Positions 1-64,000 of a stretch of DNA of 64,000 nucleotides are shown piece by piece. The notes below the pieces were generated by a model, which saw only the letters and a program-made list of their open reading frames with translations, made no database searches and had not been told where the DNA came from. The position numbers were made by a program, and so were the translations under genes. The stretch is taken from the NCBI GenBank assembly GCA_002722885.1, contig PBNE01000011.1:2336-66335 (forward strand), in the 5' to 3' direction. The stretch is from Rhodospirillaceae bacterium. GTDB taxonomy: Bacteria > Pseudomonadota > Alphaproteobacteria > SP197. Numbering within the stretch: the first letter of the stretch is position 1; every line of letters starts with the position of its first letter.

Positions 1-1
1 G

Positions 2-160
2 CTTGCCGCCCATGTTCGGGTTTCGGGCGCGGCGCTGGAGAACGGTCTGCTCCACATCGATCTCGTCCGCGAGGTGCCCGAGGCGCTCAAGCCCCGCACC
101 ATCGCCATCCGCTCCGGCTCCGCCTCGAAGCAAATCGAGGCCGAAAAGCGGGCTGCGTAA
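2..160 (+). CDS. small heat-shock protein (Hsp20/alpha-crystallin family), C-terminal part; 5' end lies outside the window
   Basis: Frame 2 reads [52 protein letters not shown] with TAA at 158-160. The ENGLLxIDLxREIPE tail is typical of IbpA-like sHSPs. It is absent from the ORF track because there is no start codon in the window. A hairpin terminator follows. Confidence 0.7.
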
Positions 161-191
161 GGGCCATCTGACAGCGAGTGACTGAACGGAG

Positions 192-224
192 AGAGCGTCG
201 GGCAAGAGCCCGGCGCTCTTTTTC
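192..224 (+). terminator. rho-independent terminator after the sHSP gene
   Basis: Stem AGAGCGTCGGGC (192-203), loop AAGA, stem GCCCGGCGCTCT (208-219) with one G-T wobble, followed by TTTTT. Confidence 0.6.
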
Positions 225-229
225 GCATC

Positions 230-496
230 TTGATACGAAGAACAACGAATCCTATCTATCCCGCACGTGGTGATTTGTGCCGACCGGCTTTCGGCCACGT
301 TAAAGAACTCGCTAAAAGGTGGCGGCGGGTTCTCCACTGGGTCTTTACGGACAGCGTCACGCCGGACGATCTCGTCCGTGAGACCCGGGGCTGGGTCGAC
401 CAGGGTGCCAGTATCCTGGGCGGATGCTGCGGTCTGGGCCCCGAACACGTCAACGCACTGCGCGCTGCGCTTCCCTTCATGACACCGGCCGCCTGA
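230..496 (+). pseudogene. C-terminal remnant of a homocysteine S-methyltransferase paralog
   Basis: From about nt 329 the ORF reads HWVFTDSVTPDDLVRETRGWVDQGASILGGCCGLGPEHVNALRAAL. This parallels the C-terminus of the full-length neighbour (HWNFVDIIEPSDLVERAKQWVSQDVTILGGCCGLGPDHIRALDAA). The N-terminal approx 250 aa of the family are missing. Confidence 0.6.
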
Positions 497-508
497 AGGA
501 CCACAGCC

Positions 509-1444
509 ATGCCCGCCTGGAAAGACAAGCTCGACAGGGGTGACATCCTCATCATCGACGGCGCCATGGGCACGGAACTTGAGCGGCGCGGTGCGGAAAT
601 GCACAAGCTCACCTGGGCCGGCGCCGCGCTGATCAAGCATCCCGAGATCATTGTCGACGCCCACGCCGACTACATCCATGCGGGCGCCGAAGTCATCATC
701 ACCAATACCTTCGGCGCCTCGCCGCACATGCTGAACGCCATGGGCTATGGCGACCGTGCAGCGGAGCTCATCAGCGGGGCAGTCGATCTCGCCAAACGTG
801 CGCGGGACAAGACCGGCAGGGATGTCGCGATCGCAGGGTCGATTTCCACCATGGCGGCGGGAGGCGACCTTGCGGACCCCGGAAACCGCCACTCCGACGA
901 AGAGATCGAAGACAGCATGAACCTGATGGCCCGCGCCCTGGCCGATGGCGGCTGCGACATGATCGCCCTGGAGATGATGCAGGACACCATACGTGCCGCC
1001 ACTGCGCTTGAAGCCGCCAAGGGCACGGGCCTGCCGGTCTGGCTCGGCCTGACCTGCGCCCGCAGCAAAGACGGGTCAGAACTCGTCGCCTTCGATTACC
1101 CCGATATCCGGTTCGACGACGTGGTCGATGCCCTCATCCCGATCGGCCCCGATGTCGTCAGCGTCATGCATAGCGACGTCGACGTGACCTCGGTCGCGCT
1201 AGAGCGGGTCAAGCGTGATTGGTCTGGCCCGCTCGGCACCTATCCCGAAGCCGGCTATTTCGAGATGCCGCACTGGAACTTTGTCGACATCATCGAACCC
1301 TCCGATCTGGTCGAACGCGCGAAACAATGGGTCTCACAGGATGTCACTATACTTGGTGGCTGCTGCGGCCTTGGCCCCGACCACATTCGCGCGCTTGACG
1401 CCGCCCGTCCCCAACTTGAAGCCGCCCGAGGAGTAGGCCCATGA
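509..1444 (+). CDS. homocysteine S-methyltransferase family protein
   Basis: 311-aa ORF. N-terminal DGAMGTELERRG motif, internal NTFGA, and a C-terminal GGCCG zinc-ligand motif, at the normal length for the family. Confidence 0.9.
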   Translation: MPAWKDKLDRGDILIIDGAMGTELERRGAEMHKLTWAGAALIKHPEIIVDAHADYIHAGAEVIITNTFGASPHMLNAMGYGDRAAELISGAVDLAKRARDKTGRDVAIAGSISTMAAGGDLADPGNRHSDEEIEDSMNLMARALADGGCDMIALEMMQDTIRAATALEAAKGTGLPVWLGLTCARSKDGSELVAFDYPDIRFDDVVDALIPIGPDVVSVMHSDVDVTSVALERVKRDWSGPLGTYPEAGYFEMPHWNFVDIIEPSDLVERAKQWVSQDVTILGGCCGLGPDHIRALDAARPQLEAARGVGP

Positions 1445-1830
1445 GCCGTCATCAGAAGATCTCGTTCACCGGGTCGCAGGGCGTGGCCCTGGCCGCACGG
1501 CTCGATCTGCCTGTCGGTCCGAATCCTTATGACTTTCTGCTGGGCGGCCTCGGAGCCTGCACCTCCATGCCCCTGCGCATGTAAACCGAACGCAAGCAGT
1601 GGCCGCTCGACAAGGTCACGGTCACGCTCTCTCACGCCAAGGTCCACGCCGACGATTGCGCCGAATGCGAATCCACGCTCGGCAAGGTCGACATCATCGA
1701 CCACACCATCACGCTCGACGGCGATCTCGACGATGACTAGCGCCGGCGCCTGATGGAGTTTGCCGAACGCTACCCCGTTAACCAGAACCTGACGACCGAA
1801 AACATCATCCGCGACACACTGGGTGATTGA
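1441..1830 (+). pseudogene. remnant of a bifunctional alpha/beta-hydrolase/OsmC-family gene, with an internal deletion and two in-frame stops
   Basis: The ATG at 1441 overlaps the upstream stop (ATGA). Translation: MSRHQKISFTGSQGVALAARLDLPVGP | NPYDFLLGGLGACTSMPLRM*TERKQWPLDKV...LDDD*RRRLMEFAERYPVNQNL. TAA at 1582-1584 and TAG at 1738-1740 are both in frame. Confidence 0.75.
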
Positions 1831-2024
1831 TGGGCTAACAATCTGTGCGACCCCGGTCGATTGCCGGGAGAGTCGGAAAATCGGCCAGCGCGGATGTTTG
1901 GAAACGCATCATGACGTCTCGGATGGCGTCGGGCGGCTCAATTCACCACGTCGCAGCCCGAACCGGTCGCCGTCCCGACCGCTTTCGAAAGCGCATGGTC
2001 CCTGTCCCGGCACTGGAAGTCCTC

Positions 2025-2306
2025 CTAGACATGCGTGCCACCGATATCGGTCGCGTTGTCGCAGATCGTCTGAACATGGCTACCGCAGATCATGTGGCCT
2101 TTGCAGGTCACGTCCCATGAGTCATCCGATGCCGATGTCGTGGTGCAGTTGCCGGCATCTTCACCGTCACCGCAAGTCAGGGTGATGATCGTGTCATCGC
2201 ACTGGAAGGTCAGATCATCGGCCCGGACTTCCTGCAACAGCCAAAAGTTGCGGGCAGCCACGGCACACAAGCTCGGCCAGCGAAACACGGTTCTTGCCAT
2301 CGTCAT
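2025..2306 (-). CDS. hypothetical small Cys-rich, possibly secreted protein
   Basis: 93-aa ORF whose ATG (2306) lies 1 nt after the dinB stop (2308-2310). It has a hydrophobic N-terminus and then 7 Cys. I recognise no homology. Confidence 0.35.
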   Translation of the reverse strand: MTMARTVFRWPSLCAVAARNFWLLQEVRADDLTFQCDDTIITLTCGDGEDAGNCTTTSASDDSWDVTCKGHMICGSHVQTICDNATDIGGTHV

Positions 2307-2307
2307 T

Positions 2308-3609
2308 TCACTCCACCTTGCTCGGTCCCTGGCGCACCACCTTGGTGCCGAAACCGCGCCCTTTCATTACGGCGGCATCGCCAAACTTCTCGCGTACCGC
2401 ATCAAGCGCTTTGTCCACCTTGCTTTCGGACGGACCGACGCCACCGAAGAGGTCGGCTTGCACCACCTGGTCGGCAGGAACGAGATCATGGGTGCCGATC
2501 CCGATCAGGCGGAAGGCGCGGCCGTCCGCCTCGCGGCTCAACAGCGGCTCGGCAGCCTGGAACATCTCCTCGGCCGACTGTGTCGCGCTCTTCAGGTGTC
2601 GGCTGCGCGTGATGATGCGAAAATCCGCCGTCTTCAGCTTCAGGGTCACGCCTTCAACGGCAACCCCCGACTTCTTCAGGCGGCGGGAAACCGTTTCTGC
2701 CAGCTGCCAAAGGATCGGCCGCAGCCGGTCCGCATCGGCAATGTCCTTGTCCAAAGTGGTTTCCGACGACACGCTCTTGGCCTCGCCCTCGGGATCAACC
2801 CGGCGGTCGTCCTCACCCTGGCTGCAAAGCGCCAAGCGGTGACCGATCTTGCCGTAACGTGCCGTCAGTTGGGCCTCGTCCAGTCGCGCCAGTTCGCCGA
2901 TCAGGGTGATGCCGTCGCGTGCCAGGGACTGTTGCATGGCCTTGCCCACGCCCCACAACAGGCTGACCGGCTTGTCCGATAGGAAGGTTCGCGCCTCGGC
3001 CCGGCCGATCACGGCAAAGCCACGCGGCTTGTCGAGATCAGAAGCGATCTTGGCCAGGAACTTGTTATAGCTCAGCCCAATCGACACGGTGATCGACAGC
3101 TCCTCTTCAACCCGTCGCGCGAGCGCCGCCAGGGTCGTCGCCGGGCTACCGTGATGCAGCGATTCCGTCCCGGCGAGGTCCATGAACGCCTCGTCGATCG
3201 ACAGTGGCTCCACCAGCGGCGTCAGGTCCTGCATCATGGTCCGGACACGCCGTCCGACATCAGAGTATTTCTTCATGTCGGGCTTGATCACGACGGCGTC
3301 CGGGCAGGCCTTGAGCGCTTTGAACATCGGCATGGCCGAGCGCACGCCATAGGTCCGCGCGATGTAGCAGCAGGCCGCAACAACGCCGCGATGGTGACCG
3401 CCCACGATCACCGGCTGATCGCGCAACTCCGGCCGGTCGCGCTTCTCGATCGTGGCGTAGAAGGCGTCGCAGTCGAGATGGGCCGTCGACAGCCCGTGCA
3501 ATTCGCCGTGACGCACCAGGCGCAGCGAGCCGCACTCCGAACAGGTCTCGGCATCAGGGGGCGGTCGAAAACCGCAGTCTCGGCACAGGGTGTCCACAGC
3601 TCCGATCAT
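2308..3609 (-). CDS. dinB: DNA polymerase IV (Y-family) with an N-terminal zinc-ribbon extension
   Basis: 433 aa. CRDCGF...CSECGS ribbon, then AHLDCDAFYATIEKRDRPELRDQPVIVGG and the SIDEAFMD catalytic motifs. Confidence 0.9.
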   Translation of the reverse strand: MIGAVDTLCRDCGFRPPPDAETCSECGSLRLVRHGELHGLSTAHLDCDAFYATIEKRDRPELRDQPVIVGGHHRGVVAACCYIARTYGVRSAMPMFKALKACPDAVVIKPDMKKYSDVGRRVRTMMQDLTPLVEPLSIDEAFMDLAGTESLHHGSPATTLAALARRVEEELSITVSIGLSYNKFLAKIASDLDKPRGFAVIGRAEARTFLSDKPVSLLWGVGKAMQQSLARDGITLIGELARLDEAQLTARYGKIGHRLALCSQGEDDRRVDPEGEAKSVSSETTLDKDIADADRLRPILWQLAETVSRRLKKSGVAVEGVTLKLKTADFRIITRSRHLKSATQSAEEMFQAAEPLLSREADGRAFRLIGIGTHDLVPADQVVQADLFGGVGPSESKVDKALDAVREKFGDAAVMKGRGFGTKVVRQGPSKVE

Positions 3610-3662
3610 ACGCCCGATGCCGCCGGGATCGAACCACAGTCGTGGTGTGGTAGCGTCACATC

Positions 3663-4343
3663 ATGAGTATAAAGCCGATCAGTGCCGCCGATACCAGGCG
3701 TGCCTCGAAGCATCAGGTCCCCGGCTGGGCACGGGGTGTGTGGAAGCGCTTGCGCATCCGCCTCGATGGCGAGGTCGAACGCCGCACGCGCATCATCTGG
3801 ATTCAAACCCCGCTGCTCTTCGCCGACATCCGTTCCCCCGCGCCTTCCGACAGCGCGCGGGAAGCCGAAGGCTTCGCCGGCCATCTCGAGATCCGGGGGC
3901 AGATCTTCTCCTGGCAGCGGCCCATCGATCTACATCCGCCCAGGGACCCCGGCGATGAGGGCGCCATGTTCCGCGACGGCGATGACATGATCGAAGTGGG
4001 AATCCACGCCAACTACGTTGAGGACTGGAAGCTCATCGGTACACCCGCTGAGCATCTGGCGATGACACGTGGTGCCTACGCCATTTGTTCCGAAGGAGTC
4101 ACCTGGCCGGGTGACGAGCCGCTCGAGGTCGCGGTGGTCAGCGACGGCCATGTCATCCATGCCTGGCGCGGACCGGGCGGCAGCGGTCTGGCCTATCACC
4201 TCCTCAACCGCGACACCGACACGCTGAAGCCGCGCTATACCCTCGGTGCCGAGCGCAAGGAAACCGGCCGTGGCGGCTGGCGCATCTGGTCGACCGATAT
4301 GAACAGCCGTCAGGTCGAGGCGCTCGGCGACCTGCTGGACTAG
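3663..4343 (+). CDS. hypothetical protein
   Basis: 226-aa ORF with no competing frame and no family I recognise. No clear Shine-Dalgarno sequence. Confidence 0.5.
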   Translation: MSIKPISAADTRRASKHQVPGWARGVWKRLRIRLDGEVERRTRIIWIQTPLLFADIRSPAPSDSAREAEGFAGHLEIRGQIFSWQRPIDLHPPRDPGDEGAMFRDGDDMIEVGIHANYVEDWKLIGTPAEHLAMTRGAYAICSEGVTWPGDEPLEVAVVSDGHVIHAWRGPGGSGLAYHLLNRDTDTLKPRYTLGAERKETGRGGWRIWSTDMNSRQVEALGDLLD

Positions 4344-6349
4344 AGCTGCCGGTCCATCTTCGGTGGCGCCGGATCTTCACCCAGCTCCACCGCCGCCTGA
4401 TAACCGCTGTAGACCGCCGCGGCGATGATCCCGGGCACAAAGCAGTCACCGATCTGGATCACGGAAGGTGCATTGTCATGTGATGTAAGATCGTGAAAAA
4501 GCTGATCATTCGGCTCGCGCCGGGTGATCGGAACGACCCAGTCGGCGGCAAGCTCCCGCGTTTTGCCGGAAAAGATGCAGGCCAGCGTAACGTGATCGCC
4601 TGCGACACGTACCACGCTGTGGTTGGTCACAATGGTCACGCCGGCTTCGATCAGCGCGGCGTTCGACTGCCACATCTCGGCAGTCAGCGAACTCGCCTGT
4701 CCGGCGCGCCCGCCGGGCGTCACCAGAGTCACCGGATGGCCTTGTTCACGCAGGGCCAGAGACAGCACGGAGCCAATGTAGTAGTGGTCGTCGTCATAGA
4801 TGACGGCATGCCCGGCAGGCAGATCAGCATCGTCCAGGAGGGAGTCCACGCTGACGATCGTTGCATCGGTCGTCGTGTCGATCGGCGTACTGCGCTGATG
4901 GCCGATGCCGTCAGTTTTCCATGTGGCACCGGTTGCCAGCATCACATGGGCCGCGCCGACCTCAAGGATCGTCTCGGCCGTCATGGGGCTTTCGCGGTAG
5001 GTCTCGATGTTCGCGTTTTTCTCGATCTGTCCGACCCGCCAGTCACGCACCCGGATCCACTCGTTCAGACCCGGAAGCTGCGCTTCGGCAACCACGCGTC
5101 CGCCCAGGTCGCGCGACGCCTCGGCCAACAAGACAGCATACCCACGCTCGCCCAGCGCGCGGGCCGCCTCCAATCCCGCCGGTCCGGCGCCGACCACCAG
5201 GACCTGTTCCGTCGATGCGGTGGGCGGCACACGTTCGGGATGCCAGCCCCGGCGGAACTCCTCGCCCATGGTCGGATTCTGGGTGCAGCGCAGGGACACG
5301 CCCATGGAGTCATGAGCGTAGCAGATGTTGCAGCCAATGCACTCGCGGATGTCCTCGGGCCGGCCTTCCTCGATCTTGGTCGGGATGAACGGATCGGCAA
5401 TAGACGGCCGCGCGGCGCCGATCATGTCCTGCGTGCCGTTGCGGATTACCTGCGCCATGGTGTCCGGCGAGGTAAACCGTCCGACCGCAACCACCGGCTT
5501 GGTCGTCATAGATTTGGCATGGGCCACGCTGGCCTCGAGCGCGGCCTCCTTGACGAAGCGGGAAACGCCCATCTCGACACCATAGTCGTCGACCGTGATG
5601 TCCCAGTAATCAGGCAGATCAGCAATCAGCTTGAAGGCTTTGGATGTCTCCGGCTCGTTGAGATCGACCGTAAACCGTGTTGCCACTGCACACTTGCCGG
5701 AAACGGTTTCGAGCGTTTCCTCGATCAGCTCGCGCACGATCCGGATTCGGTTCTCGAGGCTGCCACCGTACTCATCCGTGCGCCGGTTGGTCGCGGGATT
5801 CAGGAACTGTTCGGCAAGATACCCATGGGTGGCATAGACATAGACGATGTCGAACCCGGCTTCGATGGCGCGTTTGGCGGCATCGCGTTGTCGCTTGCGG
5901 AACGCCCGGATGTCGGCCTTGTCCATCGTGCGGCTCTGCATCACACCGATGTTGTGCGGCACACCGGCAGGACCACCGGTGGGTTCCAGCGGCGGCAGGC
6001 GGCTCGCCAGATTCCCGGAGCGTCCACCGCCATGCCAGAGCTCGACACCGGCCAGGGCACCGTGCTCGTGGACGGCGTCGGTCATGCGTCGGTGGGCGCG
6101 GATGTCGTCATGGTCCCAGAGATGAGCGTGCGGAAACGCGCCGTCGTCGGACGATGGATGGATCGAGCAGTACTCGGTGCACACCACGCCCCAGCCGCCA
6201 GCCGCCTTCATGCCGCGCATCGCGGCCAGTGTAGCGGGCTGGAGCCAGCCCATGCCTGAGCAGTGGGGTACCTGGTAGAACCGATTCTTGGCCGTAACGG
6301 GACCCAGTTTGATCGGTTCAAACAGGATGTCGTGGAGGGCTTCGCGCAT
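4340..6349 (-). CDS. trimethylamine/dimethylamine/histamine dehydrogenase-family iron-sulfur flavoprotein
   Basis: 669 aa. The N-terminus HDILFEPIKLGPVTAKNRFYQVPHCSGMG resembles the TMADH N-terminus. It also has the CIGCNICY...RCTQNPTMGEE 4Fe-4S motif and a VLVVGAGPAGLEAA dinucleotide fold. Confidence 0.85.
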   Translation of the reverse strand: MREALHDILFEPIKLGPVTAKNRFYQVPHCSGMGWLQPATLAAMRGMKAAGGWGVVCTEYCSIHPSSDDGAFPHAHLWDHDDIRAHRRMTDAVHEHGALAGVELWHGGGRSGNLASRLPPLEPTGGPAGVPHNIGVMQSRTMDKADIRAFRKRQRDAAKRAIEAGFDIVYVYATHGYLAEQFLNPATNRRTDEYGGSLENRIRIVRELIEETLETVSGKCAVATRFTVDLNEPETSKAFKLIADLPDYWDITVDDYGVEMGVSRFVKEAALEASVAHAKSMTTKPVVAVGRFTSPDTMAQVIRNGTQDMIGAARPSIADPFIPTKIEEGRPEDIRECIGCNICYAHDSMGVSLRCTQNPTMGEEFRRGWHPERVPPTASTEQVLVVGAGPAGLEAARALGERGYAVLLAEASRDLGGRVVAEAQLPGLNEWIRVRDWRVGQIEKNANIETYRESPMTAETILEVGAAHVMLATGATWKTDGIGHQRSTPIDTTTDATIVSVDSLLDDADLPAGHAVIYDDDHYYIGSVLSLALREQGHPVTLVTPGGRAGQASSLTAEMWQSNAALIEAGVTIVTNHSVVRVAGDHVTLACIFSGKTRELAADWVVPITRREPNDQLFHDLTSHDNAPSVIQIGDCFVPGIIAAAVYSGYQAAVELGEDPAPPKMDRQL

Positions 6350-6391
6350 GGGAAACTCCTTCTGTCTGCGGTCTTGCGACCCTATCGCAGA

Positions 6392-7476
6392 TCACGGATG
6401 GCAAGCCAGATACGCAGTTTCGCGCCGGGTCATCACAAACAACACCACGGCGATTCCGATCCGGTTGATGAGATAGGCCAGTGCAGCGCCGATCAGGCCG
6501 TAGGTCAGGATGCCCAGGGCTGAGAGCGCGAGGTTGAGATTGCTCCCACCACCAGCACCCGCGACGCCGACTTGGTCTGGCCAAGCATGAACAGCGTACT
6601 GCCGGAAACGAGCGAGATGGCATGGGCGATGCGCCTGCCAAAACCGCACGTGGGGGATCAGGTTCACGAGAGCCAGCACAATGGCCGCGTGATAGAGGCC
6701 GGCCTCCTCCCGACCCAGGAGCATGGTGATCAGGATGACATCGCCGCCGACCACGAGAAGTCGGGCCAAAGCGCCGATCGCCATGGGCGCAGAGACACCG
6801 ACCCACTCACCAATCAGAACCTCGAGCCTGTCACGTCACACCACACCTGCGCGCCAGACGTAGCCGATCTGAAGCGCCACGGCGATCACCATGGCGGGTC
6901 TGACCGCAGCGAGCCTCTCTTCGGCATGCATCTCGGTCAGCTTGCCTGCTGCTATGGCTGCGATACCCAGGGCCAGCAGGTCCCGCACGCTGGCCTGTGC
7001 GACGGTTCCCAGCAGCACGCGCCCATGGGCCCGCAGCACGCCGGCCAGCAAAAGCCCCAGAGAGATCAGGGTACCAGCCAGATCGCATGGATCAGAGCTT
7101 TATGGCTGTGTGTGTCGTCCGAAAGCATCGCAACGCCGTAAACTGTTGCGCCGGTTGCCGCGCCGAGGACCAGCGTCGACAGGGCTGTCGTCAGGACAAA
7201 GCCGTTCAGAGTGCCAAGCCGGCCGGCTTTTCGGTAGCGGGGCAGCAAACGCACGGCGTCCTGATTGAACCCCAGACCTGCAATTAGGGTGAGAATGCGG
7301 ATCACGTGAAAGGCGAAGGCAAAGACACCGAACTCTTCGAGACCCATCCATCGGGCAAACAGCAGGGCCAGTAGGGTGGAGGCCGCAAAATTCCCGATGC
7401 ATCCTGGCAGGGCGACAACGGTTCGCCGTCGCAGTTCTGCACTGTTGTATTTAAGGTTGTGCTGTTCGCTGCTCAT
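6392..7476 (-). pseudogene. polysaccharide/O-antigen flippase (Wzx/MOP-type), frameshifted
   Basis: Three consecutive hydrophobic ORF pieces in different frames (7066-7476, 6836-7051, 6392-6784). The third contains GREEAGLYHAA, typical of polysaccharide-biosynthesis flippases. Confidence 0.55.
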
Positions 7477-7706
7477 CGTGCCCGGGCATGTTGTCGGGAG
7501 CTAAGGTCTTGGATGGTGACGCCACCATGCGCTGTGACGAGCGAGCAACGCACAGACTGTGGTGTCTGCCTCTGCTTCGGGCTATCAATCGAGTTCCGCA
7601 GAGAAAGGCCGTTGCCTTGTCCATGAAGCGTGATGATTTCACCGTCGGCAGCCGCGCCCCCTAGTACGCGTCGGCCGTCTATCACCGCGAAAACGAGGAT
7701 TGGGTA

Positions 7707-8414
7707 GTGCTGACGAAAGGTTTCGCGCAACCGGATTACTCCTGTCTCTACGACGATGAGACCGAGACATTTGAATCGCTCGACGTCGCCGGCAAGGATG
7801 TGGCGCAGATTTGCTGCAACAATGCCCGGGAACTGCTCTCCGTACGCAACATGGGTGCCGCTCGCTGCGTCGGCTTCGATCAGTCGGCCGAGTTTTTGAA
7901 GCAGAGTGAAGAGCTGGCGGCGATTACCAATCAGGAACTCGAGCTCGTCTGCGGTGATTTCTACAAAATCGACGAACGTTTCGACGGTACGTTCGATATC
8001 GTCATCATCACCATCGGCGTCTTCGGCTGGATGCCGGATCTTGCCGCCTTCACGGAGATTCCTGTGTGGCTGCTCAAGCCGGTCGGACACATCATGATCC
8101 ACGAAGAGCATCCGATCGTGAACATGTTCGATCCCGTTGTTGAAAAGCCGTTCGAGCCCTATTTCGCCTACTTCCGTGATCAGCTGCTTCAGGAAAAGGG
8201 CGCGATTATTTATGACGGCAGCACAGCCGACCCCGAGATCAATCACTGGTGGTTCTTCCACAACCTGGCCGACATCATGAACAGCCTGATCGGGACAGGG
8301 CCGCAGATCCGCCGCTACGATAAATATCCGCGCAACATCAGCACCACGACCTATGACCTCTTCCAGAACCATACGGTCAAGACGCCGATGAGTTACCTTC
8401 TGGTCGCACAGTAG
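7707..8414 (+). CDS. class I SAM-dependent methyltransferase, with a possibly N-terminally interrupted reading frame
   Basis: Methyltransferase motif I region (VAQICCNNARELL...CVGFDQS) and post-I/II motifs (DIVIITIGVFGWMPD). The same frame is open upstream to an ATG at 7623 apart from one TAG at 7662-7664. Confidence 0.75.
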   Translation: MLTKGFAQPDYSCLYDDETETFESLDVAGKDVAQICCNNARELLSVRNMGAARCVGFDQSAEFLKQSEELAAITNQELELVCGDFYKIDERFDGTFDIVIITIGVFGWMPDLAAFTEIPVWLLKPVGHIMIHEEHPIVNMFDPVVEKPFEPYFAYFRDQLLQEKGAIIYDGSTADPEINHWWFFHNLADIMNSLIGTGPQIRRYDKYPRNISTTTYDLFQNHTVKTPMSYLLVAQ

Positions 8415-8445
8415 GCCGACTGATGATCACAGAGGAACAGACGTC

Positions 8446-9186
8446 ATGAGCGATCACATCCAGGATATCAGGCTCGATCTCGCGGCCGCCTACCGGATGG
8501 CGGCACGACAGGGGCTGAACGAAGGCATCTGCAATCACTTCACCATGATGGTGCCGGGCAGCGAGGACCGCTTCCTGCTGATCCCTTATGGTCTGCACTG
8601 GTCCGAGGTGACCGCCTCATCGCTGATCGAGGTCGACTTCGACGGCAACCTGATCGAGGGCGAAGGCATTGCCGAGACAACTGCCTTCTGCATCCACGCG
8701 CCGATCCACCGGGCCAATCCCAAGGCGCGTTGTCTGCTCCACACCCACATGCCGTTCGCCACGGCCCTCTCGATGTTGGAGGACTTCCGTTTTCCCATGG
8801 CGAGCCAGAACGAGCTGATGTTCTATGGCCGCATTGCCTATGACGATGAGTACAAGGGCCTCGCGTTCGATACGGACGAGGGCGACCGCCTGGCCCGGGT
8901 CATGGGTGACTGCGATGTTCTGATGATGGCCAACCACGGTGTCATGATCGCCGGGCCCGATATCGCCACTGCCTATGATGATCTCTACTACCTGGAACAG
9001 GCCTGCCGCACGCTGGTCTATGCACTGCAGACCGGCCAGCCGCTCAAGCGCGTGCCTCAGGATGTTGTGGCCAGCACGGCTGGACAAATGAACAGAGGCC
9101 GTAGTGAGCCGCGTGATGGCGCCTTGCACCATTTCGCTTCGATCCGCCGCATCCTCGACCGCCACGAGCCGGATTACGCAACCTAG
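8446..9186 (+). CDS. class II aldolase/adducin family protein
   Basis: 246 aa. NHFTMMVP...IHAPIHRANP...LLHTHMPFATAL pattern of the His metal ligands of class II aldolases. Confidence 0.88.
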   Translation: MSDHIQDIRLDLAAAYRMAARQGLNEGICNHFTMMVPGSEDRFLLIPYGLHWSEVTASSLIEVDFDGNLIEGEGIAETTAFCIHAPIHRANPKARCLLHTHMPFATALSMLEDFRFPMASQNELMFYGRIAYDDEYKGLAFDTDEGDRLARVMGDCDVLMMANHGVMIAGPDIATAYDDLYYLEQACRTLVYALQTGQPLKRVPQDVVASTAGQMNRGRSEPRDGALHHFASIRRILDRHEPDYAT

Positions 9187-9195
9187 GAGAGTTCC

Positions 9196-9942
9196 ATGGA
9201 TCTGGGATTGGCCGGCAAGGCCATCGTCGTCACCGGCGGCACACGTGGCATCGGTCTCTCGATTGCTGAGGTCTGTGCCGAGGAGGGGGCCTCGGTCGCC
9301 GTCTGCGGCCGTACACCGGAACACGTCGAAGCCGCCAGGGCGAAGCTCGAGCAGCACGGTGGCACGGTCCACGCAGCGGTCTGTGATGTCGGTGATGCCG
9401 ATCAGATCGCGGCGTTCATCGACCAGGTGGCCGAGGCGCTGGGTGGGCTCAACGGCCTTACCAACAACCCCTCTGCCTTCGGGGATGGCGACAACGAGAA
9501 GAGCTGGCAGCAATGCCTGGATGTCGACCTCATGGGCACCGTGCGCGCCACCTGGGCTGCATTGCCGCACATGAAGAAGGTTGGCGGCGGCTCCATCGTG
9601 AACACCACATCGATCTCCGGCATCGGCGCCTCTGGGAACTTTCCTTACGCTGCCGCCAAGGCCGCTGTGATCCAGCTCAGCCAGTCCCACGCCCTGTCGT
9701 TTGCCGGTGATGCTGTTCGCGTGAACACCATCGCACCGGGTTCGATCGACTTCCCAGGCGGCGTCTGGCAGCAGCGCAAGGTCGCCGATCCCGATGTCTA
9801 TTACGGCGTCGAAGCCGAAATACCCTCAGGCCGTTTCGGCCGTCCCGAAGAGGTCGCCCGCGTGACCGCGTTTCTTCTGTCGGACGCCGCAAGCTGGGTC
9901 ACCGGACAGGTGATCTCCGTCGACGGCGGGCAGAGCCTTTAG
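9196..9942 (+). CDS. SDR family oxidoreductase
   Basis: 248 aa. [10 protein letters not shown] cofactor motif and YAAAKAA catalytic YxxxK. Confidence 0.9.
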
Positions 9943-9969
9943 TCCTGCAATCACTTCCGTCGTGGCAGT

Positions 9970-10839
9970 TCAGCCGACGTCGGCGCCTTCCTGTTGGGCA
10001 AAGAACGAGGTGGATTTCGGTACCGCGGGAATCTGCATCTCGTAAGTCGAGCAGCGCACGCGGCCGGAGGCTTCGCCGCGCACCAGTTCATGGGTCAGTT
10101 GGCTCGGCAGGTGGTTCTGGCTGAGCTCGATGGCGTCTTCGGCGTAGTAGGTCGTGATGTAGAGCGTGCGCGGCTGGTCCGAGAGGTTGGGCGCGGAGCC
10201 GTGCAGCAGTGAGGCGTGCATCAGACAGACCGCCCCGGCCGGCCCGGTGCATTTGATAATTTTGTCGCTCTGGGCTTCGACGATGGCGTGATCGACCGAT
10301 CCGGTGAACACGCCGTTGTGCCAATGGGTATGAAGCGTTCCCTTGTGGCTGCCCGGCAGAACCTCCAGCGGCCCGTTTTCCAGCGTGACCTCGTCGACAA
10401 ACAGCAGGGCGGTGATCATGTCGTCGTTGGTCATGGGCTGGAACAAAAAGTCCTGGTGCCACTGGACCTGAGTGGACGTGCCCGGAAGCTTGGAGTTCAC
10501 CTTGCCGTGGTGGAAGCGGATGCTGGGGCCGACCAGTTCGGCGCAGAAGTCGACGGTGCGCGCCTCGCGCATGGTGCGGGCGAACACCTCCGAGATTTCC
10601 TCAGGTGACTGGATGCGGCGCAGGGCCGGTTTCTCGGCGCTGTGGCCCGGCTGAAGATCAAAGCGCGGACGGTCATCGAGGGTCCGGCCGTAGTCCTCCG
10701 TATGGGTGCGGCTTTCTTCCACCCAGCGGGTGAACTCGTCCCGCATGGCGTCGAGTTGCCGGGAGGTCACAGCATCTTCGACCACCAGCACGCCATCGTG
10801 CCAGAACGCGTCCTTTTGCTCCTGTGTCAGCAAACCCAT
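9970..10839 (-). CDS. phytanoyl-CoA dioxygenase (PhyH) family Fe(II)/2OG oxygenase
   Basis: Start chosen at the ATG at 10839, preceded by GGAGAA. MGLLTQEQKDAFWHDGVLVVEDAV..., WHQDF iron motif, GSHKG. The longer track ORF (to 11460) runs through the divergent promoter and neighbouring gene. Confidence 0.85.
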   Translation of the reverse strand: MGLLTQEQKDAFWHDGVLVVEDAVTSRQLDAMRDEFTRWVEESRTHTEDYGRTLDDRPRFDLQPGHSAEKPALRRIQSPEEISEVFARTMREARTVDFCAELVGPSIRFHHGKVNSKLPGTSTQVQWHQDFLFQPMTNDDMITALLFVDEVTLENGPLEVLPGSHKGTLHTHWHNGVFTGSVDHAIVEAQSDKIIKCTGPAGAVCLMHASLLHGSAPNLSDQPRTLYITTYYAEDAIELSQNHLPSQLTHELVRGEASGRVRCSTYEMQIPAVPKSTSFFAQQEGADVG

Positions 10840-10905
10840 GTTTGTTTCTCCGTGTCTGCATCTGGTATGTGCCAAGATTCGAAGGTACGGCTGAGCAAGA
10901 AACGT

Positions 10906-11684
10906 ATGTACGACAGCCTGCCTGAAAACAACCGTAAGTCGACCGTGTCTGTCGACAACGGCGAGGAGCCCAGGTTCCTTCAGATCGCGGCGCGCATCAG
11001 GTCTCTCATCACCGCAGGCGATCTTGAGGCACACACGGCACTGCGCTCGGAGCGCGTGCTCGCTGAGGAGCAGGGCGTTAGCCGGATGACGGCACGGCAC
11101 GCGCTTGAAGCTCGCGAAACCGAGGGACTGATCTACAGCGCAGATCGCCGCGGCCGCTTTCTGTCGTCGAAACGCCTGACCTACGATGTCAGCAACATGA
11201 TCAGTTTCGCGGCAGACGCCCGGTCGTGCGAAAAGGAGCTCGAGATCGAGGTCATCCATGCGAGTGGGGCCAGGGCCGATGCAATGGTCGCGAGGCATCT
11301 CGGCATCTGGCCTGGTGCGGCCGTGTTCGACTACCTGCGCCTGTTCCGGACCAATGGGTACACCATTTTTATCGAATCCGAGTATGTCGATGCATAGCGG
11401 TTTCCGGATTTTTTGGACCATGACCTTCGCCAGTCCACCACCGGTATCCTCGACGAACACTACGGAGCATCGGCCCGTACGGCGACATAGTCATACGGAT
11501 GCGCGGTGTGGATGCCCATGAGGCGGAGCTTCTGGGCCTGACCGCCAGCCATGCCGGTATCGAACTCGAACAGGTCATCCGTGATGGCGACAGCACCCCG
11601 TTCTGTCTGGACCGTCAGATCTGGCGCGGTGAGCTGGCGGAGTTTTCGGTCCGAGCCATCGTGACTCCGGAAGGAAGCCTATGA
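10906..11684 (+). pseudogene. GntR/HutC-family transcriptional regulator with an in-frame TAG and a frameshift
   Basis: Winged-helix part (LRSERVLAEEQGVSRMTARHALEARETEGLIYS) followed by a UTRA-like part. TAG at 11395-11397 in frame, then a frame change near 11480-11490 (the continuation is the ORF at 11499-11684). Confidence 0.75.
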
Positions 11685-11844
11685 CCTCCGAACCCCATTC
11701 ACTGAATCACAGCCATTCGCAGCCGTTTTCGATCGATCAGGATTGTCTGGAGCCGTTTCGCGCTTTAGGCAGACGCGATGCCGCTTGCCCCCGGTTCGCT
11801 AGAAAACAATGGTGCTTCAAGACGACCAAGGTAGTAACTGAACA

Positions 11845-12957
11845 ATGAACAAAGTGTAAAAGTTGTTGTCAGGAGCAGCCGTCGCGGCTGTGATGACATC
11901 CGCCTCGGCCGCGCAGGCCGATTGCGGTGAGGTTTCGATCACCGAGATGAACTGGGCGTCGTCCCGGATCATCACCGAGGTCTCCAAGTTCCTCATGGAA
12001 CAGGGTTGCGGCTGCACCGTTGAAAAGGTGCCGTCGGCGACCGTGAGCTCGGTCGCGTCGCTGGCTGAAAATGCCGAGCCCCACATCGTGACCGAACTCT
12101 GGCTGAACTCGACCGGCGACGTCTATGCCGAGCTCGAAGCTGCCGGCAAGGTCTTGCATCTGGCCGACGTTTTCGATCCCTGTGGGGTCGAGGGCTGGCG
12201 GATTTTCGCCTATCTGGCGGAGTCGAATCCGGAGCTCACCACCATCGCCAATCCTGAGCTGGTTGGCGGCCGTTTCAACAACTGCCCGGACGGCTGGGGT
12301 TGCCGCAACGTGAACGACAACATCATCAACGCACTGGGCATGCGTGACACCATGGAAATCTTCGATCACGGCTCGGGTGAGACACTCGGCACGTCGATCG
12401 CCGTGGCCTACGAGGACGAGTCCCCGTGGTTCGGCTACTACTGGGCACCGACGGCGAACTCACCGATCATGCTGATGTATGAGGCGTTCTCGGCCCTGGA
12501 TTCGCTGATCCGGACCGGCATGCAGGATCTTCAGAAGGAGCTGCACAAGACCATCGTGTTCATCACGCATGATCTCGATGAAGCGCTGAAGCTTGCCGAT
12601 CATCTGGTGATTCCCAAGGACGGCTACATCATGCAGCAGGGCGAACCGCAGCATATCCTACTCTATCCCGCGGATTCCTAAATTGAGGACTTCGTCAGCG
12701 ACATCAATCGCGCGCGGGTGCTGCGGGTGCGTCCGATCATGATTCCGCTCGACGGCGGAACGGTGCCGGAGGGCGCGCATGGCGAGGTCGATTGTGACGA
12801 CACGCTGGAAAGCATGATCGCGCGGTCGGGCGCCGATACCTCGCATTCTTATGTCGTGACCCAGGGCGGCAGCCCAGTCGGAACGCCCGAGATGACCAAT
12901 CTCGTTCGTGCCCTGGTGCCGCGCGTTGCATCGGAAGCGGGCGCCAGAATGTACTAA
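11845..12957 (+). pseudogene. chimeric remnant: glycine-betaine-type binding protein (ProX-like) fused in frame to the C-terminal part of the ATPase (ProV-like)
   Basis: MNKV*KLLSGAAVAAVMTSASAAQA signal-like start (TAA at 11857). ProX-like body runs to ...FGYYWAPTAN, then SPIMLMYEAFSALDSLIRTGMQ...KTIVFITHDLDEALKL (ABC signature/Walker B region), then PADS*IEDFV (TAA at 12679) and a CBS-like tail to 12957. Confidence 0.75.
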
Positions 12958-13100
12958 CCACCGTCGGTGGCCGTTCCGCTGCCTGGTTGATATGTCCAAC
13001 GGTCCTGTCGCGGCAGCATCCTTGTGATTGCCGCGCCCCGCGCGCTCGGCTACAACGCCGCTCGATATTTGCCACAGTTTGAACAAAGTGGAGCGGCGCC

Positions 13101-14786
13101 TTGGCTTCGTATCAGTACGTCTATGTGATGAAGGGTCTGAGCAAGACCTACCCGGGTGGGCGCGAGGTGCTCAAAGACATCTGGCTGAGCTTCCTGCCCG
13201 GCGCCAAGATCGGCGTTCTCGGTCCCAACGGCGCCGGTAAGTCGACCCTGATGAAGGTCATGGCCGGTCTCGAGACCGAGTTCAACGGCGAGGCGTGGGC
13301 GGCCGATGGCGTCAAGGTCGGCTATCTGCCGCAGGAGCCCGAGCTCGACCCGTCCAAGGATGTCATGGGCAACGTCATGATGGCGATGGCCGAGACCAAG
13401 GACCTGCTCGACCGGTTCAATGAGGTCTCCGCGAAGTTCGCCGAGCCGATGGACGATGACGAGATGAACGCGCTGATCGAGGAGCAGGGCGAGCTCCAGG
13501 AGAAGATCGACGCGGTCAACGGCTGGGATCTGGAGCGCACGCTCGAGATTGCCATGGACGCGCTGCGTCTGCCGCCGTCAGATGCCTCGGTCGAACACCT
13601 CTCCGGTGGTGAGAAGCGCCGCGTGGCGCTCTGCCGCCTGCTGCTGCAAAAGCCCGACCTGTTGCTGCTCGACGAACCGACCAACCATCTCGACGCCGAA
13701 AGCGTCGCCTGGCTGGAACGCCATCTGGAGGAATACGAGGGCACCGTGGTGGCGATCACCCATGATCGTTACTTCCTCGACAACGTCGCGGGCTGGATTC
13801 TGGAGCTCGACCGTGGCCAGGGCATTCCCTATGAGGGCAACTACTCGGGCTGGCTGGAACAGAAGCAGAAACGTCTGGCTCAGGAAGGCCGCGAAGAGGC
13901 TGCGCGCCAGCGTGCGCTGCAGAAGGAACTGGAGTGGGTCCGTGAAAGCCCGCGGGCTCGCCAGGCCAAGGGCAAGGCGCGCCTTGCGGCCTACGACAAC
14001 CTGCTGGCCGAAGCGGAGGAGCGCAAGGAAGGCCCGGCCAAGGGCCGCATTGTCATCCCGGCCGGTCCGCGTCTGGGCGATCTTGTGATCGAGGGCGAGG
14101 GGCTCACCAAGGCGTTTGGCGACCGTCTGCTGATCGACGACTTCAACTTCAAGATTCCGCAGGCCGGCATTGTCGGTATTGTCGGGCCCAACGGCGCGGG
14201 CAAGACCACGTTGTTCAAGATGCTCACCAGTCTCGAGGAGCCGACCAGCGGCAGTCTGAAGGTGGGTGATTCCGTGGTGCTGGGTTACATCGACCAGACC
14301 CGCGAAAGCCTCGAGGCCGACAAGACTGTCTGGGAAGACATCTCGGGTGGGCTCGACATCGTGATGCTGGGCAAACGCGAGGTGCCATCCCGCGCTTATG
14401 TCGGCGCCTTCGGATTCCGTGGCAGCGACCAACAGCAGAAGGTCGGTCAACTCTCGGGTGGTGAACGCAACCGCGTGCATCTAGCCAAGATGCTGAAGTC
14501 AGGTGCGAACGTGCTGCTGCTTGACGAGCCGTCGAACGATCTCGACGTCGATACCCTGCGTGCGCTGGAAGATGCGCTTGTGGAGTTCGCCGGCTGCGCG
14601 CTGGTCATCAGCCATGATCGCTGGTTCCTTGACCGCGTTGCGACCCACATCATGGCCTTCGAAGGCGACAGCCATGTCGAATGGTTCCAGGGCAACTACG
14701 AAGCCTACGAAGAAGACCGCAAGCGTCGATTGGGCACTGAAGCCGACCAGCCTCACCGCATCAAGTACAAGCCGCTGACACGGTGA
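13101..14786 (+). CDS. ettA: energy-dependent translational throttle protein EttA (ABC-F)
   Basis: 561 aa. Two ABC cassettes ([28 protein letters not shown]; [28 protein letters not shown]) and the conserved N-terminus [19 protein letters not shown]. Apparent TTG start with GGAG 8 nt upstream. Confidence 0.92.
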
Positions 14787-14793
14787 TGCCGGC

Positions 14794-15984
14794 GTGACAT
14801 ACCCGCGCCTGATCTTGCTCATGGCAGCGTTGACCGGTATGGGCCAGCTCGGGGTCGGGCTCTACACGCCGTCGATGCCGGCGATCGGGGATCATTTCGG
14901 TGCCAATGACGATCAGGTTCGGCTCACCTTCAGCCTCTTCATCCTGACACTGGCCTGCGCACAGCTCGTGGTCGGGCCCTTGTCTGACCATTTCGGACGC
15001 AAGATCAGTATCCAGATCGGCAATCTGATCTTTGTCCTGTCGTCGGCCGTCTGTGCCTTTGCCCCTGGTATCGGCATCCTGATCACAGCCCGCATCGCCC
15101 AGGGTGTTGGGGCCTGTGTTCCGGTTGTCGTCAGCCGCGCCGTGGTGCGTGATGTGCATGAAGGAGCGGACGCGGCGCGTGCCCTTGCGGCCATCGGCAT
15201 GGTGATGGCGGTCGCACCGGCTCTCGGCCCCACAATCGGCGGAATTGTTCAGGTCACGCTGGGTTGGCGCGCCGTGTTTGTGATCTTGACCGTTCTGGGT
15301 GTCCTCGCCCTGATCTTGACGCAACATCAGCTGGTGGAGACATTGCCGGCCGTGCGACGCCAGCGCTTTCGTCTGGGCCGGATCATGGGCACCTACGCCA
15401 CCCTGCTGCGTGACCGCCTGTTCATGGCCTACAGTGCTGCGGTGATGTTCAGCCTGGCCGGGCTTGGCGCCTATCTCGCCGGTGCGCCGTTTGTCTTCAT
15501 CCGGACCCTGGGGGTGTCGGAACCCGTGTTCGGCGCGTTTTCCATCATCAACGTCGGCAGCTTCGCTCTGGGCAGTGCGATCGCCACGCGCCTGACCGGC
15601 CGCATGGTGTCCATGCCTGGTATGGTCGTTCTGGGCGGTGCGCTGAACCTGATCGGCGGTGTTGCCTTGCTGCTGTTCATCCTCTCCGGCATTCTCACCG
15701 CTATGACCATCCTGATCCCACTCTGGCTTTTCTTTGTCGGCATGGGATTGCTGGTGCCCAATGCGATGGCGGCGGCGATCAATCGTTACCCTGACCAGGC
15801 CGGGCTTGCCTCGGCCATGCTGGGGTTCCTGCAGTTCGGTGGCTGGGGTACGGCAGGGTTGGCGGTCGGCCTGATGGGCGGTGAGGGGCCCGTGGCCTTC
15901 TCGGCGGTGTTCGCCTTTGTCGGCACGGCCGCCCTGGCGATGTTTGTCCTTCTGCACGGCTTGCCCCGGCGATTTAGGCCATGA
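14794..15984 (+). CDS. MFS transporter, Bcr/CflA drug-resistance subfamily
   Basis: 396 aa, 12 predicted hydrophobic segments, motif GPLSDHFGRK after TM2. Confidence 0.88.
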   Translation: MTYPRLILLMAALTGMGQLGVGLYTPSMPAIGDHFGANDDQVRLTFSLFILTLACAQLVVGPLSDHFGRKISIQIGNLIFVLSSAVCAFAPGIGILITARIAQGVGACVPVVVSRAVVRDVHEGADAARALAAIGMVMAVAPALGPTIGGIVQVTLGWRAVFVILTVLGVLALILTQHQLVETLPAVRRQRFRLGRIMGTYATLLRDRLFMAYSAAVMFSLAGLGAYLAGAPFVFIRTLGVSEPVFGAFSIINVGSFALGSAIATRLTGRMVSMPGMVVLGGALNLIGGVALLLFILSGILTAMTILIPLWLFFVGMGLLVPNAMAAAINRYPDQAGLASAMLGFLQFGGWGTAGLAVGLMGGEGPVAFSAVFAFVGTAALAMFVLLHGLPRRFRP

Positions 15985-16874
15985 GCACGGCCACGGTCAT
16001 CGAAGTCCATGGCATCCGCGTCACGGTCGAGCTCGACGGTGATGCTGTCCGATGTGCACCGGCGCCCGACATGAACCCTTATCCCGTGGTGGGTGATCAC
16101 GTGGCAGTGGAGGCCGGCGCCAACGACGGTGATCCTCCCGTGATCACTGAAGTTCTGCACCGCCGCACGACCCTGGCACGGCTACGCCAGGACAACAGCC
16201 GCCGCAGCCGTGATGGCGCACAGGAGCATGTGCTGGCCGCCAATGTTGATCTCGCTGTCATTGTGGCCGCCATCGCCCGGCCGCCGTTCCATCCCCGGTT
16301 TATCGACCGCTACATGGTTCTGGCGCAGCGCGGCGGGCTAGATGTTGCGGTAGCGCTCAACAAGGCGGATCTGGACGAGCCGCTGCCCGATCTCACGCTC
16401 TACCGGGATCTGGTCGCGGATATTGTGAGCGTGTCAGCCAAGACCGGTGAGGGGCTTGGCGATCTGCGACGCCTGATTGGCGACAAGACCGTGATCTTCA
16501 CAGGCCACAGCGGGGTCGGGAAGTCCTCGCTAGTCAACGCGCTGAACGCTGAAATCGATGCGGCGGTGGGAGAGGTCGGCGGCAAGCGGGGGCAGGGTCG
16601 CCACACCACATCGCGGTCATCGCTCTACAAGCTGGATGACAGCACGGCTGTGATCGACACACCAGGTATCCGCTCGCTCTCGCTGGCAGGCATTCCTGCC
16701 GACGAGCTGGGCGATCTCTTCCCGGAACTCGAAGGGTTCGCCGAAGGCTGCCGTTTTCGTGACTGCACCCACAACCACGAGCCCGGCTGTGCCGTGAAAA
16801 CGGCGGTCGAAGAGGGCGAGATCCCGTTTGTCCGGTACGAGACTTACCTTCGTCTGCTCCACGAAGACACCTGA
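15981..16874 (+). CDS. rsgA: ribosome small-subunit-dependent GTPase A
   Basis: NKADL, GHSGVGKSSLVNAL and the zinc motif CRFRDCTHNHEPGCAV. The start overlaps the upstream stop. Confidence 0.88.
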   Translation: MSTATVIEVHGIRVTVELDGDAVRCAPAPDMNPYPVVGDHVAVEAGANDGDPPVITEVLHRRTTLARLRQDNSRRSRDGAQEHVLAANVDLAVIVAAIARPPFHPRFIDRYMVLAQRGGLDVAVALNKADLDEPLPDLTLYRDLVADIVSVSAKTGEGLGDLRRLIGDKTVIFTGHSGVGKSSLVNALNAEIDAAVGEVGGKRGQGRHTTSRSSLYKLDDSTAVIDTPGIRSLSLAGIPADELGDLFPELEGFAEGCRFRDCTHNHEPGCAVKTAVEEGEIPFVRYETYLRLLHEDT

Positions 16875-16875
16875 G

Positions 16876-17166
16876 GTCTTTCGTTTGCGGATCCGCGCTC
16901 GGGGTATGTGTCTTGCGACGGCGACGAGCCGGCTGCTCAACATCTTTGTGGCGATGTCGTTCCTGTGGCTTCTGGACGTTGCGGGCACCGGTACGACGTT
17001 CCTGATCTTTGCCGGGGCCTGTCTGATGGCTCTCGTATTCTCGTGGTTCAAGGTGCCGGAGAAAAAGGGGCGGTCACTGGCGCAGATCGAAGCGAATCTT
17101 CTGGCCGGCCGGCCCGTACGCCGGCTCGGCGACGATTGGATCGCAGACGCGCTCCCGATCTACTGA
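16876..17166 (+). pseudogene. C-terminal stub of a sugar-porter-type MFS transporter
   Basis: RIRARGMCLATATSRLLNIFVAMSFLWLL...TFLIFAGACLMALVFSWFKVPEKKGRSLAQIE matches the last two TMs plus the PETKGRSLEEIE tail of sugar porters. Nothing corresponding to the first approx 400 aa is present. Confidence 0.55.
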
Positions 17167-17609
17167 TTGACGCGCCACTGGGCTGAGCGGTCGGCGAGGG
17201 TCTCGCGAGCCTCTAGGGGCAAGCTGCGACCCATCTCCAGCAGTGTTTCGTGAAGCTGGAAATGCAGCAGGTCCTGGCGGGCGCGAACCTCGGCCAGGGC
17301 AGCCTGAACCTCTTCCTCGTCCATCGGTTCGGTCGCCATGGCATCCCAGACGTCCCCGGTGGCGTTACGCATGTCGATGAAGAGCTCTTCCATACGCGGC
17401 TTGTGGGTTGCCACCACATTGGCCACGGTTTGCTGGTCTTCCTCGGAGAGCACCTTCGCCAGACGCGTGATCCAGCTTCCCTGAGCCTCCGGCGTCCAGC
17501 TCGAGGTCGCTTCCCTTGTCAGGTACCAAGAGGTCCCAAACACATTGAGCGCCAGTGAAATCACCAGCGCCACGCTGAGCCGCTTCGTCAAGCGGGGAAG
17601 GTTCCTCAT
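17160..17609 (-). CDS. membrane-anchored periplasmic sensor/chaperone-like protein (heavy-metal-sensor / Spy-CpxP-like helical protein)
   Basis: 149 aa. N-terminal TM anchor followed by an all-helical acidic domain. It is the third gene of the ECF sigma/anti-sigma operon. Confidence 0.65.
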   Translation of the reverse strand: MRNLPRLTKRLSVALVISLALNVFGTSWYLTREATSSWTPEAQGSWITRLAKVLSEEDQQTVANVVATHKPRMEELFIDMRNATGDVWDAMATEPMDEEEVQAALAEVRARQDLLHFQLHETLLEMGRSLPLEARETLADRSAQWRVNQ

Positions 17610-17920
17610 AAAGGTTGATCTCCGTTGATCATCACATCGCTGATCGACTGTGCCGACTGGGTTTTGGCCGAAGAACTGGCGTCCATGCCTGCCCAGATGC
17701 CAAGACCAAGGGCGATGACCAGAACGGCCGCAGCCTGCATGAGCGGGACGATCACGGGGCTCATCGACGAACGCTGCGGTGTTATTTCGGCGCTCTGCAC
17801 CACGCGGTCGAGCAACTCGGGCGAAGCCTTCGGTGCTTCGAAGTTGCCGAGAAGCTGATCGAGTTCCCTGTCGGTGACAAGGCGGTGAACCTGAGCGCTG
17901 GTGTCTGTTTCGTCGGGCAT
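17606..17920 (-). CDS. putative anti-sigma factor (single-pass membrane protein)
   Basis: 104 aa. Cytoplasmic N-terminal helix and one TM (PVIVPLMQAAAVLVIALGLGIWAG). It lies directly downstream of the ECF sigma gene, and its stop overlaps the next gene's start. Confidence 0.6.
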   Translation of the reverse strand: MPDETDTSAQVHRLVTDRELDQLLGNFEAPKASPELLDRVVQSAEITPQRSSMSPVIVPLMQAAAVLVIALGLGIWAGMDASSSAKTQSAQSISDVMINGDQPL

Positions 17921-17931
17921 AATAACCTCAC

Positions 17932-18537
17932 TTAATCCATCAAGCCGGCGAGCGTCACACGAAGGCTGCGGCGTGCCCGCACAAGCAGTTGTTCCAATGC
18001 CCCAACCGACACCTCAAGTACGTCGGCCGCGTCGGCGTTGCTCATTCCTTCGAAAAAGCAGAGCACCAACGCTTCTTTCTGCCGATCCGGCAGTTCCATC
18101 ACAGCCGTGCGAACCTGCTCGGCCGTCTGATTGCTTCCCAGCGTCACCTCGGGATCGGGCGCATCATCGGAGAGATCCTCCGGCACCTCACCCGCGGTCG
18201 GCTTCACCCGTCTGGTCCGGTCGATGCACAGGTTGACCACGACCCGGTAGAGCCAGGTGGTGAACTGCGCGCCGCCTGTCTTCCACTTCGGGGCATGGCG
18301 CCACACGCGCAACATGGCGTCATGGGCAACATCCTCCGCGTCCGTGCGATTGCCCAGAGTGCGGTATGCAATGGCGACACAACGGTCCAGATGCTTGGCA
18401 GCCAGGACCCCGAAGGCTTCCCGGTCCTCAGCGCCAATCATGACCATCAGACGGTCATCATCGAGCTCCGAGAGCGGCTGGGTAACGGTTTCACGCTCTA
18501 AAGGAATGACATTTCCTAGTATTGCGTCCAGCGGCAT
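17932..18537 (-). CDS. RNA polymerase ECF-type sigma factor
   Basis: 201 aa. Region 2 (DAEDVAHDAMLRVWRHA, FTTWLYRVVVNLCIDRTRR) and region 4 (LPDRQKEALVLCFFEGMSNADAADVLEVSVGALEQLLVRARRSL). Confidence 0.9.
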   Translation of the reverse strand: MPLDAILGNVIPLERETVTQPLSELDDDRLMVMIGAEDREAFGVLAAKHLDRCVAIAYRTLGNRTDAEDVAHDAMLRVWRHAPKWKTGGAQFTTWLYRVVVNLCIDRTRRVKPTAGEVPEDLSDDAPDPEVTLGSNQTAEQVRTAVMELPDRQKEALVLCFFEGMSNADAADVLEVSVGALEQLLVRARRSLRVTLAGLMD

Positions 18538-18663
18538 GGCTCGTTGGCCCCTTTTCCCCTATCCGAGCCTTCCACGCCTTCTGAACTGGTTTCCTACGCC
18601 CATGATTGAATTTTTTTGGAACGTTTCATAGCGTGCAAAATGACTAGCAAAAGTTGCCAACCT

Positions 18664-19023
18664 ATGACGCGAACTCGCCCCAGAGTGCTCTTGGTCGAAG
18701 AGACGCCGCCGCTGGCCCGTGTCAATCAGGAGTACCTGCGTTTTGGGGATATCGACCTTGAAACATTGGAAAACGGCGAAGACGCATTCGCCGCCATCGA
18801 GCGTGACGAACCCGATGCCGTGCTGCTTGATCTGCGCCTGCCGGACATGGCTGGGCTCGACATCCTGCGCTGGATACGCCAGCGGGACCTTTTAAGCTAG
18901 GTCGTCATCATCACGGCCCATTGCTCGGTCAGCACCGCTGTGGAGGCCATGCGCGACGGCGCCTATGACTTTCTGGTCAAACCGTTCACGAGAGCGCCAA
19001 TCCATATGGACAAGCCATCATAA
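18664..19023 (+). pseudogene. stub of an NtrC/LuxO-type response regulator (receiver domain only, in-frame TAG)
   Basis: RVLLVEE...AVLLDLRLPDMAGLDILRWIRQRDLLS*VVIITAHCSVSTAVEAMRDGAYDFLVKPF with TAG at 18898-18900. The frame ends at 19021-19023, and no AAA+ or DNA-binding domain follows. Confidence 0.7.
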
Positions 19024-19040
19024 GCCAAGCGATCGATCCG

Positions 19041-19346
19041 ATGGCGGAGGCCATACAGGCACTTCTCGATGTCGCAGCGAGTGGCCGGCCGGGCCGGGGT
19101 CTCGTGGCTGTGAAATACCTAAAGCGTGTCGACCGACATATCGCAGCCTTCCTAGCCATTCGGCGCATCATCGACAGCATTGGCAGCGGTCGCGTGCTGC
19201 TACAGACCGTGGCGGCCTCCATTGGGCGTTCGCTCGAAGACGAGGAGCGGTTCACAGAGTTTCAGAAGCAGCACCCGGGTATGTTCAAGCGAGTTCTCGA
19301 TGATCTGAAGCGGCGACGCAAAAGCACTCGGATCACTAGGGCCTGA
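19041..19346 (+). pseudogene. N-terminal-domain fragment of a phage T7-like single-subunit RNA polymerase
   Basis: VKYLKRVDRHIAAFLAIRRIIDSIGSGRVLLQTVAASIGRSLEDEERFTEFQKQHPGMFKRVLDDLKRR aligns by eye with T7 RNAP ...FLQEIKPEAVAYITIKTTLACLTSADNTTVQAVASAIGRAIEDEARFGRIRDLEAKHFKKNVEEQLNKR (reference from memory). Only about 100 of roughly 880 aa are present. Confidence 0.65.
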
Positions 19347-19404
19347 GATCTTAAAACTTTAAAGATCACAAACCTTTCCATTGCGTCCGTCCTTACTAAC
19401 ACAC

Positions 19405-19448
19405 AGACGAAAACTACAGCCTAGTGTTTGAACAACTAGGCTGTAGTT
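19405..19448 (-). terminator. rho-independent terminator downstream of the aldehyde dehydrogenase gene
   Basis: Perfect 14-bp stem (19412-19425 / 19435-19448, AACTACAGCCTAGT ... ACTAGGCTGTAGTT). On the minus strand it is followed by a short T tract (TTTTCGTCT). It lies 70 nt after the stop at 19519. Confidence 0.55.
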
Positions 19449-19518
19449 CTCCTGGTCCCTCTAATTCGCGCGCTGTTCTCGTCAATTATAACAGAGCGCT
19501 CAAAAGGGATTTTATCGG

Positions 19519-20943
19519 TTATGACGTGACCGCCTTGGTTTCGAGATATTCATGGAAACCTAGAGGCCCCGCTTCCCGACCATTTCCAGATTGCTTGTAG
19601 CCTCCGAACGGCACATCAAAATCACCGGCGTTGCCATTGACGTTAATAATGCCCGCTCTCAGTTGCCGGCTCACCCTGGCTACGCGCTCGCTGTCTGAAG
19701 ATTGTACATAAGCTGCAAGACCGTAGTCGGTATCGTTTGCAATTTCGATTGCTTCTGCTTCTGTCTCAAAAGGAATGATCGATAGAACCGGACCGAAAAC
19801 TTCCTGTCGGGCAATATTCATGTCGTTATTCACGTCGGCGAAAAGGGTTGGTCGAATGTAGTACCCCTGCTCGAATCCATCCGGGCGGCCGGGCCCACCT
19901 ACGGCCAATCGCGCGCCATCATCAATTCCAGCCTGAATGAGATTTTGTACATGTGCGAATTGACGCTTGTTAACCACGGGCCCGATGTGATCACCCTCTT
20001 TCATCGGATCGTCTACTTTAGTCGATTCCACTTCTGCCGTTACAAGCGCGACAACCTCATCATACACGCTACGCTCAACTAATAGTCGCGAAGCAGCATC
20101 ACAAGATTGACCGTTGTTGATAAAACACGCAGCGACGGAGGTTTTCGCGGCTTCCTCGAGATTCGCGTCAGCGAAGAGGAGATTCGGGGATTTACCGCCC
20201 AATTCAAGTGAAACCCGCTTGATTGTGTCTGCCGCAGCCTTAGTGACGGCCTTGCCGGCCCTCGTCGATCCTGTGAATGAAACCATATCGATTTTAGGAT
20301 GTGACGAAATAGCTTCTCCAACACCTGGACCATCGCCATTAACCATGTTGAAAACACCGGCTGGGCAGCCGGCTTCGTGGATCACTTCGGCCAAAATTAT
20401 GGAAGTCAGAGGAGAATACTCGCTAGGTTTCAAAACGATGGTACACCCTGCAGCAAGCGCCGGCGCCACTTTTATCATTATTTGATTAACCGGCCAGTTC
20501 CACGGTGTAATCATTCCGACAACGCCAACTGGTTCGTCAATCAATGTAGAGCCACCCCGCATAGAGGGCCTCTCAAATTGATGAGCCTTTACCGCTTCAA
20601 TGGCGGCTTCCATGTGGCCAACACCAACCGGCATATGAACTTCGCGGGAGAAGGACATGGTGGTGCCCATCTCATGGGGCATCATCTTTACTATCTCCTC
20701 AGCGCGGGCGTTATAGATTTCGAGCATACGCTGAAGCAGCGAAACCCGCTCTTCTATTGAGCTAAATTGCCATGTTTTAAATGCCTCCATAGCCGCATCG
20801 ACGGCGCGATCAACATCGGTCTTAGAGCCAAGTGCAATCGTCGCAATCGGCTGTTCGTTTCCCGGATGGATTACATCAAAATCGACACCATCAGCCGGAT
20901 CAGTCCACTCGCCATTTATGTAAAATTTCTTGTGGTTACTCAT
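19519..20943 (-). CDS. NAD(P)-dependent aldehyde dehydrogenase
   Basis: 474 aa, intact. ITPWNWP, VSLELGGKSP (catalytic Glu) and FINNGQSCDAASR (catalytic Cys). Visibly AT-richer codon usage than the neighbours. Confidence 0.93.
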   Translation of the reverse strand: MSNHKKFYINGEWTDPADGVDFDVIHPGNEQPIATIALGSKTDVDRAVDAAMEAFKTWQFSSIEERVSLLQRMLEIYNARAEEIVKMMPHEMGTTMSFSREVHMPVGVGHMEAAIEAVKAHQFERPSMRGGSTLIDEPVGVVGMITPWNWPVNQIMIKVAPALAAGCTIVLKPSEYSPLTSIILAEVIHEAGCPAGVFNMVNGDGPGVGEAISSHPKIDMVSFTGSTRAGKAVTKAAADTIKRVSLELGGKSPNLLFADANLEEAAKTSVAACFINNGQSCDAASRLLVERSVYDEVVALVTAEVESTKVDDPMKEGDHIGPVVNKRQFAHVQNLIQAGIDDGARLAVGGPGRPDGFEQGYYIRPTLFADVNNDMNIARQEVFGPVLSIIPFETEAEAIEIANDTDYGLAAYVQSSDSERVARVSRQLRAGIINVNGNAGDFDVPFGGYKQSGNGREAGPLGFHEYLETKAVTS

Positions 20944-21114
20944 GATAGCTTTCCCTCAAAACCGTTTCTCTTGATCGCCTGCGCAAACACCACCGAAGCC
21001 GCAAAGGGCTCGAGTTCGCGCTATCGGAATTTAAGTAACTTGGTCTGTTAGAAATTAATGATAGTTATTCTTAATTGCAATATCTATCTATTCTTAAACG
21101 GGAGAATACGCACT

Positions 21115-21766
21115 ATGGGTCAATGGAACGCCTTTATCAGCGCAAGTTCCCGTTTGACCGCAGGCGGCTCGACAGTTTGCAATCTTTGGCCCCGACCTGC
21201 CGCTGAGTGACATCAAGACGGCAATGCTTGATGATTTCGTGCCCGCGATGATTTTGAAGGGGAACCGCCCGGCTACAATCAATCGAAAACTGCGCGCTCT
21301 TTCGACGGCCATGACCGTTGCGATTGATCGCGATGGGCTCTGCCGGAAGCCGATGTTTCCTTGGCAGTAGGGGCCTTCCGGCCGCTCAAAGCTCTTCAGC
21401 CCCGAGGAAAAATCACTAATCATCACCCGCGCGAGAGAGACTGGTCAGAACATGTTAGCCGACATGATCGTGCTCTACATCGACACCGGCTATAGGTTCA
21501 ATGAGCTGCGGAGCTGCCTGAACGATGAAGCTCACATCAACCTGAACCTCGATCCGCCGACGATGACCATTTATAAAACCAAGAATTGGGAGAAAGTCGG
21601 GCCACGCACGGGGCCCCTGACACAACGCTGCGTCGAGATCCTGCGCGATCGCGTGGCTACCACGCCGAAAGGCGCGAAAATGTTTACCCTCTCGAGAAGA
21701 CAGATGCACCATCGGTGGAATGTGATCCGAAAGGATTTGGAACGCGCCGAGGATCCCGAGAGGTAG
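21115..21766 (+). pseudogene. tyrosine recombinase/phage integrase: frameshifted, with an in-frame TAG, and lacking the catalytic C-terminal half
   Basis: ATG at 21115 with GGGAGAA upstream, then a frame change near 21175. FGPDLPLSDIKTAMLDDFV...NRPATINRKLRALSTAM (core-binding domain), TAG at 21368-21370, then LFSPEEKSLII...LYIDTGYRFNELRSC (first catalytic Arg box). It stops at 21764-21766, before the HxxR/Y motifs. Confidence 0.75.
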
Positions 21767-21812
21767 CCGACGTCCAATGATTCAACTTTCGTTCTGAGGC
21801 GGGCTGCTCGCT

Positions 21813-22541
21813 TTGGTGCTGGGCGCGGTATTCGGCAGCTTCGCCTCCATGCTGCCCCACCGCATGCCGCACGGGCTCGATCTGCTCGGCCGGCGTTCTG
21901 CCTGTCCGTCCTGTGAGACACCGCTGGGTGCACGCCACCTGTTTCCGGTTCTGTGCTGCTGCCTGAGCCGTGGCAGGTGCCGCCTTTGCCAATCGCCCGT
22001 GTCGTGGCGCTATCCCTTGACCGAAGTGGCCATGGTTGTGGCCTTCTTGGGCGTGTGGTGGGTTTCCGGCGGGATTGGCATCGGGTTTTCTGTTCTCGCC
22101 GCGCTGGCCTTCGTTTTGCTGGTGATGTCGGTGATCGTTCTTGAGCACGGTTATTTGCCGGACTCGCTTCAGGCTGCGGCTGCCGTGTTGGCGGTTGTCT
22201 GGCACGCTCTGCCGGCACCCGAACTGGTTGCCCAGGCGCTCGACTCGGTCCTGGGTCTCGCCGTCCTTGGCGGTGCGGGGCTTGCAGTTAAATGGGGGTT
22301 TCAAAAGCTGCGCGGTCGGGATAGCTTCGGCCCTGGCGATGTAAAACTGCTTGCTGTCGCGGGGCTCTGGCTCGGCCTGGGCCCAGCTCCGCTGAACCTG
22401 GTGGCAAGCGGGTTGGGCGGTACGGCTCTGGCCATCGTCTGGCAGCGCGCCGGTCTGGGGCGCGAGTTCCCGCTCGGCCCCTCCCTGGCGCTGGTGCTCT
22501 ATCTTCGGGTACTGTTTCCCGCCGCTACCGGCTATATCTGA
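21813..22541 (+). CDS. prepilin peptidase (A24 family)
   Basis: GAVFGSFASMLPHR, CPSCETPL...CRLCQSP zinc-like Cys pairs, and GPGDVKLLAVAGLWLG (second catalytic Asp). The track start is TTG 21813. An in-frame ATG at 21777 is separated from it by TGA at 21795-21797. Confidence 0.8.
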   Translation: MVLGAVFGSFASMLPHRMPHGLDLLGRRSACPSCETPLGARHLFPVLCCCLSRGRCRLCQSPVSWRYPLTEVAMVVAFLGVWWVSGGIGIGFSVLAALAFVLLVMSVIVLEHGYLPDSLQAAAAVLAVVWHALPAPELVAQALDSVLGLAVLGGAGLAVKWGFQKLRGRDSFGPGDVKLLAVAGLWLGLGPAPLNLVASGLGGTALAIVWQRAGLGREFPLGPSLALVLYLRVLFPAATGYI

Positions 22542-22548
22542 AACAGGG

Positions 22549-22896
22549 TCAGGCCTCGGGACGATCCCAGTCGAAGCCGACCAGAAGGCAGCCCGTCTCG
22601 GTGCGTGAGTTGTGATAGGTGCCCGCAAGATAGCTGCAAAAATCGCCTTTTTTCAGGACGGTGCCGTCGCTTTCGATCAACTCACCCTCCAAAATCAGGA
22701 ACTCCTCCATGCACTTGTGGGTATGCGCGATGGTTTCCGCACCCGGTTCCATACGGATCATGTAGATGCCGCGCCGGGTCGTGGCGTCGTAACTGATGGC
22801 GAGTTGCTTCATCTCGTCCTGGATCGGACCGTCCAGGTCGTAGGGGTCATAGGGCGTGTCGTGGATGTTCACGATGGTGCGTTCCGGAAGGGTCAT
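22549..22896 (-). CDS. cupin domain protein
   Basis: Start chosen at the ATG at 22896, preceded by GGAGAA. IAHTHKCMEEFLILEGEL...GTYHNS two-motif cupin signature. 115 aa. Confidence 0.75.
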   Translation of the reverse strand: MTLPERTIVNIHDTPYDPYDLDGPIQDEMKQLAISYDATTRRGIYMIRMEPGAETIAHTHKCMEEFLILEGELIESDGTVLKKGDFCSYLAGTYHNSRTETGCLLVGFDWDRPEA

Positions 22897-22924
22897 CAGG
22901 GTTTTCTCCGCATCGTAAGCTGTC

Positions 22925-23851
22925 TCATTCGATCGGGGTGACGACAAACCCCTCCGCCCGCATCTGGGACAGCACGCCGTCCTCACCGGCCAGATGGGCC
23001 GCACCGATGGCAACAAAATAGCCGCCTTCGTGGAAGAGCGGCAGCAGCCGTGTCGCCATGACGTTGTTGCGGTCGTGCAGGATACGCTGGTTGAACCGTG
23101 TCAGCGCCTCGGATGTGATGTTTTCCTGGCCGGTGGCAACGGCGAACAAGGCTTCGAGATCACGGTCGAGATAACGCTGCAGCATCACCTCATATTGTGC
23201 CTCGATCTCCGGCTTGTGCTCCACCACAGTCCGGAGAATAGCCATTTGAACGTCCTCCGGCGTGTCCTCAAACACTGCAAGTTGTTCCTCGTAGGTCTCC
23301 AGAGCCATCAGTTCGACGCTCTCGCGGCGCGCCAGATCCTGCAGCCAGCCATCAAGCGCCGGCTCGCCGCGCGCCTGTCGGAACGATTCTTCGGGCGGGA
23401 TCGACAGGATAGTGAACAGAGCCCAGGGTTTCATCAGCTTCAGCACAGACGGAACCAGGCCGTAGGGCTGCGCTACCAGCTTGAGCTTGTTGAACAGTTC
23501 GGGGCCCAGCACGGTCTCGAGATTGCGGCCATCGGAATAAACTATGGCCGAAAGCAGGGTGGTGGCCAGCTCGTCGTTCGTGATGATCTCGAAGACCGCT
23601 GTGTGAGATGACGTCAGGGCCTCGCGGGTCGCGCCTCCTACATCCAGGACGCGCGGGTCGCTCACATGCATGGTGCCCAACAGGTAACTGGTTGTGCCAG
23701 CCCCGGGCGCCTGCAGCGCCCAAAGAAGCGCATTGCCTTCGGATTTGGCCGAACCGGACGCAAGCGCCACGGCAAGACCAACCACAAACAGGATCGGGAG
23801 GCGAAGTCCCGCACGACACTTGGTTCTGACCAGGAATGATCTCATTGCCAC
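22925..23851 (-). CDS. TraB/GumN family protein
   Basis: 308 aa. Signal peptide, then LWALQAPGAGTTSYLLGTMHV, typical of the family. Confidence 0.85.
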   Translation of the reverse strand: MAMRSFLVRTKCRAGLRLPILFVVGLAVALASGSAKSEGNALLWALQAPGAGTTSYLLGTMHVSDPRVLDVGGATREALTSSHTAVFEIITNDELATTLLSAIVYSDGRNLETVLGPELFNKLKLVAQPYGLVPSVLKLMKPWALFTILSIPPEESFRQARGEPALDGWLQDLARRESVELMALETYEEQLAVFEDTPEDVQMAILRTVVEHKPEIEAQYEVMLQRYLDRDLEALFAVATGQENITSEALTRFNQRILHDRNNVMATRLLPLFHEGGYFVAIGAAHLAGEDGVLSQMRAEGFVVTPIE

Positions 23852-24071
23852 AGCTTGGCGTATCGTGCGGGCGCGTCAATGGCGTCAGGCACACAGAAGG
23901 TCGCGGTGAGGGGAAGCAGAACAGGACGAACGCGGTTCGCGGGATGTCTGCGGTTTCGAGCGCAAGAAAGAGTGCGACCGCCCTGTTCCGACTCTACGCT
24001 AGGTCCGCGGGTCGGTCGCCGCAGTGGCCCATTTCACACCTTGAAAAGATTTGTCGCCACGGGTTTCGGCC

Positions 24072-25199
24072 TCAGAATCCCGCTTTGACCTCTTCGAACA
24101 TCACGTTGGCGCGTTCGCGGACGGCCGGGTCCCATTCGTCGAAGAACTGGCCCATATCCATCAGCCGGGTCGGATTTTCGATCCCCAGCTCTTCAAGAAG
24201 CTCCTGATTGGCGGCCTCGAAGGCGCGGCTGTTGGCAGCGCCGTAGCCGTACTCCTCGATCATGAAGACTCCGGCCTCCGCCGAGATCCCGGCGTCGATG
24301 TAGGCATAAGCGTCCTCGTCGCTGCCGGGTCCGTCCAGAATCAGGCAGGTGCAGTCGACCCAGGTCAGGATGCCCTCTTTCGGGACCATGTAGCCGACGT
24401 CGATGCCCTGCCGCTTGAGCGAGGCATAAGCATGGTTCCAGGCATAGGCCGCCACCACCTCACCGGTGTAGAGCGCCTGTTCGATGTCGGACTGGCTCGT
24501 CCAGTACATGCGCAGCAGTTCGCGCTGCTCGATCAGCTTGGCGCGAACCGCTTCAAGCTGGTCGTTATTCATGTGATAGGGGTCTTCGATACCCAGGATC
24601 ATAGCGGCCTGAAGCACTGCAGCGTCCATCGAATCCCTTTGGGCCAGGCGCCCGGCATAGGCCTCGTCCCAGAGGATCTTCCAGCTTTCGCTGCCGACGT
24701 ATTCCTGGGCCAGGTCGCGCCGATAGAGCACGGAGCTGTTGCCCCAGGAAAACGGCACGCCGTAGATATTGCTCCCGTCATGCAGGGCCCCGATCGAGGT
24801 CAGCCTTGGGAAGATGTCGCCGTAGTTTTCGAGCCGTGACACGTCGATGGGCTTGAGCAGTCCGGCGTCACGCCAGCGGGCCACCATGTAGGTCGTGGGC
24901 TGCGTCAGGGTCGGCCGGTAGCCGGCACGCACCTTCTCGATCGCCTCGTCGTTGTCGACAAACAGCAGATAGCTCGGCGCGCCACCGGTTTCTTCATCAT
25001 AGCCGGGGCGCAGCTGCGGCACGTCGTAGCTTGCCCACGTGAGCACCTGGATTGGATCCTTCGCCTGCACTGCGACCTGTGAGACCGGCACCGAGAGCGT
25101 GACCACACCGACCGATGCCAGGACCCTGCTTATGTCGCGACGGCCCAGCGTTCCGGCCGTCAGGGCCGCTTTGAATTCGCTAAGATCCATGAGCGCCAT
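24072..25199 (-). CDS. ABC transporter substrate-binding protein (PotD/PotF-like polyamine/opine type)
   Basis: 375 aa. N-terminal twin-Arg-like signal (TLGRRDISRVLASVGVV). Family-1 solute-binding-protein size and pattern. Confidence 0.8.
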   Translation of the reverse strand: MALMDLSEFKAALTAGTLGRRDISRVLASVGVVTLSVPVSQVAVQAKDPIQVLTWASYDVPQLRPGYDEETGGAPSYLLFVDNDEAIEKVRAGYRPTLTQPTTYMVARWRDAGLLKPIDVSRLENYGDIFPRLTSIGALHDGSNIYGVPFSWGNSSVLYRRDLAQEYVGSESWKILWDEAYAGRLAQRDSMDAAVLQAAMILGIEDPYHMNNDQLEAVRAKLIEQRELLRMYWTSQSDIEQALYTGEVVAAYAWNHAYASLKRQGIDVGYMVPKEGILTWVDCTCLILDGPGSDEDAYAYIDAGISAEAGVFMIEEYGYGAANSRAFEAANQELLEELGIENPTRLMDMGQFFDEWDPAVRERANVMFEEVKAGF

Positions 25200-25276
25200 G
25201 ATCCGGGTCCTTCATGCTTCGGAGGGCTGCCAGTATGCCGGAGTTTTGCCACTGGCGAACAGACAGGGTGCTGTTG

Positions 25277-27163
25277 TCACACAGCCTTGTGTGTTTTTAC
25301 GCGGATTCCGGCAGCGACCGCCCGGCCGTCGGTCGCATGAACCGGCCCCACTTCAAAGGTGCTGACCAGATCGGCAAGCTCGATTGCCAAAACGGCAAAG
25401 CCAGACAGGGCACGGGCGAAGGCGGTATGTTCGGCATTGGGCCAGCCATCGCTGTTGCACAGCAGACGGCTGACCTGCAGGCGATCAATCAGCCGACCGG
25501 CAGCGTCTTCATCCAGTCCGGGCAGGGCGTGAACAGCCTCGTCGAGCAGTTTGCCGTAGTTGCCGGCTGTCCTGAGTGCAATCAGCGGGCCGAACTGGGG
25601 GTCGTCAATCAGACTGAAGGTGAGTTTGACTACCTGGCTGCCGGGATCGAAGGCTGGCTCGAACCCGAAGCCGGCCAGAAGTTGTTTTGAGGCCTCAGCA
25701 TCAAAGGCTTCTATGAGTGAGAGCAGATCGCGCAGGCGTGCCACCACGACAGGGTCGGCAGCATCCGACCCCGAAGTCGGTGCCGTCTGCCGGTCGCGCC
25801 AGGCCATGGCATGGCGAATGGCCTTCAGACCTTCGCCGGTGCCGCAGAGCGCCATGACGCCATCGTCGATCAGCGCCTTGCCGGCCGTCATCATGCCCGA
25901 CATCGGCGTGTTGATAAGAGCAGCGAGCGGCTTGTCGGTCCGGTCCCGTGTCGCCACCAGCGCCTTGGCGTAGCCCTTTTCGGTGGTGGGATTCCACTGG
26001 AAGTCACCGCAAAAGGTGACCAGGCCCACGCCGGGGTCGCCTGCCATTGCGCCGAAGTAACCTTCGAAGTCATCTTCGTAGTTCGCGGCCGTGCCCCAGG
26101 CATCGAGCGGGTTCACAGGTTCCAGCGCATGGTGAAGGTGAGGCCGGAGGCGTGAGGCGGTCTCCGACGTGATCTCGGCCAGGGGCACACCCAGGGCTTC
26201 GGCCTGGTCGACGAACATCTCGCGCTCGCCGCCCGAATCCAACACCACGCCCATGCCGCCGCGCGCCAGCGGGCGGTCGTGCGAGAGCAGGGTCAGAAGG
26301 TTGGCCATTTCGTCCATTGTCTCGACTCGCATCACACCGTAGCGATCAAACACCGCCTGGTAGGCATGGTCGTTCCCGGCGTCCGCATCTGAGTGGACTT
26401 TGGCGAAGTGTTTGGCTTTCTCGCTCGCACCCACTTTCATGGCGACGACGGGCACATCGGCCTCGCGCGCTCGCGCCAGGGCAGCCATGAACCCTTCGGG
26501 ATCACGCGCCTCTTCCATAAACAGCGCGATCACCTTGGTCGACGGCATGGTCAGCGCATAGTCAATGTAGTCGGCCACCGTGCCGTTGATCTCCTGACCG
26601 CAGGAGACAATCAGGTTGCAGCGATAACGAAAATCGTTGAGGCCAATCTCGCTGAACACCGTGCCCGAATGGGTGATGAAGGCGACATTGCCGCCGGGCA
26701 CCATCTTGTCGCTGGCATCATAGATGGTGATGGGGATGCGGTCGGCCATGTTGAGATAGCCCATGCCGTTGCCGCCGCAGACCGGCAGGCTGGCCTCGCG
26801 AGCCTTGGCCTTCAGGCGGCCCAGCAGGCCGCGATCGCTCTCGCCGTCGAGATAGCAGGTGTCGAAGATTGTGACTGAACGCGCGCCAATCGCTAGTGCG
26901 TCGTCGAGCTGTTGTTCCAGAAAGGTGCTGTTCACGCCCAGCACCGCCAAGTCGACCGGCCCGGGTAGGTCCCGCAGCGTCGCGTGGCAGGCCAGCTCCT
27001 GGATCGTGTCGTACTTCGGATTGACCGGGTGAAGTTCACCGTCGAAGCCGCAATTGATCAGGCCGGCCAGCATTCCGTGCCCGGCGCTGCCTTCACGTTG
27101 TGAGGCGCCGACCACGGCTATGGAGCGGGGACGCAGCATGGGCGTCAGGTGGTGATCGGTCAT
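25277..27163 (-). CDS. ADP-forming acyl-CoA synthetase (acetate--CoA ligase family, CoA-binding plus ligase-CoA domains)
   Basis: Start chosen at the ATG at 27163 (MTDHHLTPMLRPRSIAVVGASQREGSAGH, CoA-binding Rossmann motif). The C-terminal ATP-grasp part looks short (see findings). Confidence 0.8.
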   Translation of the reverse strand: MTDHHLTPMLRPRSIAVVGASQREGSAGHGMLAGLINCGFDGELHPVNPKYDTIQELACHATLRDLPGPVDLAVLGVNSTFLEQQLDDALAIGARSVTIFDTCYLDGESDRGLLGRLKAKAREASLPVCGGNGMGYLNMADRIPITIYDASDKMVPGGNVAFITHSGTVFSEIGLNDFRYRCNLIVSCGQEINGTVADYIDYALTMPSTKVIALFMEEARDPEGFMAALARAREADVPVVAMKVGASEKAKHFAKVHSDADAGNDHAYQAVFDRYGVMRVETMDEMANLLTLLSHDRPLARGGMGVVLDSGGEREMFVDQAEALGVPLAEITSETASRLRPHLHHALEPVNPLDAWGTAANYEDDFEGYFGAMAGDPGVGLVTFCGDFQWNPTTEKGYAKALVATRDRTDKPLAALINTPMSGMMTAGKALIDDGVMALCGTGEGLKAIRHAMAWRDRQTAPTSGSDAADPVVVARLRDLLSLIEAFDAEASKQLLAGFGFEPAFDPGSQVVKLTFSLIDDPQFGPLIALRTAGNYGKLLDEAVHALPGLDEDAAGRLIDRLQVSRLLCNSDGWPNAEHTAFARALSGFAVLAIELADLVSTFEVGPVHATDGRAVAAGIRVKTHKAV

Positions 27164-27353
27164 GGCGCGTTTCCGATGGGGCAGATGTTGGCTGTTTGAT
27201 AGCAGGTTGGTTTGCCCGCGCAATCTCGTGGGTGTGAATTGTCACGTACCCGCAGTTCTTTTCCCTACGAACAGCGTATCGCTCTTGCGCTGGTGTGTTT
27301 AGCCGCCGCACAGTGCTGTCAGCCGAGCCACATGCCAGCAGGTTCTTCCCGTC

Positions 27354-29672
27354 ATGTCCTATCCCTTGCCCCGGAGCGCGCGCGACTGGCAGTCGCGCAT
27401 GCTGAAATTTGTAGACGAACACCTCATTCCCTGGGAGGTCGAAGCCGAGATGAACGACGGCGTCATCCCGCAGGATGCTTTCGATGCGATCTTTGCCGCG
27501 ACCAGGGAGATGGGCCTCTACTTCCCGTCGATCCCCAAAGACGGCGGCGGCGCGGAGCTTTCCAAGCTCGAGATCGCTGTGATTCAGGAGGCTGTCGGTC
27601 GCACGACCAACGGCATGTGGGGCTGCTATTCGGATCTCTCGCCCTTCCTCTATCACACGGCCAACGACCACCAGAAAGAACGGTATGTCGAGCCGATGCT
27701 GCGTGACGGCACGAGGGTCTGCTATGCCATCACCGAGCTCGGTGCAGGCAGCGATGTCGATGCCATCGAAGCAACCGCGGTGAAGGACGGCAATGGCTAC
27801 GTCCTCAACGGCGTGAAGCTCCATGTGACAGGCGCCAATCTCTCAGATTGGATCGTCTTCCAGGCCAAGCTGGAGGACGGCGGCCACGCACTGTTTTATG
27901 TCGACATGCAGGCCGAAGGCGTCAGCACGATCCGCACGCCGCGCTACACCCACAACTTCCGCGGCCACCATCCCCTCATGAAGTTCGAGGATGTCCGTGT
28001 CACCGCCGACGACATGATCGATGCCGACGGCGACGGCATCACCTGGACCTACGACTGGTTCCGCCAGGAGCGCATGAAGATCGCCGCGCGCTGTTGCGGG
28101 GCTGCCAGCCGTCTGATTGACGAGGCCACAGCCTTTACCCGTAAGCGGGTCCAGTTCGGCCAGCCGATCTGGGAGAACCAGGCCGTCCAGTTCCCGATCG
28201 CCGACAGTTTGACAGAACTCTGGGCCGGCCGGTTGATGACCTATGACACCGCAGCCGCCATGGACCGTCACGACGACGTGAAGGTCCTGCATGCCAAATG
28301 CGCGATGGCCAAGCTCTTCTGCTCGGAGTTTGCGCATCGCACGGCGGACAGGACCGTGCAGATTTTCGGCGGGCGCGGCTATATGCGCGAAAATGTCGCC
28401 GAGCGGTTCTATCGCGAGCTTCGCGTCGACCGGATCTGGGAAGGCACCAGCGAAATCCAGCGTGTGATTATCGCTCACAGCCTGCGCAAACGCGGCCAGG
28501 AGATGCTGACGGGCGTCGGTGAGCCGGAGTCAGCCCTTTCCTGGAAGAAGACGCTGCGCGCCTTCATTGATGCCGAGTGCATCCCGCTGGAACAGCTGGC
28601 TGACGAGAACGACGGTCAGCTTCCCGTCGAGATCAAGCACAAGCACCGCAATGCGGCAAAGGAGATGGGCCTGTGGTTACCCAATGTGCCGAAAGAATTC
28701 GGCGGTGGCGGCTTCAGTGCGGCGGAGATCACGGCCGTCGAGGAAGAGGTCGGCCGCGCCACCAACGGCGTCGGCTTCTTCTTCCATGACGTCTCGCCAT
28801 TTTTGGTGAGGACGGCGACGCCCTGGCAGATGGAGACTTATGTCCAGCCGATGCTGAATGGCGAGCGCAACGAGTGCTACGCCATCACCGAAGAGGGCGC
28901 GGGCAGTGATGTCAGTGCCATCGAGGCGACGGCGGTCCGTGACGGCAACGGTTATGTGCTCAACGGCGTTAAGTGGCATGTCACCGGCTTCAACAAGGCC
29001 GATGTCATCGTCTTCCAGGCCCAGATGGAGGATGGCCAGCACGGCCTGTTTTACGTCGACCGCGAGGCCAACGGCGTAGAGGTCGTGCGCACACCGGCTT
29101 ACAGCCATACCTATCCTTCGCACCATCCGATCGTGAGATTCGATCAGGTGAAGGTGACTGCCGACGCGCTGATTGATCCCGACGGCAGCGGCATTGCGCT
29201 CACCCATGAATGGTTCCGGCAGGAGCGGCTCGGGATCGCGGCCCGCTGCTGCGGTGCCGCCAGCCGCCTGATCGACGAGGCCTTGGCCTTCGCCGAGGAA
29301 CGGGTGCAGTTCGGCAAGCCAATCATCGAAAACCAGGCCATCGCCTTCATGCTGGCCGACAGTCTGACCGAACTCTGGGCCGGCCGGCTGATGATCTACC
29401 GCCTCGCACAGGCGATCGATGACGGCGATGACGTCAAGGTCCAGCACGCGCTCTGTTCGATGGCCAAGCTCTACTGTTCGGAGATGGCCAACCGGGTCGC
29501 GGACCGTGCCGTCCAGATCTTCGGAGGACGCGGCTACATGCGTGAATACGCGGCCGAACGGTTTTATCGCGAGCTCCGTGTTGACCGCATCTGGGAAGGC
29601 ACCAGCGAAATCCAGCGATTGATCATCGCCCAGAGCCTGGTGAAGCGTGGCCAGGACGCCCTGATCGGATGA
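27354..29672 (+). CDS. tandem-fused double acyl-CoA dehydrogenase
   Basis: 772 aa consisting of two complete ACAD units (about nt 27354-28520 and 28521-29672). Each ends in FGGRGYMRE...ERFYRELRVDRIWEGTSEIQR. Confidence 0.9.
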   Translation: MSYPLPRSARDWQSRMLKFVDEHLIPWEVEAEMNDGVIPQDAFDAIFAATREMGLYFPSIPKDGGGAELSKLEIAVIQEAVGRTTNGMWGCYSDLSPFLYHTANDHQKERYVEPMLRDGTRVCYAITELGAGSDVDAIEATAVKDGNGYVLNGVKLHVTGANLSDWIVFQAKLEDGGHALFYVDMQAEGVSTIRTPRYTHNFRGHHPLMKFEDVRVTADDMIDADGDGITWTYDWFRQERMKIAARCCGAASRLIDEATAFTRKRVQFGQPIWENQAVQFPIADSLTELWAGRLMTYDTAAAMDRHDDVKVLHAKCAMAKLFCSEFAHRTADRTVQIFGGRGYMRENVAERFYRELRVDRIWEGTSEIQRVIIAHSLRKRGQEMLTGVGEPESALSWKKTLRAFIDAECIPLEQLADENDGQLPVEIKHKHRNAAKEMGLWLPNVPKEFGGGGFSAAEITAVEEEVGRATNGVGFFFHDVSPFLVRTATPWQMETYVQPMLNGERNECYAITEEGAGSDVSAIEATAVRDGNGYVLNGVKWHVTGFNKADVIVFQAQMEDGQHGLFYVDREANGVEVVRTPAYSHTYPSHHPIVRFDQVKVTADALIDPDGSGIALTHEWFRQERLGIAARCCGAASRLIDEALAFAEERVQFGKPIIENQAIAFMLADSLTELWAGRLMIYRLAQAIDDGDDVKVQHALCSMAKLYCSEMANRVADRAVQIFGGRGYMREYAAERFYRELRVDRIWEGTSEIQRLIIAQSLVKRGQDALIG

Positions 29673-29676
29673 TGCC

Positions 29677-30456
29677 GTGAGTGACAGCCGCCGTGTCATG
29701 GCCCATCGCGGAGCCTCCGGCCATGCGCCGGAAAACACGCTTGCCGCCATGGCATCCGCGTGTGAGCTCGGCTGTACCTGGGTTGAGTTCGATGTCCGGT
29801 TGAGCCGCGATGATGTTCCGGTGCTGATTCACGACGCCACGCTGAAACGCACCGCGGGCGAGGATCTGCGGATCGAGGACGTCCATTCGGAGGATCTTGG
29901 CGGCATCGACGCCGGCTCTTGGTTTGATCCGTTCTGGCGTGACGAGCGCATTCCGACTCTGGCCCAGGCGCTCGATGCCTGCCTCGTCCTGGGACTCACA
30001 CCCAACATCGAGATCAAGGCCGACACCGGCCAGGGCATGGCGACGGCAGCGGCCGTGGCGCGCACCGTCAACGAGCGTTGGCCTGCCGACAGGCCGCGTC
30101 CCCTGGTCTCCAGCTTCAGCTTCCGCACGCTCTACCGCTTCCGCTTCGCCGGCGGCAGGGCCGCACTGGCTCTTCTGATGTGGCAGGAACCGCGCCGGTT
30201 CTGGACACTCCATAAGCATCTGCTGCGCGCTGAAGCCATCCATGTCGATCCCTCTCTCATGAATAAGCGCCTTGTGGCGCGGGCTCGTGCCCGCCGTTGC
30301 CGCGTGGCCGTTTATACGGTCAACGATCCGCAAGAGGGCCAGGCGCTTTACGAGGCCGGCGCCGACACCCTGATCACAAACTGGCCCGAACGCTTCCTGG
30401 CGACCGAGGGCTTCTCGGGGCAGCCGGTTGCGGAGAGTGCCGTCGTCGGGGGATGA
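29677..30456 (+). CDS. glycerophosphodiester phosphodiesterase family protein
   Basis: 259 aa. AHRGASGHAPENTLAA and VEFDVRLSRDDVPVLIHD motifs. Confidence 0.85.
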   Translation: MSDSRRVMAHRGASGHAPENTLAAMASACELGCTWVEFDVRLSRDDVPVLIHDATLKRTAGEDLRIEDVHSEDLGGIDAGSWFDPFWRDERIPTLAQALDACLVLGLTPNIEIKADTGQGMATAAAVARTVNERWPADRPRPLVSSFSFRTLYRFRFAGGRAALALLMWQEPRRFWTLHKHLLRAEAIHVDPSLMNKRLVARARARRCRVAVYTVNDPQEGQALYEAGADTLITNWPERFLATEGFSGQPVAESAVVGG

Positions 30457-30468
30457 TGCCCGCGATGT

Positions 30469-32103
30469 TTGACGCCGACCCTGTTGACCCCAGCACGAGA
30501 TTTCTCCTTGGCGGTTCCTGACCTCAAACCGCGGTCCGGTGCTGTTCTTGCCAGCAGCCGGTTACGCAAGATCGTTCTTGTGGCGTCGATTGTGGCTGTC
30601 GTCTGGGTCACTGCCGTGGTGAGCCTCGGGGGCTGGCGGGGCGATCATCTGAGCCAGAAACATACGGCGCAGGCTCACGCCAATGCGCTGACGATGGCGC
30701 AGGCCAACGGTCTGGTACTGGAGCGCCGGTTTGAAGCCCTGCGGACCGTGGCTTCGTTGCTGACCGAGCGGGATCGGATGGGGCGGGCGGCGTTTGCCTT
30801 CAATCTGCGCAGTCAGGCAACCGATCGCGAAGCCTGGGACGATCTGCTGCAGGATGGTGACCTGCAGGTCCTCAGCCAGCAACTTGGCCAGACTGCACAG
30901 GAACTGAGTGTAGACGGTATCTTCCTAGCAAATGAGACCGGCTACATCTTTGCCGCGAGCAACTGGGATCAGGGTCTCACCCATCTCACTGAGAGCTTCC
31001 AGGACGCCCAGCATTTTCGCGACGCGATGACGCATGGCAGCGGCGAGCAGTTCGGTGTTGATACGGTCAACGGCCAGCCGCGCTTCTTCTTCTCGGTCCG
31101 GCTCAATCGCGGCGCACAGGTTCAGGGCGTCGTCACCGTTTCAACATCGTCCGAGCGGCTGATGCCGCTGTTGCAGCGTGGACGTGAAGATGTGCTGTTG
31201 ACCGACGAGAACGGGATCGTCATTGCATCAAGCAACGACGATTGGATGTACCGCTCCATGGGTAAGGGGCTCACGGACTTGATGACTACTGTTCAGCTGG
31301 GCCTTCGATACGGGCGCTCTGAGTTTCTCGAGATGCCGGGGCCGATGATGGCGGACCACATACCCAGTATGGCCGAGACGGGGCTGGTCGGAGCGTCTGA
31401 TGACGCCGAGGGTTTCGAAAGTCACGTTTTCATGGACGTCGATGGTCTCAAAGTCATCAGACGCGACAACCTGATCATGATCATCGGTCTGGCCAGCTTT
31501 GGCGTGCTTCTGGTGCTGGTGGTAGGGCTCGCCCTCGCGCAGATTGCGGCCATTCGCGAGCGTGCCATCCGCGATCCGCTCACGGGCCTCTACAATCGCC
31601 GCTACATCGACGAGAGCCTTCCGGGTCTGATTGAGCTGGATGAGCGTGGCCGCCTGGTCGGACTGGCTCTGGTCACCTTCGACCTCGACAAGTTCAAGGG
31701 CATCAACGACACATGGGGTCATGACATCGGCGACAAGGTTCTGCGGCACTTCGCGACCATTCTTGTCGATTGTTCACGGCGCACAGATCTGCCCTGCCGC
31801 GTGGGCGGCGAGGAGTTTGTCACCTTCCTGATCGAAGAAGATCTCGATCGTGTCGAAATCTATGCCGAGCGTGTCCGCCAGCGCACCGAAGCCATCGACA
31901 GCCTGGCACCCGTCCCGGCCGGTCGCATTACAACCAGCGCAGGACTCGTGATGCGCAGGCAGGGTGAGGGCATCGATGAGATGGTCAAGCGCGCCGATGT
32001 CCTGCTTTACCGGGCCAAAGAGAACGGCCGAAATCGGCTGGAGCGGGATGATCGTGAAGAAACCTCGGTGCCGGACAAACCATCAACGGCGCCGGCAACC
32101 TGA
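30469..32103 (+). CDS. diguanylate cyclase with an N-terminal membrane-flanked periplasmic sensor domain
   Basis: 544 aa. Two TM segments bracket an approx 300-aa extracytoplasmic region. RDPLTGLYNRRY and GGEEF active-site motifs. The start (TTG 30469) is uncertain. Confidence 0.85.
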   Translation: MTPTLLTPARDFSLAVPDLKPRSGAVLASSRLRKIVLVASIVAVVWVTAVVSLGGWRGDHLSQKHTAQAHANALTMAQANGLVLERRFEALRTVASLLTERDRMGRAAFAFNLRSQATDREAWDDLLQDGDLQVLSQQLGQTAQELSVDGIFLANETGYIFAASNWDQGLTHLTESFQDAQHFRDAMTHGSGEQFGVDTVNGQPRFFFSVRLNRGAQVQGVVTVSTSSERLMPLLQRGREDVLLTDENGIVIASSNDDWMYRSMGKGLTDLMTTVQLGLRYGRSEFLEMPGPMMADHIPSMAETGLVGASDDAEGFESHVFMDVDGLKVIRRDNLIMIIGLASFGVLLVLVVGLALAQIAAIRERAIRDPLTGLYNRRYIDESLPGLIELDERGRLVGLALVTFDLDKFKGINDTWGHDIGDKVLRHFATILVDCSRRTDLPCRVGGEEFVTFLIEEDLDRVEIYAERVRQRTEAIDSLAPVPAGRITTSAGLVMRRQGEGIDEMVKRADVLLYRAKENGRNRLERDDREETSVPDKPSTAPAT

Positions 32104-32107
32104 CGGA

Positions 32108-32260
32108 TCAGCGGTTGGCGCGCAGGCGCTTCAGCAGACCCGGAGTCTTCTTGGCGGTGCTGACGGTCTGGCGGCGTTCGAAATCGCCGGCCTTGTCGTG
32201 GGGCATGATCGAGGTCATGGCCTGAATCATTCCGAAAAGCGGGGTGGTCTGGTTCTGCAT
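32108..32260 (-). CDS. hypothetical small protein (50 aa)
   Basis: Not in the ORF track because it is under 60 aa. ATG at 32260 preceded by GGAGAG at 7 nt. MQNQTTPLFGMIQAMTSIMPHDKAGDFERRQTVSTAKKTPGLLKRLRANR*. Confidence 0.4.
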   Translation of the reverse strand: MQNQTTPLFGMIQAMTSIMPHDKAGDFERRQTVSTAKKTPGLLKRLRANR

Positions 32261-32362
32261 CGGAACTCTCCGTCAGCAAGGGGTACCCATCCGACTTGGG
32301 ATGCCGGTACGGACCTCACAACCGATGTTCCGCCATCACAGCCATGCAAAAACTGCATGGCA

Positions 32363-33394
32363 TCATGCCGCCTTTGCCGCGGCTACCAGATTGGCCAGCT
32401 TCGCGCGTGTCAGATCTTCGCCCAGCATAATCAGGCCGCAGTCGGGGGCTGCAATCAGGCGGTCGCGGTCGATATGTTCCAGTGCAGCGCGAATCCGCAC
32501 CACGATCTCGTCCACAGTTTCCACCCGGCTCGAAGCAATTTCGACGGCGCCGAAGACCACAGTCGATTGTGCGAAGAGGTCGAGCAGGGAAAGGTCGTTG
32601 TGTTGATGGGCGTCCTCAATCGACACTGCATCGATTATGCTGTCATCCACCGCCTTGGCTAGACGCAGATAAACGTCCGGATCGGCCTTCACGTAATCCG
32701 TCTCATCTAGTTTGTCGGGGTAACCGCAGCACATGTGCATCGTACGGGTGACACTCGCGGACACGCCGTGAAAGCAGCGCTCCAGATTTTCGACACCGAA
32801 AGCCAGGGCTTGATCGGGAAGGCGGGCAAAAAGCGGCTCGTCGACCTGAATGTGGTGGCACCCGGCATCGGCCAGCCGCCGGATCTCGACATTCAGCGCG
32901 TCGGCCATATCGGCGCACCAGCTTGCACGGTCGGCGTAAAACATGTTGGCGGTGGAATCAGAGATCGTCAGTGGGCCCGGCACCGTGATCTTCACCTGTT
33001 TGTCCGTTGCGGCCTGCGCCACCGTCCAGTCACGGACCAGAAACGGTTCCCGCGCGGCGATCTTGCCGGTGAAGGTCGGCACACGGTCGACCCAGGCGCC
33101 GTTGCGCATCGTACACTCGGTCAGGGTGTTCAGTTCGAACCCGTCGACGTGGCTGCAGTGGTAATGCACATAGTTGGGTCGCCGGATCTCTCCATCGGTC
33201 GGAATGTCGATCCCGATCTCGGCTTGCTCGGCGACCACCTCTTGAGTGGCCCGGTCAAACAGCTCGGTGCGTTCCGTTTCGTTCAGGCCGTCAGCCGCAG
33301 CCTCGCCGGTCTGTGCCACGTCGTGGAACCAGGCCATGCGAGGTACATAGTAGGGTTTCGGATAGGCGCCGATGCAGGTTGTGAGAATGGTCAT
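32363..33394 (-). CDS. cobalamin-independent methionine synthase (MetE C-terminal domain-like) family protein
   Basis: 343 aa. N-terminus TTCIGAYPKP. HIQVDEP and HMCCGYP zinc-ligand motifs. Confidence 0.85.
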   Translation of the reverse strand: MTILTTCIGAYPKPYYVPRMAWFHDVAQTGEAAADGLNETERTELFDRATQEVVAEQAEIGIDIPTDGEIRRPNYVHYHCSHVDGFELNTLTECTMRNGAWVDRVPTFTGKIAAREPFLVRDWTVAQAATDKQVKITVPGPLTISDSTANMFYADRASWCADMADALNVEIRRLADAGCHHIQVDEPLFARLPDQALAFGVENLERCFHGVSASVTRTMHMCCGYPDKLDETDYVKADPDVYLRLAKAVDDSIIDAVSIEDAHQHNDLSLLDLFAQSTVVFGAVEIASSRVETVDEIVVRIRAALEHIDRDRLIAAPDCGLIMLGEDLTRAKLANLVAAAKAA

Positions 33395-33534
33395 GCGGTT
33401 TCCTTTGCCAATCCCCGATCTTGGCCGTCACCGGGGCAGAATCGCAAGATGTTCAGGCTGCCAGGGGCAATGTGTTGATCGACTGAATGTTGGTCGTGAA
33501 GGTGCGGTAACTCTCTGGGTCGAACTGGTAGCTG

Positions 33535-34120
33535 TTATGGTCCATCAGGGTAAACGTCTCGTCGGAACCCGATCCCCCGGCATAGGGACGGTGGAAGAAA
33601 ACCGCATGGAAAAAACAACGATCCTGACCAGTCGCGCGATCGCCGGAATGTCAGTGCCGCTCGCACGATCGGGGTAGCCTGAACCGTCGAAGTTCTCGTG
33701 ATGGCTGTGAATGATCTGCCAGGTCAAGTCACGCCGTTCGCTGGGAAGGCTTTCAAGACATTCGCCGCCGTTGTCGACATGCTTTCTCACCGCCACCAGT
33801 TCCTGCGCTGTCAGGGGCGCGGGCTTGTCGGTGATGGAGATCGGCACCGCCAGCTTTCCGATATCGTGCAGGCAGACACAGAATCATGCTCGTGCGGCAT
33901 CGGATGTCGCATGATCCACTTTTTCTGAAAGGCCCTTTACCAACAGGCCAACCCTAAGGGAGTGCAATGCGCTCCATTCCGAATAAAGCCTGAAACTGCC
34001 ATGCAGAGCCTTCAGCGATGATTGTTCCGCTTCTGATACTCCGGCCTGATCCCCAAGATGATTGATCAACTCAAAGCCGGTCTTTAGGCTCAGAAATCCC
34101 CTCTGACCTGACGACATCAT
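33535..34120 (-). pseudogene. HD-GYP domain phosphodiesterase with an in-frame TGA and a frameshift
   Basis: ...AARA*FCVCLHDIGKLAVPISITDKPAPLTAQE...HSHHENFDGSGYPD with TGA at 33884-33886 in frame. A frame change at the A6/T6 run 33610-33615 is needed to recover ...FFHAVFFHRPYAGG. Confidence 0.7.
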
Positions 34121-34284
34121 CAGTCACCTCGCGCTCGCTCATACAAACTCTAGTTGTGGATCGGACGTTTCTGATGTGAAGTGTGTCGCGCCGCCTGATC
34201 ACATTTCGATGTTCTCATTGCTTGGGCTATCGACACGATCCGCGATAGGCTCGGTGGCACCAACCAAACGGACAGGAGTGGGGC

Positions 34285-35613
34285 GTGCCCGAAACATTTG
34301 ATGTTGTGATCAGGGGCGGTGTTGTCATGACGCCGTCAGGGCCGGCCGATACCGAAGTCGGCATTCGTGACGGCAAGACGGTCGCGCTCGGTGATCTTGG
34401 CGCGTCATCGGCCGGTGAGGTGATTGATGCCACAGGGCTGACGGTCCTGCCCGGTATCATCGATACCCAGGTCCATTTCCGCGAGCCTGGCAACGAACAC
34501 AAGGAAGATCTCGCCCACGGCTCCCGCGCTGCGGTGGCCGGTGGTGTCACCGCCGTGTTCGAGATGCCCAACACCAAACCGGCCACGGTCAATGTCGATG
34601 CCCTGAACGACAAGCTGGAGCGGGCCAGGGGCATGTGGTGCGACCATGCCTTTTTTGTCGGGGCGGGGCGCGACAATCACGCTGAGCTGGCCGAACTTGA
34701 ACAGCTTCCCGGTTGCTGCGGGATAAAGGTGTTTATGGGAAGCTCCACGGGCGGCCTTCTGGTCGATGAAGACGATGCGATCGCGTCGGTCCTGGCCTCC
34801 GGCCGCCGCCGTGTCGCTATCCACGCCGAAGACGAACCTCGCCTGATCGAACGCAAGCATCTGGCTGAAGCGGAAGGGCATGCTCGCGCCCATCCGGTCT
34901 GGCGTGATGAAGGCACGGCGCTCAAGGCGACACAACGCATCATTACGCTGGCGCGTGCGGCGAACCGTCCTGTCCATGTTCTTCACATCACCACCGCTGA
35001 GGAGATCGAGTTCCTCGGCACTGTCAAGGACGTCGCCACGGTCGAGTGCCTGCCGCAACATCTCACACTGACTTCGCCCGATTGCTACGAGAGGCTCGGC
35101 AGCTACGCCCAGATGAATCCGCCGATCCGCGACGCCCGACATCAGGCGGGTCTGTGGGCCGGCATCACACAGGGCATCGTCGACGTGCTGGGATCCGACC
35201 ACGCACCGCATACCCGGGAGGAGAAGGAACAGACCTATCCCGCCAGCCCCAGCGGTATGCCCGGTGTGCAGACCATCCTGCCGCTCATGCTCAACCATGT
35301 TGCCGAGGGACGTCTCACCTTGCAGCGTGTTCTCGACCTTCTTTGTTACGGTCCGCAGCGTATCTACAACATACGTGGGAAAGGCCGTATCGCGGTCGGT
35401 TACGACGCGGATTTCACGCTGGTCGACATGAAGACAAAACACACGATCACCAACGATGAGCAGGAAACCAAGTCGGGCTGGACGCCGTTCGACGGCATGG
35501 AAGTCACCGGCTGGCCCGTGGCGACCATCATCCGAGGGCGCGCTGCGATGCGGGACGGAGAGCTGGCCGCGCAGCCGGCCGGTGAACCAGTGCGGTTTTG
35601 GGATACCGCCTGA
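34285..35613 (+). CDS. pyrC: dihydroorotase (amidohydrolase, long type)
   Basis: 442 aa. GIIDTQVHFREPG, EMPNTKP, the expected His/Asp ligand spacing, and GSDHAPH. Confidence 0.85.
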   Translation: MPETFDVVIRGGVVMTPSGPADTEVGIRDGKTVALGDLGASSAGEVIDATGLTVLPGIIDTQVHFREPGNEHKEDLAHGSRAAVAGGVTAVFEMPNTKPATVNVDALNDKLERARGMWCDHAFFVGAGRDNHAELAELEQLPGCCGIKVFMGSSTGGLLVDEDDAIASVLASGRRRVAIHAEDEPRLIERKHLAEAEGHARAHPVWRDEGTALKATQRIITLARAANRPVHVLHITTAEEIEFLGTVKDVATVECLPQHLTLTSPDCYERLGSYAQMNPPIRDARHQAGLWAGITQGIVDVLGSDHAPHTREEKEQTYPASPSGMPGVQTILPLMLNHVAEGRLTLQRVLDLLCYGPQRIYNIRGKGRIAVGYDADFTLVDMKTKHTITNDEQETKSGWTPFDGMEVTGWPVATIIRGRAAMRDGELAAQPAGEPVRFWDTA

Positions 35614-36300
35614 TGCAGTCAATGCTGAAGAGAGCCTGTTCCCTTGGCGTGCCGTCGCTTATGGCGATCACCTGCTGGCTGCCTGCGCCACCGGTGGAAA
35701 ATCGTCTGCGACCTCGGCCGGCGGAACGACCAGCGCTTCGTCATCTCGATCCGCCGCGATTGTCGCCATGGACAAGTTTGAAGGCTCATCTCAACTTCTC
35801 ACCGGTGAGGCCCGGGGCGGCGACAATGGCGTGATCGTCGTTGGTCTCTCGAGTGAACCTCAGATTGTTGAGGCTTTTTTCGACAGCTGGGATGGCTCCG
35901 ATGAATATGACCACGATGCGTTCGTGAATGAGTTGATGCAACGCGATCTGATGCTGCTTGATCTTCAGGCCTGTTTCATCGGCATTGTTCCAGGCGTTCC
36001 TATGCACGATTGGAGGCAGTCATCCTGGATAAACTGCGCGGCGAAATCGTCTATGTCGTGCTGATGTCGTGTCTTGAGGGCGAGGAAGAGCTGCCCGTCA
36101 TGATGGTCCAGGATTGAGACGGTTCGGTCGTCGGACTGGCTGCCAGCGATGTAACGGGCACCGTGTTCGGTGTCATGATCAACGGCACACGTCAGGCCTT
36201 CACGGAATGGTCGCTCAAACTGTTCAGTGAATCGCCGTTGGCCAATGATGGCGGCAGTTCCGGTCTGAAGGCCGACGAACCGGACGTCTGATCCCGCGGC

Positions 36301-36957
36301 TCAGTGCGCCTGGCCGGGGATCAGCGTGTCCTTGAGTGATGTGTAGTCGGTCATCACAACATCACGATAAGCCGGTCGCTCTGTCAGGCGCCGATAGGTT
36401 GCCTCGAGATTCGGCAGGGCCGGGCGGTCGATGTCGATGGTGAAGTAGCGGTAAAGCGTCAGGCCGATCGGTATGTCGCCCATAGTCAGTTGGTCGCCGG
36501 CGATGTAGGCCTTACCCTCCAGGGCCTTGTCGACAAGACCGTAGACCCGGCCGAGCTCGGCTATGTCGAGCGCGATCTGTTCCTTGTCGTGGTATTTTTC
36601 CGGCGTTCGGTAAAAGCCAAACCAGACCTTGACCAGCGGACCGGTCAGTGTCGTTTGCATCCAGTCCATCCACATGTCAGCACAGGCACGTTCGCCCGGA
36701 TCACTAGGCCACAGCCCGCCGTCGTCGTGTTTTTGGGTGAGATAACGAATGATCGCGTTGGACTCCCAGACCACGATGTCGCCGTCGATGATTGTGGGAA
36801 TCACACCATTGGGGTTGAGCGCCCGGTAACCTTCGGCGTCGAGGCCGCCGTGTGGTCCGCCCAGATCCTTGCGGTCGTACTCCAGGCCCAGCTCGTGAAC
36901 AGTCCACATCACCTTTTGCACATTGGCAGAGTTGGCACGGCCCAGAATCGTCAGCAT
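36301..36957 (-). CDS. glutathione S-transferase
   Basis: Start chosen at the ATG at 36957, preceded by AGGGAG. SANVQKVMW...NPNGVIPTI...WESNAIIRYL thioredoxin-fold motifs. 218 aa. Confidence 0.88.
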   Translation of the reverse strand: MLTILGRANSANVQKVMWTVHELGLEYDRKDLGGPHGGLDAEGYRALNPNGVIPTIIDGDIVVWESNAIIRYLTQKHDDGGLWPSDPGERACADMWMDWMQTTLTGPLVKVWFGFYRTPEKYHDKEQIALDIAELGRVYGLVDKALEGKAYIAGDQLTMGDIPIGLTLYRYFTIDIDRPALPNLEATYRRLTERPAYRDVVMTDYTSLKDTLIPGQAH

Positions 36958-37030
36958 GGATTGCTCCCTTTTGAAGTCCGCCGCACCATGGCGTATGCCG
37001 GCAGCTGAATCCAGACAAGGACGCGCCACG

Positions 37031-37834
37031 ATGACCAGAATCACGACCGACGATGGTGTCGGGCTCGAAATCGTCGTTTCAGGCCGGTCCGATGGCCCCG
37101 ACCTGATGTTTTGCAACTCCTTGGGCACCGATCACCGCATGTGGGACGGCCAGGCCGAACACTTCGGCGAAACACACCGCATCATTCGCTATGATCGCCG
37201 TGGCCACGGCCGGTCGGATGTCCCGCCGGGACCGTATTCCTTCGAACGACTGGGTCGGGACGCGCTCGCTGTGGTCGATGCCCTCAGCGTCGGCAAAGTT
37301 TGGTTCTGTGGTCTTTCGATGGGCGGGATGACCGGCATGTGGCTGGCAGCGAACGTTCCCGAACGTTTTCGCGGCTTTGCTCTGTGCAACACCGGCGCAT
37401 ATATGCCGCCATACGAGATGTGGACCGAACGTATCAACCTGTCCCGCGCTGGCCATCTTGACAGGATGGTCGAAAAGGTTCTGGAACGATGGTTCACGGC
37501 CGAGTTTCGCAAGACCCATCCCGATGCCGTCGCGCGAGTCCGTGAGCACTACCTTGAAACCCCGCCGGAAGGTTACGCGGCCTGCTGCGAGGCAATCCGC
37601 GACCTGGACCAGCGCGAGTCCATCAAATTCATCCGTGCGCCGGTGATGGTGTTGGCCGGAGCCGAAGATCCCGCCACGACTCCGGCCTACGGCAAGCTGA
37701 TCGCCGACAGTGTTCCCGGGGCGCGTTACGTGGAGCTTGCCGCGGCGGCCCATCTTTCGAACATCGAAAGGCCGGATGCCTTCAACTTTGCTCTCGCTGA
37801 TTTTATCGATGCTCACAAGGCGGTGAATGCCTAG
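37031..37834 (+). CDS. pcaD: 3-oxoadipate enol-lactonase-like alpha/beta hydrolase
   Basis: 267 aa. NSLGTDHRMWD, GLSMGG nucleophile elbow, and HLSNIERPDAF. It aligns by eye end to end with remembered PcaD sequences. Confidence 0.75.
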   Translation: MTRITTDDGVGLEIVVSGRSDGPDLMFCNSLGTDHRMWDGQAEHFGETHRIIRYDRRGHGRSDVPPGPYSFERLGRDALAVVDALSVGKVWFCGLSMGGMTGMWLAANVPERFRGFALCNTGAYMPPYEMWTERINLSRAGHLDRMVEKVLERWFTAEFRKTHPDAVARVREHYLETPPEGYAACCEAIRDLDQRESIKFIRAPVMVLAGAEDPATTPAYGKLIADSVPGARYVELAAAAHLSNIERPDAFNFALADFIDAHKAVNA

Positions 37835-37945
37835 GCCAACACCTCCATTGGTCGATTGACCCGGTCTGCCTGAGGATCATAATCGTGCCAGGGGAACGAT
37901 GCTCCTGCCGGTTCAGGCCGGAGATGCATCCCATAGGTAGGAACC

Positions 37946-38194
37946 ATGAAAACGAAGATTCTGTCAGCCGCATTGGGTGTGGCGATGACCTTGGGCTTAG
38001 GCGTTGGCGAAGCGCAAGCTGCCAAGACCCTGGTGTACTGCTCCGAAGGCAGTCCCGAAGGCTTCAATCCGTCGCTCTACACCGCTGGTACGACCTTCGA
38101 TGCGTCGTCGCGGCAGGTCTTCAACAAGCTGGTCGAGTTCGATCGCGGCATCGGGACGGAGCGACACCAGTGTCAGGTCTTCCTTGGCCTCTAG
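37946..38194 (+). pseudogene. N-terminal stub of a dipeptide/oligopeptide ABC substrate-binding protein (DppA-like)
   Basis: Signal peptide plus AKTLVYCSEGSPEGFNPSLYTAGTTFDASSRQVFNKLVEF, the typical DppA mature N-terminus. Similarity is lost after about aa 68 and the ORF ends at aa 82. Confidence 0.7.
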
Positions 38195-38231
38195 TGACAG
38201 GCTTGCCTCGTCTATCAGAAACACCATCGTT

Positions 38232-38738
38232 CTAGGCAGTGCGGCTGTCTCCAGCCGCCTGGCCCGAACAGACCAGGAGTGCCAACCAGAAACCGTCTGC
38301 CTCGAACTTCACATTGTCGCCTGACCCGACCAGATGCCGAGTCAAGACAAACCCCAGGCCGTCCTGACGGTCGATGGTGAGACTCGGCGCCGCCTGCTTC
38401 AGCGCCGGGTCATGGATGTTCAGCACGCGCGACCCGGTCCGCACCTCCAGCCGGTGCGGTGTCTGAGGGCCGCAGGTCCAGAGCGAGCCGGCAGTCAGGT
38501 CAGACACTGCACTGCCGGCTTCATCGGTCCGCCGAACTGCCCCTTCCAACAGTACATTGGTTTCCCGGTGATTGCTGAAACACAGTCTCTAATCGAGATC
38601 GGCGTGGGCGTCGGCCTGGGTCACGATCAGGCTAAGCCCCTCGGCTTTCGTGAGATAACGCCATGAGGTCACAGCGCCATCGGTGCTCCTCCGGACCCGC
38701 CCCTCGGCTTCCAGCCACGCGGGCCTCAGATCGATCAC
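38232..38738 (-). pseudogene. decayed paralog of the EctC-like cupin gene, with an in-frame TAG and a truncated second module
   Basis: The GTG at 38738 overlaps the upstream stop (GTGA). MIDLRPAWLEAEGRVRRSTDGAVTSWRYLTKAEGLSLIV...DLD*RLCFSNHRETNVLLEG...WTCGPQTPHRLEV parallels the neighbour's modules. TAG at 38589-38591. Confidence 0.65.
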
Positions 38739-39574
38739 GCGCTGCCGTCAGGTCCTGCCGGAATCGGCCCGGTGGGCGGGTAGCCACCCTGGTCGTCGTG
38801 CCGTTCTGTGCCGTCGAGCGGCGGGTTGAAGACCGAGATCACATGGGAATCGACCAGCACCTTCAGGCGATGCTTGTCCCGGGGCCCCAAGCAATAGACA
38901 TCGCCGGTCACCAGATCATGCGTCTCGCCGCTCTCCCGGTCGGAAAGCTCGATCTCACCATCGAGCACGATGTTGGCCTCCCAGTGGTTGCGATACCACA
39001 GATCGACCTCGCGCCCGGCTTTGAACCGGACATCCGAGATCGCGACGCCCAGATTGTCGGCGCTGGTCAGCAGCTTGGCGAAGCGCGATCCGCCGTCGGC
39101 GCGTTCGACCGCATGGCCGGCCTCTTCGGCCATCGCCCAGGTCTTCACGAACATGCGCTCCTTGCCCTCGGGCGGCGTGCCGTTGGCGGGATAGGTGCCT
39201 TCCGCATCATGGGTCTCCGAGCCGACCAGCGGCGGATTGAAGACGCTGATGATGCGGAAACCCTCGTCGGCCGTGTTCTGGAGCTGGTGCCGGTCGCCGG
39301 GGCCGACGCAATACATCACGCCGGGCTCCAGGTCCCAGACCGTGCTGTTAGTCAGATCGGTCAGCGTACCGCTGCCCTGGCGGACATAGTTCGCCTCCCA
39401 GTGGTTCTTGTACCAGAGGGTCGCATTGCCACCGGGAACACCGCGCGCTTCCGAAAGGCTGAACCCCAGACCGTCGGACGCATTGAGCATACGCAGGGCG
39501 CCCGACTTGCCCTGGTTGATGACCAGCATGCGGTCGGGCTGTGCTTCCATCCATTCAAGGGTGCGGATCAGCAT
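38735..39574 (-). CDS. fused double ectoine-synthase-like (EctC-type) cupin protein
   Basis: 279 aa, two modules. MLIRTLEWME...LWYKNHWEANYVRQGSG...VFNPPLVGSETHDAEGTYP, then FVKTWAMAEE...LWYRNHWEANIVLDGE...VFNPPLDGTERHDDQGGYP. Both align by eye with EctC ([15 protein letters not shown] ... [20 protein letters not shown], from memory). Confidence 0.8.
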   Translation of the reverse strand: MLIRTLEWMEAQPDRMLVINQGKSGALRMLNASDGLGFSLSEARGVPGGNATLWYKNHWEANYVRQGSGTLTDLTNSTVWDLEPGVMYCVGPGDRHQLQNTADEGFRIISVFNPPLVGSETHDAEGTYPANGTPPEGKERMFVKTWAMAEEAGHAVERADGGSRFAKLLTSADNLGVAISDVRFKAGREVDLWYRNHWEANIVLDGEIELSDRESGETHDLVTGDVYCLGPRDKHRLKVLVDSHVISVFNPPLDGTERHDDQGGYPPTGPIPAGPDGSA

Positions 39575-39735
39575 GGCGGGGCTCCGTTTCGGTTGGGGGG
39601 CAAAGGGACTGGGACAGAACCATAAAGGTTGGTCGCACGTTCGTCACAGGTCTTTGGAGGTCGGGAGGTTTGTCAAAGCCTGCACGTTGAACGGTCTGAG
39701 CGAGATGGCGCGGTCCGTCGTGATGATGGTGCTGT

Positions 39736-40929
39736 TTAACCCTGGGCCACCTGCTTGCCGCGGGGGATCAGCTTCTCCGCGTCATAGAACGGCAGCGCCA
39801 CCGTTTCGCCCGGCACGCCGTCGGCCCCGCAGGTAACTTGGCGGTCGATCCAGTCGCCTTCCTGATCGAATAGGACATAACCGATCGCGTGACCCAGGGT
39901 CGGCGACTCAACCGATGCTGTGATCGAACCGGCCACGGCACCGTCGATCATCACAGCCATGCCCGCTTCCAGTGTGCCCTGTGACGTCAGCCCGACCAGA
40001 CGCGGCCGTCGATCCGCCTTTTCCAGAGCCTCGCGGCCGATGAAGTCGCCCTTCTCGAAATCGACGAATTGGCCCAGCCCGGCGGCGAAGGGTGTGGTTC
40101 CCGGATTCATGTCTGAGCCGTTGTTGAGGATGCCGCCTTCGATACGCCGGATGTTCATCGACGCCATCGACGCAAAACGCAGCTCATGGGCCGCGCCTTT
40201 GTCTATCATGTGATCCCACAGGGCCGCATGGTCACAGTCTTCGGGAACATAAATCTCGAAGCCCAACTCATTGGTCCAGCCCGTGCGTGTGACCAGCAGC
40301 CGTTGACCCGCCATCGTGACCTCTGCGGCCGCGAAGTAGGTGAAGGGTGAGGGCATCCCGTCATCTGCGAGGTCGCCAAGAACATCGAGCGAGCGCGGCC
40401 CCTGAATCTGCAACACCCAGTCCTCGGTATCGACAATCTCGACGTCGAAGCCCTTCTGGTGGGCCCGCAGCCAGGTGAAGATTTCGCCGTCCGCGAGCAC
40501 GTAGCGGAAGCGGTCTTCTGCCAGACGCATCAGAACACCATCCATCAGGATACCGCCGTCGTCGTAGCACATCAGGCCATAGCCGCAGCGCCCGACCTTC
40601 ATGGGCGTGATCGCACGCACCATCAGATAATCTAGGAACCGTGCGGCATCGGGCCCGACAAACTCGATGGCGTGTTCAGGAACATCGTAAAGTGTGGCGG
40701 CGCGGCGCAGGTGGGCGTATTCGAAGGCCACGTCGTCATCCAGATAGACCGGCGACATATGGCCGCTGTAGACACAGAAGATGGCATCGGGACCGATCTT
40801 GTCTTCGTAGAACGGAATGAAGGGTGAGGCGCGATGCCCCGCCTTCCGCCAGGGGAAAACCGGCAGGGTCCGGGGGGCACCGCCCTGGAATGACCCGACG
40901 GTGGCGGTGTTGGATGAAGATGTTGTCAT
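39736..40929 (-). CDS. aminomethyltransferase (GcvT/DmdA) family protein
   Basis: 397 aa. RTGWTNELGFEIYV and RRIEGGILNNGSDM motifs, with the C-terminal barrel typical of folate-dependent GcvT-fold enzymes. Confidence 0.85.
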   Translation of the reverse strand: MTTSSSNTATVGSFQGGAPRTLPVFPWRKAGHRASPFIPFYEDKIGPDAIFCVYSGHMSPVYLDDDVAFEYAHLRRAATLYDVPEHAIEFVGPDAARFLDYLMVRAITPMKVGRCGYGLMCYDDGGILMDGVLMRLAEDRFRYVLADGEIFTWLRAHQKGFDVEIVDTEDWVLQIQGPRSLDVLGDLADDGMPSPFTYFAAAEVTMAGQRLLVTRTGWTNELGFEIYVPEDCDHAALWDHMIDKGAAHELRFASMASMNIRRIEGGILNNGSDMNPGTTPFAAGLGQFVDFEKGDFIGREALEKADRRPRLVGLTSQGTLEAGMAVMIDGAVAGSITASVESPTLGHAIGYVLFDQEGDWIDRQVTCGADGVPGETVALPFYDAEKLIPRGKQVAQG

Positions 40930-40954
40930 GCAGAAATTCTCCGATTTGTGTCGT

Positions 40955-42142
40955 TCAGCACGCCGCGCTCAGGGCTTCCGGCAGGGGTTCAGGGCAGGCG
41001 GTCGCACCCGTCAGAAGCCGGGCGAGGTACTGGTTGAACTCGTGGTTGGGCCGTTCCAGGTAGCTGAGGTGCCCGGGCCGGGCCAGGCCGGCGTTCATGC
41101 CGCGGAACACGGCCTGGGTACCAATCCGGTCTTCCTCGTTCACATCGTCCAGAATCTGCTTGGCCTTGGCGACGTGTTCAGCACCCTGTGGATCGTTGAT
41201 GAAGTCGGGCGCCATGCCGCCGCCATAGAGCATCTTCACCTGGCCGACGCCATGGGGCTGCAGCACCAGATACCAGAAGTAACCCGGGGTCAGGGTGATC
41301 ATGTGGCCGGGATAGATCGTGATCAGCGCCGTCGTGCGCCGCCACTCACCCTCCAGATAGCGGCAGTCGGGATGCGCATTGGCCAGCGCGAATTCGGATT
41401 CCTTGGTGATCCAGTGGTAGTTGAAGACGGCATTGCCCGGCGGCATGTCCATCTCCTCCACCTTCGACTGCTTGCCGATGGTCGGGCCGTGGAGCTGGAA
41501 CAGGTGGTAACTTTCCATGAAGTTCTCGGCCAGAACCTTCCAGTTCGTGTCCCAGATGTGTTCTTCACGGAAGGTCTCGACATAATTCTCGAACTGGTAG
41601 CGGCCGGTCACGATGTCCTTGATCGACTGCAGCCGCTTGGCGACCGGCTCGATATCCGGATTGAGCGTGACATAAATCCAGCCGTCCCACAGCTCGCAGC
41701 GGATCGTGGGAAGGCAGTAATCCTTCTTCTCGAACTCCGGCGTGCCGTCCATGTAGGGCGCCTTGCGCAGGTTGCCGTCGAGGTCATAACTCCAGGCGTG
41801 ATAGGGGCAGGTCACGAACTTCTTGTTGCCCGTGCCTTCCAGAAGAATGCTCATCCGGTGCAGGCAGACGTTCGAGTAGGCCCGGATCCCACCCGACTTG
41901 TCGCGGATCACGAAGATCGGCTGATCGGCGATCTGCAGGGTCAGGTAGTCGCCGGTCTTCTTCAAGGATTCGGCACGGCCGGCGCAGATCCATTCCTTGC
42001 TGAACACGTGTTCGAGTTCGAGTTCGAGAAAATCTGGCGAGGTGTAGATACCCGCCGGCGCCGCCCTCGCGCCTTCGAACGGCCGTTCGGCGTTGCTGTG
42101 AAGTTCGCTGAGGATCTGGTCGATAGGCGTTTTTCTGGGCAT
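40955..42142 (-). CDS. aromatic-ring-hydroxylating-type Rieske oxygenase, alpha subunit
   Basis: 395 aa. Rieske motif CLHRMSIL...CPYHAWSY, and a C-terminal catalytic domain with ENFMESYHLFQLH-type iron ligands. Confidence 0.88.
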   Translation of the reverse strand: MPRKTPIDQILSELHSNAERPFEGARAAPAGIYTSPDFLELELEHVFSKEWICAGRAESLKKTGDYLTLQIADQPIFVIRDKSGGIRAYSNVCLHRMSILLEGTGNKKFVTCPYHAWSYDLDGNLRKAPYMDGTPEFEKKDYCLPTIRCELWDGWIYVTLNPDIEPVAKRLQSIKDIVTGRYQFENYVETFREEHIWDTNWKVLAENFMESYHLFQLHGPTIGKQSKVEEMDMPPGNAVFNYHWITKESEFALANAHPDCRYLEGEWRRTTALITIYPGHMITLTPGYFWYLVLQPHGVGQVKMLYGGGMAPDFINDPQGAEHVAKAKQILDDVNEEDRIGTQAVFRGMNAGLARPGHLSYLERPNHEFNQYLARLLTGATACPEPLPEALSAAC

Positions 42143-42276
42143 GGCTCACTGTCACTCTTGAGGACGACTGGCATGGTTGTCGGGCGCGGATTGCGTTCCT
42201 TGACAGTACCGAACGGGTCGCCGACAAGCGACATGCTTCTACAGAAACACCGCTTAGACAAAAGCTAAGGTCTTTC

Positions 42277-43416
42277 ATGGTTCACAGGGTCGATCACGTC
42301 CCCCTCATGTCGTCCGGTCCGGGCACCCAGCGCTTTCTTACCGTCCATCGGTTTGGCACGATCGGCGCACGGCCCAAGCTCTACTTTCATGCCGCGCTCC
42401 ACGCCGACGAACTGCCGGGAACGCTGATCCTCAACCGCATGCTCGGCTGGCTGGCTGAGGCCGACTGCGAGGGTGCGATCACCGGCGAGATCGTCGTTCT
42501 CCCGATCGCCAATCCCATCGGTCTCTCCAACCGGATCATGGGCTATCACCTCGGCCGCTACGACCTCGACGGTGACGGCAACTTCAACCGCTGGTATCCG
42601 AACCTCGCCCGCAAGATCGCGGCCAGGGTCGGCAACAGTCTCACCGACGACAGGGACGAGAACACAGCTATCATTCGTCAGGCCAGCCTTGAGGCTGTTG
42701 AGGCCTGGCCCGGAGAAGGTGAGGCCAACACACTGCGCAAAACGCTGCTCGGCCTTTCGGTGGATTGCGACTTCATCTTCGACCTGCACTGCCATGGCGA
42801 GGCGATCCAGTACATCTACTTCCCCGAGAACCACTGGGAGCGCTACGGCGATCTTGCCGCCGAACTGGCCTGCCGAACCGTCCTGCTGTTCCCGACAGAT
42901 GAGGGCACCAACTTCGATGTCGCGAGCACAGTCATTTGGCATCATCTGCGCAAGTCCTTTCCGGACCGCCCGATCGCCGAGCCGCCCTTTACCACCACGG
43001 TGGAGCTGCGCGGCCAGAATGATGTGGGAGATGATACTGCCTTGCCGGACGCCGAAGGTCTCTGGCGTTTCATGCAGCGCCGTGGCGTCATTGCAGGCGA
43101 TCCCGGCGAACCACCGCCCTTGCTCTGTGAGCCGACGCCCCAATCGGGCTCCGACGATCTCGTCGCTCCTTGTGCCGGCGTGATCTCCTACCGTATCGCG
43201 CCCGGCGACCGGATTGCAGCAGGTGATGTGGTGGCCGATATCGTTGACCCGTCGGAACCGGACTTCGAGAAGGCGCGCACGCCAGTCATCAGTCGGGCGA
43301 CTGGTGTCTTCTACGGGCGGAATCTGAGCCGTCTGGTGCGGCCGGGCCAGTCCTTTGCCGTGATCTCCGGCAGCGAACCGCTTCCCGCCAACGATCTTCC
43401 CGTGATCGATTACTGA
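42277..43416 (+). CDS. succinylglutamate desuccinylase/aspartoacylase (AstE/AspA, DoeB-like) family deacylase
   Basis: 379 aa. LYFHAALHADELPG zinc motif and DLHCHGEA. Confidence 0.85.
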   Translation: MVHRVDHVPLMSSGPGTQRFLTVHRFGTIGARPKLYFHAALHADELPGTLILNRMLGWLAEADCEGAITGEIVVLPIANPIGLSNRIMGYHLGRYDLDGDGNFNRWYPNLARKIAARVGNSLTDDRDENTAIIRQASLEAVEAWPGEGEANTLRKTLLGLSVDCDFIFDLHCHGEAIQYIYFPENHWERYGDLAAELACRTVLLFPTDEGTNFDVASTVIWHHLRKSFPDRPIAEPPFTTTVELRGQNDVGDDTALPDAEGLWRFMQRRGVIAGDPGEPPPLLCEPTPQSGSDDLVAPCAGVISYRIAPGDRIAAGDVVADIVDPSEPDFEKARTPVISRATGVFYGRNLSRLVRPGQSFAVISGSEPLPANDLPVIDY

Positions 43417-43423
43417 GGCCGCC

Positions 43424-44527
43424 GTGACCCATTCTATCGAACATATCACACTGCCCACGGCCAGCCTTGGGACCGAGCGCAACGTCACGGTCCACCGCTT
43501 CGGGACACCGGGTGCGCGGCCCAAGGCTTATCTGCACGCGGCCCTCCATGCTCAGGAGCTGCCGGGCATCGTGGTCCTTGAACATCTCCAGAAGCGCCTT
43601 CACGAAGCCGACGCAGAAGGAAAGATCATCGGCGAGATCGCGCTGGTGCCGTTCGCCAATCCCATTGGGCTGTCCCAGCAGATCATGATGGAGGCCCAGG
43701 GGCGCTACGACCTCGATACCAACCGCAACTACAATCGTGGCTTCCCTGACCTTATCGGCGAGGTCGTCGAGGTCATTGCGGACAGCCTGACGGATGATGG
43801 GGACGAAAATGTCGCGGTGATCCGAACGGCTATAGGTACGGCTCTTGAAGGTCGCAAGGACGCCCGCGAGGCCGACGTTCTGAAGCTGCGATTGCTGCAG
43901 CTTTCCCACGACGCGGATCTTGTTCTCGATCTCCATTCGGCCTGGGAAGCTTTGCTGCACCTCTTTGTCACCGATGTGAACTGGCCCGATGCTGATGACC
44001 TCGCTCGGCAAATCGGTGCCGAGGTTGTGCTGGTCGACCGTGGCAACCGTATGATGACCTTCAAGTCGGCTCATGCCCTGCTCTGGAAGGAGGTGGCCGC
44101 CCGTTTCCCCGATCATCCCGTGCCGCCGGGGAGCCTGACCGCCGTGGTCGAACTGCGCGGGCAGCGCGATGTCGATGACCATCTCACGCGGCCCGACGCG
44201 GACAACCTCTATCACTGGCTCCAGCGGCGCGGCGTCATTGCGGGATCGCCCGGTCCGCTCCCTGAGGCCCGTTGCGAGCCGCGTTCGGTGGTAGGACTGC
44301 ACCGCCTCACCGCCGAAGCGGGCGGCATTCTCGTTTACCACCGGCAGCTCGGGCACGCCGTACGTGAGGGCGAGACCTTCTGCCACATCCTCGACCCCGA
44401 AACGGCCACGCGGACGCCGGTCACCGCGCCCATCGACGGTCTGCTCTATGCCCGTCGCAGCCACCGTTTCGCGCGCAAGGGGCAGTACTTTTGCGCCATT
44501 GCAGGTGACACGCCGATCGAGGGTTAG
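43424..44527 (+). CDS. succinylglutamate desuccinylase/aspartoacylase (AstE/AspA, DoeB-like) family deacylase, tandem paralog
   Basis: 367 aa. GTG start with GAGG upstream. AYLHAALHAQELPG and DLHSAWEA. Collinear with the preceding gene. Confidence 0.85.
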   Translation: MTHSIEHITLPTASLGTERNVTVHRFGTPGARPKAYLHAALHAQELPGIVVLEHLQKRLHEADAEGKIIGEIALVPFANPIGLSQQIMMEAQGRYDLDTNRNYNRGFPDLIGEVVEVIADSLTDDGDENVAVIRTAIGTALEGRKDAREADVLKLRLLQLSHDADLVLDLHSAWEALLHLFVTDVNWPDADDLARQIGAEVVLVDRGNRMMTFKSAHALLWKEVAARFPDHPVPPGSLTAVVELRGQRDVDDHLTRPDADNLYHWLQRRGVIAGSPGPLPEARCEPRSVVGLHRLTAEAGGILVYHRQLGHAVREGETFCHILDPETATRTPVTAPIDGLLYARRSHRFARKGQYFCAIAGDTPIEG

Positions 44528-45293
44528 CGGCCTGCCACTCGGACTGGGCGGGCGCGAGTCCCGGAAGGTGACGTTCGACCAGGGCGCCAAGCTCGCCGTT
44601 CTGAAGCAGCGTGGCGATGGCGTCGCCGATTTCTTCGAGCAACATCGGGTCGTCCGCGACAGCGAAGGCGAGCCCGCCGCCGTCTGTCAGCAGATTGATA
44701 GTCAGCTCGGCGATGGCGAGGCCGACTCCCATCGGGATTTCGGCAAGCACCAGAGGAAGCGTCAGGCCGTGACGAAACACAGCGTCGATGCTTCCGGCAT
44801 GAAGCGAGAAATAGAGCTCCTCATCGTCGGGATAACGGCGGATCCGGTCAGGCGGCAGGTTGGCTTCGAGCTAATGTGCGTGCGGCGAACCCCACAGCGC
44901 CCCCACGGTCAATGTCGAGAGGTCGACGTCGTCGGACATCACTGTGAGACCTTCCACGACCACAAATCGCGACGGGGTCTCAAGATAGACCGGCGCAGCC
45001 TAAAGGCCCAGGTGGCCGGCGGTCAGGCCGGAGAGTCCGGAGAAGACCACGTCGAACCTGCCCGACTGCAGACCCGTCGCAAGATCCTGCTAGGCCACGA
45101 CAATCACCTCGCAACGACGGTCGAGCTCGGCACACAGCGCATCGGTAAGGTCGCGTTCCAACCCGACGACCTCGCCGGAGGCATCGAGCATGGTGAAGTG
45201 CGGTTTGGCGGCATCGGTCGCCAGAACAAGCACGTCGTCCGCCCGCACGAGGTCGCAGATCAGCAGGCAGGCCAGAAGAACAAGCACACGCAT
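44421..45293 (-). pseudogene. family-3 (amino-acid type) ABC substrate-binding protein with three in-frame TAG codons
   Basis: MRVLVLLACLLICDLVRADDVLVLATDAAKPHFTML...VIVVA*QDLATGLQSGRFDVVFSGLS...GL*AAPVYLE...AH*LEANLP.... TAGs at 45090-45092, 45000-45002 and 44871-44873 are all in one frame. The 3' end runs into the convergent deacylase gene. Confidence 0.75.
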
Positions 45294-45400
45294 GCCGTCA
45301 CCATAGAGCCATGTGATGGTCGGCTTCACCCTTGTGCGACACCGGCAAGACGACAACAGTCGGCTGTGGTACGGCTTGGTAATGACGCAGGGAGGTGAGG

Positions 45401-46147
45401 GTGCAGGTCAGCTACGACTTAAGCGGTAAACGAGCCGTCGTTACGGGTGGTGCCTCGGGTATCGGGCTGGCAGCAGCCGAACGGTTTGTGGCATCCGGCG
45501 CTTCGGTCGTTCTCTGGGATCAGGACGGCGACCGCGCAGCCGCCGAGGCGGGCCGGCTGGGAGCCGGTGTCTCCGCCGTCGCCGTTGATATCACCGATGA
45601 CGCCTCGGTTGACGCCGCCGCTACACAGTCGGTCTCGGATGGTCCCGTTCAGATTCTGGTCAACAGCGCCGGGATCGGCGGCAGCGGTTTTCCCTTGTGG
45701 GAGTGCGATCCCGATGCATGGCGCCGCATGATCGACGTCAATCTTGTCGGTCAGTTTCTGGTGTGCCGTGCGCTCTGCAAGCAGATGATCGCGACCGGTT
45801 GGGGGCGCATCGTCAACATTGCATCGGTCGCGGGCAAGGAGGGCAACACCAACGCATCGCCCTACAGCGCCTCCAAGGCGGGCCTGATTGGCCTGACCAA
45901 ATCGCTGGGCAAGGAGCTGATCGGCACCGGTGTCCTGGCCAACTGTATCTGCCCGGCTGTGATCGAGACGCCGATGATCAACCAGATGACGCAAGAGCAG
46001 ATGGACTACATGACGGCGAAGATTCCCATGGGCCGGCTTGGGACCGTCGACGAGGTGGCCGCGCTGATCGCCTGGCTGTCGTCCGACGATTGCTCTTTTT
46101 CGACTGGAGCCGTCTATGACATCTCCGGCGGCCGCGCGACCTATTGA
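45401..46147 (+). CDS. SDR family oxidoreductase
   Basis: VVTGGASGIG and YSASKAG motifs. GTG 45401 is preferred over GTG 45395 because GGAGG lies 5 nt upstream of it. Confidence 0.88.
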   Translation: MQVSYDLSGKRAVVTGGASGIGLAAAERFVASGASVVLWDQDGDRAAAEAGRLGAGVSAVAVDITDDASVDAAATQSVSDGPVQILVNSAGIGGSGFPLWECDPDAWRRMIDVNLVGQFLVCRALCKQMIATGWGRIVNIASVAGKEGNTNASPYSASKAGLIGLTKSLGKELIGTGVLANCICPAVIETPMINQMTQEQMDYMTAKIPMGRLGTVDEVAALIAWLSSDDCSFSTGAVYDISGGRATY

Positions 46148-46152
46148 ATTGG

Positions 46153-46848
46153 ATGGATAGAGTGAGCGAGCAAGCAACAGACTCCCGCAAGCTGCGCCGC
46201 GTCATCGGTACCGGCGTCGCCGGCAATGTGATGGAATGGTACGACTTTGCGGTTTACGGCTACCTCGCTGCGATCATCGGAACGCAGTTCTTCCTTTCCG
46301 ATGATCCCGTTTCTTCGATCATTGCGTCTTATGGTGCCTTCGCCGCGGGCTTCCTGTCCTGACCGCTGGGTGGTGTGATCTTCGGCCATATCGGCGACAG
46401 CATTGGGCACAAGCGGGTGCTGAAGGTTTCGGTCGTCATGGTGGGCCTGGCGACCTTTGCCATCGGCATTCTGCCGATCTATGAGCAGATCGGCGTTGCC
46501 GCGCCTGCGCTGCTGATTGCCATACGTATCTTCCAGGGGCTCAGCGTCGGCGGGGAGTACTCAGGTTCCGTGACCTTTGTTGTGGGACACTCACCGCCAA
46601 ACCGGCGTGCCTTCCTGACGAGCTGGATGGGAATCGGCTCATTCCTGGGATTCATCATCGGCGCTGCGGCCGGTGCTCATCTGCCGGCGGTGTTCGAGGA
46701 ATCCCAGGTCGACAGCTGGGCCTGGCGGCTGCCGTTCCTGTTTAGCATCGTGATCGCGATCGGTGGCATGCTGGTGCGCCGCACGATTGATGATCTGCTC
46801 GCCGCCGAAGAAAAGGATGAGGTCGAAGGTCTGCCGATCGTCGCCTAG
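46153..46848 (+). pseudogene. MFS transporter (ProP/ShiA-like) with an in-frame TGA, truncated after about 6 TMs
   Basis: GNVMEWYDFAVYGYLAA...AAGFLS*PLGGVIFGHIGDSIGHKR with TGA at 46360-46362 where homologs have the Arg of RPLGG. The ORF ends at 46848 where the convergent gene begins. Confidence 0.75.
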
Positions 46849-46858
46849 CGCGATCACG

Positions 46859-48097
46859 TCAGCCGTCGGCGATGGTTTTCAGCGCACCGATCAGGCGGTC
46901 GACCTCATCGACGGTGTTGTAGTGCACGAAGGAGCAGCGAATGGCGCCATCGGCGGAATCGATGCCGACGGCCTCCAGCACGCGTGGGGCGTAGAAATCA
47001 CCGGCGTTGGCGGCAATGCCTCTGGCTTCCAGCAACGGCGGCACGTCCTGGCTTTTCACACCCTCGATCACGAAGCTGAAGGTAGGGGCACGGCTGTCAT
47101 GATCCGGGGTCGCGCGACCGATCAGATGAATCTTCGGGTGCTTGGCGGCGAACTCCAGGAACCGTGCTGACAGGCTTTCTTCGTGGCGGGCAATGATCTC
47201 GAACATCTGGCGCATGCGGCCGTGCAGATTGTTGGCCGGCTCTTCGAGGTGATGCGCGGCCAGCGCTTCGAAGTACTCGCCGATTCCGACGCATCCTGCT
47301 GTCAGTTCGTGGTTCGGCGCACCGGGATTCATCTTGAGCGGCAGATTGTCTTCACCATGGAAATAGAAGTACTGGCCGCGGGCATCGAGCAGCAGCTCTC
47401 GCTTGCCGTAGAGCACGCTGAGATGCGGACCGTAGGTCTTGTAGAGGCTGAAGAGGTAGAAATCGACGTCGAGCGCCTTCACGTCGACGCTGGCGTGCGG
47501 CGCAAAGGCCACGCCGTCGACACAGACGAATCCGCCGGCCTCATGAACCATGGCCGCAATTTTGGCGACCGGGTTCGGCCCGCCTGTGATGTTCGAGCAA
47601 TGGGAGAAGCAGACCAGCCGGGTCTTGTCCGATAGCATGGCGCGCAGAGCCTCGGGCTCCAGTTCGGCTGTCTCCGGGTTTACGCTCCATTCGCGCACAG
47701 TAATGCCGAACTCTTCGAGCCGGCGCCAATGGCCGTTGTTGGCCTCGTGATCAAGGTTGGTCACGATAACCTCGCCACCCTTCATACTGTCGCGCAGGGC
47801 TGCGGCCAGTGTGATGACATTGCGGGTGGTCGACGGGCCGATGACAACCTCGTCGGCCTCCGCATTGATCATGGCAGCGACGGTTTCGTAGCCCTTCTTC
47901 ATGCGGCCCTGCGCGTCGCGTGCGATCGCAGAATTGCCGCCGGGCTGCACCTGGCACTCGGTCATATAATCTTTCACCCGGTCGATCACCGTGTGCGGAA
48001 CCAGGCTGCCGCCCGCATTCTCCATGAAAGCCCAGCTGTCATTGAGGGCAGGGAAGAAGGATCGGACGAAATCGAGATCGAGTGCTTTGTCGGCCAA
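46859..48097 (-). CDS. class V aminotransferase-fold PLP enzyme (cysteine-desulfurase-like)
   Basis: 412 aa. VCFSHCSNITG and FSLYKTYGP (PLP Lys) patterns. Confidence 0.85.
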   Translation of the reverse strand: MADKALDLDFVRSFFPALNDSWAFMENAGGSLVPHTVIDRVKDYMTECQVQPGGNSAIARDAQGRMKKGYETVAAMINAEADEVVIGPSTTRNVITLAAALRDSMKGGEVIVTNLDHEANNGHWRRLEEFGITVREWSVNPETAELEPEALRAMLSDKTRLVCFSHCSNITGGPNPVAKIAAMVHEAGGFVCVDGVAFAPHASVDVKALDVDFYLFSLYKTYGPHLSVLYGKRELLLDARGQYFYFHGEDNLPLKMNPGAPNHELTAGCVGIGEYFEALAAHHLEEPANNLHGRMRQMFEIIARHEESLSARFLEFAAKHPKIHLIGRATPDHDSRAPTFSFVIEGVKSQDVPPLLEARGIAANAGDFYAPRVLEAVGIDSADGAIRCSFVHYNTVDEVDRLIGALKTIADG

Positions 48098-48102
48098 CAG
48101 GG

Positions 48103-48366
48103 TTACTCCACGGCCTTCTGGGCATCACCGAAGCGCACGATGCGTTCGATCGTGTCGGAAAGATCATCGTCGGTGATGCGGGGGTTGATGGTGCAGAAAC
48201 GCAGGCAGGTGCGCCCCTTAAGTTCGGTTGATGTCACGAAGGCGAAACCGTCGTCGACCAGGGCGTCAACCGCGCTGTAACCAAGCGCCCGCATCTCCTC
48301 GGGCGTGAGTTCAAGTCGTGCTGGATCGTGTGGCATGTGCCGGAGGTAACGCGGCCACGATCGCAT
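48103..48366 (-). pseudogene. remnant of a group II PLP-dependent (aromatic-amino-acid-type) decarboxylase with an internal deletion
   Basis: N-terminal-type segment LELTPEEMRALGYSAVDALVDD joined directly to the C-terminal-type segment GFAFVTSTELKGRTCLRFCTINPRITDDDLSDTIERI. The whole PLP-binding core is missing. Confidence 0.5.
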
Positions 48367-48458
48367 TTCAAAGGATTCTTTGTCTCGATAGAGCTCCGTC
48401 TGGCCAGTGACGGCAAGTCATGACAGTCTCGCCGCGAGTTTGGTTTAAGGAGAAGGCC

Positions 48459-49010
48459 ATGGCCGATGCTGCTGAAGGGCGCCTTTCGCCCCTGAAACCG
48501 GAGGACTGGGATCCGTTGCTGGCGGACGTTCTGGCCGACCTGAAATCGCCGCTGAGCATCCACAATGTTGTGGCGCGCAACCCCGTGCTGATGGCGAACT
48601 ATGTCGATTTCCGTAATCATATCGTGAAATCGAGTTCGCTCACCGGCCGGCAGCGCGAATTGATCATCCTGCGGGTCGCCCACCAGACCGCCTGTGCCTA
48701 CGAATGGGATCACCATGTCGTCCGCGGCCGTGATGCCGGACTTCAGGATGATGAGATTGCCCGTGTGCGTCTTGGGCCTGACGCAGAAGGCTGGGCGTTG
48801 GAAGAATCGATGTTGTTGCGTACGGTCGACGACATGCTGACACAGACCGAGATCGCTCGGCCCACTTGGGTGGCAATGTGCCAAAGTTTTGATGACAACC
48901 AGCTTCTCGACACCATCTTCACCATCGGCACCTACATGATCATGTCGACAATCCTGAAGACGGCCAGGGTGCCGCATGAGGACGGGTTCAAGGTCGAAAA
49001 CCCGGTTTGA
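48459..49010 (+). CDS. carboxymuconolactone decarboxylase (AhpD-like) family protein
   Basis: Start chosen at the ATG at 48459, preceded by AAGGAGAAGG. LTGRQRELIILRVAHQTACAYEWDHH motif. Confidence 0.85.
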   Translation: MADAAEGRLSPLKPEDWDPLLADVLADLKSPLSIHNVVARNPVLMANYVDFRNHIVKSSSLTGRQRELIILRVAHQTACAYEWDHHVVRGRDAGLQDDEIARVRLGPDAEGWALEESMLLRTVDDMLTQTEIARPTWVAMCQSFDDNQLLDTIFTIGTYMIMSTILKTARVPHEDGFKVENPV

Positions 49011-49083
49011 CCGCCGTGCGCGGCTCTCAGCATAGTGCGGCACAGTGTTTGCAAGGTGGATCGGGGTAACCTGACACCATCCG

Positions 49084-50073
49084 ATGGGGGACCATGCGCG
49101 CCTTTTTGACCTGATCTCGGCCGCCCTGCTGGCCGGCTGTATCAACAGTGACGAGTACGAGCCGCATCGTGCGATCAATCTGGAGTTCAACGGCGGGCCT
49201 GTGAACGGTGCGAACTATTTCGCCACACTGAATATCTGTAACCTCGTGAACCGTTATTCCGACGGCAAATACAATTGCGCCAAGCGTGCGTCGCCGGGAC
49301 CTGTCGCCAACGTTGATCAGGTTCTTGCCGGTGCGGTCGAGTTCGGAATTTCCCGTTCGGACTACGTCCTTTCGGCTGTGCAAGGCACCGGAATCTGGGA
49401 GAACGACCCGCAACCGTCATTGCTGCCCCTTTCACGGTTCATAACGATACAGTCACGATGGTCGTGCGTGACGATTCGGATATCCGCAGCCTTGCGGACC
49501 TGGAAGGCCGCGTCGTCAATCTCGGCATTCCCGTTCGGTGCATCAGCTCAATGCCCTGGAACTCCTGGAGCTGGCCGGGATCGATGCCAAGGACGGCATT
49601 GAACCCCGGGGTTGTTGCAGGCGGAGGCTGGCCGGGCCCTGGCAGACGGAGAGATTGATGCGTTCTTTGCCACAGTGGCGACACCGGATCCGTCGATTGA
49701 ACGTGCTGCCGATCTCACCGACATCCGGCTCATTCCCTTGGATTCTCCTGAAATCCGCCAGTTGGTGGCCGATACGCCGTATTACGCGCGCACGTACGTT
49801 CACACCGGTTACTAACGGCCGTTTGATCCGCTCGACGGAGCGTTCTGAACGTATTCGTTGTCAAGCTATGGCTACGACGCGACTGTCATCGCCAGTTCGA
49901 GCCTGCCCGACGAAATCGTTAGTGACGTCACAGGCTATGTGTTCCGCCACCTCAACGAACTCCGTGCGGATCACCCATTCTTCAACCATCTCGATTATCA
50001 CGAAATGCGCGATGAATTGATGGCGCCACTTCACCCCGGCGCCGGGGGCGAGTGGGCTATGGTCGTTCCCTAG
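49084..50073 (+). pseudogene. decayed paralog of the TAXI-family TRAP solute receptor
   Basis: Four ORF pieces in different frames (49084-, 49458-, 49612-, 49858-50073) are collinear with the intact gene at 50295-51257. For example YFATLNICNLVNRYSDGKYNC matches YQVALQVCDLINTHSDGEYNC, and EIDAFFATVATPDPSIERAA matches KVDAFFYTVGNPAAAIEEPA. Confidence 0.7.
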
Positions 50074-50294
50074 TGGATCTTCTAACCATTTGTTTTTGAT
50101 GGATTTTAATTCAAGAAAAAGCTCGAGGGATCTTTTGACCTCGGTGGACTTTGGCGCGCATAGTTGAGTCTGGGGACATGGAGTATGAGGCGGCCAGGGC
50201 AGCAACGCTTTACAGAACCGCTGATCCATCCCCTGGGGGCTCCGGACCATGTTGCCCGGCGCCCGTAACATGCAATCAATGAGGACAACCAATA

Positions 50295-51257
50295 ATGCGC
50301 AAGATTCTTCTTCCCACGTTGGCAGCCGCCGTGGTTACGGTCGGCAGCCTCGTTTCCACGCCGGCCAACGCTGCCCGCGATCTTCTGATCGGCGGCGGTT
50401 CGGTCACCGGCGTCTACTATCAGGTGGCGCTGCAGGTCTGTGACCTGATCAACACCCACTCCGACGGCGAGTACAACTGCGTCGGTCGTCCGGCTCTGGG
50501 TTCGGTCTTCAACATCAACGCAGTCAACCGTGGTCTGCTCGACTTCGGTGTTGCGCAGTCCGACCGCAACTGGCAGGCGGCCAATGGCGCTGCCGACTGG
50601 GAAGGTGGCGCGGTGGAAAATCTGCGTAGCGTGTTCAGCGCCCATCCCGAGACTGTTCTGCTGGTCACCCGCTCGGACACGGGCATTGAAAGTGTCGAAG
50701 ACTTGATGGGTCGTGCGGTCAACATCGGCAACCCGGGGTCGGGTCAGCGCGGCAACGCCCAAGACGTTCTGCGTCTCTACGGCATCGATGCCGACAACGA
50801 CATCGACGCGCAGGGCCTGCAGCAGAACGAAGCGTCGCGTGCGTTGATCGACCAGAAGGTCGATGCGTTCTTCTACACGGTCGGCAACCCGGCCGCTGCC
50901 ATTGAAGAGCCCGCAAATTCGACGGACATCCGAATCGTGCCGATTGATTCGCAGGCGATCCGCGATTTCATCGCCGACAAGCCCTACTACGTCATGACCT
51001 CGATCCAGCCCGGCACCTATAAGGGCGTTGATGAAGCGGTCGAGACCTATGCCGTGAAGGCAACGGTCGTGGCGAGTGCCGCCCTTGAAGACCAGGTGGT
51101 CTATGACGTCGTCAAGATCGTCATGGAGAACCTCGACGAGCTGCGCAACTCGCATGCCGCGTTCCGTCATCTGGAACCGTCGGAGATGCTGCAGGGTCTT
51201 TCGGCTCCGCTCCATCCCGGTGCGGCCATGTACTACGAAGAACAGGGCTGGATGTAA
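50295..51257 (+). CDS. TAXI-family TRAP transporter solute-binding subunit
   Basis: 320 aa. Signal peptide, then GGGSVTGVYYQVALQVCDLIN and the tail LHPGAAMYYEEQGW. Confidence 0.9.
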   Translation: MRKILLPTLAAAVVTVGSLVSTPANAARDLLIGGGSVTGVYYQVALQVCDLINTHSDGEYNCVGRPALGSVFNINAVNRGLLDFGVAQSDRNWQAANGAADWEGGAVENLRSVFSAHPETVLLVTRSDTGIESVEDLMGRAVNIGNPGSGQRGNAQDVLRLYGIDADNDIDAQGLQQNEASRALIDQKVDAFFYTVGNPAAAIEEPANSTDIRIVPIDSQAIRDFIADKPYYVMTSIQPGTYKGVDEAVETYAVKATVVASAALEDQVVYDVVKIVMENLDELRNSHAAFRHLEPSEMLQGLSAPLHPGAAMYYEEQGWM

Positions 51258-51272
51258 AATCCAGTTCCGGGT

Positions 51273-51300
51273 GAGGGCGGCTGAAAAACCAGTCGCCCTC
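51273..51300 (+). terminator. intercistronic hairpin between the TRAP receptor and permease genes (possible partial terminator/attenuator)
   Basis: GAGGGCG (51273-51279), 14-nt loop, CGCCCTC (51294-51300), followed by GCTTCGTTTCG. The U tract is weak. Confidence 0.35.
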
Positions 51301-51362
51301 GCTTCGTTTCGCAGATCCGCGGAAAGCCTGCAGGTCGTTCGGGAATGCAGGGGGATAATGCC

Positions 51363-53774
51363 ATGGCCGAGACGGACAACACGACTACTGAGGTCGACGA
51401 TCTGGTTGTCCAGGTGGAAACCGGGCCGCGCCATGCGGATAACGTCATCTGGCGCGCCATAGTCGTACTCCTCTGTCTGGGATGGTCCGGTTTTCAGCTC
51501 TACATTGCCGACAGTCCCTTCGACACTTGGCAGGCCCGCTCGATCCATCTTGCTTTCGCGCTGATGCTCGCCTTCCTGGCCTATCCCGCCTTCAAGCAGA
51601 ACGACCCCGGCCGCGTTCAGAAGTTCCTGGGACGGCTCATTCCCGGCACGGACGGCAAGGGATTTGTCCTTGTCTACGACTTGATCTTCGCTGGACTGAT
51701 GTTGGCATTGGCGATCTGGACCGCCGTCGACTACGAGATCCTCGTTTCGGACTTGGAGTTCATGGGCAAACCCGACTGGACGTTCGCGCTTTGGGTTGTG
51801 ATGGCAATGGGATTTGTCGAGGGCGGCCGTCGGCTCCTGGCGATTGTCGCCCGCTTCGTTCGTGTTGCCCCACAGGGCGTGGTCGGCATTGTGCTGTTGG
51901 GCAGCGGGGTTGATCGTTCGAACCGCAGCTACATTCCGGTCTACGACATCCTGCTTGGCGCGATCGCCGCGATGTCATCGCTGTTCATCGTGCTCGACTA
52001 CGACGGCCTTATCATGCGGCAGGGACTTCCCGGCTGGTTTGACGTCTGGGTCGGCATGACCTGTACAATTTTTCTGCTGGAAGCAGCACGTCGCGCGCTG
52101 GGGCCGGCCCTGGCGATCCTTTGCTTCCTGTTTCTGGTCTACCTCTTCGTCGGCCCGTACATGCCAGACCTTCTTCGGCATCGCGGTCTCCCGCTCGATT
52201 TTGCAGCGAATGACATCTACCTCTCGACGTCGGGTATCTTCGGCGTGCCACTGGGTGTTTCGGCCAGCATCATCTTTCTGTTCGTGCTGTTCGGCTCGCT
52301 TCTGGAGAAGGCCGGTGCGGGCAAATACTTCATCGATGTCGCCTTTGCCGCCTTCGGTCGCTTTCGTGGCGGTGCCGCCAAGGCAGCCATCGTGGCCTCG
52401 GGCGCCAGCGGCCTCTATTCCGGGTCGTCCATTGCCAATACGGTGATGACTGGCACGTTCACCATTCCCCTGATGAAGAAGGTGGGCCTGCCGCCCTACA
52501 AGGCGGGTGCCGTTGAGGTCGCAGCCTCGACCAACGGTCAGCTGATGCCACCTGTCATGGGTGCTGCTGCCTTCATCATGGCGGAGATCCTGGGCATTCC
52601 CTACATCGACGTTGTGCGTGCAGCGATCATCCCGGCGCTGATCTCCTATCTGGCACTGTTCTATGTCGTTCATCTTGAAGCGCTGAAGCTCGATATCCGG
52701 GCGCTCAGGAAGGACGAGCTGCCAGCGCTCATAAAAACCTTCGTCCGCGGCTTGCACTACATAGCTCCAATTCTGGTGCTGTTTTACTTCCTGCTCGTCT
52801 TGCGGCGGTCCCCGGTGCTGTCGGCGCTATATGCGGTTGAGGCGCTGGCCGTGATCATGATCCTGCAGCGGCCGATCATCGCATGGCTCGTGATGACCTT
52901 GGCCAAGAAGGATGGCAAGGACACCAGCGCCTTCGTTCCGCTTCTTGTGGCAGGGATCCGCGGGGGCTTCGTGGATATCTTCAACGGCCTTGTCGCCGGC
53001 GCCCGGAACATGATCTCCATCGGTGTCGCCACGGCAGCCGCCGGCATCATCGTAGGCGTGGTGCAGTCGACAGGGCTTGTGGGCCGTTTCGTGACACTGA
53101 TCGATGCCGTGTCGATGGGAAGCATCTACATCGTCCTGGTGCTCACCGCGATCACCAGCATGATCCTGGGTATGGGCCTGCCGACCACGGCGAACTACAT
53201 TCTGATGGCCTCGCTCACCGCGCCCGTTATTGTTGAGTTGGGTGGCAACGCGGGGCTGGTGTTCCCGATCATCGCGGCGCATCTCTTTGTCTTCTATTTC
53301 GGCATTCTTGCAGACGACACGCCACCCGTCGGGCTTGCTGCCTATGCGGCCGCGGCGATTGCGCAATCTGACCCGATCAAAACCGGCATCCAGGGCTTCA
53401 CCTATGACATGCGCACCGCAATCCTGCCGTTTGTCTTCATCTTCAACACAGAGCTGTTGATGATCTCTGGCGCGGCGGAGAACGGTGACATCATCTGGCT
53501 CGACGACTGGGTCGACATAGGTTTTGTGTTCGGTGTATCGCTGCTTGCCATGTTCGCGTTCGCGGCGGCCGTTCAGGGCTGGTACGCCAATAAGCTTAAC
53601 ATTGCCGGACGTGTTCTTTTGGGGCTCGTGTGCCTGTTTCTGTTCCTGCCCAGTATCCTTTCGGACCCGACCGGTATTCCGCGCGAGATGATCCAGATCG
53701 GTATGGTCGTCGTCATGGCGGCGTTCTATGGCTGGCAGCGCCTGCGCATGAAACAGACGCCCGCTGCAGCCTGA
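51363..53774 (+). CDS. TRAP transporter fused permease subunit (TAXI-type)
   Basis: About 800 aa and highly hydrophobic. The second ATG (51363) is preferred because AGGGGGA lies upstream of it. It follows the TAXI receptor gene. Confidence 0.9.
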   Translation: MAETDNTTTEVDDLVVQVETGPRHADNVIWRAIVVLLCLGWSGFQLYIADSPFDTWQARSIHLAFALMLAFLAYPAFKQNDPGRVQKFLGRLIPGTDGKGFVLVYDLIFAGLMLALAIWTAVDYEILVSDLEFMGKPDWTFALWVVMAMGFVEGGRRLLAIVARFVRVAPQGVVGIVLLGSGVDRSNRSYIPVYDILLGAIAAMSSLFIVLDYDGLIMRQGLPGWFDVWVGMTCTIFLLEAARRALGPALAILCFLFLVYLFVGPYMPDLLRHRGLPLDFAANDIYLSTSGIFGVPLGVSASIIFLFVLFGSLLEKAGAGKYFIDVAFAAFGRFRGGAAKAAIVASGASGLYSGSSIANTVMTGTFTIPLMKKVGLPPYKAGAVEVAASTNGQLMPPVMGAAAFIMAEILGIPYIDVVRAAIIPALISYLALFYVVHLEALKLDIRALRKDELPALIKTFVRGLHYIAPILVLFYFLLVLRRSPVLSALYAVEALAVIMILQRPIIAWLVMTLAKKDGKDTSAFVPLLVAGIRGGFVDIFNGLVAGARNMISIGVATAAAGIIVGVVQSTGLVGRFVTLIDAVSMGSIYIVLVLTAITSMILGMGLPTTANYILMASLTAPVIVELGGNAGLVFPIIAAHLFVFYFGILADDTPPVGLAAYAAAAIAQSDPIKTGIQGFTYDMRTAILPFVFIFNTELLMISGAAENGDIIWLDDWVDIGFVFGVSLLAMFAFAAAVQGWYANKLNIAGRVLLGLVCLFLFLPSILSDPTGIPREMIQIGMVVVMAAFYGWQRLRMKQTPAAA

Positions 53775-53785
53775 GGGAGGCGGAT

Positions 53786-54208
53786 ATGTTCAAGACGATC
53801 GTTCTCGCCATTGATCTGGAGGAAGAGGCCACGTGGACCAAGGCGTTGGCCCAGGCCGTCAAGATGGCTGAAGGCGGTGAGCTTCATCTTCTGGCTGTTG
53901 TGCCGGATTTCGGCTTCTCGGTCGTTGGCCAGTAATTCGACAGCGGTGCCGAAAAAAGGATGCTGGAGGATGCGGGCAGCAGACTCCTTGCCTTCGCCGA
54001 AGAGCATGTGCCGGCTGACCGCCTGGGTTCGTGCTTTGTGGGCCACGGCTCCATCCACGGTGAGATCCTGCGCATGTCTGAACAGATCAAGGCGGATCTC
54101 ATCGTCATGGCCTCGCACAAACCCGCTGTGCGTGACTATTTGTTGGGTCCGAATGCGGCCCATGTCATGCGACACGCATCCGTGAGTGTGCTCATCATTC
54201 GCAACTGA
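53786..54208 (+). pseudogene. universal stress protein (UspA family) with an in-frame TAA
   Basis: MFKTIVLAIDLEEE...LHLLAVVPDFGFSVVGQ*FDSGAEKRML...IVMASHKPAVRDYLLGPNAAHVMRHASVSVLIIR with TAA at 53933-53935. Both halves are in the same frame. Confidence 0.7.
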
Positions 54209-54284
54209 CCGGCGTTGAGGCTGGACTCCGGACCTGAATCTGGCCAAAAGCGGTTTTTCAAGGAAAACACGTTCGGAGACCATC

Positions 54285-55292
54285 ATGCAGAAGGCGGGCT
54301 CGCCCTATCTCCTGTTCCTGGGTGACACGCAGGACACGCTGTCGATCAAGGGCTGCACCGGCGTCAAGATCTGGCGGCCTGAGAAGGCGCATGCGCAGAT
54401 CGTTCTGGAAGGCGGCAACCAGGATCTCGGTCTTCCGAACAAGACCCCGTCTGAGGCCGCTGCAGCCGGCTGCAAGACCATGCTTGTCGGCGTTGCCAAT
54501 GCCGGCGGTTTTGTGCCCGACAATTGGGTGCCCACAATTATCGAGGCGCTGGAGGCCGGCATGGACGTGATGGCGGGCATGCACACGCGGATGGCCGACA
54601 TTCCTGCGATCGCCGAGGCTGCTGCCGCAAACGGCCGCACCCTGTTCGATGTCCGTCAGCCGAGCCAGGAGTTCAAGGTCGGAAAAGGTTTTGAGCGTTC
54701 GGGCAAGCGGGTTCTCACGGTCGGAACCGACTGTTCGCTCGGCAAGATGTTCACCTCGCTGGCGCTTGAGAGAGAGATGTTGGCCCAGGGTATGAAGGCC
54801 ACCTTCCGCGCCACGGGACAGAGCGGCATCTTTATCGTGGGCGAAGGGGTCGCGATCGATGGTGTTGTTGCCGACTTCATTGCAGGCGCGGTTGAATGGC
54901 TGTGCCCCGAGAACGATGCCGATCACTGGGATGTCGTGGAAGGTCAGGGATCCTTGTTCCACCCCAGCTTCGCCGGTGTCAGCCTTGGCCTGCTCCATGG
55001 TGCTCAGGCGGACGCGCTGGTGATGTGCCATGAACCCGGCCGGCCACACATGCGAGGTGTGCCGGGCCGTGATTTGCCCTCGCTCGAAGACTGCATCGCG
55101 CTCAACGAGCAGATGGCGCATCTCACGAATCCGACGGCGAAGGTCGTTGGCGTTTCCGTCAACACATCGTCGATGCCTGAGGACGAGGCGATGGCCTATC
55201 TCGATGACACGGCTCAACGCCTTGGAATGCCGTGTTGCGATTCGGTGCGGACCGGCGTTTCAGCCATTGTCAACGAGCTGGCGAAGATCTGA
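54285..55292 (+). CDS. DUF1611 domain protein
   Basis: 335 aa. VLTVGTDCSLGKMFTSLAL (P-loop-like), EGQGSLFHP and CHEPGR motifs as I remember them for DUF1611. Followed by an enolase-superfamily epimerase, the usual partner. Confidence 0.8.
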   Translation: MQKAGSPYLLFLGDTQDTLSIKGCTGVKIWRPEKAHAQIVLEGGNQDLGLPNKTPSEAAAAGCKTMLVGVANAGGFVPDNWVPTIIEALEAGMDVMAGMHTRMADIPAIAEAAAANGRTLFDVRQPSQEFKVGKGFERSGKRVLTVGTDCSLGKMFTSLALEREMLAQGMKATFRATGQSGIFIVGEGVAIDGVVADFIAGAVEWLCPENDADHWDVVEGQGSLFHPSFAGVSLGLLHGAQADALVMCHEPGRPHMRGVPGRDLPSLEDCIALNEQMAHLTNPTAKVVGVSVNTSSMPEDEAMAYLDDTAQRLGMPCCDSVRTGVSAIVNELAKI

Positions 55293-56282
55293 ATGTCAAT
55301 GCGCCGGACCGTCTCGGCCAAGCACGAATCCTGGCCCCTGGCGCAGGTGTTCCGCATTGCGCGGGGCGCCAAGACAGCGGCCGACGTGATTGTGGTCGAG
55401 ATTTTACAGGACGGCGTGCGCGGCTGGGCCGAGGCCGTTCCCTATCCCCGTTACAATCAGACCATCGAGTCCTGTCTGGCCGAGATTGAGTCGATTCACG
55501 AAGCCATTGCTGAAGGCGCCAATCGCCACGACCTTCTGTCGCTCCTGAAGCCGTCCGCCGCGCGCAACGCGATCGACTGTGCCCTTTGGGACCTCGAAGC
55601 CAAGATGACAGGCACCCCGGTCTGGCATCTGGCGGGTCTCGATGAGCCGGTGGACCTGGTCACAGCCTATACCCTGTCGATCGACAGCCCCGAAGCGATG
55701 GGCGAGGCTGCCGCGCAGAACAGCCACCGGCCGCTTCTCAAGATCAAGCTGGATGGCGAGTTCGTTCTGGAACGGCTTGAGGCCGTGCGGGCCGGCGCTC
55801 CAGAAAGTCGGCTCGTGGTCGATGCCAACGAAGGATGGAGCGCCGAACTGCTCGGGGAGATCGGCGATGCGCTCAAGGAACTGGGTGTCGCCATGATCGA
55901 GCAGCCGTTGCCGGCGGAGGCCGATGGGGCCCTCAAGAGAATCGATTGTCCGGTGACGCTGTGTGCGGATGAGTCCTGCCACGGCAGCGACACGGTCGCC
56001 GACCTCGCGGACCGCTATGGCATGGTCAACATCAAGCTCGACAAGACCGGCGGGCTGACCGAAGCGCTGAACCTGCGCAGGGCCGCCATGGCGGCCGGGC
56101 TCGAGGTCATGGTGGGCTGTATGGTGGGCACGTCACTCGCCATGGCGCCTGCCATGCTAGTGGCTCAGGGTGCAAAGGTGGTCGATCTCGACGGACCGTT
56201 GCTGATGAAAATGGACCGTGATCTCGGCGTCACCTTCGACGGCAACACCATGCTTCCCTGTCCCTCGGTGCTATGGGGTTGA
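55293..56282 (+). CDS. enolase-superfamily dipeptide (L-Ala-D/L-Glu-type) epimerase/racemase
   Basis: 329 aa. KIKLDG, VVDANEGW, IEQPLP, ADESC and NIKLDKTGGLTEAL motifs with the expected spacing. Confidence 0.85.
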   Translation: MSMRRTVSAKHESWPLAQVFRIARGAKTAADVIVVEILQDGVRGWAEAVPYPRYNQTIESCLAEIESIHEAIAEGANRHDLLSLLKPSAARNAIDCALWDLEAKMTGTPVWHLAGLDEPVDLVTAYTLSIDSPEAMGEAAAQNSHRPLLKIKLDGEFVLERLEAVRAGAPESRLVVDANEGWSAELLGEIGDALKELGVAMIEQPLPAEADGALKRIDCPVTLCADESCHGSDTVADLADRYGMVNIKLDKTGGLTEALNLRRAAMAAGLEVMVGCMVGTSLAMAPAMLVAQGAKVVDLDGPLLMKMDRDLGVTFDGNTMLPCPSVLWG

Positions 56283-56285
56283 GCG

Positions 56286-56654
56286 ATGACCGATCGCTTC
56301 GTTGAGGCCGCTCCGGTCCTGCGTTCCGCCGATTATGAACACTCATGCACCTTCTATCGTAATCTCCTGGGGTTCACGATTCATGAGGAAGGCGGCGATC
56401 CGCCGCGTTTCGGGATCTACGTCCGCAATGGTGCCATCCTGTTTATCAACGCCTGGGACGGTGGACCGCCCGGTCATCCCGGCGGCTGGGAGGCCTATAT
56501 TCACGTCCACGAGATCGCGGACGTTTACGCGGAATGGGCGACAGCCGGCGTGCCGATCACAAGGCCTCTCACGGATACGGTCTATGGCATGAAGGAGTTT
56601 GAGATCACCAATCCCGACGGCAACGTGATCTGCTTCGGAGAATCGCAGGACTAG
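56286..56654 (+). CDS. VOC (glyoxalase/bleomycin-resistance) family protein
   Basis: 122 aa. FYRNLLGF...GMKEFEITNPDGNVICFG pattern. Confidence 0.85.
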   Translation: MTDRFVEAAPVLRSADYEHSCTFYRNLLGFTIHEEGGDPPRFGIYVRNGAILFINAWDGGPPGHPGGWEAYIHVHEIADVYAEWATAGVPITRPLTDTVYGMKEFEITNPDGNVICFGESQD

Positions 56655-57673
56655 TCGGCGCCGGCACCGCCTACGGTCTTGGCGTCAGCGGGGTCGGGGA
56701 AGGGGAAGTGGCAGCTCGCCCAGTGGCCTGGCGCGACCCCCTTGTGCTCCGGCGCCTCCGACAGGCATTTGGCCTGGGCGAAGGGGCAGCGGGTGTGGAA
56801 CTCGCAGCCTGACGGCCTGCGCATTAGCGAGGGGATCTCGCCTTCAAGCTCCAGCTTGTCGCGACGTTTATCGGGGTCCGGCTCCGGCACGGCGGCGAGC
56901 AGGCCCAGCGTGTAGGGATGAGCCGGTCTTTCGAAGATTTCCTCCGTTGTGCCGACCTCAACAAACCGTCCGAGGTACATGATCGCCAGCCGGTCACTAA
57001 CGTGACGCACCACAGGCAGGTTGTGGGTGATGATGAGGTAGCTGAGCCCCAGTTCGCGCTGCAGCCGGTTCATCAGGTTCAGAATTTCGCCCTGCACCGA
57101 GACATCAAGCCCCGCGGTGGGTTCGTCGGCGATGATAACCTTGGGCTCCAGCGCCAGGGCGCGGGCGACGCCGACACGGCGTGCCTGGCCACCGGAAAGC
57201 TGGTGCGGATAGGCGTTCAGGAAACCTTCGTGCAGGCCGACCAGCTTGAGCAGGCGGCGGGCCTCCTCGTCGAGGTTTTTGCCACTGATGCCGTGAATCT
57301 TCAAGGGTTCGGTGATGGAGTAGCGGACGGTCTTGCGCGGCGAGAGGCTGGCGACGGGATCCTGGAACATCATCGCAATCTCGCGGCGCACGTCCTTGTA
57401 TTGCGAGTCTTTGAGGCCGATCAGCTCTTTGCCCCCAAAGGTGATGCTGCCTTCCTGGGCCTTCACCAGACCGATGATCGCCCGACCAAGGGTGGTCTTG
57501 CCCGAACCGGATTCGCCCACCAGCCCGAAGGTCTCACCCTTGTTGAGCGAGAACGAGACCTTCATCACCGCATCGATGAACGGATCGTCGATCCGCTTGA
57601 TCAACTGCTGCACCAGCCCCGAGGTGCGGAACCGGACACGGACCTCGTCTGCTCTCAGAAGATCAGGCATCAC
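56651..57673 (-). CDS. peptide ABC transporter ATP-binding protein (DppF/OppF type)
   Basis: GESGSGKTT, LSGGQARR and IIADEPTAGLD motifs, plus a C-terminal Cys-rich oligopeptide-type extension. Confidence 0.9.
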   Translation of the reverse strand: MMPDLLRADEVRVRFRTSGLVQQLIKRIDDPFIDAVMKVSFSLNKGETFGLVGESGSGKTTLGRAIIGLVKAQEGSITFGGKELIGLKDSQYKDVRREIAMMFQDPVASLSPRKTVRYSITEPLKIHGISGKNLDEEARRLLKLVGLHEGFLNAYPHQLSGGQARRVGVARALALEPKVIIADEPTAGLDVSVQGEILNLMNRLQRELGLSYLIITHNLPVVRHVSDRLAIMYLGRFVEVGTTEEIFERPAHPYTLGLLAAVPEPDPDKRRDKLELEGEIPSLMRRPSGCEFHTRCPFAQAKCLSEAPEHKGVAPGHWASCHFPFPDPADAKTVGGAGAD

Positions 57674-58649
57674 GCACCTGGAAGCAGCGGGCGGAATGGA
57701 TGTCGTTCACATTGAAGGTGTCGGGCGGCGCTTTGTTGCAGGGTTCGTAGCGCTTGGGGCAACGTGGTGAGAAAATGCAGCCCGGTGGCAGATCGACCAG
57801 ATCCGGCACGCTGCCTGAAATCGTCGGCAGGTCGCGGCTAGTTTCGGCAATGCGCGCGGGGTCACACTCCAGCAGCATCTGTGTGTAGGGGTGCTGAGCG
57901 CGGTGGAAGAGGTCGTGGACTTTTCCCTGTTCAACGACTTCGCCGGCGTACATCACGATAACCTCGTCACAAAGCTCGGCGATCAGGCCGAGGTTGTGTG
58001 AGACGAACAGCATGGAGCACTCGAACTGTTCACGCAGTTCCTTCATCAGATGGATGATCTGGGCTTCCAGTGTCACATCCAGCGCGGTGGTCGGTTCGTC
58101 GGCGATCAACAGCGACGGGTTCATCATCAGCGCCATGGCGATGCAGATACGCTGGCGCATGCCGCCGGAGAACTGGTGCGGATAGTCGTCGAGGCGGCGC
58201 ACCGGATCGGGAATGCCGACCTGACCCAGCATTGCTGCGGCCCGCTCCCGCTTCTCCGCCATCGAACTGGGCTGGCGATAGAGGATATCGGTCATCTGCG
58301 TACCGATCGAGATAACGGGATTGAGCGCCGTCATGGGGTCCTGAAACACCATGGAAATCTTTTGGCCGCGCATGGCCTGCAGGTCCCGTTCGTTCATAGC
58401 GAGGACCTCACGGCCCTGGAAGGCTATGGACGAACTGTCACCGACCATGGAGTTGGCCGCCAGGAGGCGCAGCATGGAGTTGATCAGCGTCGATTTGCCG
58501 CAGCCCGATTCGCCCACGATGCCGACGATCTTGTTTTTCGGCACCATCAGGCTGACGTTGCGCAATGCCTGCACGGTGCCCCGCACAGTGCGGAAGCTGA
58601 CCGAGAGGTTCTTCACGTCGAGGACGTTGTCTGCGCCGTTCCCGTTCAT
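57663..58649 (-). CDS. peptide ABC transporter ATP-binding protein (DppD/OppD type)
   Basis: GESGCGKST, FSGGMRQR and LIADEPTTALD motifs. Overlaps the neighbouring genes. Confidence 0.9.
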   Translation of the reverse strand: MNGNGADNVLDVKNLSVSFRTVRGTVQALRNVSLMVPKNKIVGIVGESGCGKSTLINSMLRLLAANSMVGDSSSIAFQGREVLAMNERDLQAMRGQKISMVFQDPMTALNPVISIGTQMTDILYRQPSSMAEKRERAAAMLGQVGIPDPVRRLDDYPHQFSGGMRQRICIAMALMMNPSLLIADEPTTALDVTLEAQIIHLMKELREQFECSMLFVSHNLGLIAELCDEVIVMYAGEVVEQGKVHDLFHRAQHPYTQMLLECDPARIAETSRDLPTISGSVPDLVDLPPGCIFSPRCPKRYEPCNKAPPDTFNVNDIHSARCFQVRDA

Positions 58650-59563
58650 CGGTCTTTCTTCATTTTGGGATCAAGAACGTCCCGCAGTGCTTCTCCGAGG
58701 AAGGTAAAGCCGAGCGTTGTGATGATCAGTGGAATACCGCCTGCAATGACAATCCAGGGTGTGTTGCGAATGAATCCGTAACCGTCGTTCAGGATCGAAC
58801 CCCAGGACGGTGTCGGCGGCTTCACGCCCAGGCCCAGGAACGACAGGCCGGCCTCGATCGTGATGACGACCGGAATGTCCATGCTGCACAGGATTAGCAG
58901 CGGCTGCACGATGTTGGGCACCAGATGCGAAAACATGATACGCTTCAGGCCCGCGCCCAACGAGCGCTCGGCCATAATGAATTCTGTGCCCTTGGTCGAC
59001 ATCGTCGACGCTCGGGCGATACGGGCATAGCCGGGTGTCGTCACAACGACGACCACAAGGATGATGGTCTCGAGATCGGAGAGCGGAAAATCGGGGCTGG
59101 CGCGCACCACGGTGATCACCGCCAGTGCGAACATGATCACCGGGAAGGCGCGCACGGCGTCAAACACCCACATCAGCAGGTTGTCGAGCCAGCGCGGGCC
59201 GTAACCGGCCAGCATGCCCAGTACCAGACCGAGGAAAAGCGATACGCCGACCGACACCAGAGCAACATAGAGCGCGATACGGCCACCGTGCAGAATGCGG
59301 CTGAAGGTGTCGCGGCCCAGGTTGTCGGTGCCCAGCAGGTGTTCCCAGGTCGGTGGCGAGAACTTTGCCGGAATGTCGAGGGCCTTGTAGTCGTAAGGCG
59401 AAAGTAAATCGGCGCCCACGGCAGAGAAGACAACAAGGATGACCAGGATCAGGCCGAAGCAACCCAGGGGATCACGCAGAAGCTGCCAGAGCCAGGAGAA
59501 CCGAGGCTCGCGTTTGATCGGTGCGTTGGCATCTGCCGAGACGTTGGTCGTGGTGTCGGTCAT
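58646..59563 (-). CDS. peptide ABC transporter permease (DppC type)
   Basis: 305 aa, hydrophobic, with the EAA-type loop (AERSLGAGLKRIMFSHLVPN). Confidence 0.9.
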   Translation of the reverse strand: MTDTTTNVSADANAPIKREPRFSWLWQLLRDPLGCFGLILVILVVFSAVGADLLSPYDYKALDIPAKFSPPTWEHLLGTDNLGRDTFSRILHGGRIALYVALVSVGVSLFLGLVLGMLAGYGPRWLDNLLMWVFDAVRAFPVIMFALAVITVVRASPDFPLSDLETIILVVVVVTTPGYARIARASTMSTKGTEFIMAERSLGAGLKRIMFSHLVPNIVQPLLILCSMDIPVVITIEAGLSFLGLGVKPPTPSWGSILNDGYGFIRNTPWIVIAGGIPLIITTLGFTFLGEALRDVLDPKMKKDR

Positions 59564-59566
59564 GGC

Positions 59567-60511
59567 TCAGAGACCCTGCCGGATCCGAGGATCAAGCCAG
59601 GCGGCGATCAGATCGGAGATCAGGGTCGACAGTGCGAACAGCATGGTCGTGATCAGCACGCCGCCCATCACGATCGGGTAGTTCCGCGTGTTCACGGCAT
59701 CCACCACCATCTTGCCGATGCCGGGACGCGCAAAAATGATCTCGGCGAACACGGCGCCCGAAATCAGACTGCCGACGCCGACACCGAGCAGCGCCACGGT
59801 CGGAAGGATCGCGACCTTCAGGGCATAGATGTAGGTGATGCGCCGCTTGGGCAGACCGTAGGCCCGCGCCATGCGGATGTGGTTTTCACCCATAACCTCG
59901 AGCATCGAGGTGCGAACAAACCGCGCCAGGTAGCCTACCCAGCCCAGGCCAACGGCTATGCCCGGAAGCACCAGGTGCATGGCTTGATCGCCGAAATCGC
60001 CAGACTCGCCGGCGCCAATGGCAGGAAACCATTGCAGCTCCACGGCAAAGAGCAGGAGAAGGTAGAGGCCCACGATGAAAGAAGGAATGGCGATGCAGCC
60101 GACCGACAGCACGCCGGTCAGCTTGTCGAGCAGACTGTTGCGGTGCACAGCTGAGAAACAGCCAAGCGGAACGCCGATCAGGATCGACCAGCCCAACCCC
60201 ACAAAGGCCAGTGCCAGCGTGTGCGGCAGCTGTTCGCCAATCATCCAGCTGACGGGGCGTTTCGACCAGACGTCGGTTCCGAGATCGCCCGTGACCACGT
60301 TTCCTAGGAACTTCACATACTGAACGAAGAACGGCTGATCGAGGCCCATCAAGGTCTTGAACTCCGCGCGCATTTCCGGCGAAGCACGGGGGCCCAGCGC
60401 GATACCGGCGGGATCCCCGGGCACCAGGTGAATGGCCGAAAGCAGCATCAGCATCGCGAGACAGACGATGAGAACCGCAAGCCCCAGACGTTTGATGGTG
60501 TAAATCAGCAT
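59567..60511 (-). CDS. peptide ABC transporter permease (DppB type)
   Basis: 314 aa. MLIYTIKRLGLAVLIV start and the RMARAYGLPKRRITYIYALK loop. Confidence 0.9.
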   Translation of the reverse strand: MLIYTIKRLGLAVLIVCLAMLMLLSAIHLVPGDPAGIALGPRASPEMRAEFKTLMGLDQPFFVQYVKFLGNVVTGDLGTDVWSKRPVSWMIGEQLPHTLALAFVGLGWSILIGVPLGCFSAVHRNSLLDKLTGVLSVGCIAIPSFIVGLYLLLLFAVELQWFPAIGAGESGDFGDQAMHLVLPGIAVGLGWVGYLARFVRTSMLEVMGENHIRMARAYGLPKRRITYIYALKVAILPTVALLGVGVGSLISGAVFAEIIFARPGIGKMVVDAVNTRNYPIVMGGVLITTMLFALSTLISDLIAAWLDPRIRQGL

Positions 60512-60580
60512 CCCAGCGCAATCGGGCTATGGATCGCTGTGTATGTCAACCGCCTCAGGACCAAACTTCCCCGTAATTTG

Positions 60581-62617
60581 TCAGTTGAGATCACGTGGTT
60601 CGCAGTGGTCCCACGTCCGGGCAAAGACGCGGTGGGCACCTTCGAAGGCTTCGCAGTCGGCCCAGAAGAGCCAATCGTCTTTGGTTCCGGTCAGCGTGGA
60701 GCGCGTTTCGGTCCTGATGTCAAACCCGGTCGACGGCCGCTGAAAGCGGTAGGTCCAGTGCACAGTCATACGGGCCGAGGTCGGGTCTCCTTCGGTAATA
60801 TCGAAATGCTGCTCCATGCGGGAGCCGAAAACCCAGTCAATGGCGGGATCATGCACGAGGCCGCTGTCGTTGATCACGGTCATGCGGGTTTCGCCCGTAG
60901 TGTCGTCATGGCGGACCAGACGCTGGTAGTCACCGGGTTCCAGCGTCACGGTTTCGAAGGGCGCGGCACTCTCCGGCGGACCGAAGGGGTGCAACGCCGA
61001 GTCATCGTCGCGTGGCGTGCGCACCGGCAGGTCGAGTGTGCTTGAACCAGTAGACAGGATGACCGTGACAGGCTCCGGTGAGGGCCAGAACAGTGGCCAT
61101 AGTTGGTTGGAGAGCGAGACCCGCAGGCGGTGGCCTGCGGGGATTTGCTGGGCCATGTCGTTGATCTGCAGGCGCACGCGATAGTTCCGGCCCGGCTCCA
61201 GAGCTTCCGGGTGCTCGTGGCTGTCCCGATGGGTCAGGTTGAGCGCCCCGTAGCTGATGCGGGTCGAGGTGCCGTCGGGTGCAACATTGCACAGCCGTGC
61301 GATTAGGAAGGCGTTGGGCCGGTCGGCACTCACATCGAGGCTCAGGGCCGGCGCCCCCATCAGCTCCATGGCCTCTGCCATCGGTTCCGTTTCAAAGACA
61401 ACCGAACAGCCGTCGTCTTCACGCTGGTCGGCGGGGTGGTCGGGAACCAGACCATACTGGCACCATTCACCCTGCCGCTGTCCCATGGTCATGGGGCTGT
61501 GGATCGGAGCCTTGCCGGATTCGCCGGCCGTCGACGACAGGCTGCCGTCATTGTTGAGGCACAGGGTTTTCTGCTGAATGTTCGGCGAGGGCCAGCACGG
61601 CTCTGCGACCCAGCGGCCTAGGTGCTCTGAACGCCACAACGCCGGGGGCGCGCTGTCCTGCATCCAGACACGGTATTCCGGTTCATCCATGATCCCGGTG
61701 TCGATGTCCTTCAGCCAGTAATCCCACCAGCGCAGGGTTTCCTGCAGAAAGCCGATACGCGGGCCCGGCTCGGCAAAATGCGGGTACTTGTGCGCCCAGG
61801 GGCCGACCAGGCCCTTCTTGGGACAGGAGAGACCCGCCAGCATGCGGGGAATGGCGTTGGTGTAGCCATCGGCCCAGCCGCCGACCGCATAGACCGCCGC
61901 TTCGATGTCGGCATAGTTTTCGATGACGGAGCCGTGTTTCCATTGTGCATCGCGGCGCTGATGGCCGAGCCACTTGATCATCCAGGGGTCATTCGCGTCC
62001 AGACGCTGCAGCCAGAGCTCGCGCCAATTGTCGACCAACGCCGGATCGGGCGGACGGGTGTTCATGCCGAACATCGTCGAGCCCCACGACAAATTGTCGT
62101 TGATCATCACGCCGCCCATGTAGTGTATGTCGTCGCTGTAGCGGTCATCTGTCGATGCGATGGTCACGATCGCCTTGAGCTCCGGTGGGCGTCGCGCGGC
62201 GACCTGCAGCCCGTTAAAGCCGCCCCAGGAGATGCCGATCATGCCGCACTTGCCCGTACACCAGGGCTGTGACGCGATCCAGGCTAGGATTTCCAGGGCG
62301 TCGTCCTGTTCTGACTTCAGGTACTCGTCTTCCAGAATGCCGTCGGAATCGCCGGAACCGCGTATATCGACACGGACACAGGCATAACCGTTGCCGGCGT
62401 AGTAGGGGTGGACCAGCAGGTCACGGTCGGCCGTGCTGTCCCGCTTGCGATAGGGCAGGAACTCCAGGATGGCGGGGACAGGATCATCCTCGGCGTCGTC
62501 CGGCAACCAGATTCGTGCGGCGAGTTTCACGCCATCGGGCATCGTGATCCACGTGTTCTCGATTTCACGGGCCATACGTGGGTACTGAGTCACCACGTCG
62601 ATGTCATCGGCAGCCAT
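60581..62617 (-). CDS. CocE/NonD family hydrolase (X-Pro dipeptidyl-peptidase S15 fold)
   Basis: 678 aa. LEFLPYRKRD, GISWGG nucleophile motif, and a C-terminal beta-sandwich domain of the expected length. Confidence 0.88.
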   Translation of the reverse strand: MAADDIDVVTQYPRMAREIENTWITMPDGVKLAARIWLPDDAEDDPVPAILEFLPYRKRDSTADRDLLVHPYYAGNGYACVRVDIRGSGDSDGILEDEYLKSEQDDALEILAWIASQPWCTGKCGMIGISWGGFNGLQVAARRPPELKAIVTIASTDDRYSDDIHYMGGVMINDNLSWGSTMFGMNTRPPDPALVDNWRELWLQRLDANDPWMIKWLGHQRRDAQWKHGSVIENYADIEAAVYAVGGWADGYTNAIPRMLAGLSCPKKGLVGPWAHKYPHFAEPGPRIGFLQETLRWWDYWLKDIDTGIMDEPEYRVWMQDSAPPALWRSEHLGRWVAEPCWPSPNIQQKTLCLNNDGSLSSTAGESGKAPIHSPMTMGQRQGEWCQYGLVPDHPADQREDDGCSVVFETEPMAEAMELMGAPALSLDVSADRPNAFLIARLCNVAPDGTSTRISYGALNLTHRDSHEHPEALEPGRNYRVRLQINDMAQQIPAGHRLRVSLSNQLWPLFWPSPEPVTVILSTGSSTLDLPVRTPRDDDSALHPFGPPESAAPFETVTLEPGDYQRLVRHDDTTGETRMTVINDSGLVHDPAIDWVFGSRMEQHFDITEGDPTSARMTVHWTYRFQRPSTGFDIRTETRSTLTGTKDDWLFWADCEAFEGAHRVFARTWDHCEPRDLN

Positions 62618-62682
62618 GGTTGTCTCCCTCCAATGGGTTGCCCCACGCTATCGGTGCTCGGTTGCACGGACAACCTTGTGGG

Positions 62683-64000
62683 TCAGTGACCGCGTTCGCC
62701 GAACAGGAGCGTGATGTTGGTCCGGCGGTTCTGGAAGCCGTCAAGAAAGTTGAACCGGTCGGACATATGGAACAGATTCGAGTGGAAGAGGACGGCTCGG
62801 TTGGCGCGGTGCGGAATCGTGACGGCTTCAGCGTCTTCGAGAAAGTTGGCGATCCGCGCTTTCACGTCCGGTGCGTTCTTGCGCAGGTTGATGTTGTTCC
62901 AGTCCCAGTCCAGCGGCTGTTCCTTGGCGTAGACCACGAGGCCGCCGTGGTCGCTGTCGAGTTTGGCGTCGTCCTCGGTGATCCAGAAGTTGAAGGTCAC
63001 GGAGGCATCATCGGTATGCGCTTCCACGCCGGCGCCGCTGTTCCGATGTCGGTAGACCCACATGTTATGCAGGTGGCGCGATCCCAGAACCCTCAGGCAT
63101 GGCTCGCTGAAGCTCTTCGGCGATCTAGTAGAGCAGACTGCAGTGGAACCCGTCGGCCATCTAGGAGGTCACGTAGCCTGTCGCGTTATGCCCGAAGAAG
63201 ATCGTAGAATCGTGACAGTAGCGCCGCAGGTTGTTGAGCGCCTCCTGCGATAGGAACTCATCAATGACGGTGACCGAGGTCGGGCTCGCCTGATAGCCTT
63301 GTTCGATATCGCGATAGTCGTTGGCCCGTCCAATGGCATGGGAGCAGGCTATGGTGTCATTGATCGCAACGGCTCGTTCATGCAGTCCGGCCATGGAGTC
63401 GATGGCGGGCCTTCGAGGATATGAGGCAGTGTGGCGGCGAATCCTTCACTGTCATGATACGTCACCGCGCCATCCACCAAGGCTGCGGGCTCGTGCCAGG
63501 TGTGATCGAGGCGACCGACATCGACCATGTGTCGCAAATGTAGCGCGAGGTCGTCCAGCCGTGCGCGGCATGTTCTGAGCCGCGCCCATGAATTGACCAG
63601 TCACCGGCGTTGAAGGCCGACTGGTCGCGCCCAGTTCCTCGGTTCTTGCTGAACAGATCCCCAAAGGTCGCGCGGGCGGCTTCGTAGTCCTGAAGACCCA
63701 GCTGCGTGATTCCGATGTTGTTAATGGCTTTGTCGAACGAGGGGTCGCGCTGGAGCGCATTTTGATAGTGGCCAAGAGCTTGTGAAAATTGTCCTCCGGT
63801 TTCATCAATCGTGCCGGCCAGAAAATTGGTTTTCGCCGTTGCGCCGTCGCAGGCCAGCAGGGGCTCGAGGATCGTGCGTCCCTCGTCCCGTTCGCCGCGT
63901 GCACACAGCCGCCGCACCAGGTTGATCCGTGCGGGGATATGTCCGGGTTGGATTGTGAGGGCCTGGTTCAATGCCTGTTCGGAACCCTTGATGTCGGACT
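62683..64000 (-). pseudogene. TPR-repeat / 2OG-Fe(II)-oxygenase-like protein with multiple frameshifts and in-frame stops; 5' end outside the window
   Basis: TPR-like repeats (ORF 63462-63971) and a middle part in two other frames. TAGs at 63161-63163 and 63125-63127, and a frame change before HLHNMWVYRHRNSGAGVEAHTDDASVTFNFWIT...NRAVLFHSNLFHMSD (62683-63063). Confidence 0.6.

Follow-up and report, generated by a model that had tools for sequence, protein, structure and literature searches.

The window analysed here, 64,000 nucleotides from a contig of the NCBI MAG 'Rhodospirillaceae bacterium' (locus tags CMM46_; proteins identical to MBN352xx-353xx of a Tara MAG), is very likely part of the chromosome of an uncultured marine population of Rhodospirillales undergoing reductive genome evolution that is clade-wide and independent of IS elements. 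With about 30% of the gene-like units in the window dead, and with the same neighbourhoods intact, decaying or deleted in sister lineages, the genome has apparently been caught shrinking without the usual burst of jumping genes. Relaxed selection with ongoing genome reduction is supported by these sequence comparisons.

Census of intact and degraded genes

Some 20-21 of the ~66-67 gene-like units in the window are degraded (Table 1) and ~45 are intact, bearing out the original prediction that about one unit in three is a pseudogene or stub. Of the window, 48.2 kb (75%) is taken up by intact genes and 11.0 kb by remnants, which leaves 4.8 kb of other sequence. The predicted intervals were compared with intact orthologues, and truncation points were mapped by tblastn against intact syntenic orthologues or by profile or PDB coordinates. 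Eighteen of the 21 units first listed proved truncated, frameshifted or interrupted by nonsense codons (ten by syntenic orthologues, eight or nine by coordinates on profiles or PDB entries). Of the other three, two are ambiguous and one is structurally intact; a further lesion, in hyp116, is absent from that list and was found by tblastn against the L046 protein. As had been foreseen, the losses concentrate in transporters, regulators, envelope functions and paralogs, and EttA, RsgA, DinB and PyrC are intact.

Table 1. Degraded, ambiguous and reclassified units, and one riboswitch, by position in the window
Feature	Position	Strand	State and matches
SAM-II (SAM_alpha) riboswitch	257..335	+	Rfam RF00521, 64.7 bits, E = 3e-12
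Second homocysteine S-methyltransferase (HMT) remnant	336..490	+	Last 52/307 codons; Pfam S-methyl_trans positions 245-283/283; tblastn with L046 HMT307, residues 255-306
Hydrolase-OsmC fusion remnant	1441..1815	+	~270 codons deleted internally; stops TAA 1582, TAG 1738; 411-aa L046 orthologue aligns only at residues 1-33 and 304-406; OsmC Pfam match weak
hyp116, small conserved hypothetical	1941..2288	-	Premature TAG at 2025, Gln88 of 116
Wzx-type flippase pseudogene	6392..7500	-	Two frames and in-frame TGA at 6836; Pfam Polysacc_synt positions 5-105 of 274 in frame A, 208-249 in frame B
Methyltransferase	7617..8414	+	TAG at codon 16 (7662), Trp in orthologue; domain complete downstream
GntR/UTRA (HutC-type) regulator	10906..11684	+	Split by frameshift; GntR positions 4-63 and UTRA 4-56 in one frame, UTRA 92-138/141 in another
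ProX-ProV chimeric remnant	11860..12957	+	TAA at 12679; N-terminal two-thirds of ProX (OpuAC positions 2-182/257) joined in frame to C-terminal part of ProV (53% identity to L130 ABC ATPase); ProW missing
Sugar/MFS transporter remnant	16867..17133	+	Last 89/447 codons; Sugar_tr positions 376-450/452; tblastn residues 357-445
NtrC-type response regulator remnant	18676..19020	+	Receiver domain only, TAG at 18898 flanked by Response_reg positions 1-68 and 73-106; AAA+ and HTH domains gone; 470-aa L045 orthologue aligns only at residues 4-109
T7-type single-subunit RNA polymerase, N-terminal stub	18969..19346	+	phrog_414, E = 1e-20, positions 36-146/816; Pfam RPOL_N match weak
Tyrosine-integrase remnant	21158..21766	+	In-frame TAG at 21368; C-terminal catalytic part gone; phrog_1, E = 1.3e-6, positions 199-252/611; Phage_int_SAM_5 weak
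Prepilin peptidase	21813..22541	+	A24_N_bact positions 1-82/84; Peptidase_A24 positions 2-104/104
HD-GYP phosphodiesterase fragment	33548..33883	-	HD_5 positions 48-133/170; NCBIfam NosR-family RR/HD-GYP positions 223-315/422
Small ORF in 35614-36300	35962..36291	+	In-frame TGA at 36115-36117
DppA stub	37946..38194	+	Signal peptide and ~42 mature residues of ~535-aa protein; phmmer vs PDB, 5f1q_A residues 7-70/543, E = 4e-18
EctC-like cupin paralog	38232..38744	-	TAG at 38589-38591; Ectoine_synth positions 11-112/127 across stop
Family-3 solute-binding protein	44421..45293	-	Full length, three in-frame TAG; read through stops, SBP_bac_3 positions 1-130/132, E = 1.4e-14
MFS transporter pseudogene	46171..46845	+	TGA at 46360 (Arg65); C-terminal 197 codons deleted; L128 MFS423 aligns only at residues 2-226; MFS_1 positions 48-167/347
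PLP-dependent decarboxylase remnant	48121..48336	-	Residues 1-28 and 420-471 of 474; ~390 codons deleted internally (tblastn with L128, L130 orthologues)
TAXI-TRAP binding-protein paralog	49129..50070	+	Full length; TGA 49600, TAA 49813, TGA 49846; residues 1-315 of 315-aa L129 orthologue at 58% identity (adjacent intact TAXI gene 85%); NMT1_3 matches in pieces
Universal stress protein (Usp)	53786..54208	+	TAA at Tyr50; Usp positions 1-45 and 57-141 flank stop
TPR + 2OG-oxygenase-like gene	62689..64000	-	Three frames, at least 5 stops; continues past window end; tblastn with L131 TPR560 (560 aa); Pfam TPR, weak PhyH/2OG matches

A few units needed a different reading. The prepilin peptidase, predicted to be an N-terminal fragment, was rejected as a pseudogene on anatomy, both of its domains being complete; between haplotypes it shows eight non-synonymous and no synonymous differences. 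The HMT stub placed at 230 does contain an HMT remnant, but the upstream part of that ORF is a SAM-II riboswitch adjoining a deletion junction at 335/336. This riboswitch occurs in strain L007 and not in L008, in which the HMT paralog is intact (308 aa). The methyltransferase, also listed as an N-terminus (at 7623), has its early stop but keeps the whole domain beyond it, and is thus ambiguous as a dead gene. It aligns with residues 1-263 of L046 MT268 at 55% identity, compared with 74-83% in neighbouring genes, and its SNPs are three non-synonymous to one synonymous, so far as sequence can tell probably the mark of a gene that is compromised or under relaxed constraint. Equally ambiguous is the region 35614-36300, counted earlier as an unresolved dead unit, which holds only a small ORF whose TGA is polymorphic (TGG in strains L003 and L005); this ORF matches the C-terminal end of uncharacterised 175-226-aa proteins (E = 2e-6 and 5e-5) and had no match in Pfam.

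Authenticity of the lesions

Contigs from several Tara samples and assemblers are 99.74-99.99% identical, and at every lesion the megahit, SPAdes, Tara-scaffold, Logan and NCBI MAG versions have exactly the same bases. They differ by a single indel, a T in an intergenic run at 50097, and by none inside any pseudogene. Moreover, a haplotype diverged by ~0.2% carries the same deletions and frameshifts and all stops but two. Because the lesions recur in several assemblies and in a second haplotype, they are not artefacts. Coverage is low in some assemblies (3-4x according to contig names) and the population includes more than one strain, so that mis-assembly of mixed strains or consensus error had to be considered as the source of the stops, frameshifts and deletions; given the agreement of five assembly sources, the shared haplotype and the homologous remnants in sister species, we rejected this explanation as extremely improbable. 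Three lesions are still polymorphic: TGA/TGG at 36117, TAG/GAG at 38591 in the EctC-like gene (GAG and an intact 168-aa frame in L003, L005 and L006), and a 1,851-bp deletion by which strain L007 lacks bases 11158-13008 and hence the ProX-ProV remnant. This deletion is bounded by imperfect 9-mers, CGCGGC(C/A)GC. Together with the HMT paralog that is intact in L008, these variants show a process still under way.

The interruptions are mostly in-frame stops, frameshifts being fewer, and in one gene three TAG codons are the sole lesions, as might be expected if stops were recoded, or read through under an alternative genetic code, and the genes functional. However, all three stop codons occur in frame (TAG 13, TGA 6, TAA 4) at the proportions expected of random nonsense from codon usage (56-57%, 18-25% and 18-26%, respectively), and therefore point to nonsense mutation and not to recoding. 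The same codons also terminate intact genes (TGA 31, TAG 11, TAA 3), orthologues have Tyr, Gln, Trp, Arg, Glu and Pro at the sites of the in-frame stops, many of the affected genes also bear large deletions, and SNP density in the remnants is neutral (see below). Recoding is accordingly hardly credible.

Neutrality and age of the decay

The rate at which the remnants evolve is the neutral one. Where the divergent haplotype covers the window they carry 4.62 SNPs per kb, other non-coding sequence 3.67 and intact genes 1.95 (Fisher p = 5e-4), and their density is close to that of synonymous sites (43 synonymous SNPs in roughly one quarter of 48 kb). Compared with live neighbours, dead orthologues have diverged by a further 15-25 identity points. 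From the stop-codon load, neutral divergence in the remnants is put at roughly 4-7%, whereas population diversity is ~0.2%, and most lesions are therefore old and fixed. The proposal of recently relaxed selection thus holds as to relaxation but only partly as to recency; a few lesions are still polymorphic.

Decay in sister lineages

The relatives compared (EttA identity 85-94%; genomes of 3.4-5.5 Mb) span intact, decaying and collapsed states. The intact ones are L046/L047, L128/L129, L045 and L130, in which called genes make up about 89-95% of the sequence; the PLP-decarboxylase is intact in L128 and L130, L046 has a four-gene, 5.8-kb block at the sugar/MFS transporter that is absent from the window, and in L045 the regulator is followed by pilus genes that the window lacks. 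In L044/L131 (3.75-Mb contig), HMT2, hydrolase-OsmC, an aldolase and a sugar transporter have died independently, L044 also has Wzx remnants, and TPR560 and Usp (140 aa in L131) are still intact. Far more collapsed is L043/L132 (GCA_014323865.1, EttA 93%), where MFS387, the ADP-forming CoA ligase, the double ACAD, GGDEF, GST, Rieske and FMO are stubs only and L132 lacks the TPR/2OG gene altogether. Decay in the relatives is thus parallel and independent, with intact, decaying and collapsed versions of the same neighbourhoods, the series that relaxed selection with ongoing genome reduction predicts.

Very likely, accessory genes (transporter parts, regulators, an O-antigen-type flippase, paralogs and some enzymes) have escaped selective constraint and been inactivated mostly by single-base nonsense substitutions and deletions of 0.3-6 kb, less often by frameshifts, with at least one deletion lying between short imperfect direct repeats. 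The remnants then drift for long at the neutral rate, probably until they are deleted. The process is independent of IS and clade-wide: within shared neighbourhoods the sisters have each inactivated different genes, and in one sister whole blocks are already reduced to stubs.

Alternatively, the window could be a local graveyard, a flexible, accessory-rich region gathering failed acquisitions and redundant paralogs in a genome with a pseudogene load of a few percent elsewhere. Neighbourhood content does vary (L046 has p450-TetR-abhydrolase where the window has an FMN oxidoreductase and Wzx, and lacks PhyH-GntR-ProXV), the window includes a foreign low-GC islet, core proteins show no clear acceleration, and seven consecutive intact genes lie just past the right end. 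Yet the dead genes are distributed over all 64 kb, interleaved with the housekeeping genes, many are vertically inherited with intact syntenic orthologues and so are not failed imports, and two sister genomes each show the same decay or collapse in two separate regions; we regard a purely local cause as unlikely. We infer that the pseudogene density would hold genome-wide, an extrapolation because it comes from a single 64-78-kb contig in a region rich in accessory catabolic and transport genes. Such genes are the earliest losses in any lineage.

Mobile elements

The predicted lack of IS elements and transposases was confirmed: the window has no transposase, IS or repeated element beyond a decayed phage/integrase islet, and no transposase Pfam match was found among called genes of the 78-kb contig or in 43 kb of the long-contig relative. 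The islet (18.9-21.8 kb, 52% GC), which holds the T7-like RNA polymerase stub and the integrase fragment, is the one decayed mobile element in the window. IS absence inside a contig is biased evidence for the organism itself, since short-read assemblies break at IS copies.

Comparison with known systems

As to the cause, we favour a planktonic lineage whose niche has narrowed and/or whose effective population size is low over an obligate, host-restricted symbiont. In the lineage, EttA and RsgA showed no clear rate acceleration, unlike the core proteins of classic drift-dominated symbionts, which counts against reductive evolution as we propose it, as do the small GC drop in remnants (60.7% vs 62.2%) and the richness of the region in accessory genes. 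Polynucleobacter necessarius, a symbiont of Euplotes, combines genome reduction with many pseudogenes and is not known to carry mobile elements; it resembles the window in IS-free decay by point mutations and deletions and in having free-living close relatives, but its host is documented and its genome, at ~1.6 Mb, is smaller than those of the window's relatives.

Sodalis glossinidius, Mycobacterium leprae and 'Ca. Enterovibrio' (PMC3091646, PMC6020299) also share with the window ~30% dead units, ~75% intact coding, losses in transport, regulation and envelope functions, long-kept remnants and relatives with larger intact gene sets. Indeed, anglerfish symbionts have ~30% pseudogenes (PMC6020299), but transposases make up 28-31% of CDS in the anglerfish 'Ca. 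Enterovibrio' (PMC6020299, PMC3091646). The window differs from these recently host-restricted bacteria in its lack of transposase/IS expansion, its GC of 62%, core proteins that are not visibly accelerated, and an origin in free-living plankton size fractions. An obligate association, symbiotic or pathogenic, with a planktonic eukaryote, still at an early stage and with the small-fraction cells as released or transmissive stages, would fit this level of decay, the loss of the pilus region, O-antigen-type flippase, regulators and uptake systems, and the far more reduced sister lineage. Recovery from the 0.22-3 and 0.45-0.8 um fractions, and the retention of many transporters, sensors, an ECF sigma factor and broad catabolism, speak against it, as do the differences just listed, and we consider host restriction possible but rather doubtful.

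Subseafloor Thalassospira, of the same broad order (Rhodospirillales), carry ~48 pseudogenes per genome (~1%), for which relaxed selection and drift in populations living in isolation are held responsible (PMC8406185); the density in the window, a figure from one contig, is more than one order of magnitude higher. With CHUG and other pelagic roseobacters and early Prochlorococcus (bioRxiv 10.1101/2021.01.15.426902, PMC12661815, PMC10837832) the window shares a planktonic marine alphaproteobacterial context and the loss of accessory functions relative to larger-genome sister groups, and the same drift-versus-streamlining debate applies. In pelagic roseobacters, however, pseudogenes amount to only 3-15% and coding density is 85-95% (PMC12661815; bioRxiv 10.1101/2021.01.15.426902). 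In these pelagic lineages the decay stage is mostly no longer visible, whereas in the window it is.

Extent and anatomy of gene decay

Some 20-21 gene-like units in the window are degraded and 45-46 intact (~20/66, about 30%), confirming the original observation that roughly one unit in three is dead. Intact genes take up 48.2 kb (75%); of the rest, 11.0 kb is remnants and 4.8 kb other sequence. Syntenic relatives have ~89-95% coding sequence (called genes), and the pseudogene fraction lies far above that of these relatives and of typical bacteria. Real and shadow frames were told apart by a codon-usage model built from long ORFs; public gene calls were placed on the window together with precomputed Pfam hits, and every interval listed as interrupted was then tested. 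Intact syntenic orthologues were located through the contigs carrying the nearest homologues of EttA, the aminotransferase and the peptidase, and compared by tblastn, while family searches of interrupted genes used both stop-free segments and X-joined sequences. Truncation points were thereby mapped onto intact orthologues by tblastn, profiles and structure-database coordinates.

Features of the window and state of the degraded genes (lengths in residues or codons of the intact form; no match, nothing found in Pfam, NCBIfam or PHROGs)
Feature	Coordinates	Strand	State or content
SAM-II (SAM_alpha) riboswitch	257-335	+	between HSP20 and HMT remnant
Homocysteine S-methyltransferase (HMT) paralog	336-496		last 52 of 307 codons (tblastn, intact syntenic orthologue)
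Hydrolase-OsmC (411 aa)			residues 1-33 and 304-406; 2 stops (tblastn)
hyp116	2025 (stop)		interrupted by TAG
Wzx			split between 2 frames (profile)
GntR-UTRA			frameshift (profile)
ProX-ProV	within 11158-13008		OpuAC positions 2-182 of 257 joined in frame to ProV tail
Sugar transporter			last 89 of 447 codons (tblastn); a four-gene 5.8-kb block of a relative missing here
NtrC-type regulator			receiver domain alone, TAG inside (tblastn)
Low-GC islet	18901-21812		52% GC; includes an intact 474-aa aldehyde dehydrogenase
T7-type RNA polymerase	in islet		N-terminal stub (E = 1e-20)
Integrase	in islet		fragment (profile)
Interval	21097-21444	-	no match
Prepilin peptidase	21813-22541	+	both domains complete
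Double acyl-CoA dehydrogenase	27354-29672	+	772 aa, two complete units
GGDEF sensor	30508-32103		intact-looking
Interval	32111-32272		no match
HD-GYP			fragment (profile)
Interval	33887-34123		no match
Interval	35600-36300		no match
DppA	37946-38194	+	residues 7-70 of 543 (structure database)
EctC-like cluster	38232-44527		includes EctC-like paralog with one TAG
Family-3 binding protein			full length, three TAG
MFS			residues 2-226 of 423; TGA (tblastn)
PLP-decarboxylase			residues 1-28 and 420-471 of 474 (tblastn)
TAXI paralog			full length, 3 stops
Fused TRAP permease	51345-53774	+	691 or 809 aa by annotation
Usp			Tyr50 to TAA (tblastn)
dppBCDF	56651-60511	-	intact
TPR/2OG (560 aa)			scattered across 3 frames, at least 5 stops (tblastn)
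Interval	63164-63445		no match

The original list omitted hyp116, and some of its entries have to be qualified. The prepilin peptidase, entered as a truncated N-terminus, has both domains complete and is therefore not a pseudogene by anatomy; it shows eight non-synonymous and no synonymous differences between haplotypes, and the pilus genes that lie 3' of the regulator in a relative are missing from the window. The GGDEF sensor, with five non-synonymous differences to one synonymous, resembles it, and both genes may be intact-looking yet already unconstrained. The methyltransferase does carry a TAG, at codon 16, but its domain is complete; the protein is unusually diverged (55%), with three non-synonymous SNPs to one synonymous. 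What had been entered as an unresolved region at 35614-36300 holds only a small ORF, whose TGA is TGG in other strains; a representative search with 36118-36288 matched only uncharacterised proteins without Pfam domains, at their C-terminus.

The HMT stub is real, but the ORF first assigned to it includes the SAM-II riboswitch. The 3' end of the riboswitch falls exactly at a rearrangement junction (335/336); in the window haplotype it now stands upstream of the stub and of an intact homocysteine S-methyltransferase, while a strain contig with an intact HMT paralog (L008) has no riboswitch within 374 bp upstream. The stub differs from that intact allele at 5 of 160 positions (~3%), against flanks that are 99.93% identical, which suggests that the stub has either drifted neutrally for a long time or recombined with a lineage further removed. 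The DppA stub, 70 residues long and 20 kb from dppBCDF, is the sole DppA sequence in the window; neither here nor in the relative L131 does a binding-protein gene adjoin dppBCDF. A 'split aldehyde dehydrogenase' in the strain contigs L012 and L014 proved to be a gene-calling difference, there being no sequence variant at that place; the window copy of the gene is intact.

Origin of the interruptions

Window DNA recurs in ENA, Logan and Tara contigs produced by various assemblers, in alignments of 6-21 kb at 99.74-99.99% identity, and falls into two visible haplotype groups, of which one matches the window almost exactly and the second differs from it by ~0.2%. Inside the pseudogenes there was not one indel relative to the other assemblies, the sole indel being a single T in an intergenic run. 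The divergent haplotype has all the deletions and frameshifts and lacks just two of the stops. The same lesions in independent assemblies and a second haplotype bear out the view that the interruptions are biological and not assembly or consensus artefacts.

The 23 placeable in-frame stops comprise 13 TAG, 6 TGA and 4 TAA, close to what codon usage predicts for random single-base nonsense mutation (TAG 56-57%, TGA 18-25%, TAA 18-26%), whereas genuine terminators are TGA in 31 cases, TAG in 11 and TAA in three. Orthologues have Tyr, Gln, Trp, Arg, Glu or Pro at the stop positions. Stop-codon reassignment or programmed read-through was rejected, because all three stops occur both in frame and as terminators and the aligned residues are heterogeneous.

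Loss of constraint and age of the lesions

Over the part spanned by the divergent haplotype, SNP density was 4.62 per kb in pseudogene remnants, 3.67 in other non-coding sequence and 1.95 in intact genes (remnants versus intact genes, Fisher p = 5e-4); the remnant figure is close to the density at synonymous sites of the intact genes, which carry 43 synonymous and 37 non-synonymous SNPs. Remnants also diverge more from their orthologues, as in the TAXI paralog at 58% identity against 85% for the adjoining intact TAXI gene. Together with the agreement of the nonsense spectrum with mutational expectation, this indicates that the remnants evolve without constraint. Their GC content is only slightly lower (60.7% versus 62.2%).

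Stops arise from about 3% of random substitutions, so that the stop load would put the neutral divergence of the remnants very roughly at 4-7%. Since this far exceeds the ~0.2% population diversity, most lesions are probably old and fixed, and dead DNA would be deleted slowly. The recently relaxed selection originally proposed is supported in part: the remnants are unconstrained and decay is clade-wide, but most lesions are probably not recent.

Some decay is nonetheless still segregating. The strain contig L007 lacks 1,851 bp (11158-13008) containing the ProX-ProV remnant, with the junction between the imperfect 9-mers CGCGGC(C/A)GC, and three independent contigs (L009-L011) stop precisely where this deletion starts on its left side (11157/11158); these assembly breaks are due to strain-level structural variation, not repeats. 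The TAG of the EctC-like paralog is GAG in three contigs, restoring an intact 168-aa frame, and the HMT paralog of L008 is an uninterrupted 308 aa.

Decay in sister lineages

Nearest EttA relatives are Rhodospirillales/Alphaproteobacteria MAGs (85-94%), named taxa (Ferrovibrio, Kiloniellales) reaching only 77-78%, and clustering of EttA at 90% identity gave no cluster-mates. EttA, RsgA and MFS group the window with L043, and L046 with L044, leaving L045 outside; related contigs span 3.4, 3.75 and 5.5 Mb. A scan of genome contigs with RsgA by 8-mer patterns, which were too specific, returned only relatives of at most 39% identity, and one of metagenome contigs with PyrC only relatives of at most 71%, of no use for synteny. 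We found no paper on the window lineage or on the accession of its sister MAG.

The same neighbourhoods are intact and dense in L046/L047, L128/L129, L045 and L130. The 3.75-Mb contig of L044/L131 has its own dead HMT paralog (the other one), hydrolase-OsmC, aldolase and sugar transporter, together with RimB and TenA fragments, and retains TPR560 and Usp intact. HMT loss is reciprocal, the window having lost the first of the tandem pair and L044 (1846-3579) the second, through three stops and a frameshift. In the closest relative, L043/L132 (GCA_014323865.1), the region has collapsed: MFS387, ADP-forming CoA ligase, double acyl-CoA dehydrogenase, GGDEF, GST, Rieske and FMO genes survive only as stubs, and the TPR gene is wholly absent. 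Intact, decaying and deleted stages can therefore be aligned for several genes.

A relative-rate test on EttA, RsgA and MFS revealed no clear acceleration, with unique amino-acid changes numbering 6 in the window, 11 in L043, 9 in L046 and 9 in L044 for EttA, and 7, 8, 2 and 4, respectively, for RsgA.

Mobile elements and habitat

In agreement with the original observation that insertion sequence (IS) elements are missing, the window holds no repeated sequence apart from an internal gene duplication, and precomputed Pfam hits to genes called on the 78-kb contig, and on 43 kb of the long-contig relative, include no transposase family. Because short-read assemblies break where IS copies lie, the negative result carries less weight for the genome of the window itself. 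The sole trace of a mobile element is the low-GC islet (52-56% GC at 18-22 kb, 62% for the window); in relatives its position is taken by the remainder of the NtrC regulator and a type IV pilus/T2SS-like cluster. The 64-kb window contains no tRNA genes.

Window proteins are on record in an NCBI metagenome-assembled genome as MBN35276-MBN35330 (locus tags CMM46_; exact-sequence look-up), and Tara Oceans gene sets of station 124 (TARA_124 MIX; 0.22-3 and 0.45-0.8 um fractions) contain identical proteins; these sample labels point to small free cells. Host restriction is an explanation we keep alive: the sheer pseudogene load would fit it, as would a sister lineage that is more reduced, but both these size fractions and the lack of IS or transposase proliferation in the window contig, subject to the short-read caveat, argue against it. 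Recently host-restricted symbionts have a similar pseudogene density (PMC6020299), yet their transposon burst is missing in the window. We favour instead a planktonic lineage whose niche has narrowed or whose effective population size is low, because of the size fractions, retained metabolism, high GC and the lack of clear core-protein acceleration in the three genes.

Implications for marine genome reduction

Reduction of bacterial genomes in the ocean has mostly been inferred from its end products, small and dense genomes with few pseudogenes, and its route and the balance of drift and selection are therefore disputed. Streamlining of the SAR11/Prochlorococcus type, marked by dense coding, few pseudogenes and low GC, does not account for a window with only 75% intact coding sequence, about 30% dead units and 62% GC. 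The best-supported explanation is true IS-independent reductive evolution under relaxed selection, common to a clade. It is possible that the window represents an intermediate stage of marine genome reduction, in which case the lineage and its relatives would display that stage directly, at high GC, with no transposon involvement and with some lesions segregating, the sister genomes providing earlier and later stages. Pelagic roseobacters have 3-15% pseudogenes and are 85-95% coding (PMC12661815; bioRxiv 10.1101/2021.01.15.426902), and pseudogene density in the window is several-fold higher.

A bolder proposal is tentative, and we lean somewhat against it: that this is a free-living pelagic clade midway through IS-free reduction, in which gene loss from the same syntenic neighbourhoods proceeds independently, and strikes different genes, in at least three sister lineages, which together form a natural time series from intact gene through nonsense-riddled full-length copy and internally deleted stub to nothing, and thus the long-missing intermediate of bacterioplankton genome shrinkage. 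If so, drift versus selection would be directly testable. Should the density hold genome-wide, the clade would be a ready system in which to measure how fast genes are inactivated versus deleted, by what mechanism they are deleted (short-repeat junctions), in what order functions disappear and how large the effective population is during reduction. If it proves host-associated instead, it would be a marine symbiont lineage that is new, IS-free and at an early stage. For annotators, the case shows that gene stubs make up a considerable part of the 'hypothetical proteins' in MAGs of this kind.

Other genes in the window

The double acyl-CoA dehydrogenase contains internal direct repeats that are 72-74% identical and spaced 1,155 bp apart; L043 retains no more than the first 153 codons of this gene. 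The EctC-like cluster, kept in relatives, consists of a tandem double EctC-like cupin (279 aa), the EctC-like paralog, a GCV_T-family gene, a Rieske oxygenase and two AstE/AspA-like deacylases, and looks like a putative catabolic island for compatible solutes (ectoine-like or methylated amine). The fused TRAP permease is 691 aa long in the NCBI MAG versus 809 aa in other assemblies.

Follow-up and report, generated by a model that had tools for sequence, protein, structure and literature searches.

A conserved single-chain double acyl-CoA dehydrogenase with predicted catalytic and FAD residues kept in both units

The locus and its two-unit gene

The window analysed here is the whole stretch of 64,000 nucleotides from a Rhodospirillaceae bacterium, and it contains an open reading frame that encodes two acyl-CoA dehydrogenase (ACAD) units in one polypeptide, located between an ADP-forming acyl-CoA synthetase gene and a glycerophosphodiester phosphodiesterase (GDPD) gene (Table 1).

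Table 1 Features of the fused ACAD locus, with positions in the window.
Feature	Position	Strand	Basis and remarks
PotD/PotF-like periplasmic substrate-binding protein	24072..25199	-	Pfam SBP_bac_8, SBP_bac_6; weak NCBIfam PotF/PotD
ADP-forming acyl-CoA synthetase, divergent	25277..27223	-	Pfam CoA_binding_2, Succ_CoA_lig, ATP-grasp_5; NCBIfam
Divergent intergenic region, synthetase/ACAD (130 bp)	27224..27353		Coordinates
Fused double ACAD gene (P0001)	27354..29672	+	772 aa + stop; open frame, Pfam ACAD N/M/C domains twice
ACAD unit 1, the more derived copy	27354..28514	+	Residues 1-387; HMM envelope 1-387
H157, His at MCAD Trp166 position, unit 1	27822..27824	+	His in both halves of all fused orthologs
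E239, additional helix-G Glu just ahead of the conserved Arg (position as in IVD/LCAD), unit 1	28068..28070	+	E239-R240 invariant; same column as Glu of helix-G-type ACADs
29-nt stretch encoding IWEGTSEIQR, copy 1	28434..28462	+	Exact match to 29589-29617
E363, MCAD-type (J-K loop) catalytic Glu, unit 1	28440..28442	+	Invariant in 16/16 fused proteins; codon checked
Unit junction ...QEMLTG/VGEPES...	28503..28532	+	Read from sequence; in frame, without linker or stop; includes non-conserved internal Met384
ACAD unit 2, nearer the single-unit ancestor	28515..29669	+	Residues 388-772; HMM envelope 388-772
H542, unit 2 equivalent of H157	28977-28979	+	His in both halves of all fused orthologs
E624, additional helix-G Glu, unit 2	29223..29225	+	E624-R625 invariant
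29-nt stretch, copy 2	29589..29617	+	Exact match to 28434-28462
E748, MCAD-type catalytic Glu, unit 2	29595..29597	+	Invariant; aligns to Glu of YEGT in CarC 6FAH and 2DVL; codon checked
GDPD gene	29677..30456	+	Start 4 nt past ACAD stop; Pfam, NCBIfam

The ACAD N-terminal alpha, middle beta and C-terminal alpha domains (PF02771, PF02770 and PF00441) were each matched twice in Pfam, with scores of 97, 115 and 306 bits against gathering cut-offs of 22.9, 33.3 and 22.4, and BLASTP alignment of residues 1-389 with residues 390-772 gave 240 identities in 382 positions (63%) without gaps (E = 7e-179). A preliminary description of this DNA had proposed two complete collinear ACAD units in one 772-aa chain, agreeing at about two-thirds of their positions and sharing long identical blocks; the open frame, the domain matches and the alignment confirm this layout, and all four of the blocks that it quoted are visible in the alignment. 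Its placing of the unit boundary between residues 389 and 390 does not hold, as the 387-aa single-unit relatives put the boundary at 387/388 (nt 28514/28515). The 29-nt identity that it reported between the two halves at the DNA level is exact. Gene conversion was rejected as the source of this stretch, since the identity of the halves at third codon positions is 50% overall (65.6% for all codon-aligned positions) and the encoded segment, IWEGTSEIQR, is invariant. The same third-position value indicates that the duplication is old.

The AF2 model of the whole 772-aa chain is compact and confident (pLDDT 86, pTM 0.90), with pLDDT values of 92-93 over residues 381-400, that is, across the junction. 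A Foldseek search of the PDB found no chain spanning both units, the best query TM-score being 0.56 to VLCAD-like and methylsuccinyl-CoA dehydrogenases, and the matches in the ESM Atlas were generic ACAD clusters only.

In all 15 fused loci the GDPD gene is the next one downstream of the ACAD, and the single-unit loci of a sister genus have it there too. The synthetase is found divergently upstream in nine of the 15 fused loci as well as in syntenic single-unit loci; in several fused loci (L006, L007 and L012) it is not adjacent. Also neighbouring the fused ACAD are GGDEF and MetE-like proteins, and the PotD/PotF-like binding protein recurs near single-unit ACAD relatives. Furthermore, two natural fusions of a synthetase with an ACAD exist (P0103 and P0084), with synthetase parts 39-41% identical to the one at this locus and ACAD parts 44% identical to unit 2. 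Together with the conserved synteny, these fusions support the link between synthetase and ACAD that had been suggested from the divergent gene order alone.

Catalytic and FAD residues in both units

Both halves of every ortholog have equivalents of MCAD T136, S142, T168, R281, Q292, Q349, G352, G353, E376 and T378, where the MCAD numbering was assigned by motif knowledge and HMM alignment rather than from a FAD-bound structure; the predicted FAD contacts among them are the equivalents of T136, S142, T168, R281, Q349 and G352/G353. All 11 FAD and catalytic markers are invariant in both halves of the 16 fused proteins from two genera, and they are kept in an independent fusion as well. Both WEGTSEIQ segments, noticed earlier under the pattern (Y/W)EGTSEIQ, are present, and the loss of a FAD or catalytic residue from one half, which the preliminary description had named as an argument against two complete units, was not seen in either half. 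Both units are under purifying selection, with dN/dS values of 0.08-0.19 for unit 1 and 0.11-0.23 for unit 2, well below 1 in both cases, although the values are rough because dS is near saturation (0.7-1.5). Judged by the kept motifs, both halves are apparently able to work.

The catalytic base of ACADs has been described at one position or the other, either in the J-K loop or on helix G before the conserved Arg (PMC11153573). E363 and E748 lie in the (Y/W)EGT motif that defines the MCAD type, and E239 and E624 stand directly before the conserved helix-G Arg, as does the Glu of IVD and LCAD. The IVD/LCAD type is defined by a helix-G Glu together with the absence of the J-K loop Glu, which IVD and LCAD indeed lack (PMC11153573), whereas the fused ACAD has both. 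Two other ACADs of the source genome with a helix-G Glu (L084 and L085) were used as controls for the position, and neither of them reached an IVD name via NCBIfam. At the W166 position MCAD carries a Trp; the His found there in the fused ACAD is shared by 178 single-unit relatives. The whole combination of two Glu and a His is conserved in these 178 relatives and absent from every other ACAD of the source genome.

Such a combination could mean that the ACAD fold is used beyond plain alpha,beta-dehydrogenation, with the two Glu and the His in place of the flavin-shielding Trp acting on a carrier-protein-bound substrate, in an oxidase- or desulfinase-like reaction, or in a dehydrogenation coupled to isomerisation. 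The placing of the base at only one of the two positions in the literature (PMC11153573) would fit this, as would the results with NCBIfam, where every equivalog model stayed below its cut-off: AcrC was best with 394 bits (summed over the two units) against 640, the models for CaiA, cyclohexanecarboxyl-CoA DH, glutaryl-CoA DH Acd, RedW/PigA and a desulfinase were each under their cut-off, and AcrC, CaiA, RedW/PigA and the desulfinase were among the best partial similarities. We nevertheless find a different chemistry unlikely, considering the strong CoA-ester context provided by the adjacent acyl-CoA synthetase and the natural synthetase-ACAD fusions, the intact canonical Glu and FAD contacts, and the fact that the nearest experimental structures are those of ordinary CoA-ester dehydrogenases or reductases (CarC, SCAD and MCAD). 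Each unit is a full ACAD like the homotetrameric short/medium-chain enzymes and CarC (6FAH, 1JQI, 3MDD and 2DVL; E = 1e-46 to 1e-55, TM (target) 0.81-0.85), which differ from the fused ACAD in being single units of ~380 aa and in lacking the helix-G Glu, for which CarC and Bcd have Gly.

Related enzymes, origin and divergence of the units

To our knowledge, the characterised fused and heteromeric ACADs all pair one functional site with an assisting half. The M. tuberculosis protein ChsE3/FadE34 is regarded as resembling CasC, and CasC is the closest known protein to the fused ACAD. Both the fused ACAD and CasC have two ACAD units per polypeptide (roughly 700-770 aa), which presumably form the equivalent of an ACAD dimer within the molecule. 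The CasC protein of Rhodococcus jostii RHA1, an ACAD with two fused domains that acts on the bile-acid side chain, has the catalytic Glu only in its C-terminal domain, the N-terminal one serving for FAD binding (PMC8399759), in agreement with the preliminary description, which had given the steroid enzymes as degenerate in one half. In contrast to CasC and the ChsE3 type, where one unit has the Glu and there is one FAD site per pair of units, the Glu and all FAD markers are here present in both halves; in addition, the fused ACAD has no steroid or bile-acid catabolic genes around it, and its halves (63% identical) go back to an independent duplication in another ACAD subfamily. The alpha2beta2 steroid ACADs have one Glu and one FAD per heterodimer and two active sites per tetramer (PMC8399759). 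Pairs such as ChsE4-ChsE5, ChsE1-ChsE2, IpdE1-IpdE2 and Scd1AB are similar to the present gene in that diverged ACAD paralogs are encoded side by side and form a fixed 1:1 pair, but they are made from two separate genes with a beta subunit lacking the Glu, whereas here there is one ORF in which neither half is degenerate, and four sites per pseudo-tetramer would be expected.

A literature phrase search for proteins with two ACAD domains gave no match. In metagenomic data, tandem ACADs of ~770 aa with the J-K loop Glu in both halves are found (for example the uncharacterised P0095, P0102, P0108, P0097 and P0109), but they are only 30-37% identical to the fused ACAD and lack its signature of helix-G Glu and His. 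Within these proteins the halves resemble one another more than they resemble the fused ACAD, showing that they are independent fusions. With both Glu kept in at least two such more distant metagenomic lineages, fused ACADs arise repeatedly. The occurrence of both-Glu fused ACADs in these unrelated lineages lessens the novelty of the present protein, which is a conserved variant of a layout already known from steroid-degrading bacteria and not a new kind of system.

In the sister genus g3 a single ACAD of 387 aa, 70-72% identical to either half, is encoded at the syntenic position, and its neighbourhood (MetE-like / GDPD / ACAD ... SBP / synthetase / TraB) matches that of the fused locus, suggesting that the fused gene probably arose by tandem duplication in situ and subsequent fusion. 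In the phylogeny the unit 1 sequences form a clade with support of 100/100 on a long stem (0.37), the unit 2 sequences form a clade with 100/99, and both are placed together with the g3 single-unit proteins inside one 100/100 clade. The best tree groups unit 1 with the single-unit proteins and leaves unit 2 outside, so that the duplication may predate the genera and have been followed by losses; forcing the two units together costs 14.9 log-likelihood units (p-AU 0.059). The synteny points to an origin from a 387-aa ACAD of an uncharacterised subfamily, encoded upstream of the GDPD gene and near the ADP-forming acyl-CoA synthetase, through tandem duplication and then linker-less fusion; these steps would date from the common ancestor of two marine alphaproteobacterial genera or from before it.

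Of 18 fixed differences between the halves, 15 could be polarised; at 11 of these unit 2 has the ancestral residue and unit 1 the derived one. Unit 2 has thus retained ancestral residues and unit 1 has fixed changes, among them the conversion of the helix-E pocket motif from NGLG(W/F)C to NGLWGC. One half could be silent in catalysis despite its motifs and, like the helper halves of CasC and the alpha2beta2 steroid ACADs, merely give structural support or hold FAD, with a decay of motifs that is not yet visible. The only precedent so far characterised, in fused or heteromeric ACADs alike, is of this arrangement (PMC8399759), unit 1 has evolved faster and is changed in the pocket region, and some distant fused proteins do have a degenerate half (the first in P0058 and P0076, the second in P0292). 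Against it stand the invariance of all 11 markers in both halves, including those of the independent fusion, the low dN/dS values of both halves, and the age of the duplication, which has left ample time for the decay of a dispensable site, and we regard a silent half as quite improbable. The changes fixed in unit 1, including that in the helix-E pocket motif, suggest that the fusion probably locks two slightly different active sites in a 1:1 pairing.

The two units of one chain would pack as the canonical FAD-sharing ACAD dimer, and two chains would give a pseudo-tetramer holding four FAD sites and as many active sites, two of each type. The substrate would be the acyl-CoA made by the neighbouring ADP-forming synthetase, with the electrons presumably passed to ETF, for which an alpha/beta pair is encoded in the genome; the Trp166 equivalent of the fused ACAD is His. 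Loosely, the acid may be derived from an amine, to judge from the gene contexts of single-unit relatives that are only 43-57% identical. In several phyla this subfamily occurs together with ADP-forming acyl-CoA synthetases and importers of the polyamine type, and it may therefore stand for a CoA-dependent catabolic route that is so far undescribed. Taken in full, with the origin, competence of both halves, pairing and pathway set out above, the account of a genuine single-chain double ACAD is in our judgement likely to be right.

A more far-reaching proposal, speculative and with a rather small chance of being correct, is that the protein is an obligate covalent heterodimer with two differently tuned sites, each with two Glu and a His; the subfamily would use a charged acyl-CoA that derives from an amine and is supplied by an ADP-forming synthetase, and the two units would catalyse different or consecutive steps. 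If true, it would be the first ACAD where duplication and fusion have yielded two different working catalytic centres per chain. In any case, with both halves complete and a single-unit ortholog kept at this locus by a sister genus, nature offers a clean experiment on the reasons for which homo-oligomeric enzymes turn into covalent pseudo-dimers, and the analysis flags an ACAD subfamily with a double-Glu and His active-site signature. The enzyme class, the fold and the general chemistry are ordinary, and current understanding is not overturned.

Continuity of the reading frame

Some public annotations call the second half alone, by which the fused architecture is hidden. These records raise the question of whether translation (also) starts at the internal Met384 and yields unit 2 as a 389-aa protein of its own: the NCBI protein P0122 is equal to residues 384-772, P0123 is its equivalent from Rhodospirillaceae MAGs, and an AGGAG directly precedes the ATG of Met384. 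However, the AGGAG abuts the ATG with zero spacer, Met384 is present in only two of the 16 orthologs, and no stop occurs before it, while the 383 codons upstream encode a whole ACAD unit that is conserved and under purifying selection. In other sources the gene is called at its full 772 aa, and we consider separate production of unit 2 very improbable.

The exact 772-aa protein was found on seven contigs from NCBI, Logan, ENA, Tara and MetaClust, and a full-length, stop-free match is present in 23 other genomes of the sister marine alphaproteobacterial genera g1 and g2, many of them assembled in only one or two contigs. A false joining of two neighbouring ACAD genes through a lost stop or a frameshift is thus a practically negligible explanation: no positive sign of it was found, even though the source genome is assembled in 23 contigs and its contamination is estimated at 8.7%, and against it stand the uninterrupted frame in these 23 genomes and in 15 named MAG loci and the independent contigs that cross the junction. 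The stop or frameshift between the units that the preliminary description had told readers to look for is accordingly absent from the orthologous genomes and from the junction-spanning contigs. The contigs that bridge the junction come from other samples and studies and differ by substitutions only, without indels, and near the unit boundary the changes are mostly at third codon positions.

Architecture and origin of the double acyl-CoA dehydrogenase

The acyl-CoA dehydrogenase (ACAD) gene is one open frame of 772 codons, and in its product each of the three Pfam ACAD domains (N-terminal, middle, C-terminal) is detected twice. A BLASTP self-comparison of residues 1-389 with 390-772 gave 63% identity over 382 positions without gaps (E = 7e-179), in good agreement with the preliminary description of two collinear units agreeing at about two-thirds of positions, and all the long identical blocks listed there are present in the alignment. 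The proposed boundary had to be moved, since single-unit relatives are 387 aa long (MSYPLPE... to ...ALIG), so that unit 1 comprises residues 1-387 and unit 2 residues 388-772, joined without a linker. The 29-nt identity claimed at the DNA level is exact and encodes IWEGTSEIQR. Overall the units are 65.6% identical in DNA and only 50% identical at third codon positions, showing that the duplication is old, and with an old duplication and a stretch coding for this motif gene conversion is not required to explain the 29 nt.

Table. Features of the window and contigs spanning the unit boundary
Feature	Position	Strand	Remark
PhyH (phytanoyl-CoA dioxygenase family) protein	9970-11460	-	496 aa
Low-G+C segment	18001-22000		G+C 0.53-0.56
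Prepilin-peptidase (A24) gene	21813-22541		
ADP-forming acyl-CoA synthetase	25277-27223	-	divergent neighbour of ACAD
Double ACAD	27354-29672	+	772 aa
Logan contig, X2 record 8	27200-29228		spans unit boundary
Logan contig, X8 record 27	27988-28618		spans unit boundary; 22 substitutions, 0 indels
Logan contig, X3 record 18	28210-28823		spans unit boundary
29-nt identity	28434-28462 = 29589-29617		
Six listed changes	28514-28554		around unit boundary
NCBI protein P0122	28503-29672		389 aa
GDPD-family phosphodiesterase	29677-30456	+	4-50 nt after ACAD in 15/15 fused loci (L001-L015)
Cupin/GcvT-like cluster	38735-43416		

The possibility that the frame represents a mis-joined tandem pair was checked by a whole-genome search of the host's order (33 genomes, one family). 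A full-length match with neither stop nor frameshift was found in 23 other genomes, belonging to two genera (g1 and g2), and many of these assemblies consist of only one or two contigs. Independent Logan contigs, derived from other samples and a different study, bridge the unit boundary, and the exact 772-aa sequence is recorded on 7 contigs from five independent sources. Around the boundary, a frame count placed four of the six listed changes at third codon positions, and none of the six creates a stop. The gene is thus a real and conserved single-chain double ACAD.

In some NCBI records (P0122 and P0123) only a 389-aa protein starting at the internal Met384 is present, corresponding to unit 2 alone. 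The source genome and MAGs of Rhodospirillaceae (MBT5434836.1 and others) are annotated in this way, while other sources give the full 772 aa; in records with the shorter call the gene's initial 1.15 kb would have no product.

Three further genera of the family (g3, g4 and g5) gave single-unit matches only. The 387-aa ACAD of the sister genus g3 (loci L079 and L083) has 70% identity with unit 1 and 72% with unit 2, and immediately precedes the same GDPD gene as in the window, with a MetE-like gene, a PotD-like SBP, an ADP-forming synthetase and a TraB-family gene nearby in both; the ACAD-GDPD pairing is accordingly conserved. Maximum-likelihood analysis placed the unit 1 (100/100) and unit 2 (100/99) clades, along with the single-unit proteins of g3 and g5, inside one 100/100 clade, and the separation of the two unit clades shows that the duplication is older than the divergence of the fused orthologs. 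Unit 1 groups with single-unit proteins in the best tree, and forcing the two units together was not quite rejected (p-AU 0.059); the duplication may date to the g1+g2 ancestor or be older. The double ACAD probably arose through local duplication followed by fusion, and a second, independent event of this kind is found in the same subfamily (P0014-P0016). The source genome has about 24 ACAD units, the window gene being the only fused one, and three adjacent unfused pairs (C10:21519-23848, C13:25030-27363 and C13:389288-391623).

Active-site residues in the two halves

All units were aligned to a subfamily HMM and scored at 11 positions, which by our own mapping from known motifs we take to be the equivalents of MCAD T136, S142, W166, T168, R281, Q292, Q349, G352, G353, E376 and T378. 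In every fused ortholog the two halves alike carry T, S, H, T, R, Q, Q, G, G, E and T, and these residues are invariant across a 16-sequence alignment. The catalytic Glu motif had been reported for both halves, and the E376 equivalent is indeed Glu in each; the YEGT Glu position was confirmed in alignments to CarC (6FAH) and 2DVL, and no loss of FAD or catalytic residues in one half was found at any marker. Pairwise dN/dS between the window gene and eight orthologs was 0.08-0.19 for unit 1 and 0.11-0.23 for unit 2, values that are rough because dS is near saturation. An AlphaFold2 model of the whole chain from the ortholog alignment (mean pLDDT 86, pTM 0.90, junction pLDDT 92-93, below 50 only in two loops around the catalytic Glu) is consistent with the two units forming one compact and ordered body. 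Both halves are apparently functional.

In both units the residue immediately preceding the helix-G Arg, which is conserved, is a second Glu (FRQ-E239-R and E624), located where IVD and LCAD have their catalytic base. All known ACADs except these two have the base in the J-K loop (PMC11153573); the window units share the helix-G Glu with IVD/LCAD, but carry the J-K loop Glu as well. Sequences with the helix-G Glu and a Gly in the loop have it in the same alignment column as E239/E624. Where MCAD has Trp166, both units have His. The Glu/Arg/Glu/His combination is common to 178 single-unit relatives and absent from every other ACAD unit of the source genome. No characterised member of this subfamily was found, and the protein reached none of the NCBIfam equivalog cut-offs.

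Eighteen positions are fixed differently between the units. Fifteen could be polarised by single-unit proteins, the ancestral residue being in unit 2 at 11 and in unit 1 at three, and the tree stem is longer for unit 1 (0.37) than for unit 2 (0.15). In the helix-E segment, which in MCAD lines the acyl pocket, ancestral NGLG(W/F)C has become fixed as NGLWGC in unit 1. We infer that the two active sites may be tuned differently.

Relation to other fused ACADs

In CasC, a fused two-domain ACAD for bile-acid side chains, the catalytic Glu is confined to the C-terminal domain and the N-terminal domain serves to bind FAD, and in the alpha2beta2 steroid ACADs each heterodimer has a single Glu and a single FAD (PMC8399759). 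The window protein shares the two-unit chain with the fused steroid group, but where that group has one working site it carries Glu and FAD markers in both halves, and its locus lacks the steroid context; membership in the group is therefore ruled out. As to how widespread the architecture is, among the best 150 representatives (50% clustering) 12 consist of two units and measure about 770 aa, and ACAD fusion as such is common. The halves of these proteins resemble each other (32-64% identity) more than they resemble the window halves (about 30-37%), and the fusions are therefore independent events. One half is degenerate in some of them (P0058, P0076, P0292), and others keep the Glu in both (P0095/P0102/P0108 and P0097/P0109). 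A structure search gave no solved chain covering both units. The window protein is a variant of a known architecture, from an uncharacterised ACAD subfamily.

Genomic context

The divergent arrangement with the synthetase, pointed out earlier for the window, recurs in 9 of the 15 fused loci. In the natural synthetase-ACAD fusions P0103 (1094 aa) and P0084 (954 aa), the N-terminal part matches the window synthetase (41% and 39% identity, respectively) and the C-terminal ACAD unit matches unit 2 (44% identity), giving Rosetta-stone support for a coupling of the two activities. The window synthetase matches ATP-grasp_5 only at profile positions 87-220 of 221, and its residues 314-505 (about 190) have no Pfam match. 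One ETF alpha/beta pair is present in the source genome.

Single-unit relatives with 43-57% identity are located in amine-type clusters. In L060 (3-14421), from a Pseudomonadales MAG, a BetI-type TetR gene is followed by the ACAD and a PotABCD-type importer, the opposite arm encoding an ADP-forming synthetase, a GcvT-like protein and two flavoproteins resembling amine oxidases; an aldehyde dehydrogenase gene is close by. In L029, from an Acidimicrobiia MAG, the genes next to the ACAD encode CoA-transferase subunits, an HDAC-like amidohydrolase, a Rieske oxygenase, an aminotransferase of class III and an ABC importer. These contexts hint that the substrate could be an amine-derived acid, activated as its CoA ester.

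Elsewhere in the window, what appears to be a set of genes for the catabolism of ectoine or a methylated amine encodes a 279-aa protein with two cupin stretches similar to ectoine synthase, a GcvT-like aminomethyltransferase, the alpha subunit of a Rieske oxygenase and a deacylase of the AstE/AspA family. The low-G+C segment (about 0.62 elsewhere) ends next to the prepilin-peptidase gene. The PhyH protein has its domain in the C-terminal half only, the N-terminal 220 residues being without domain assignment.
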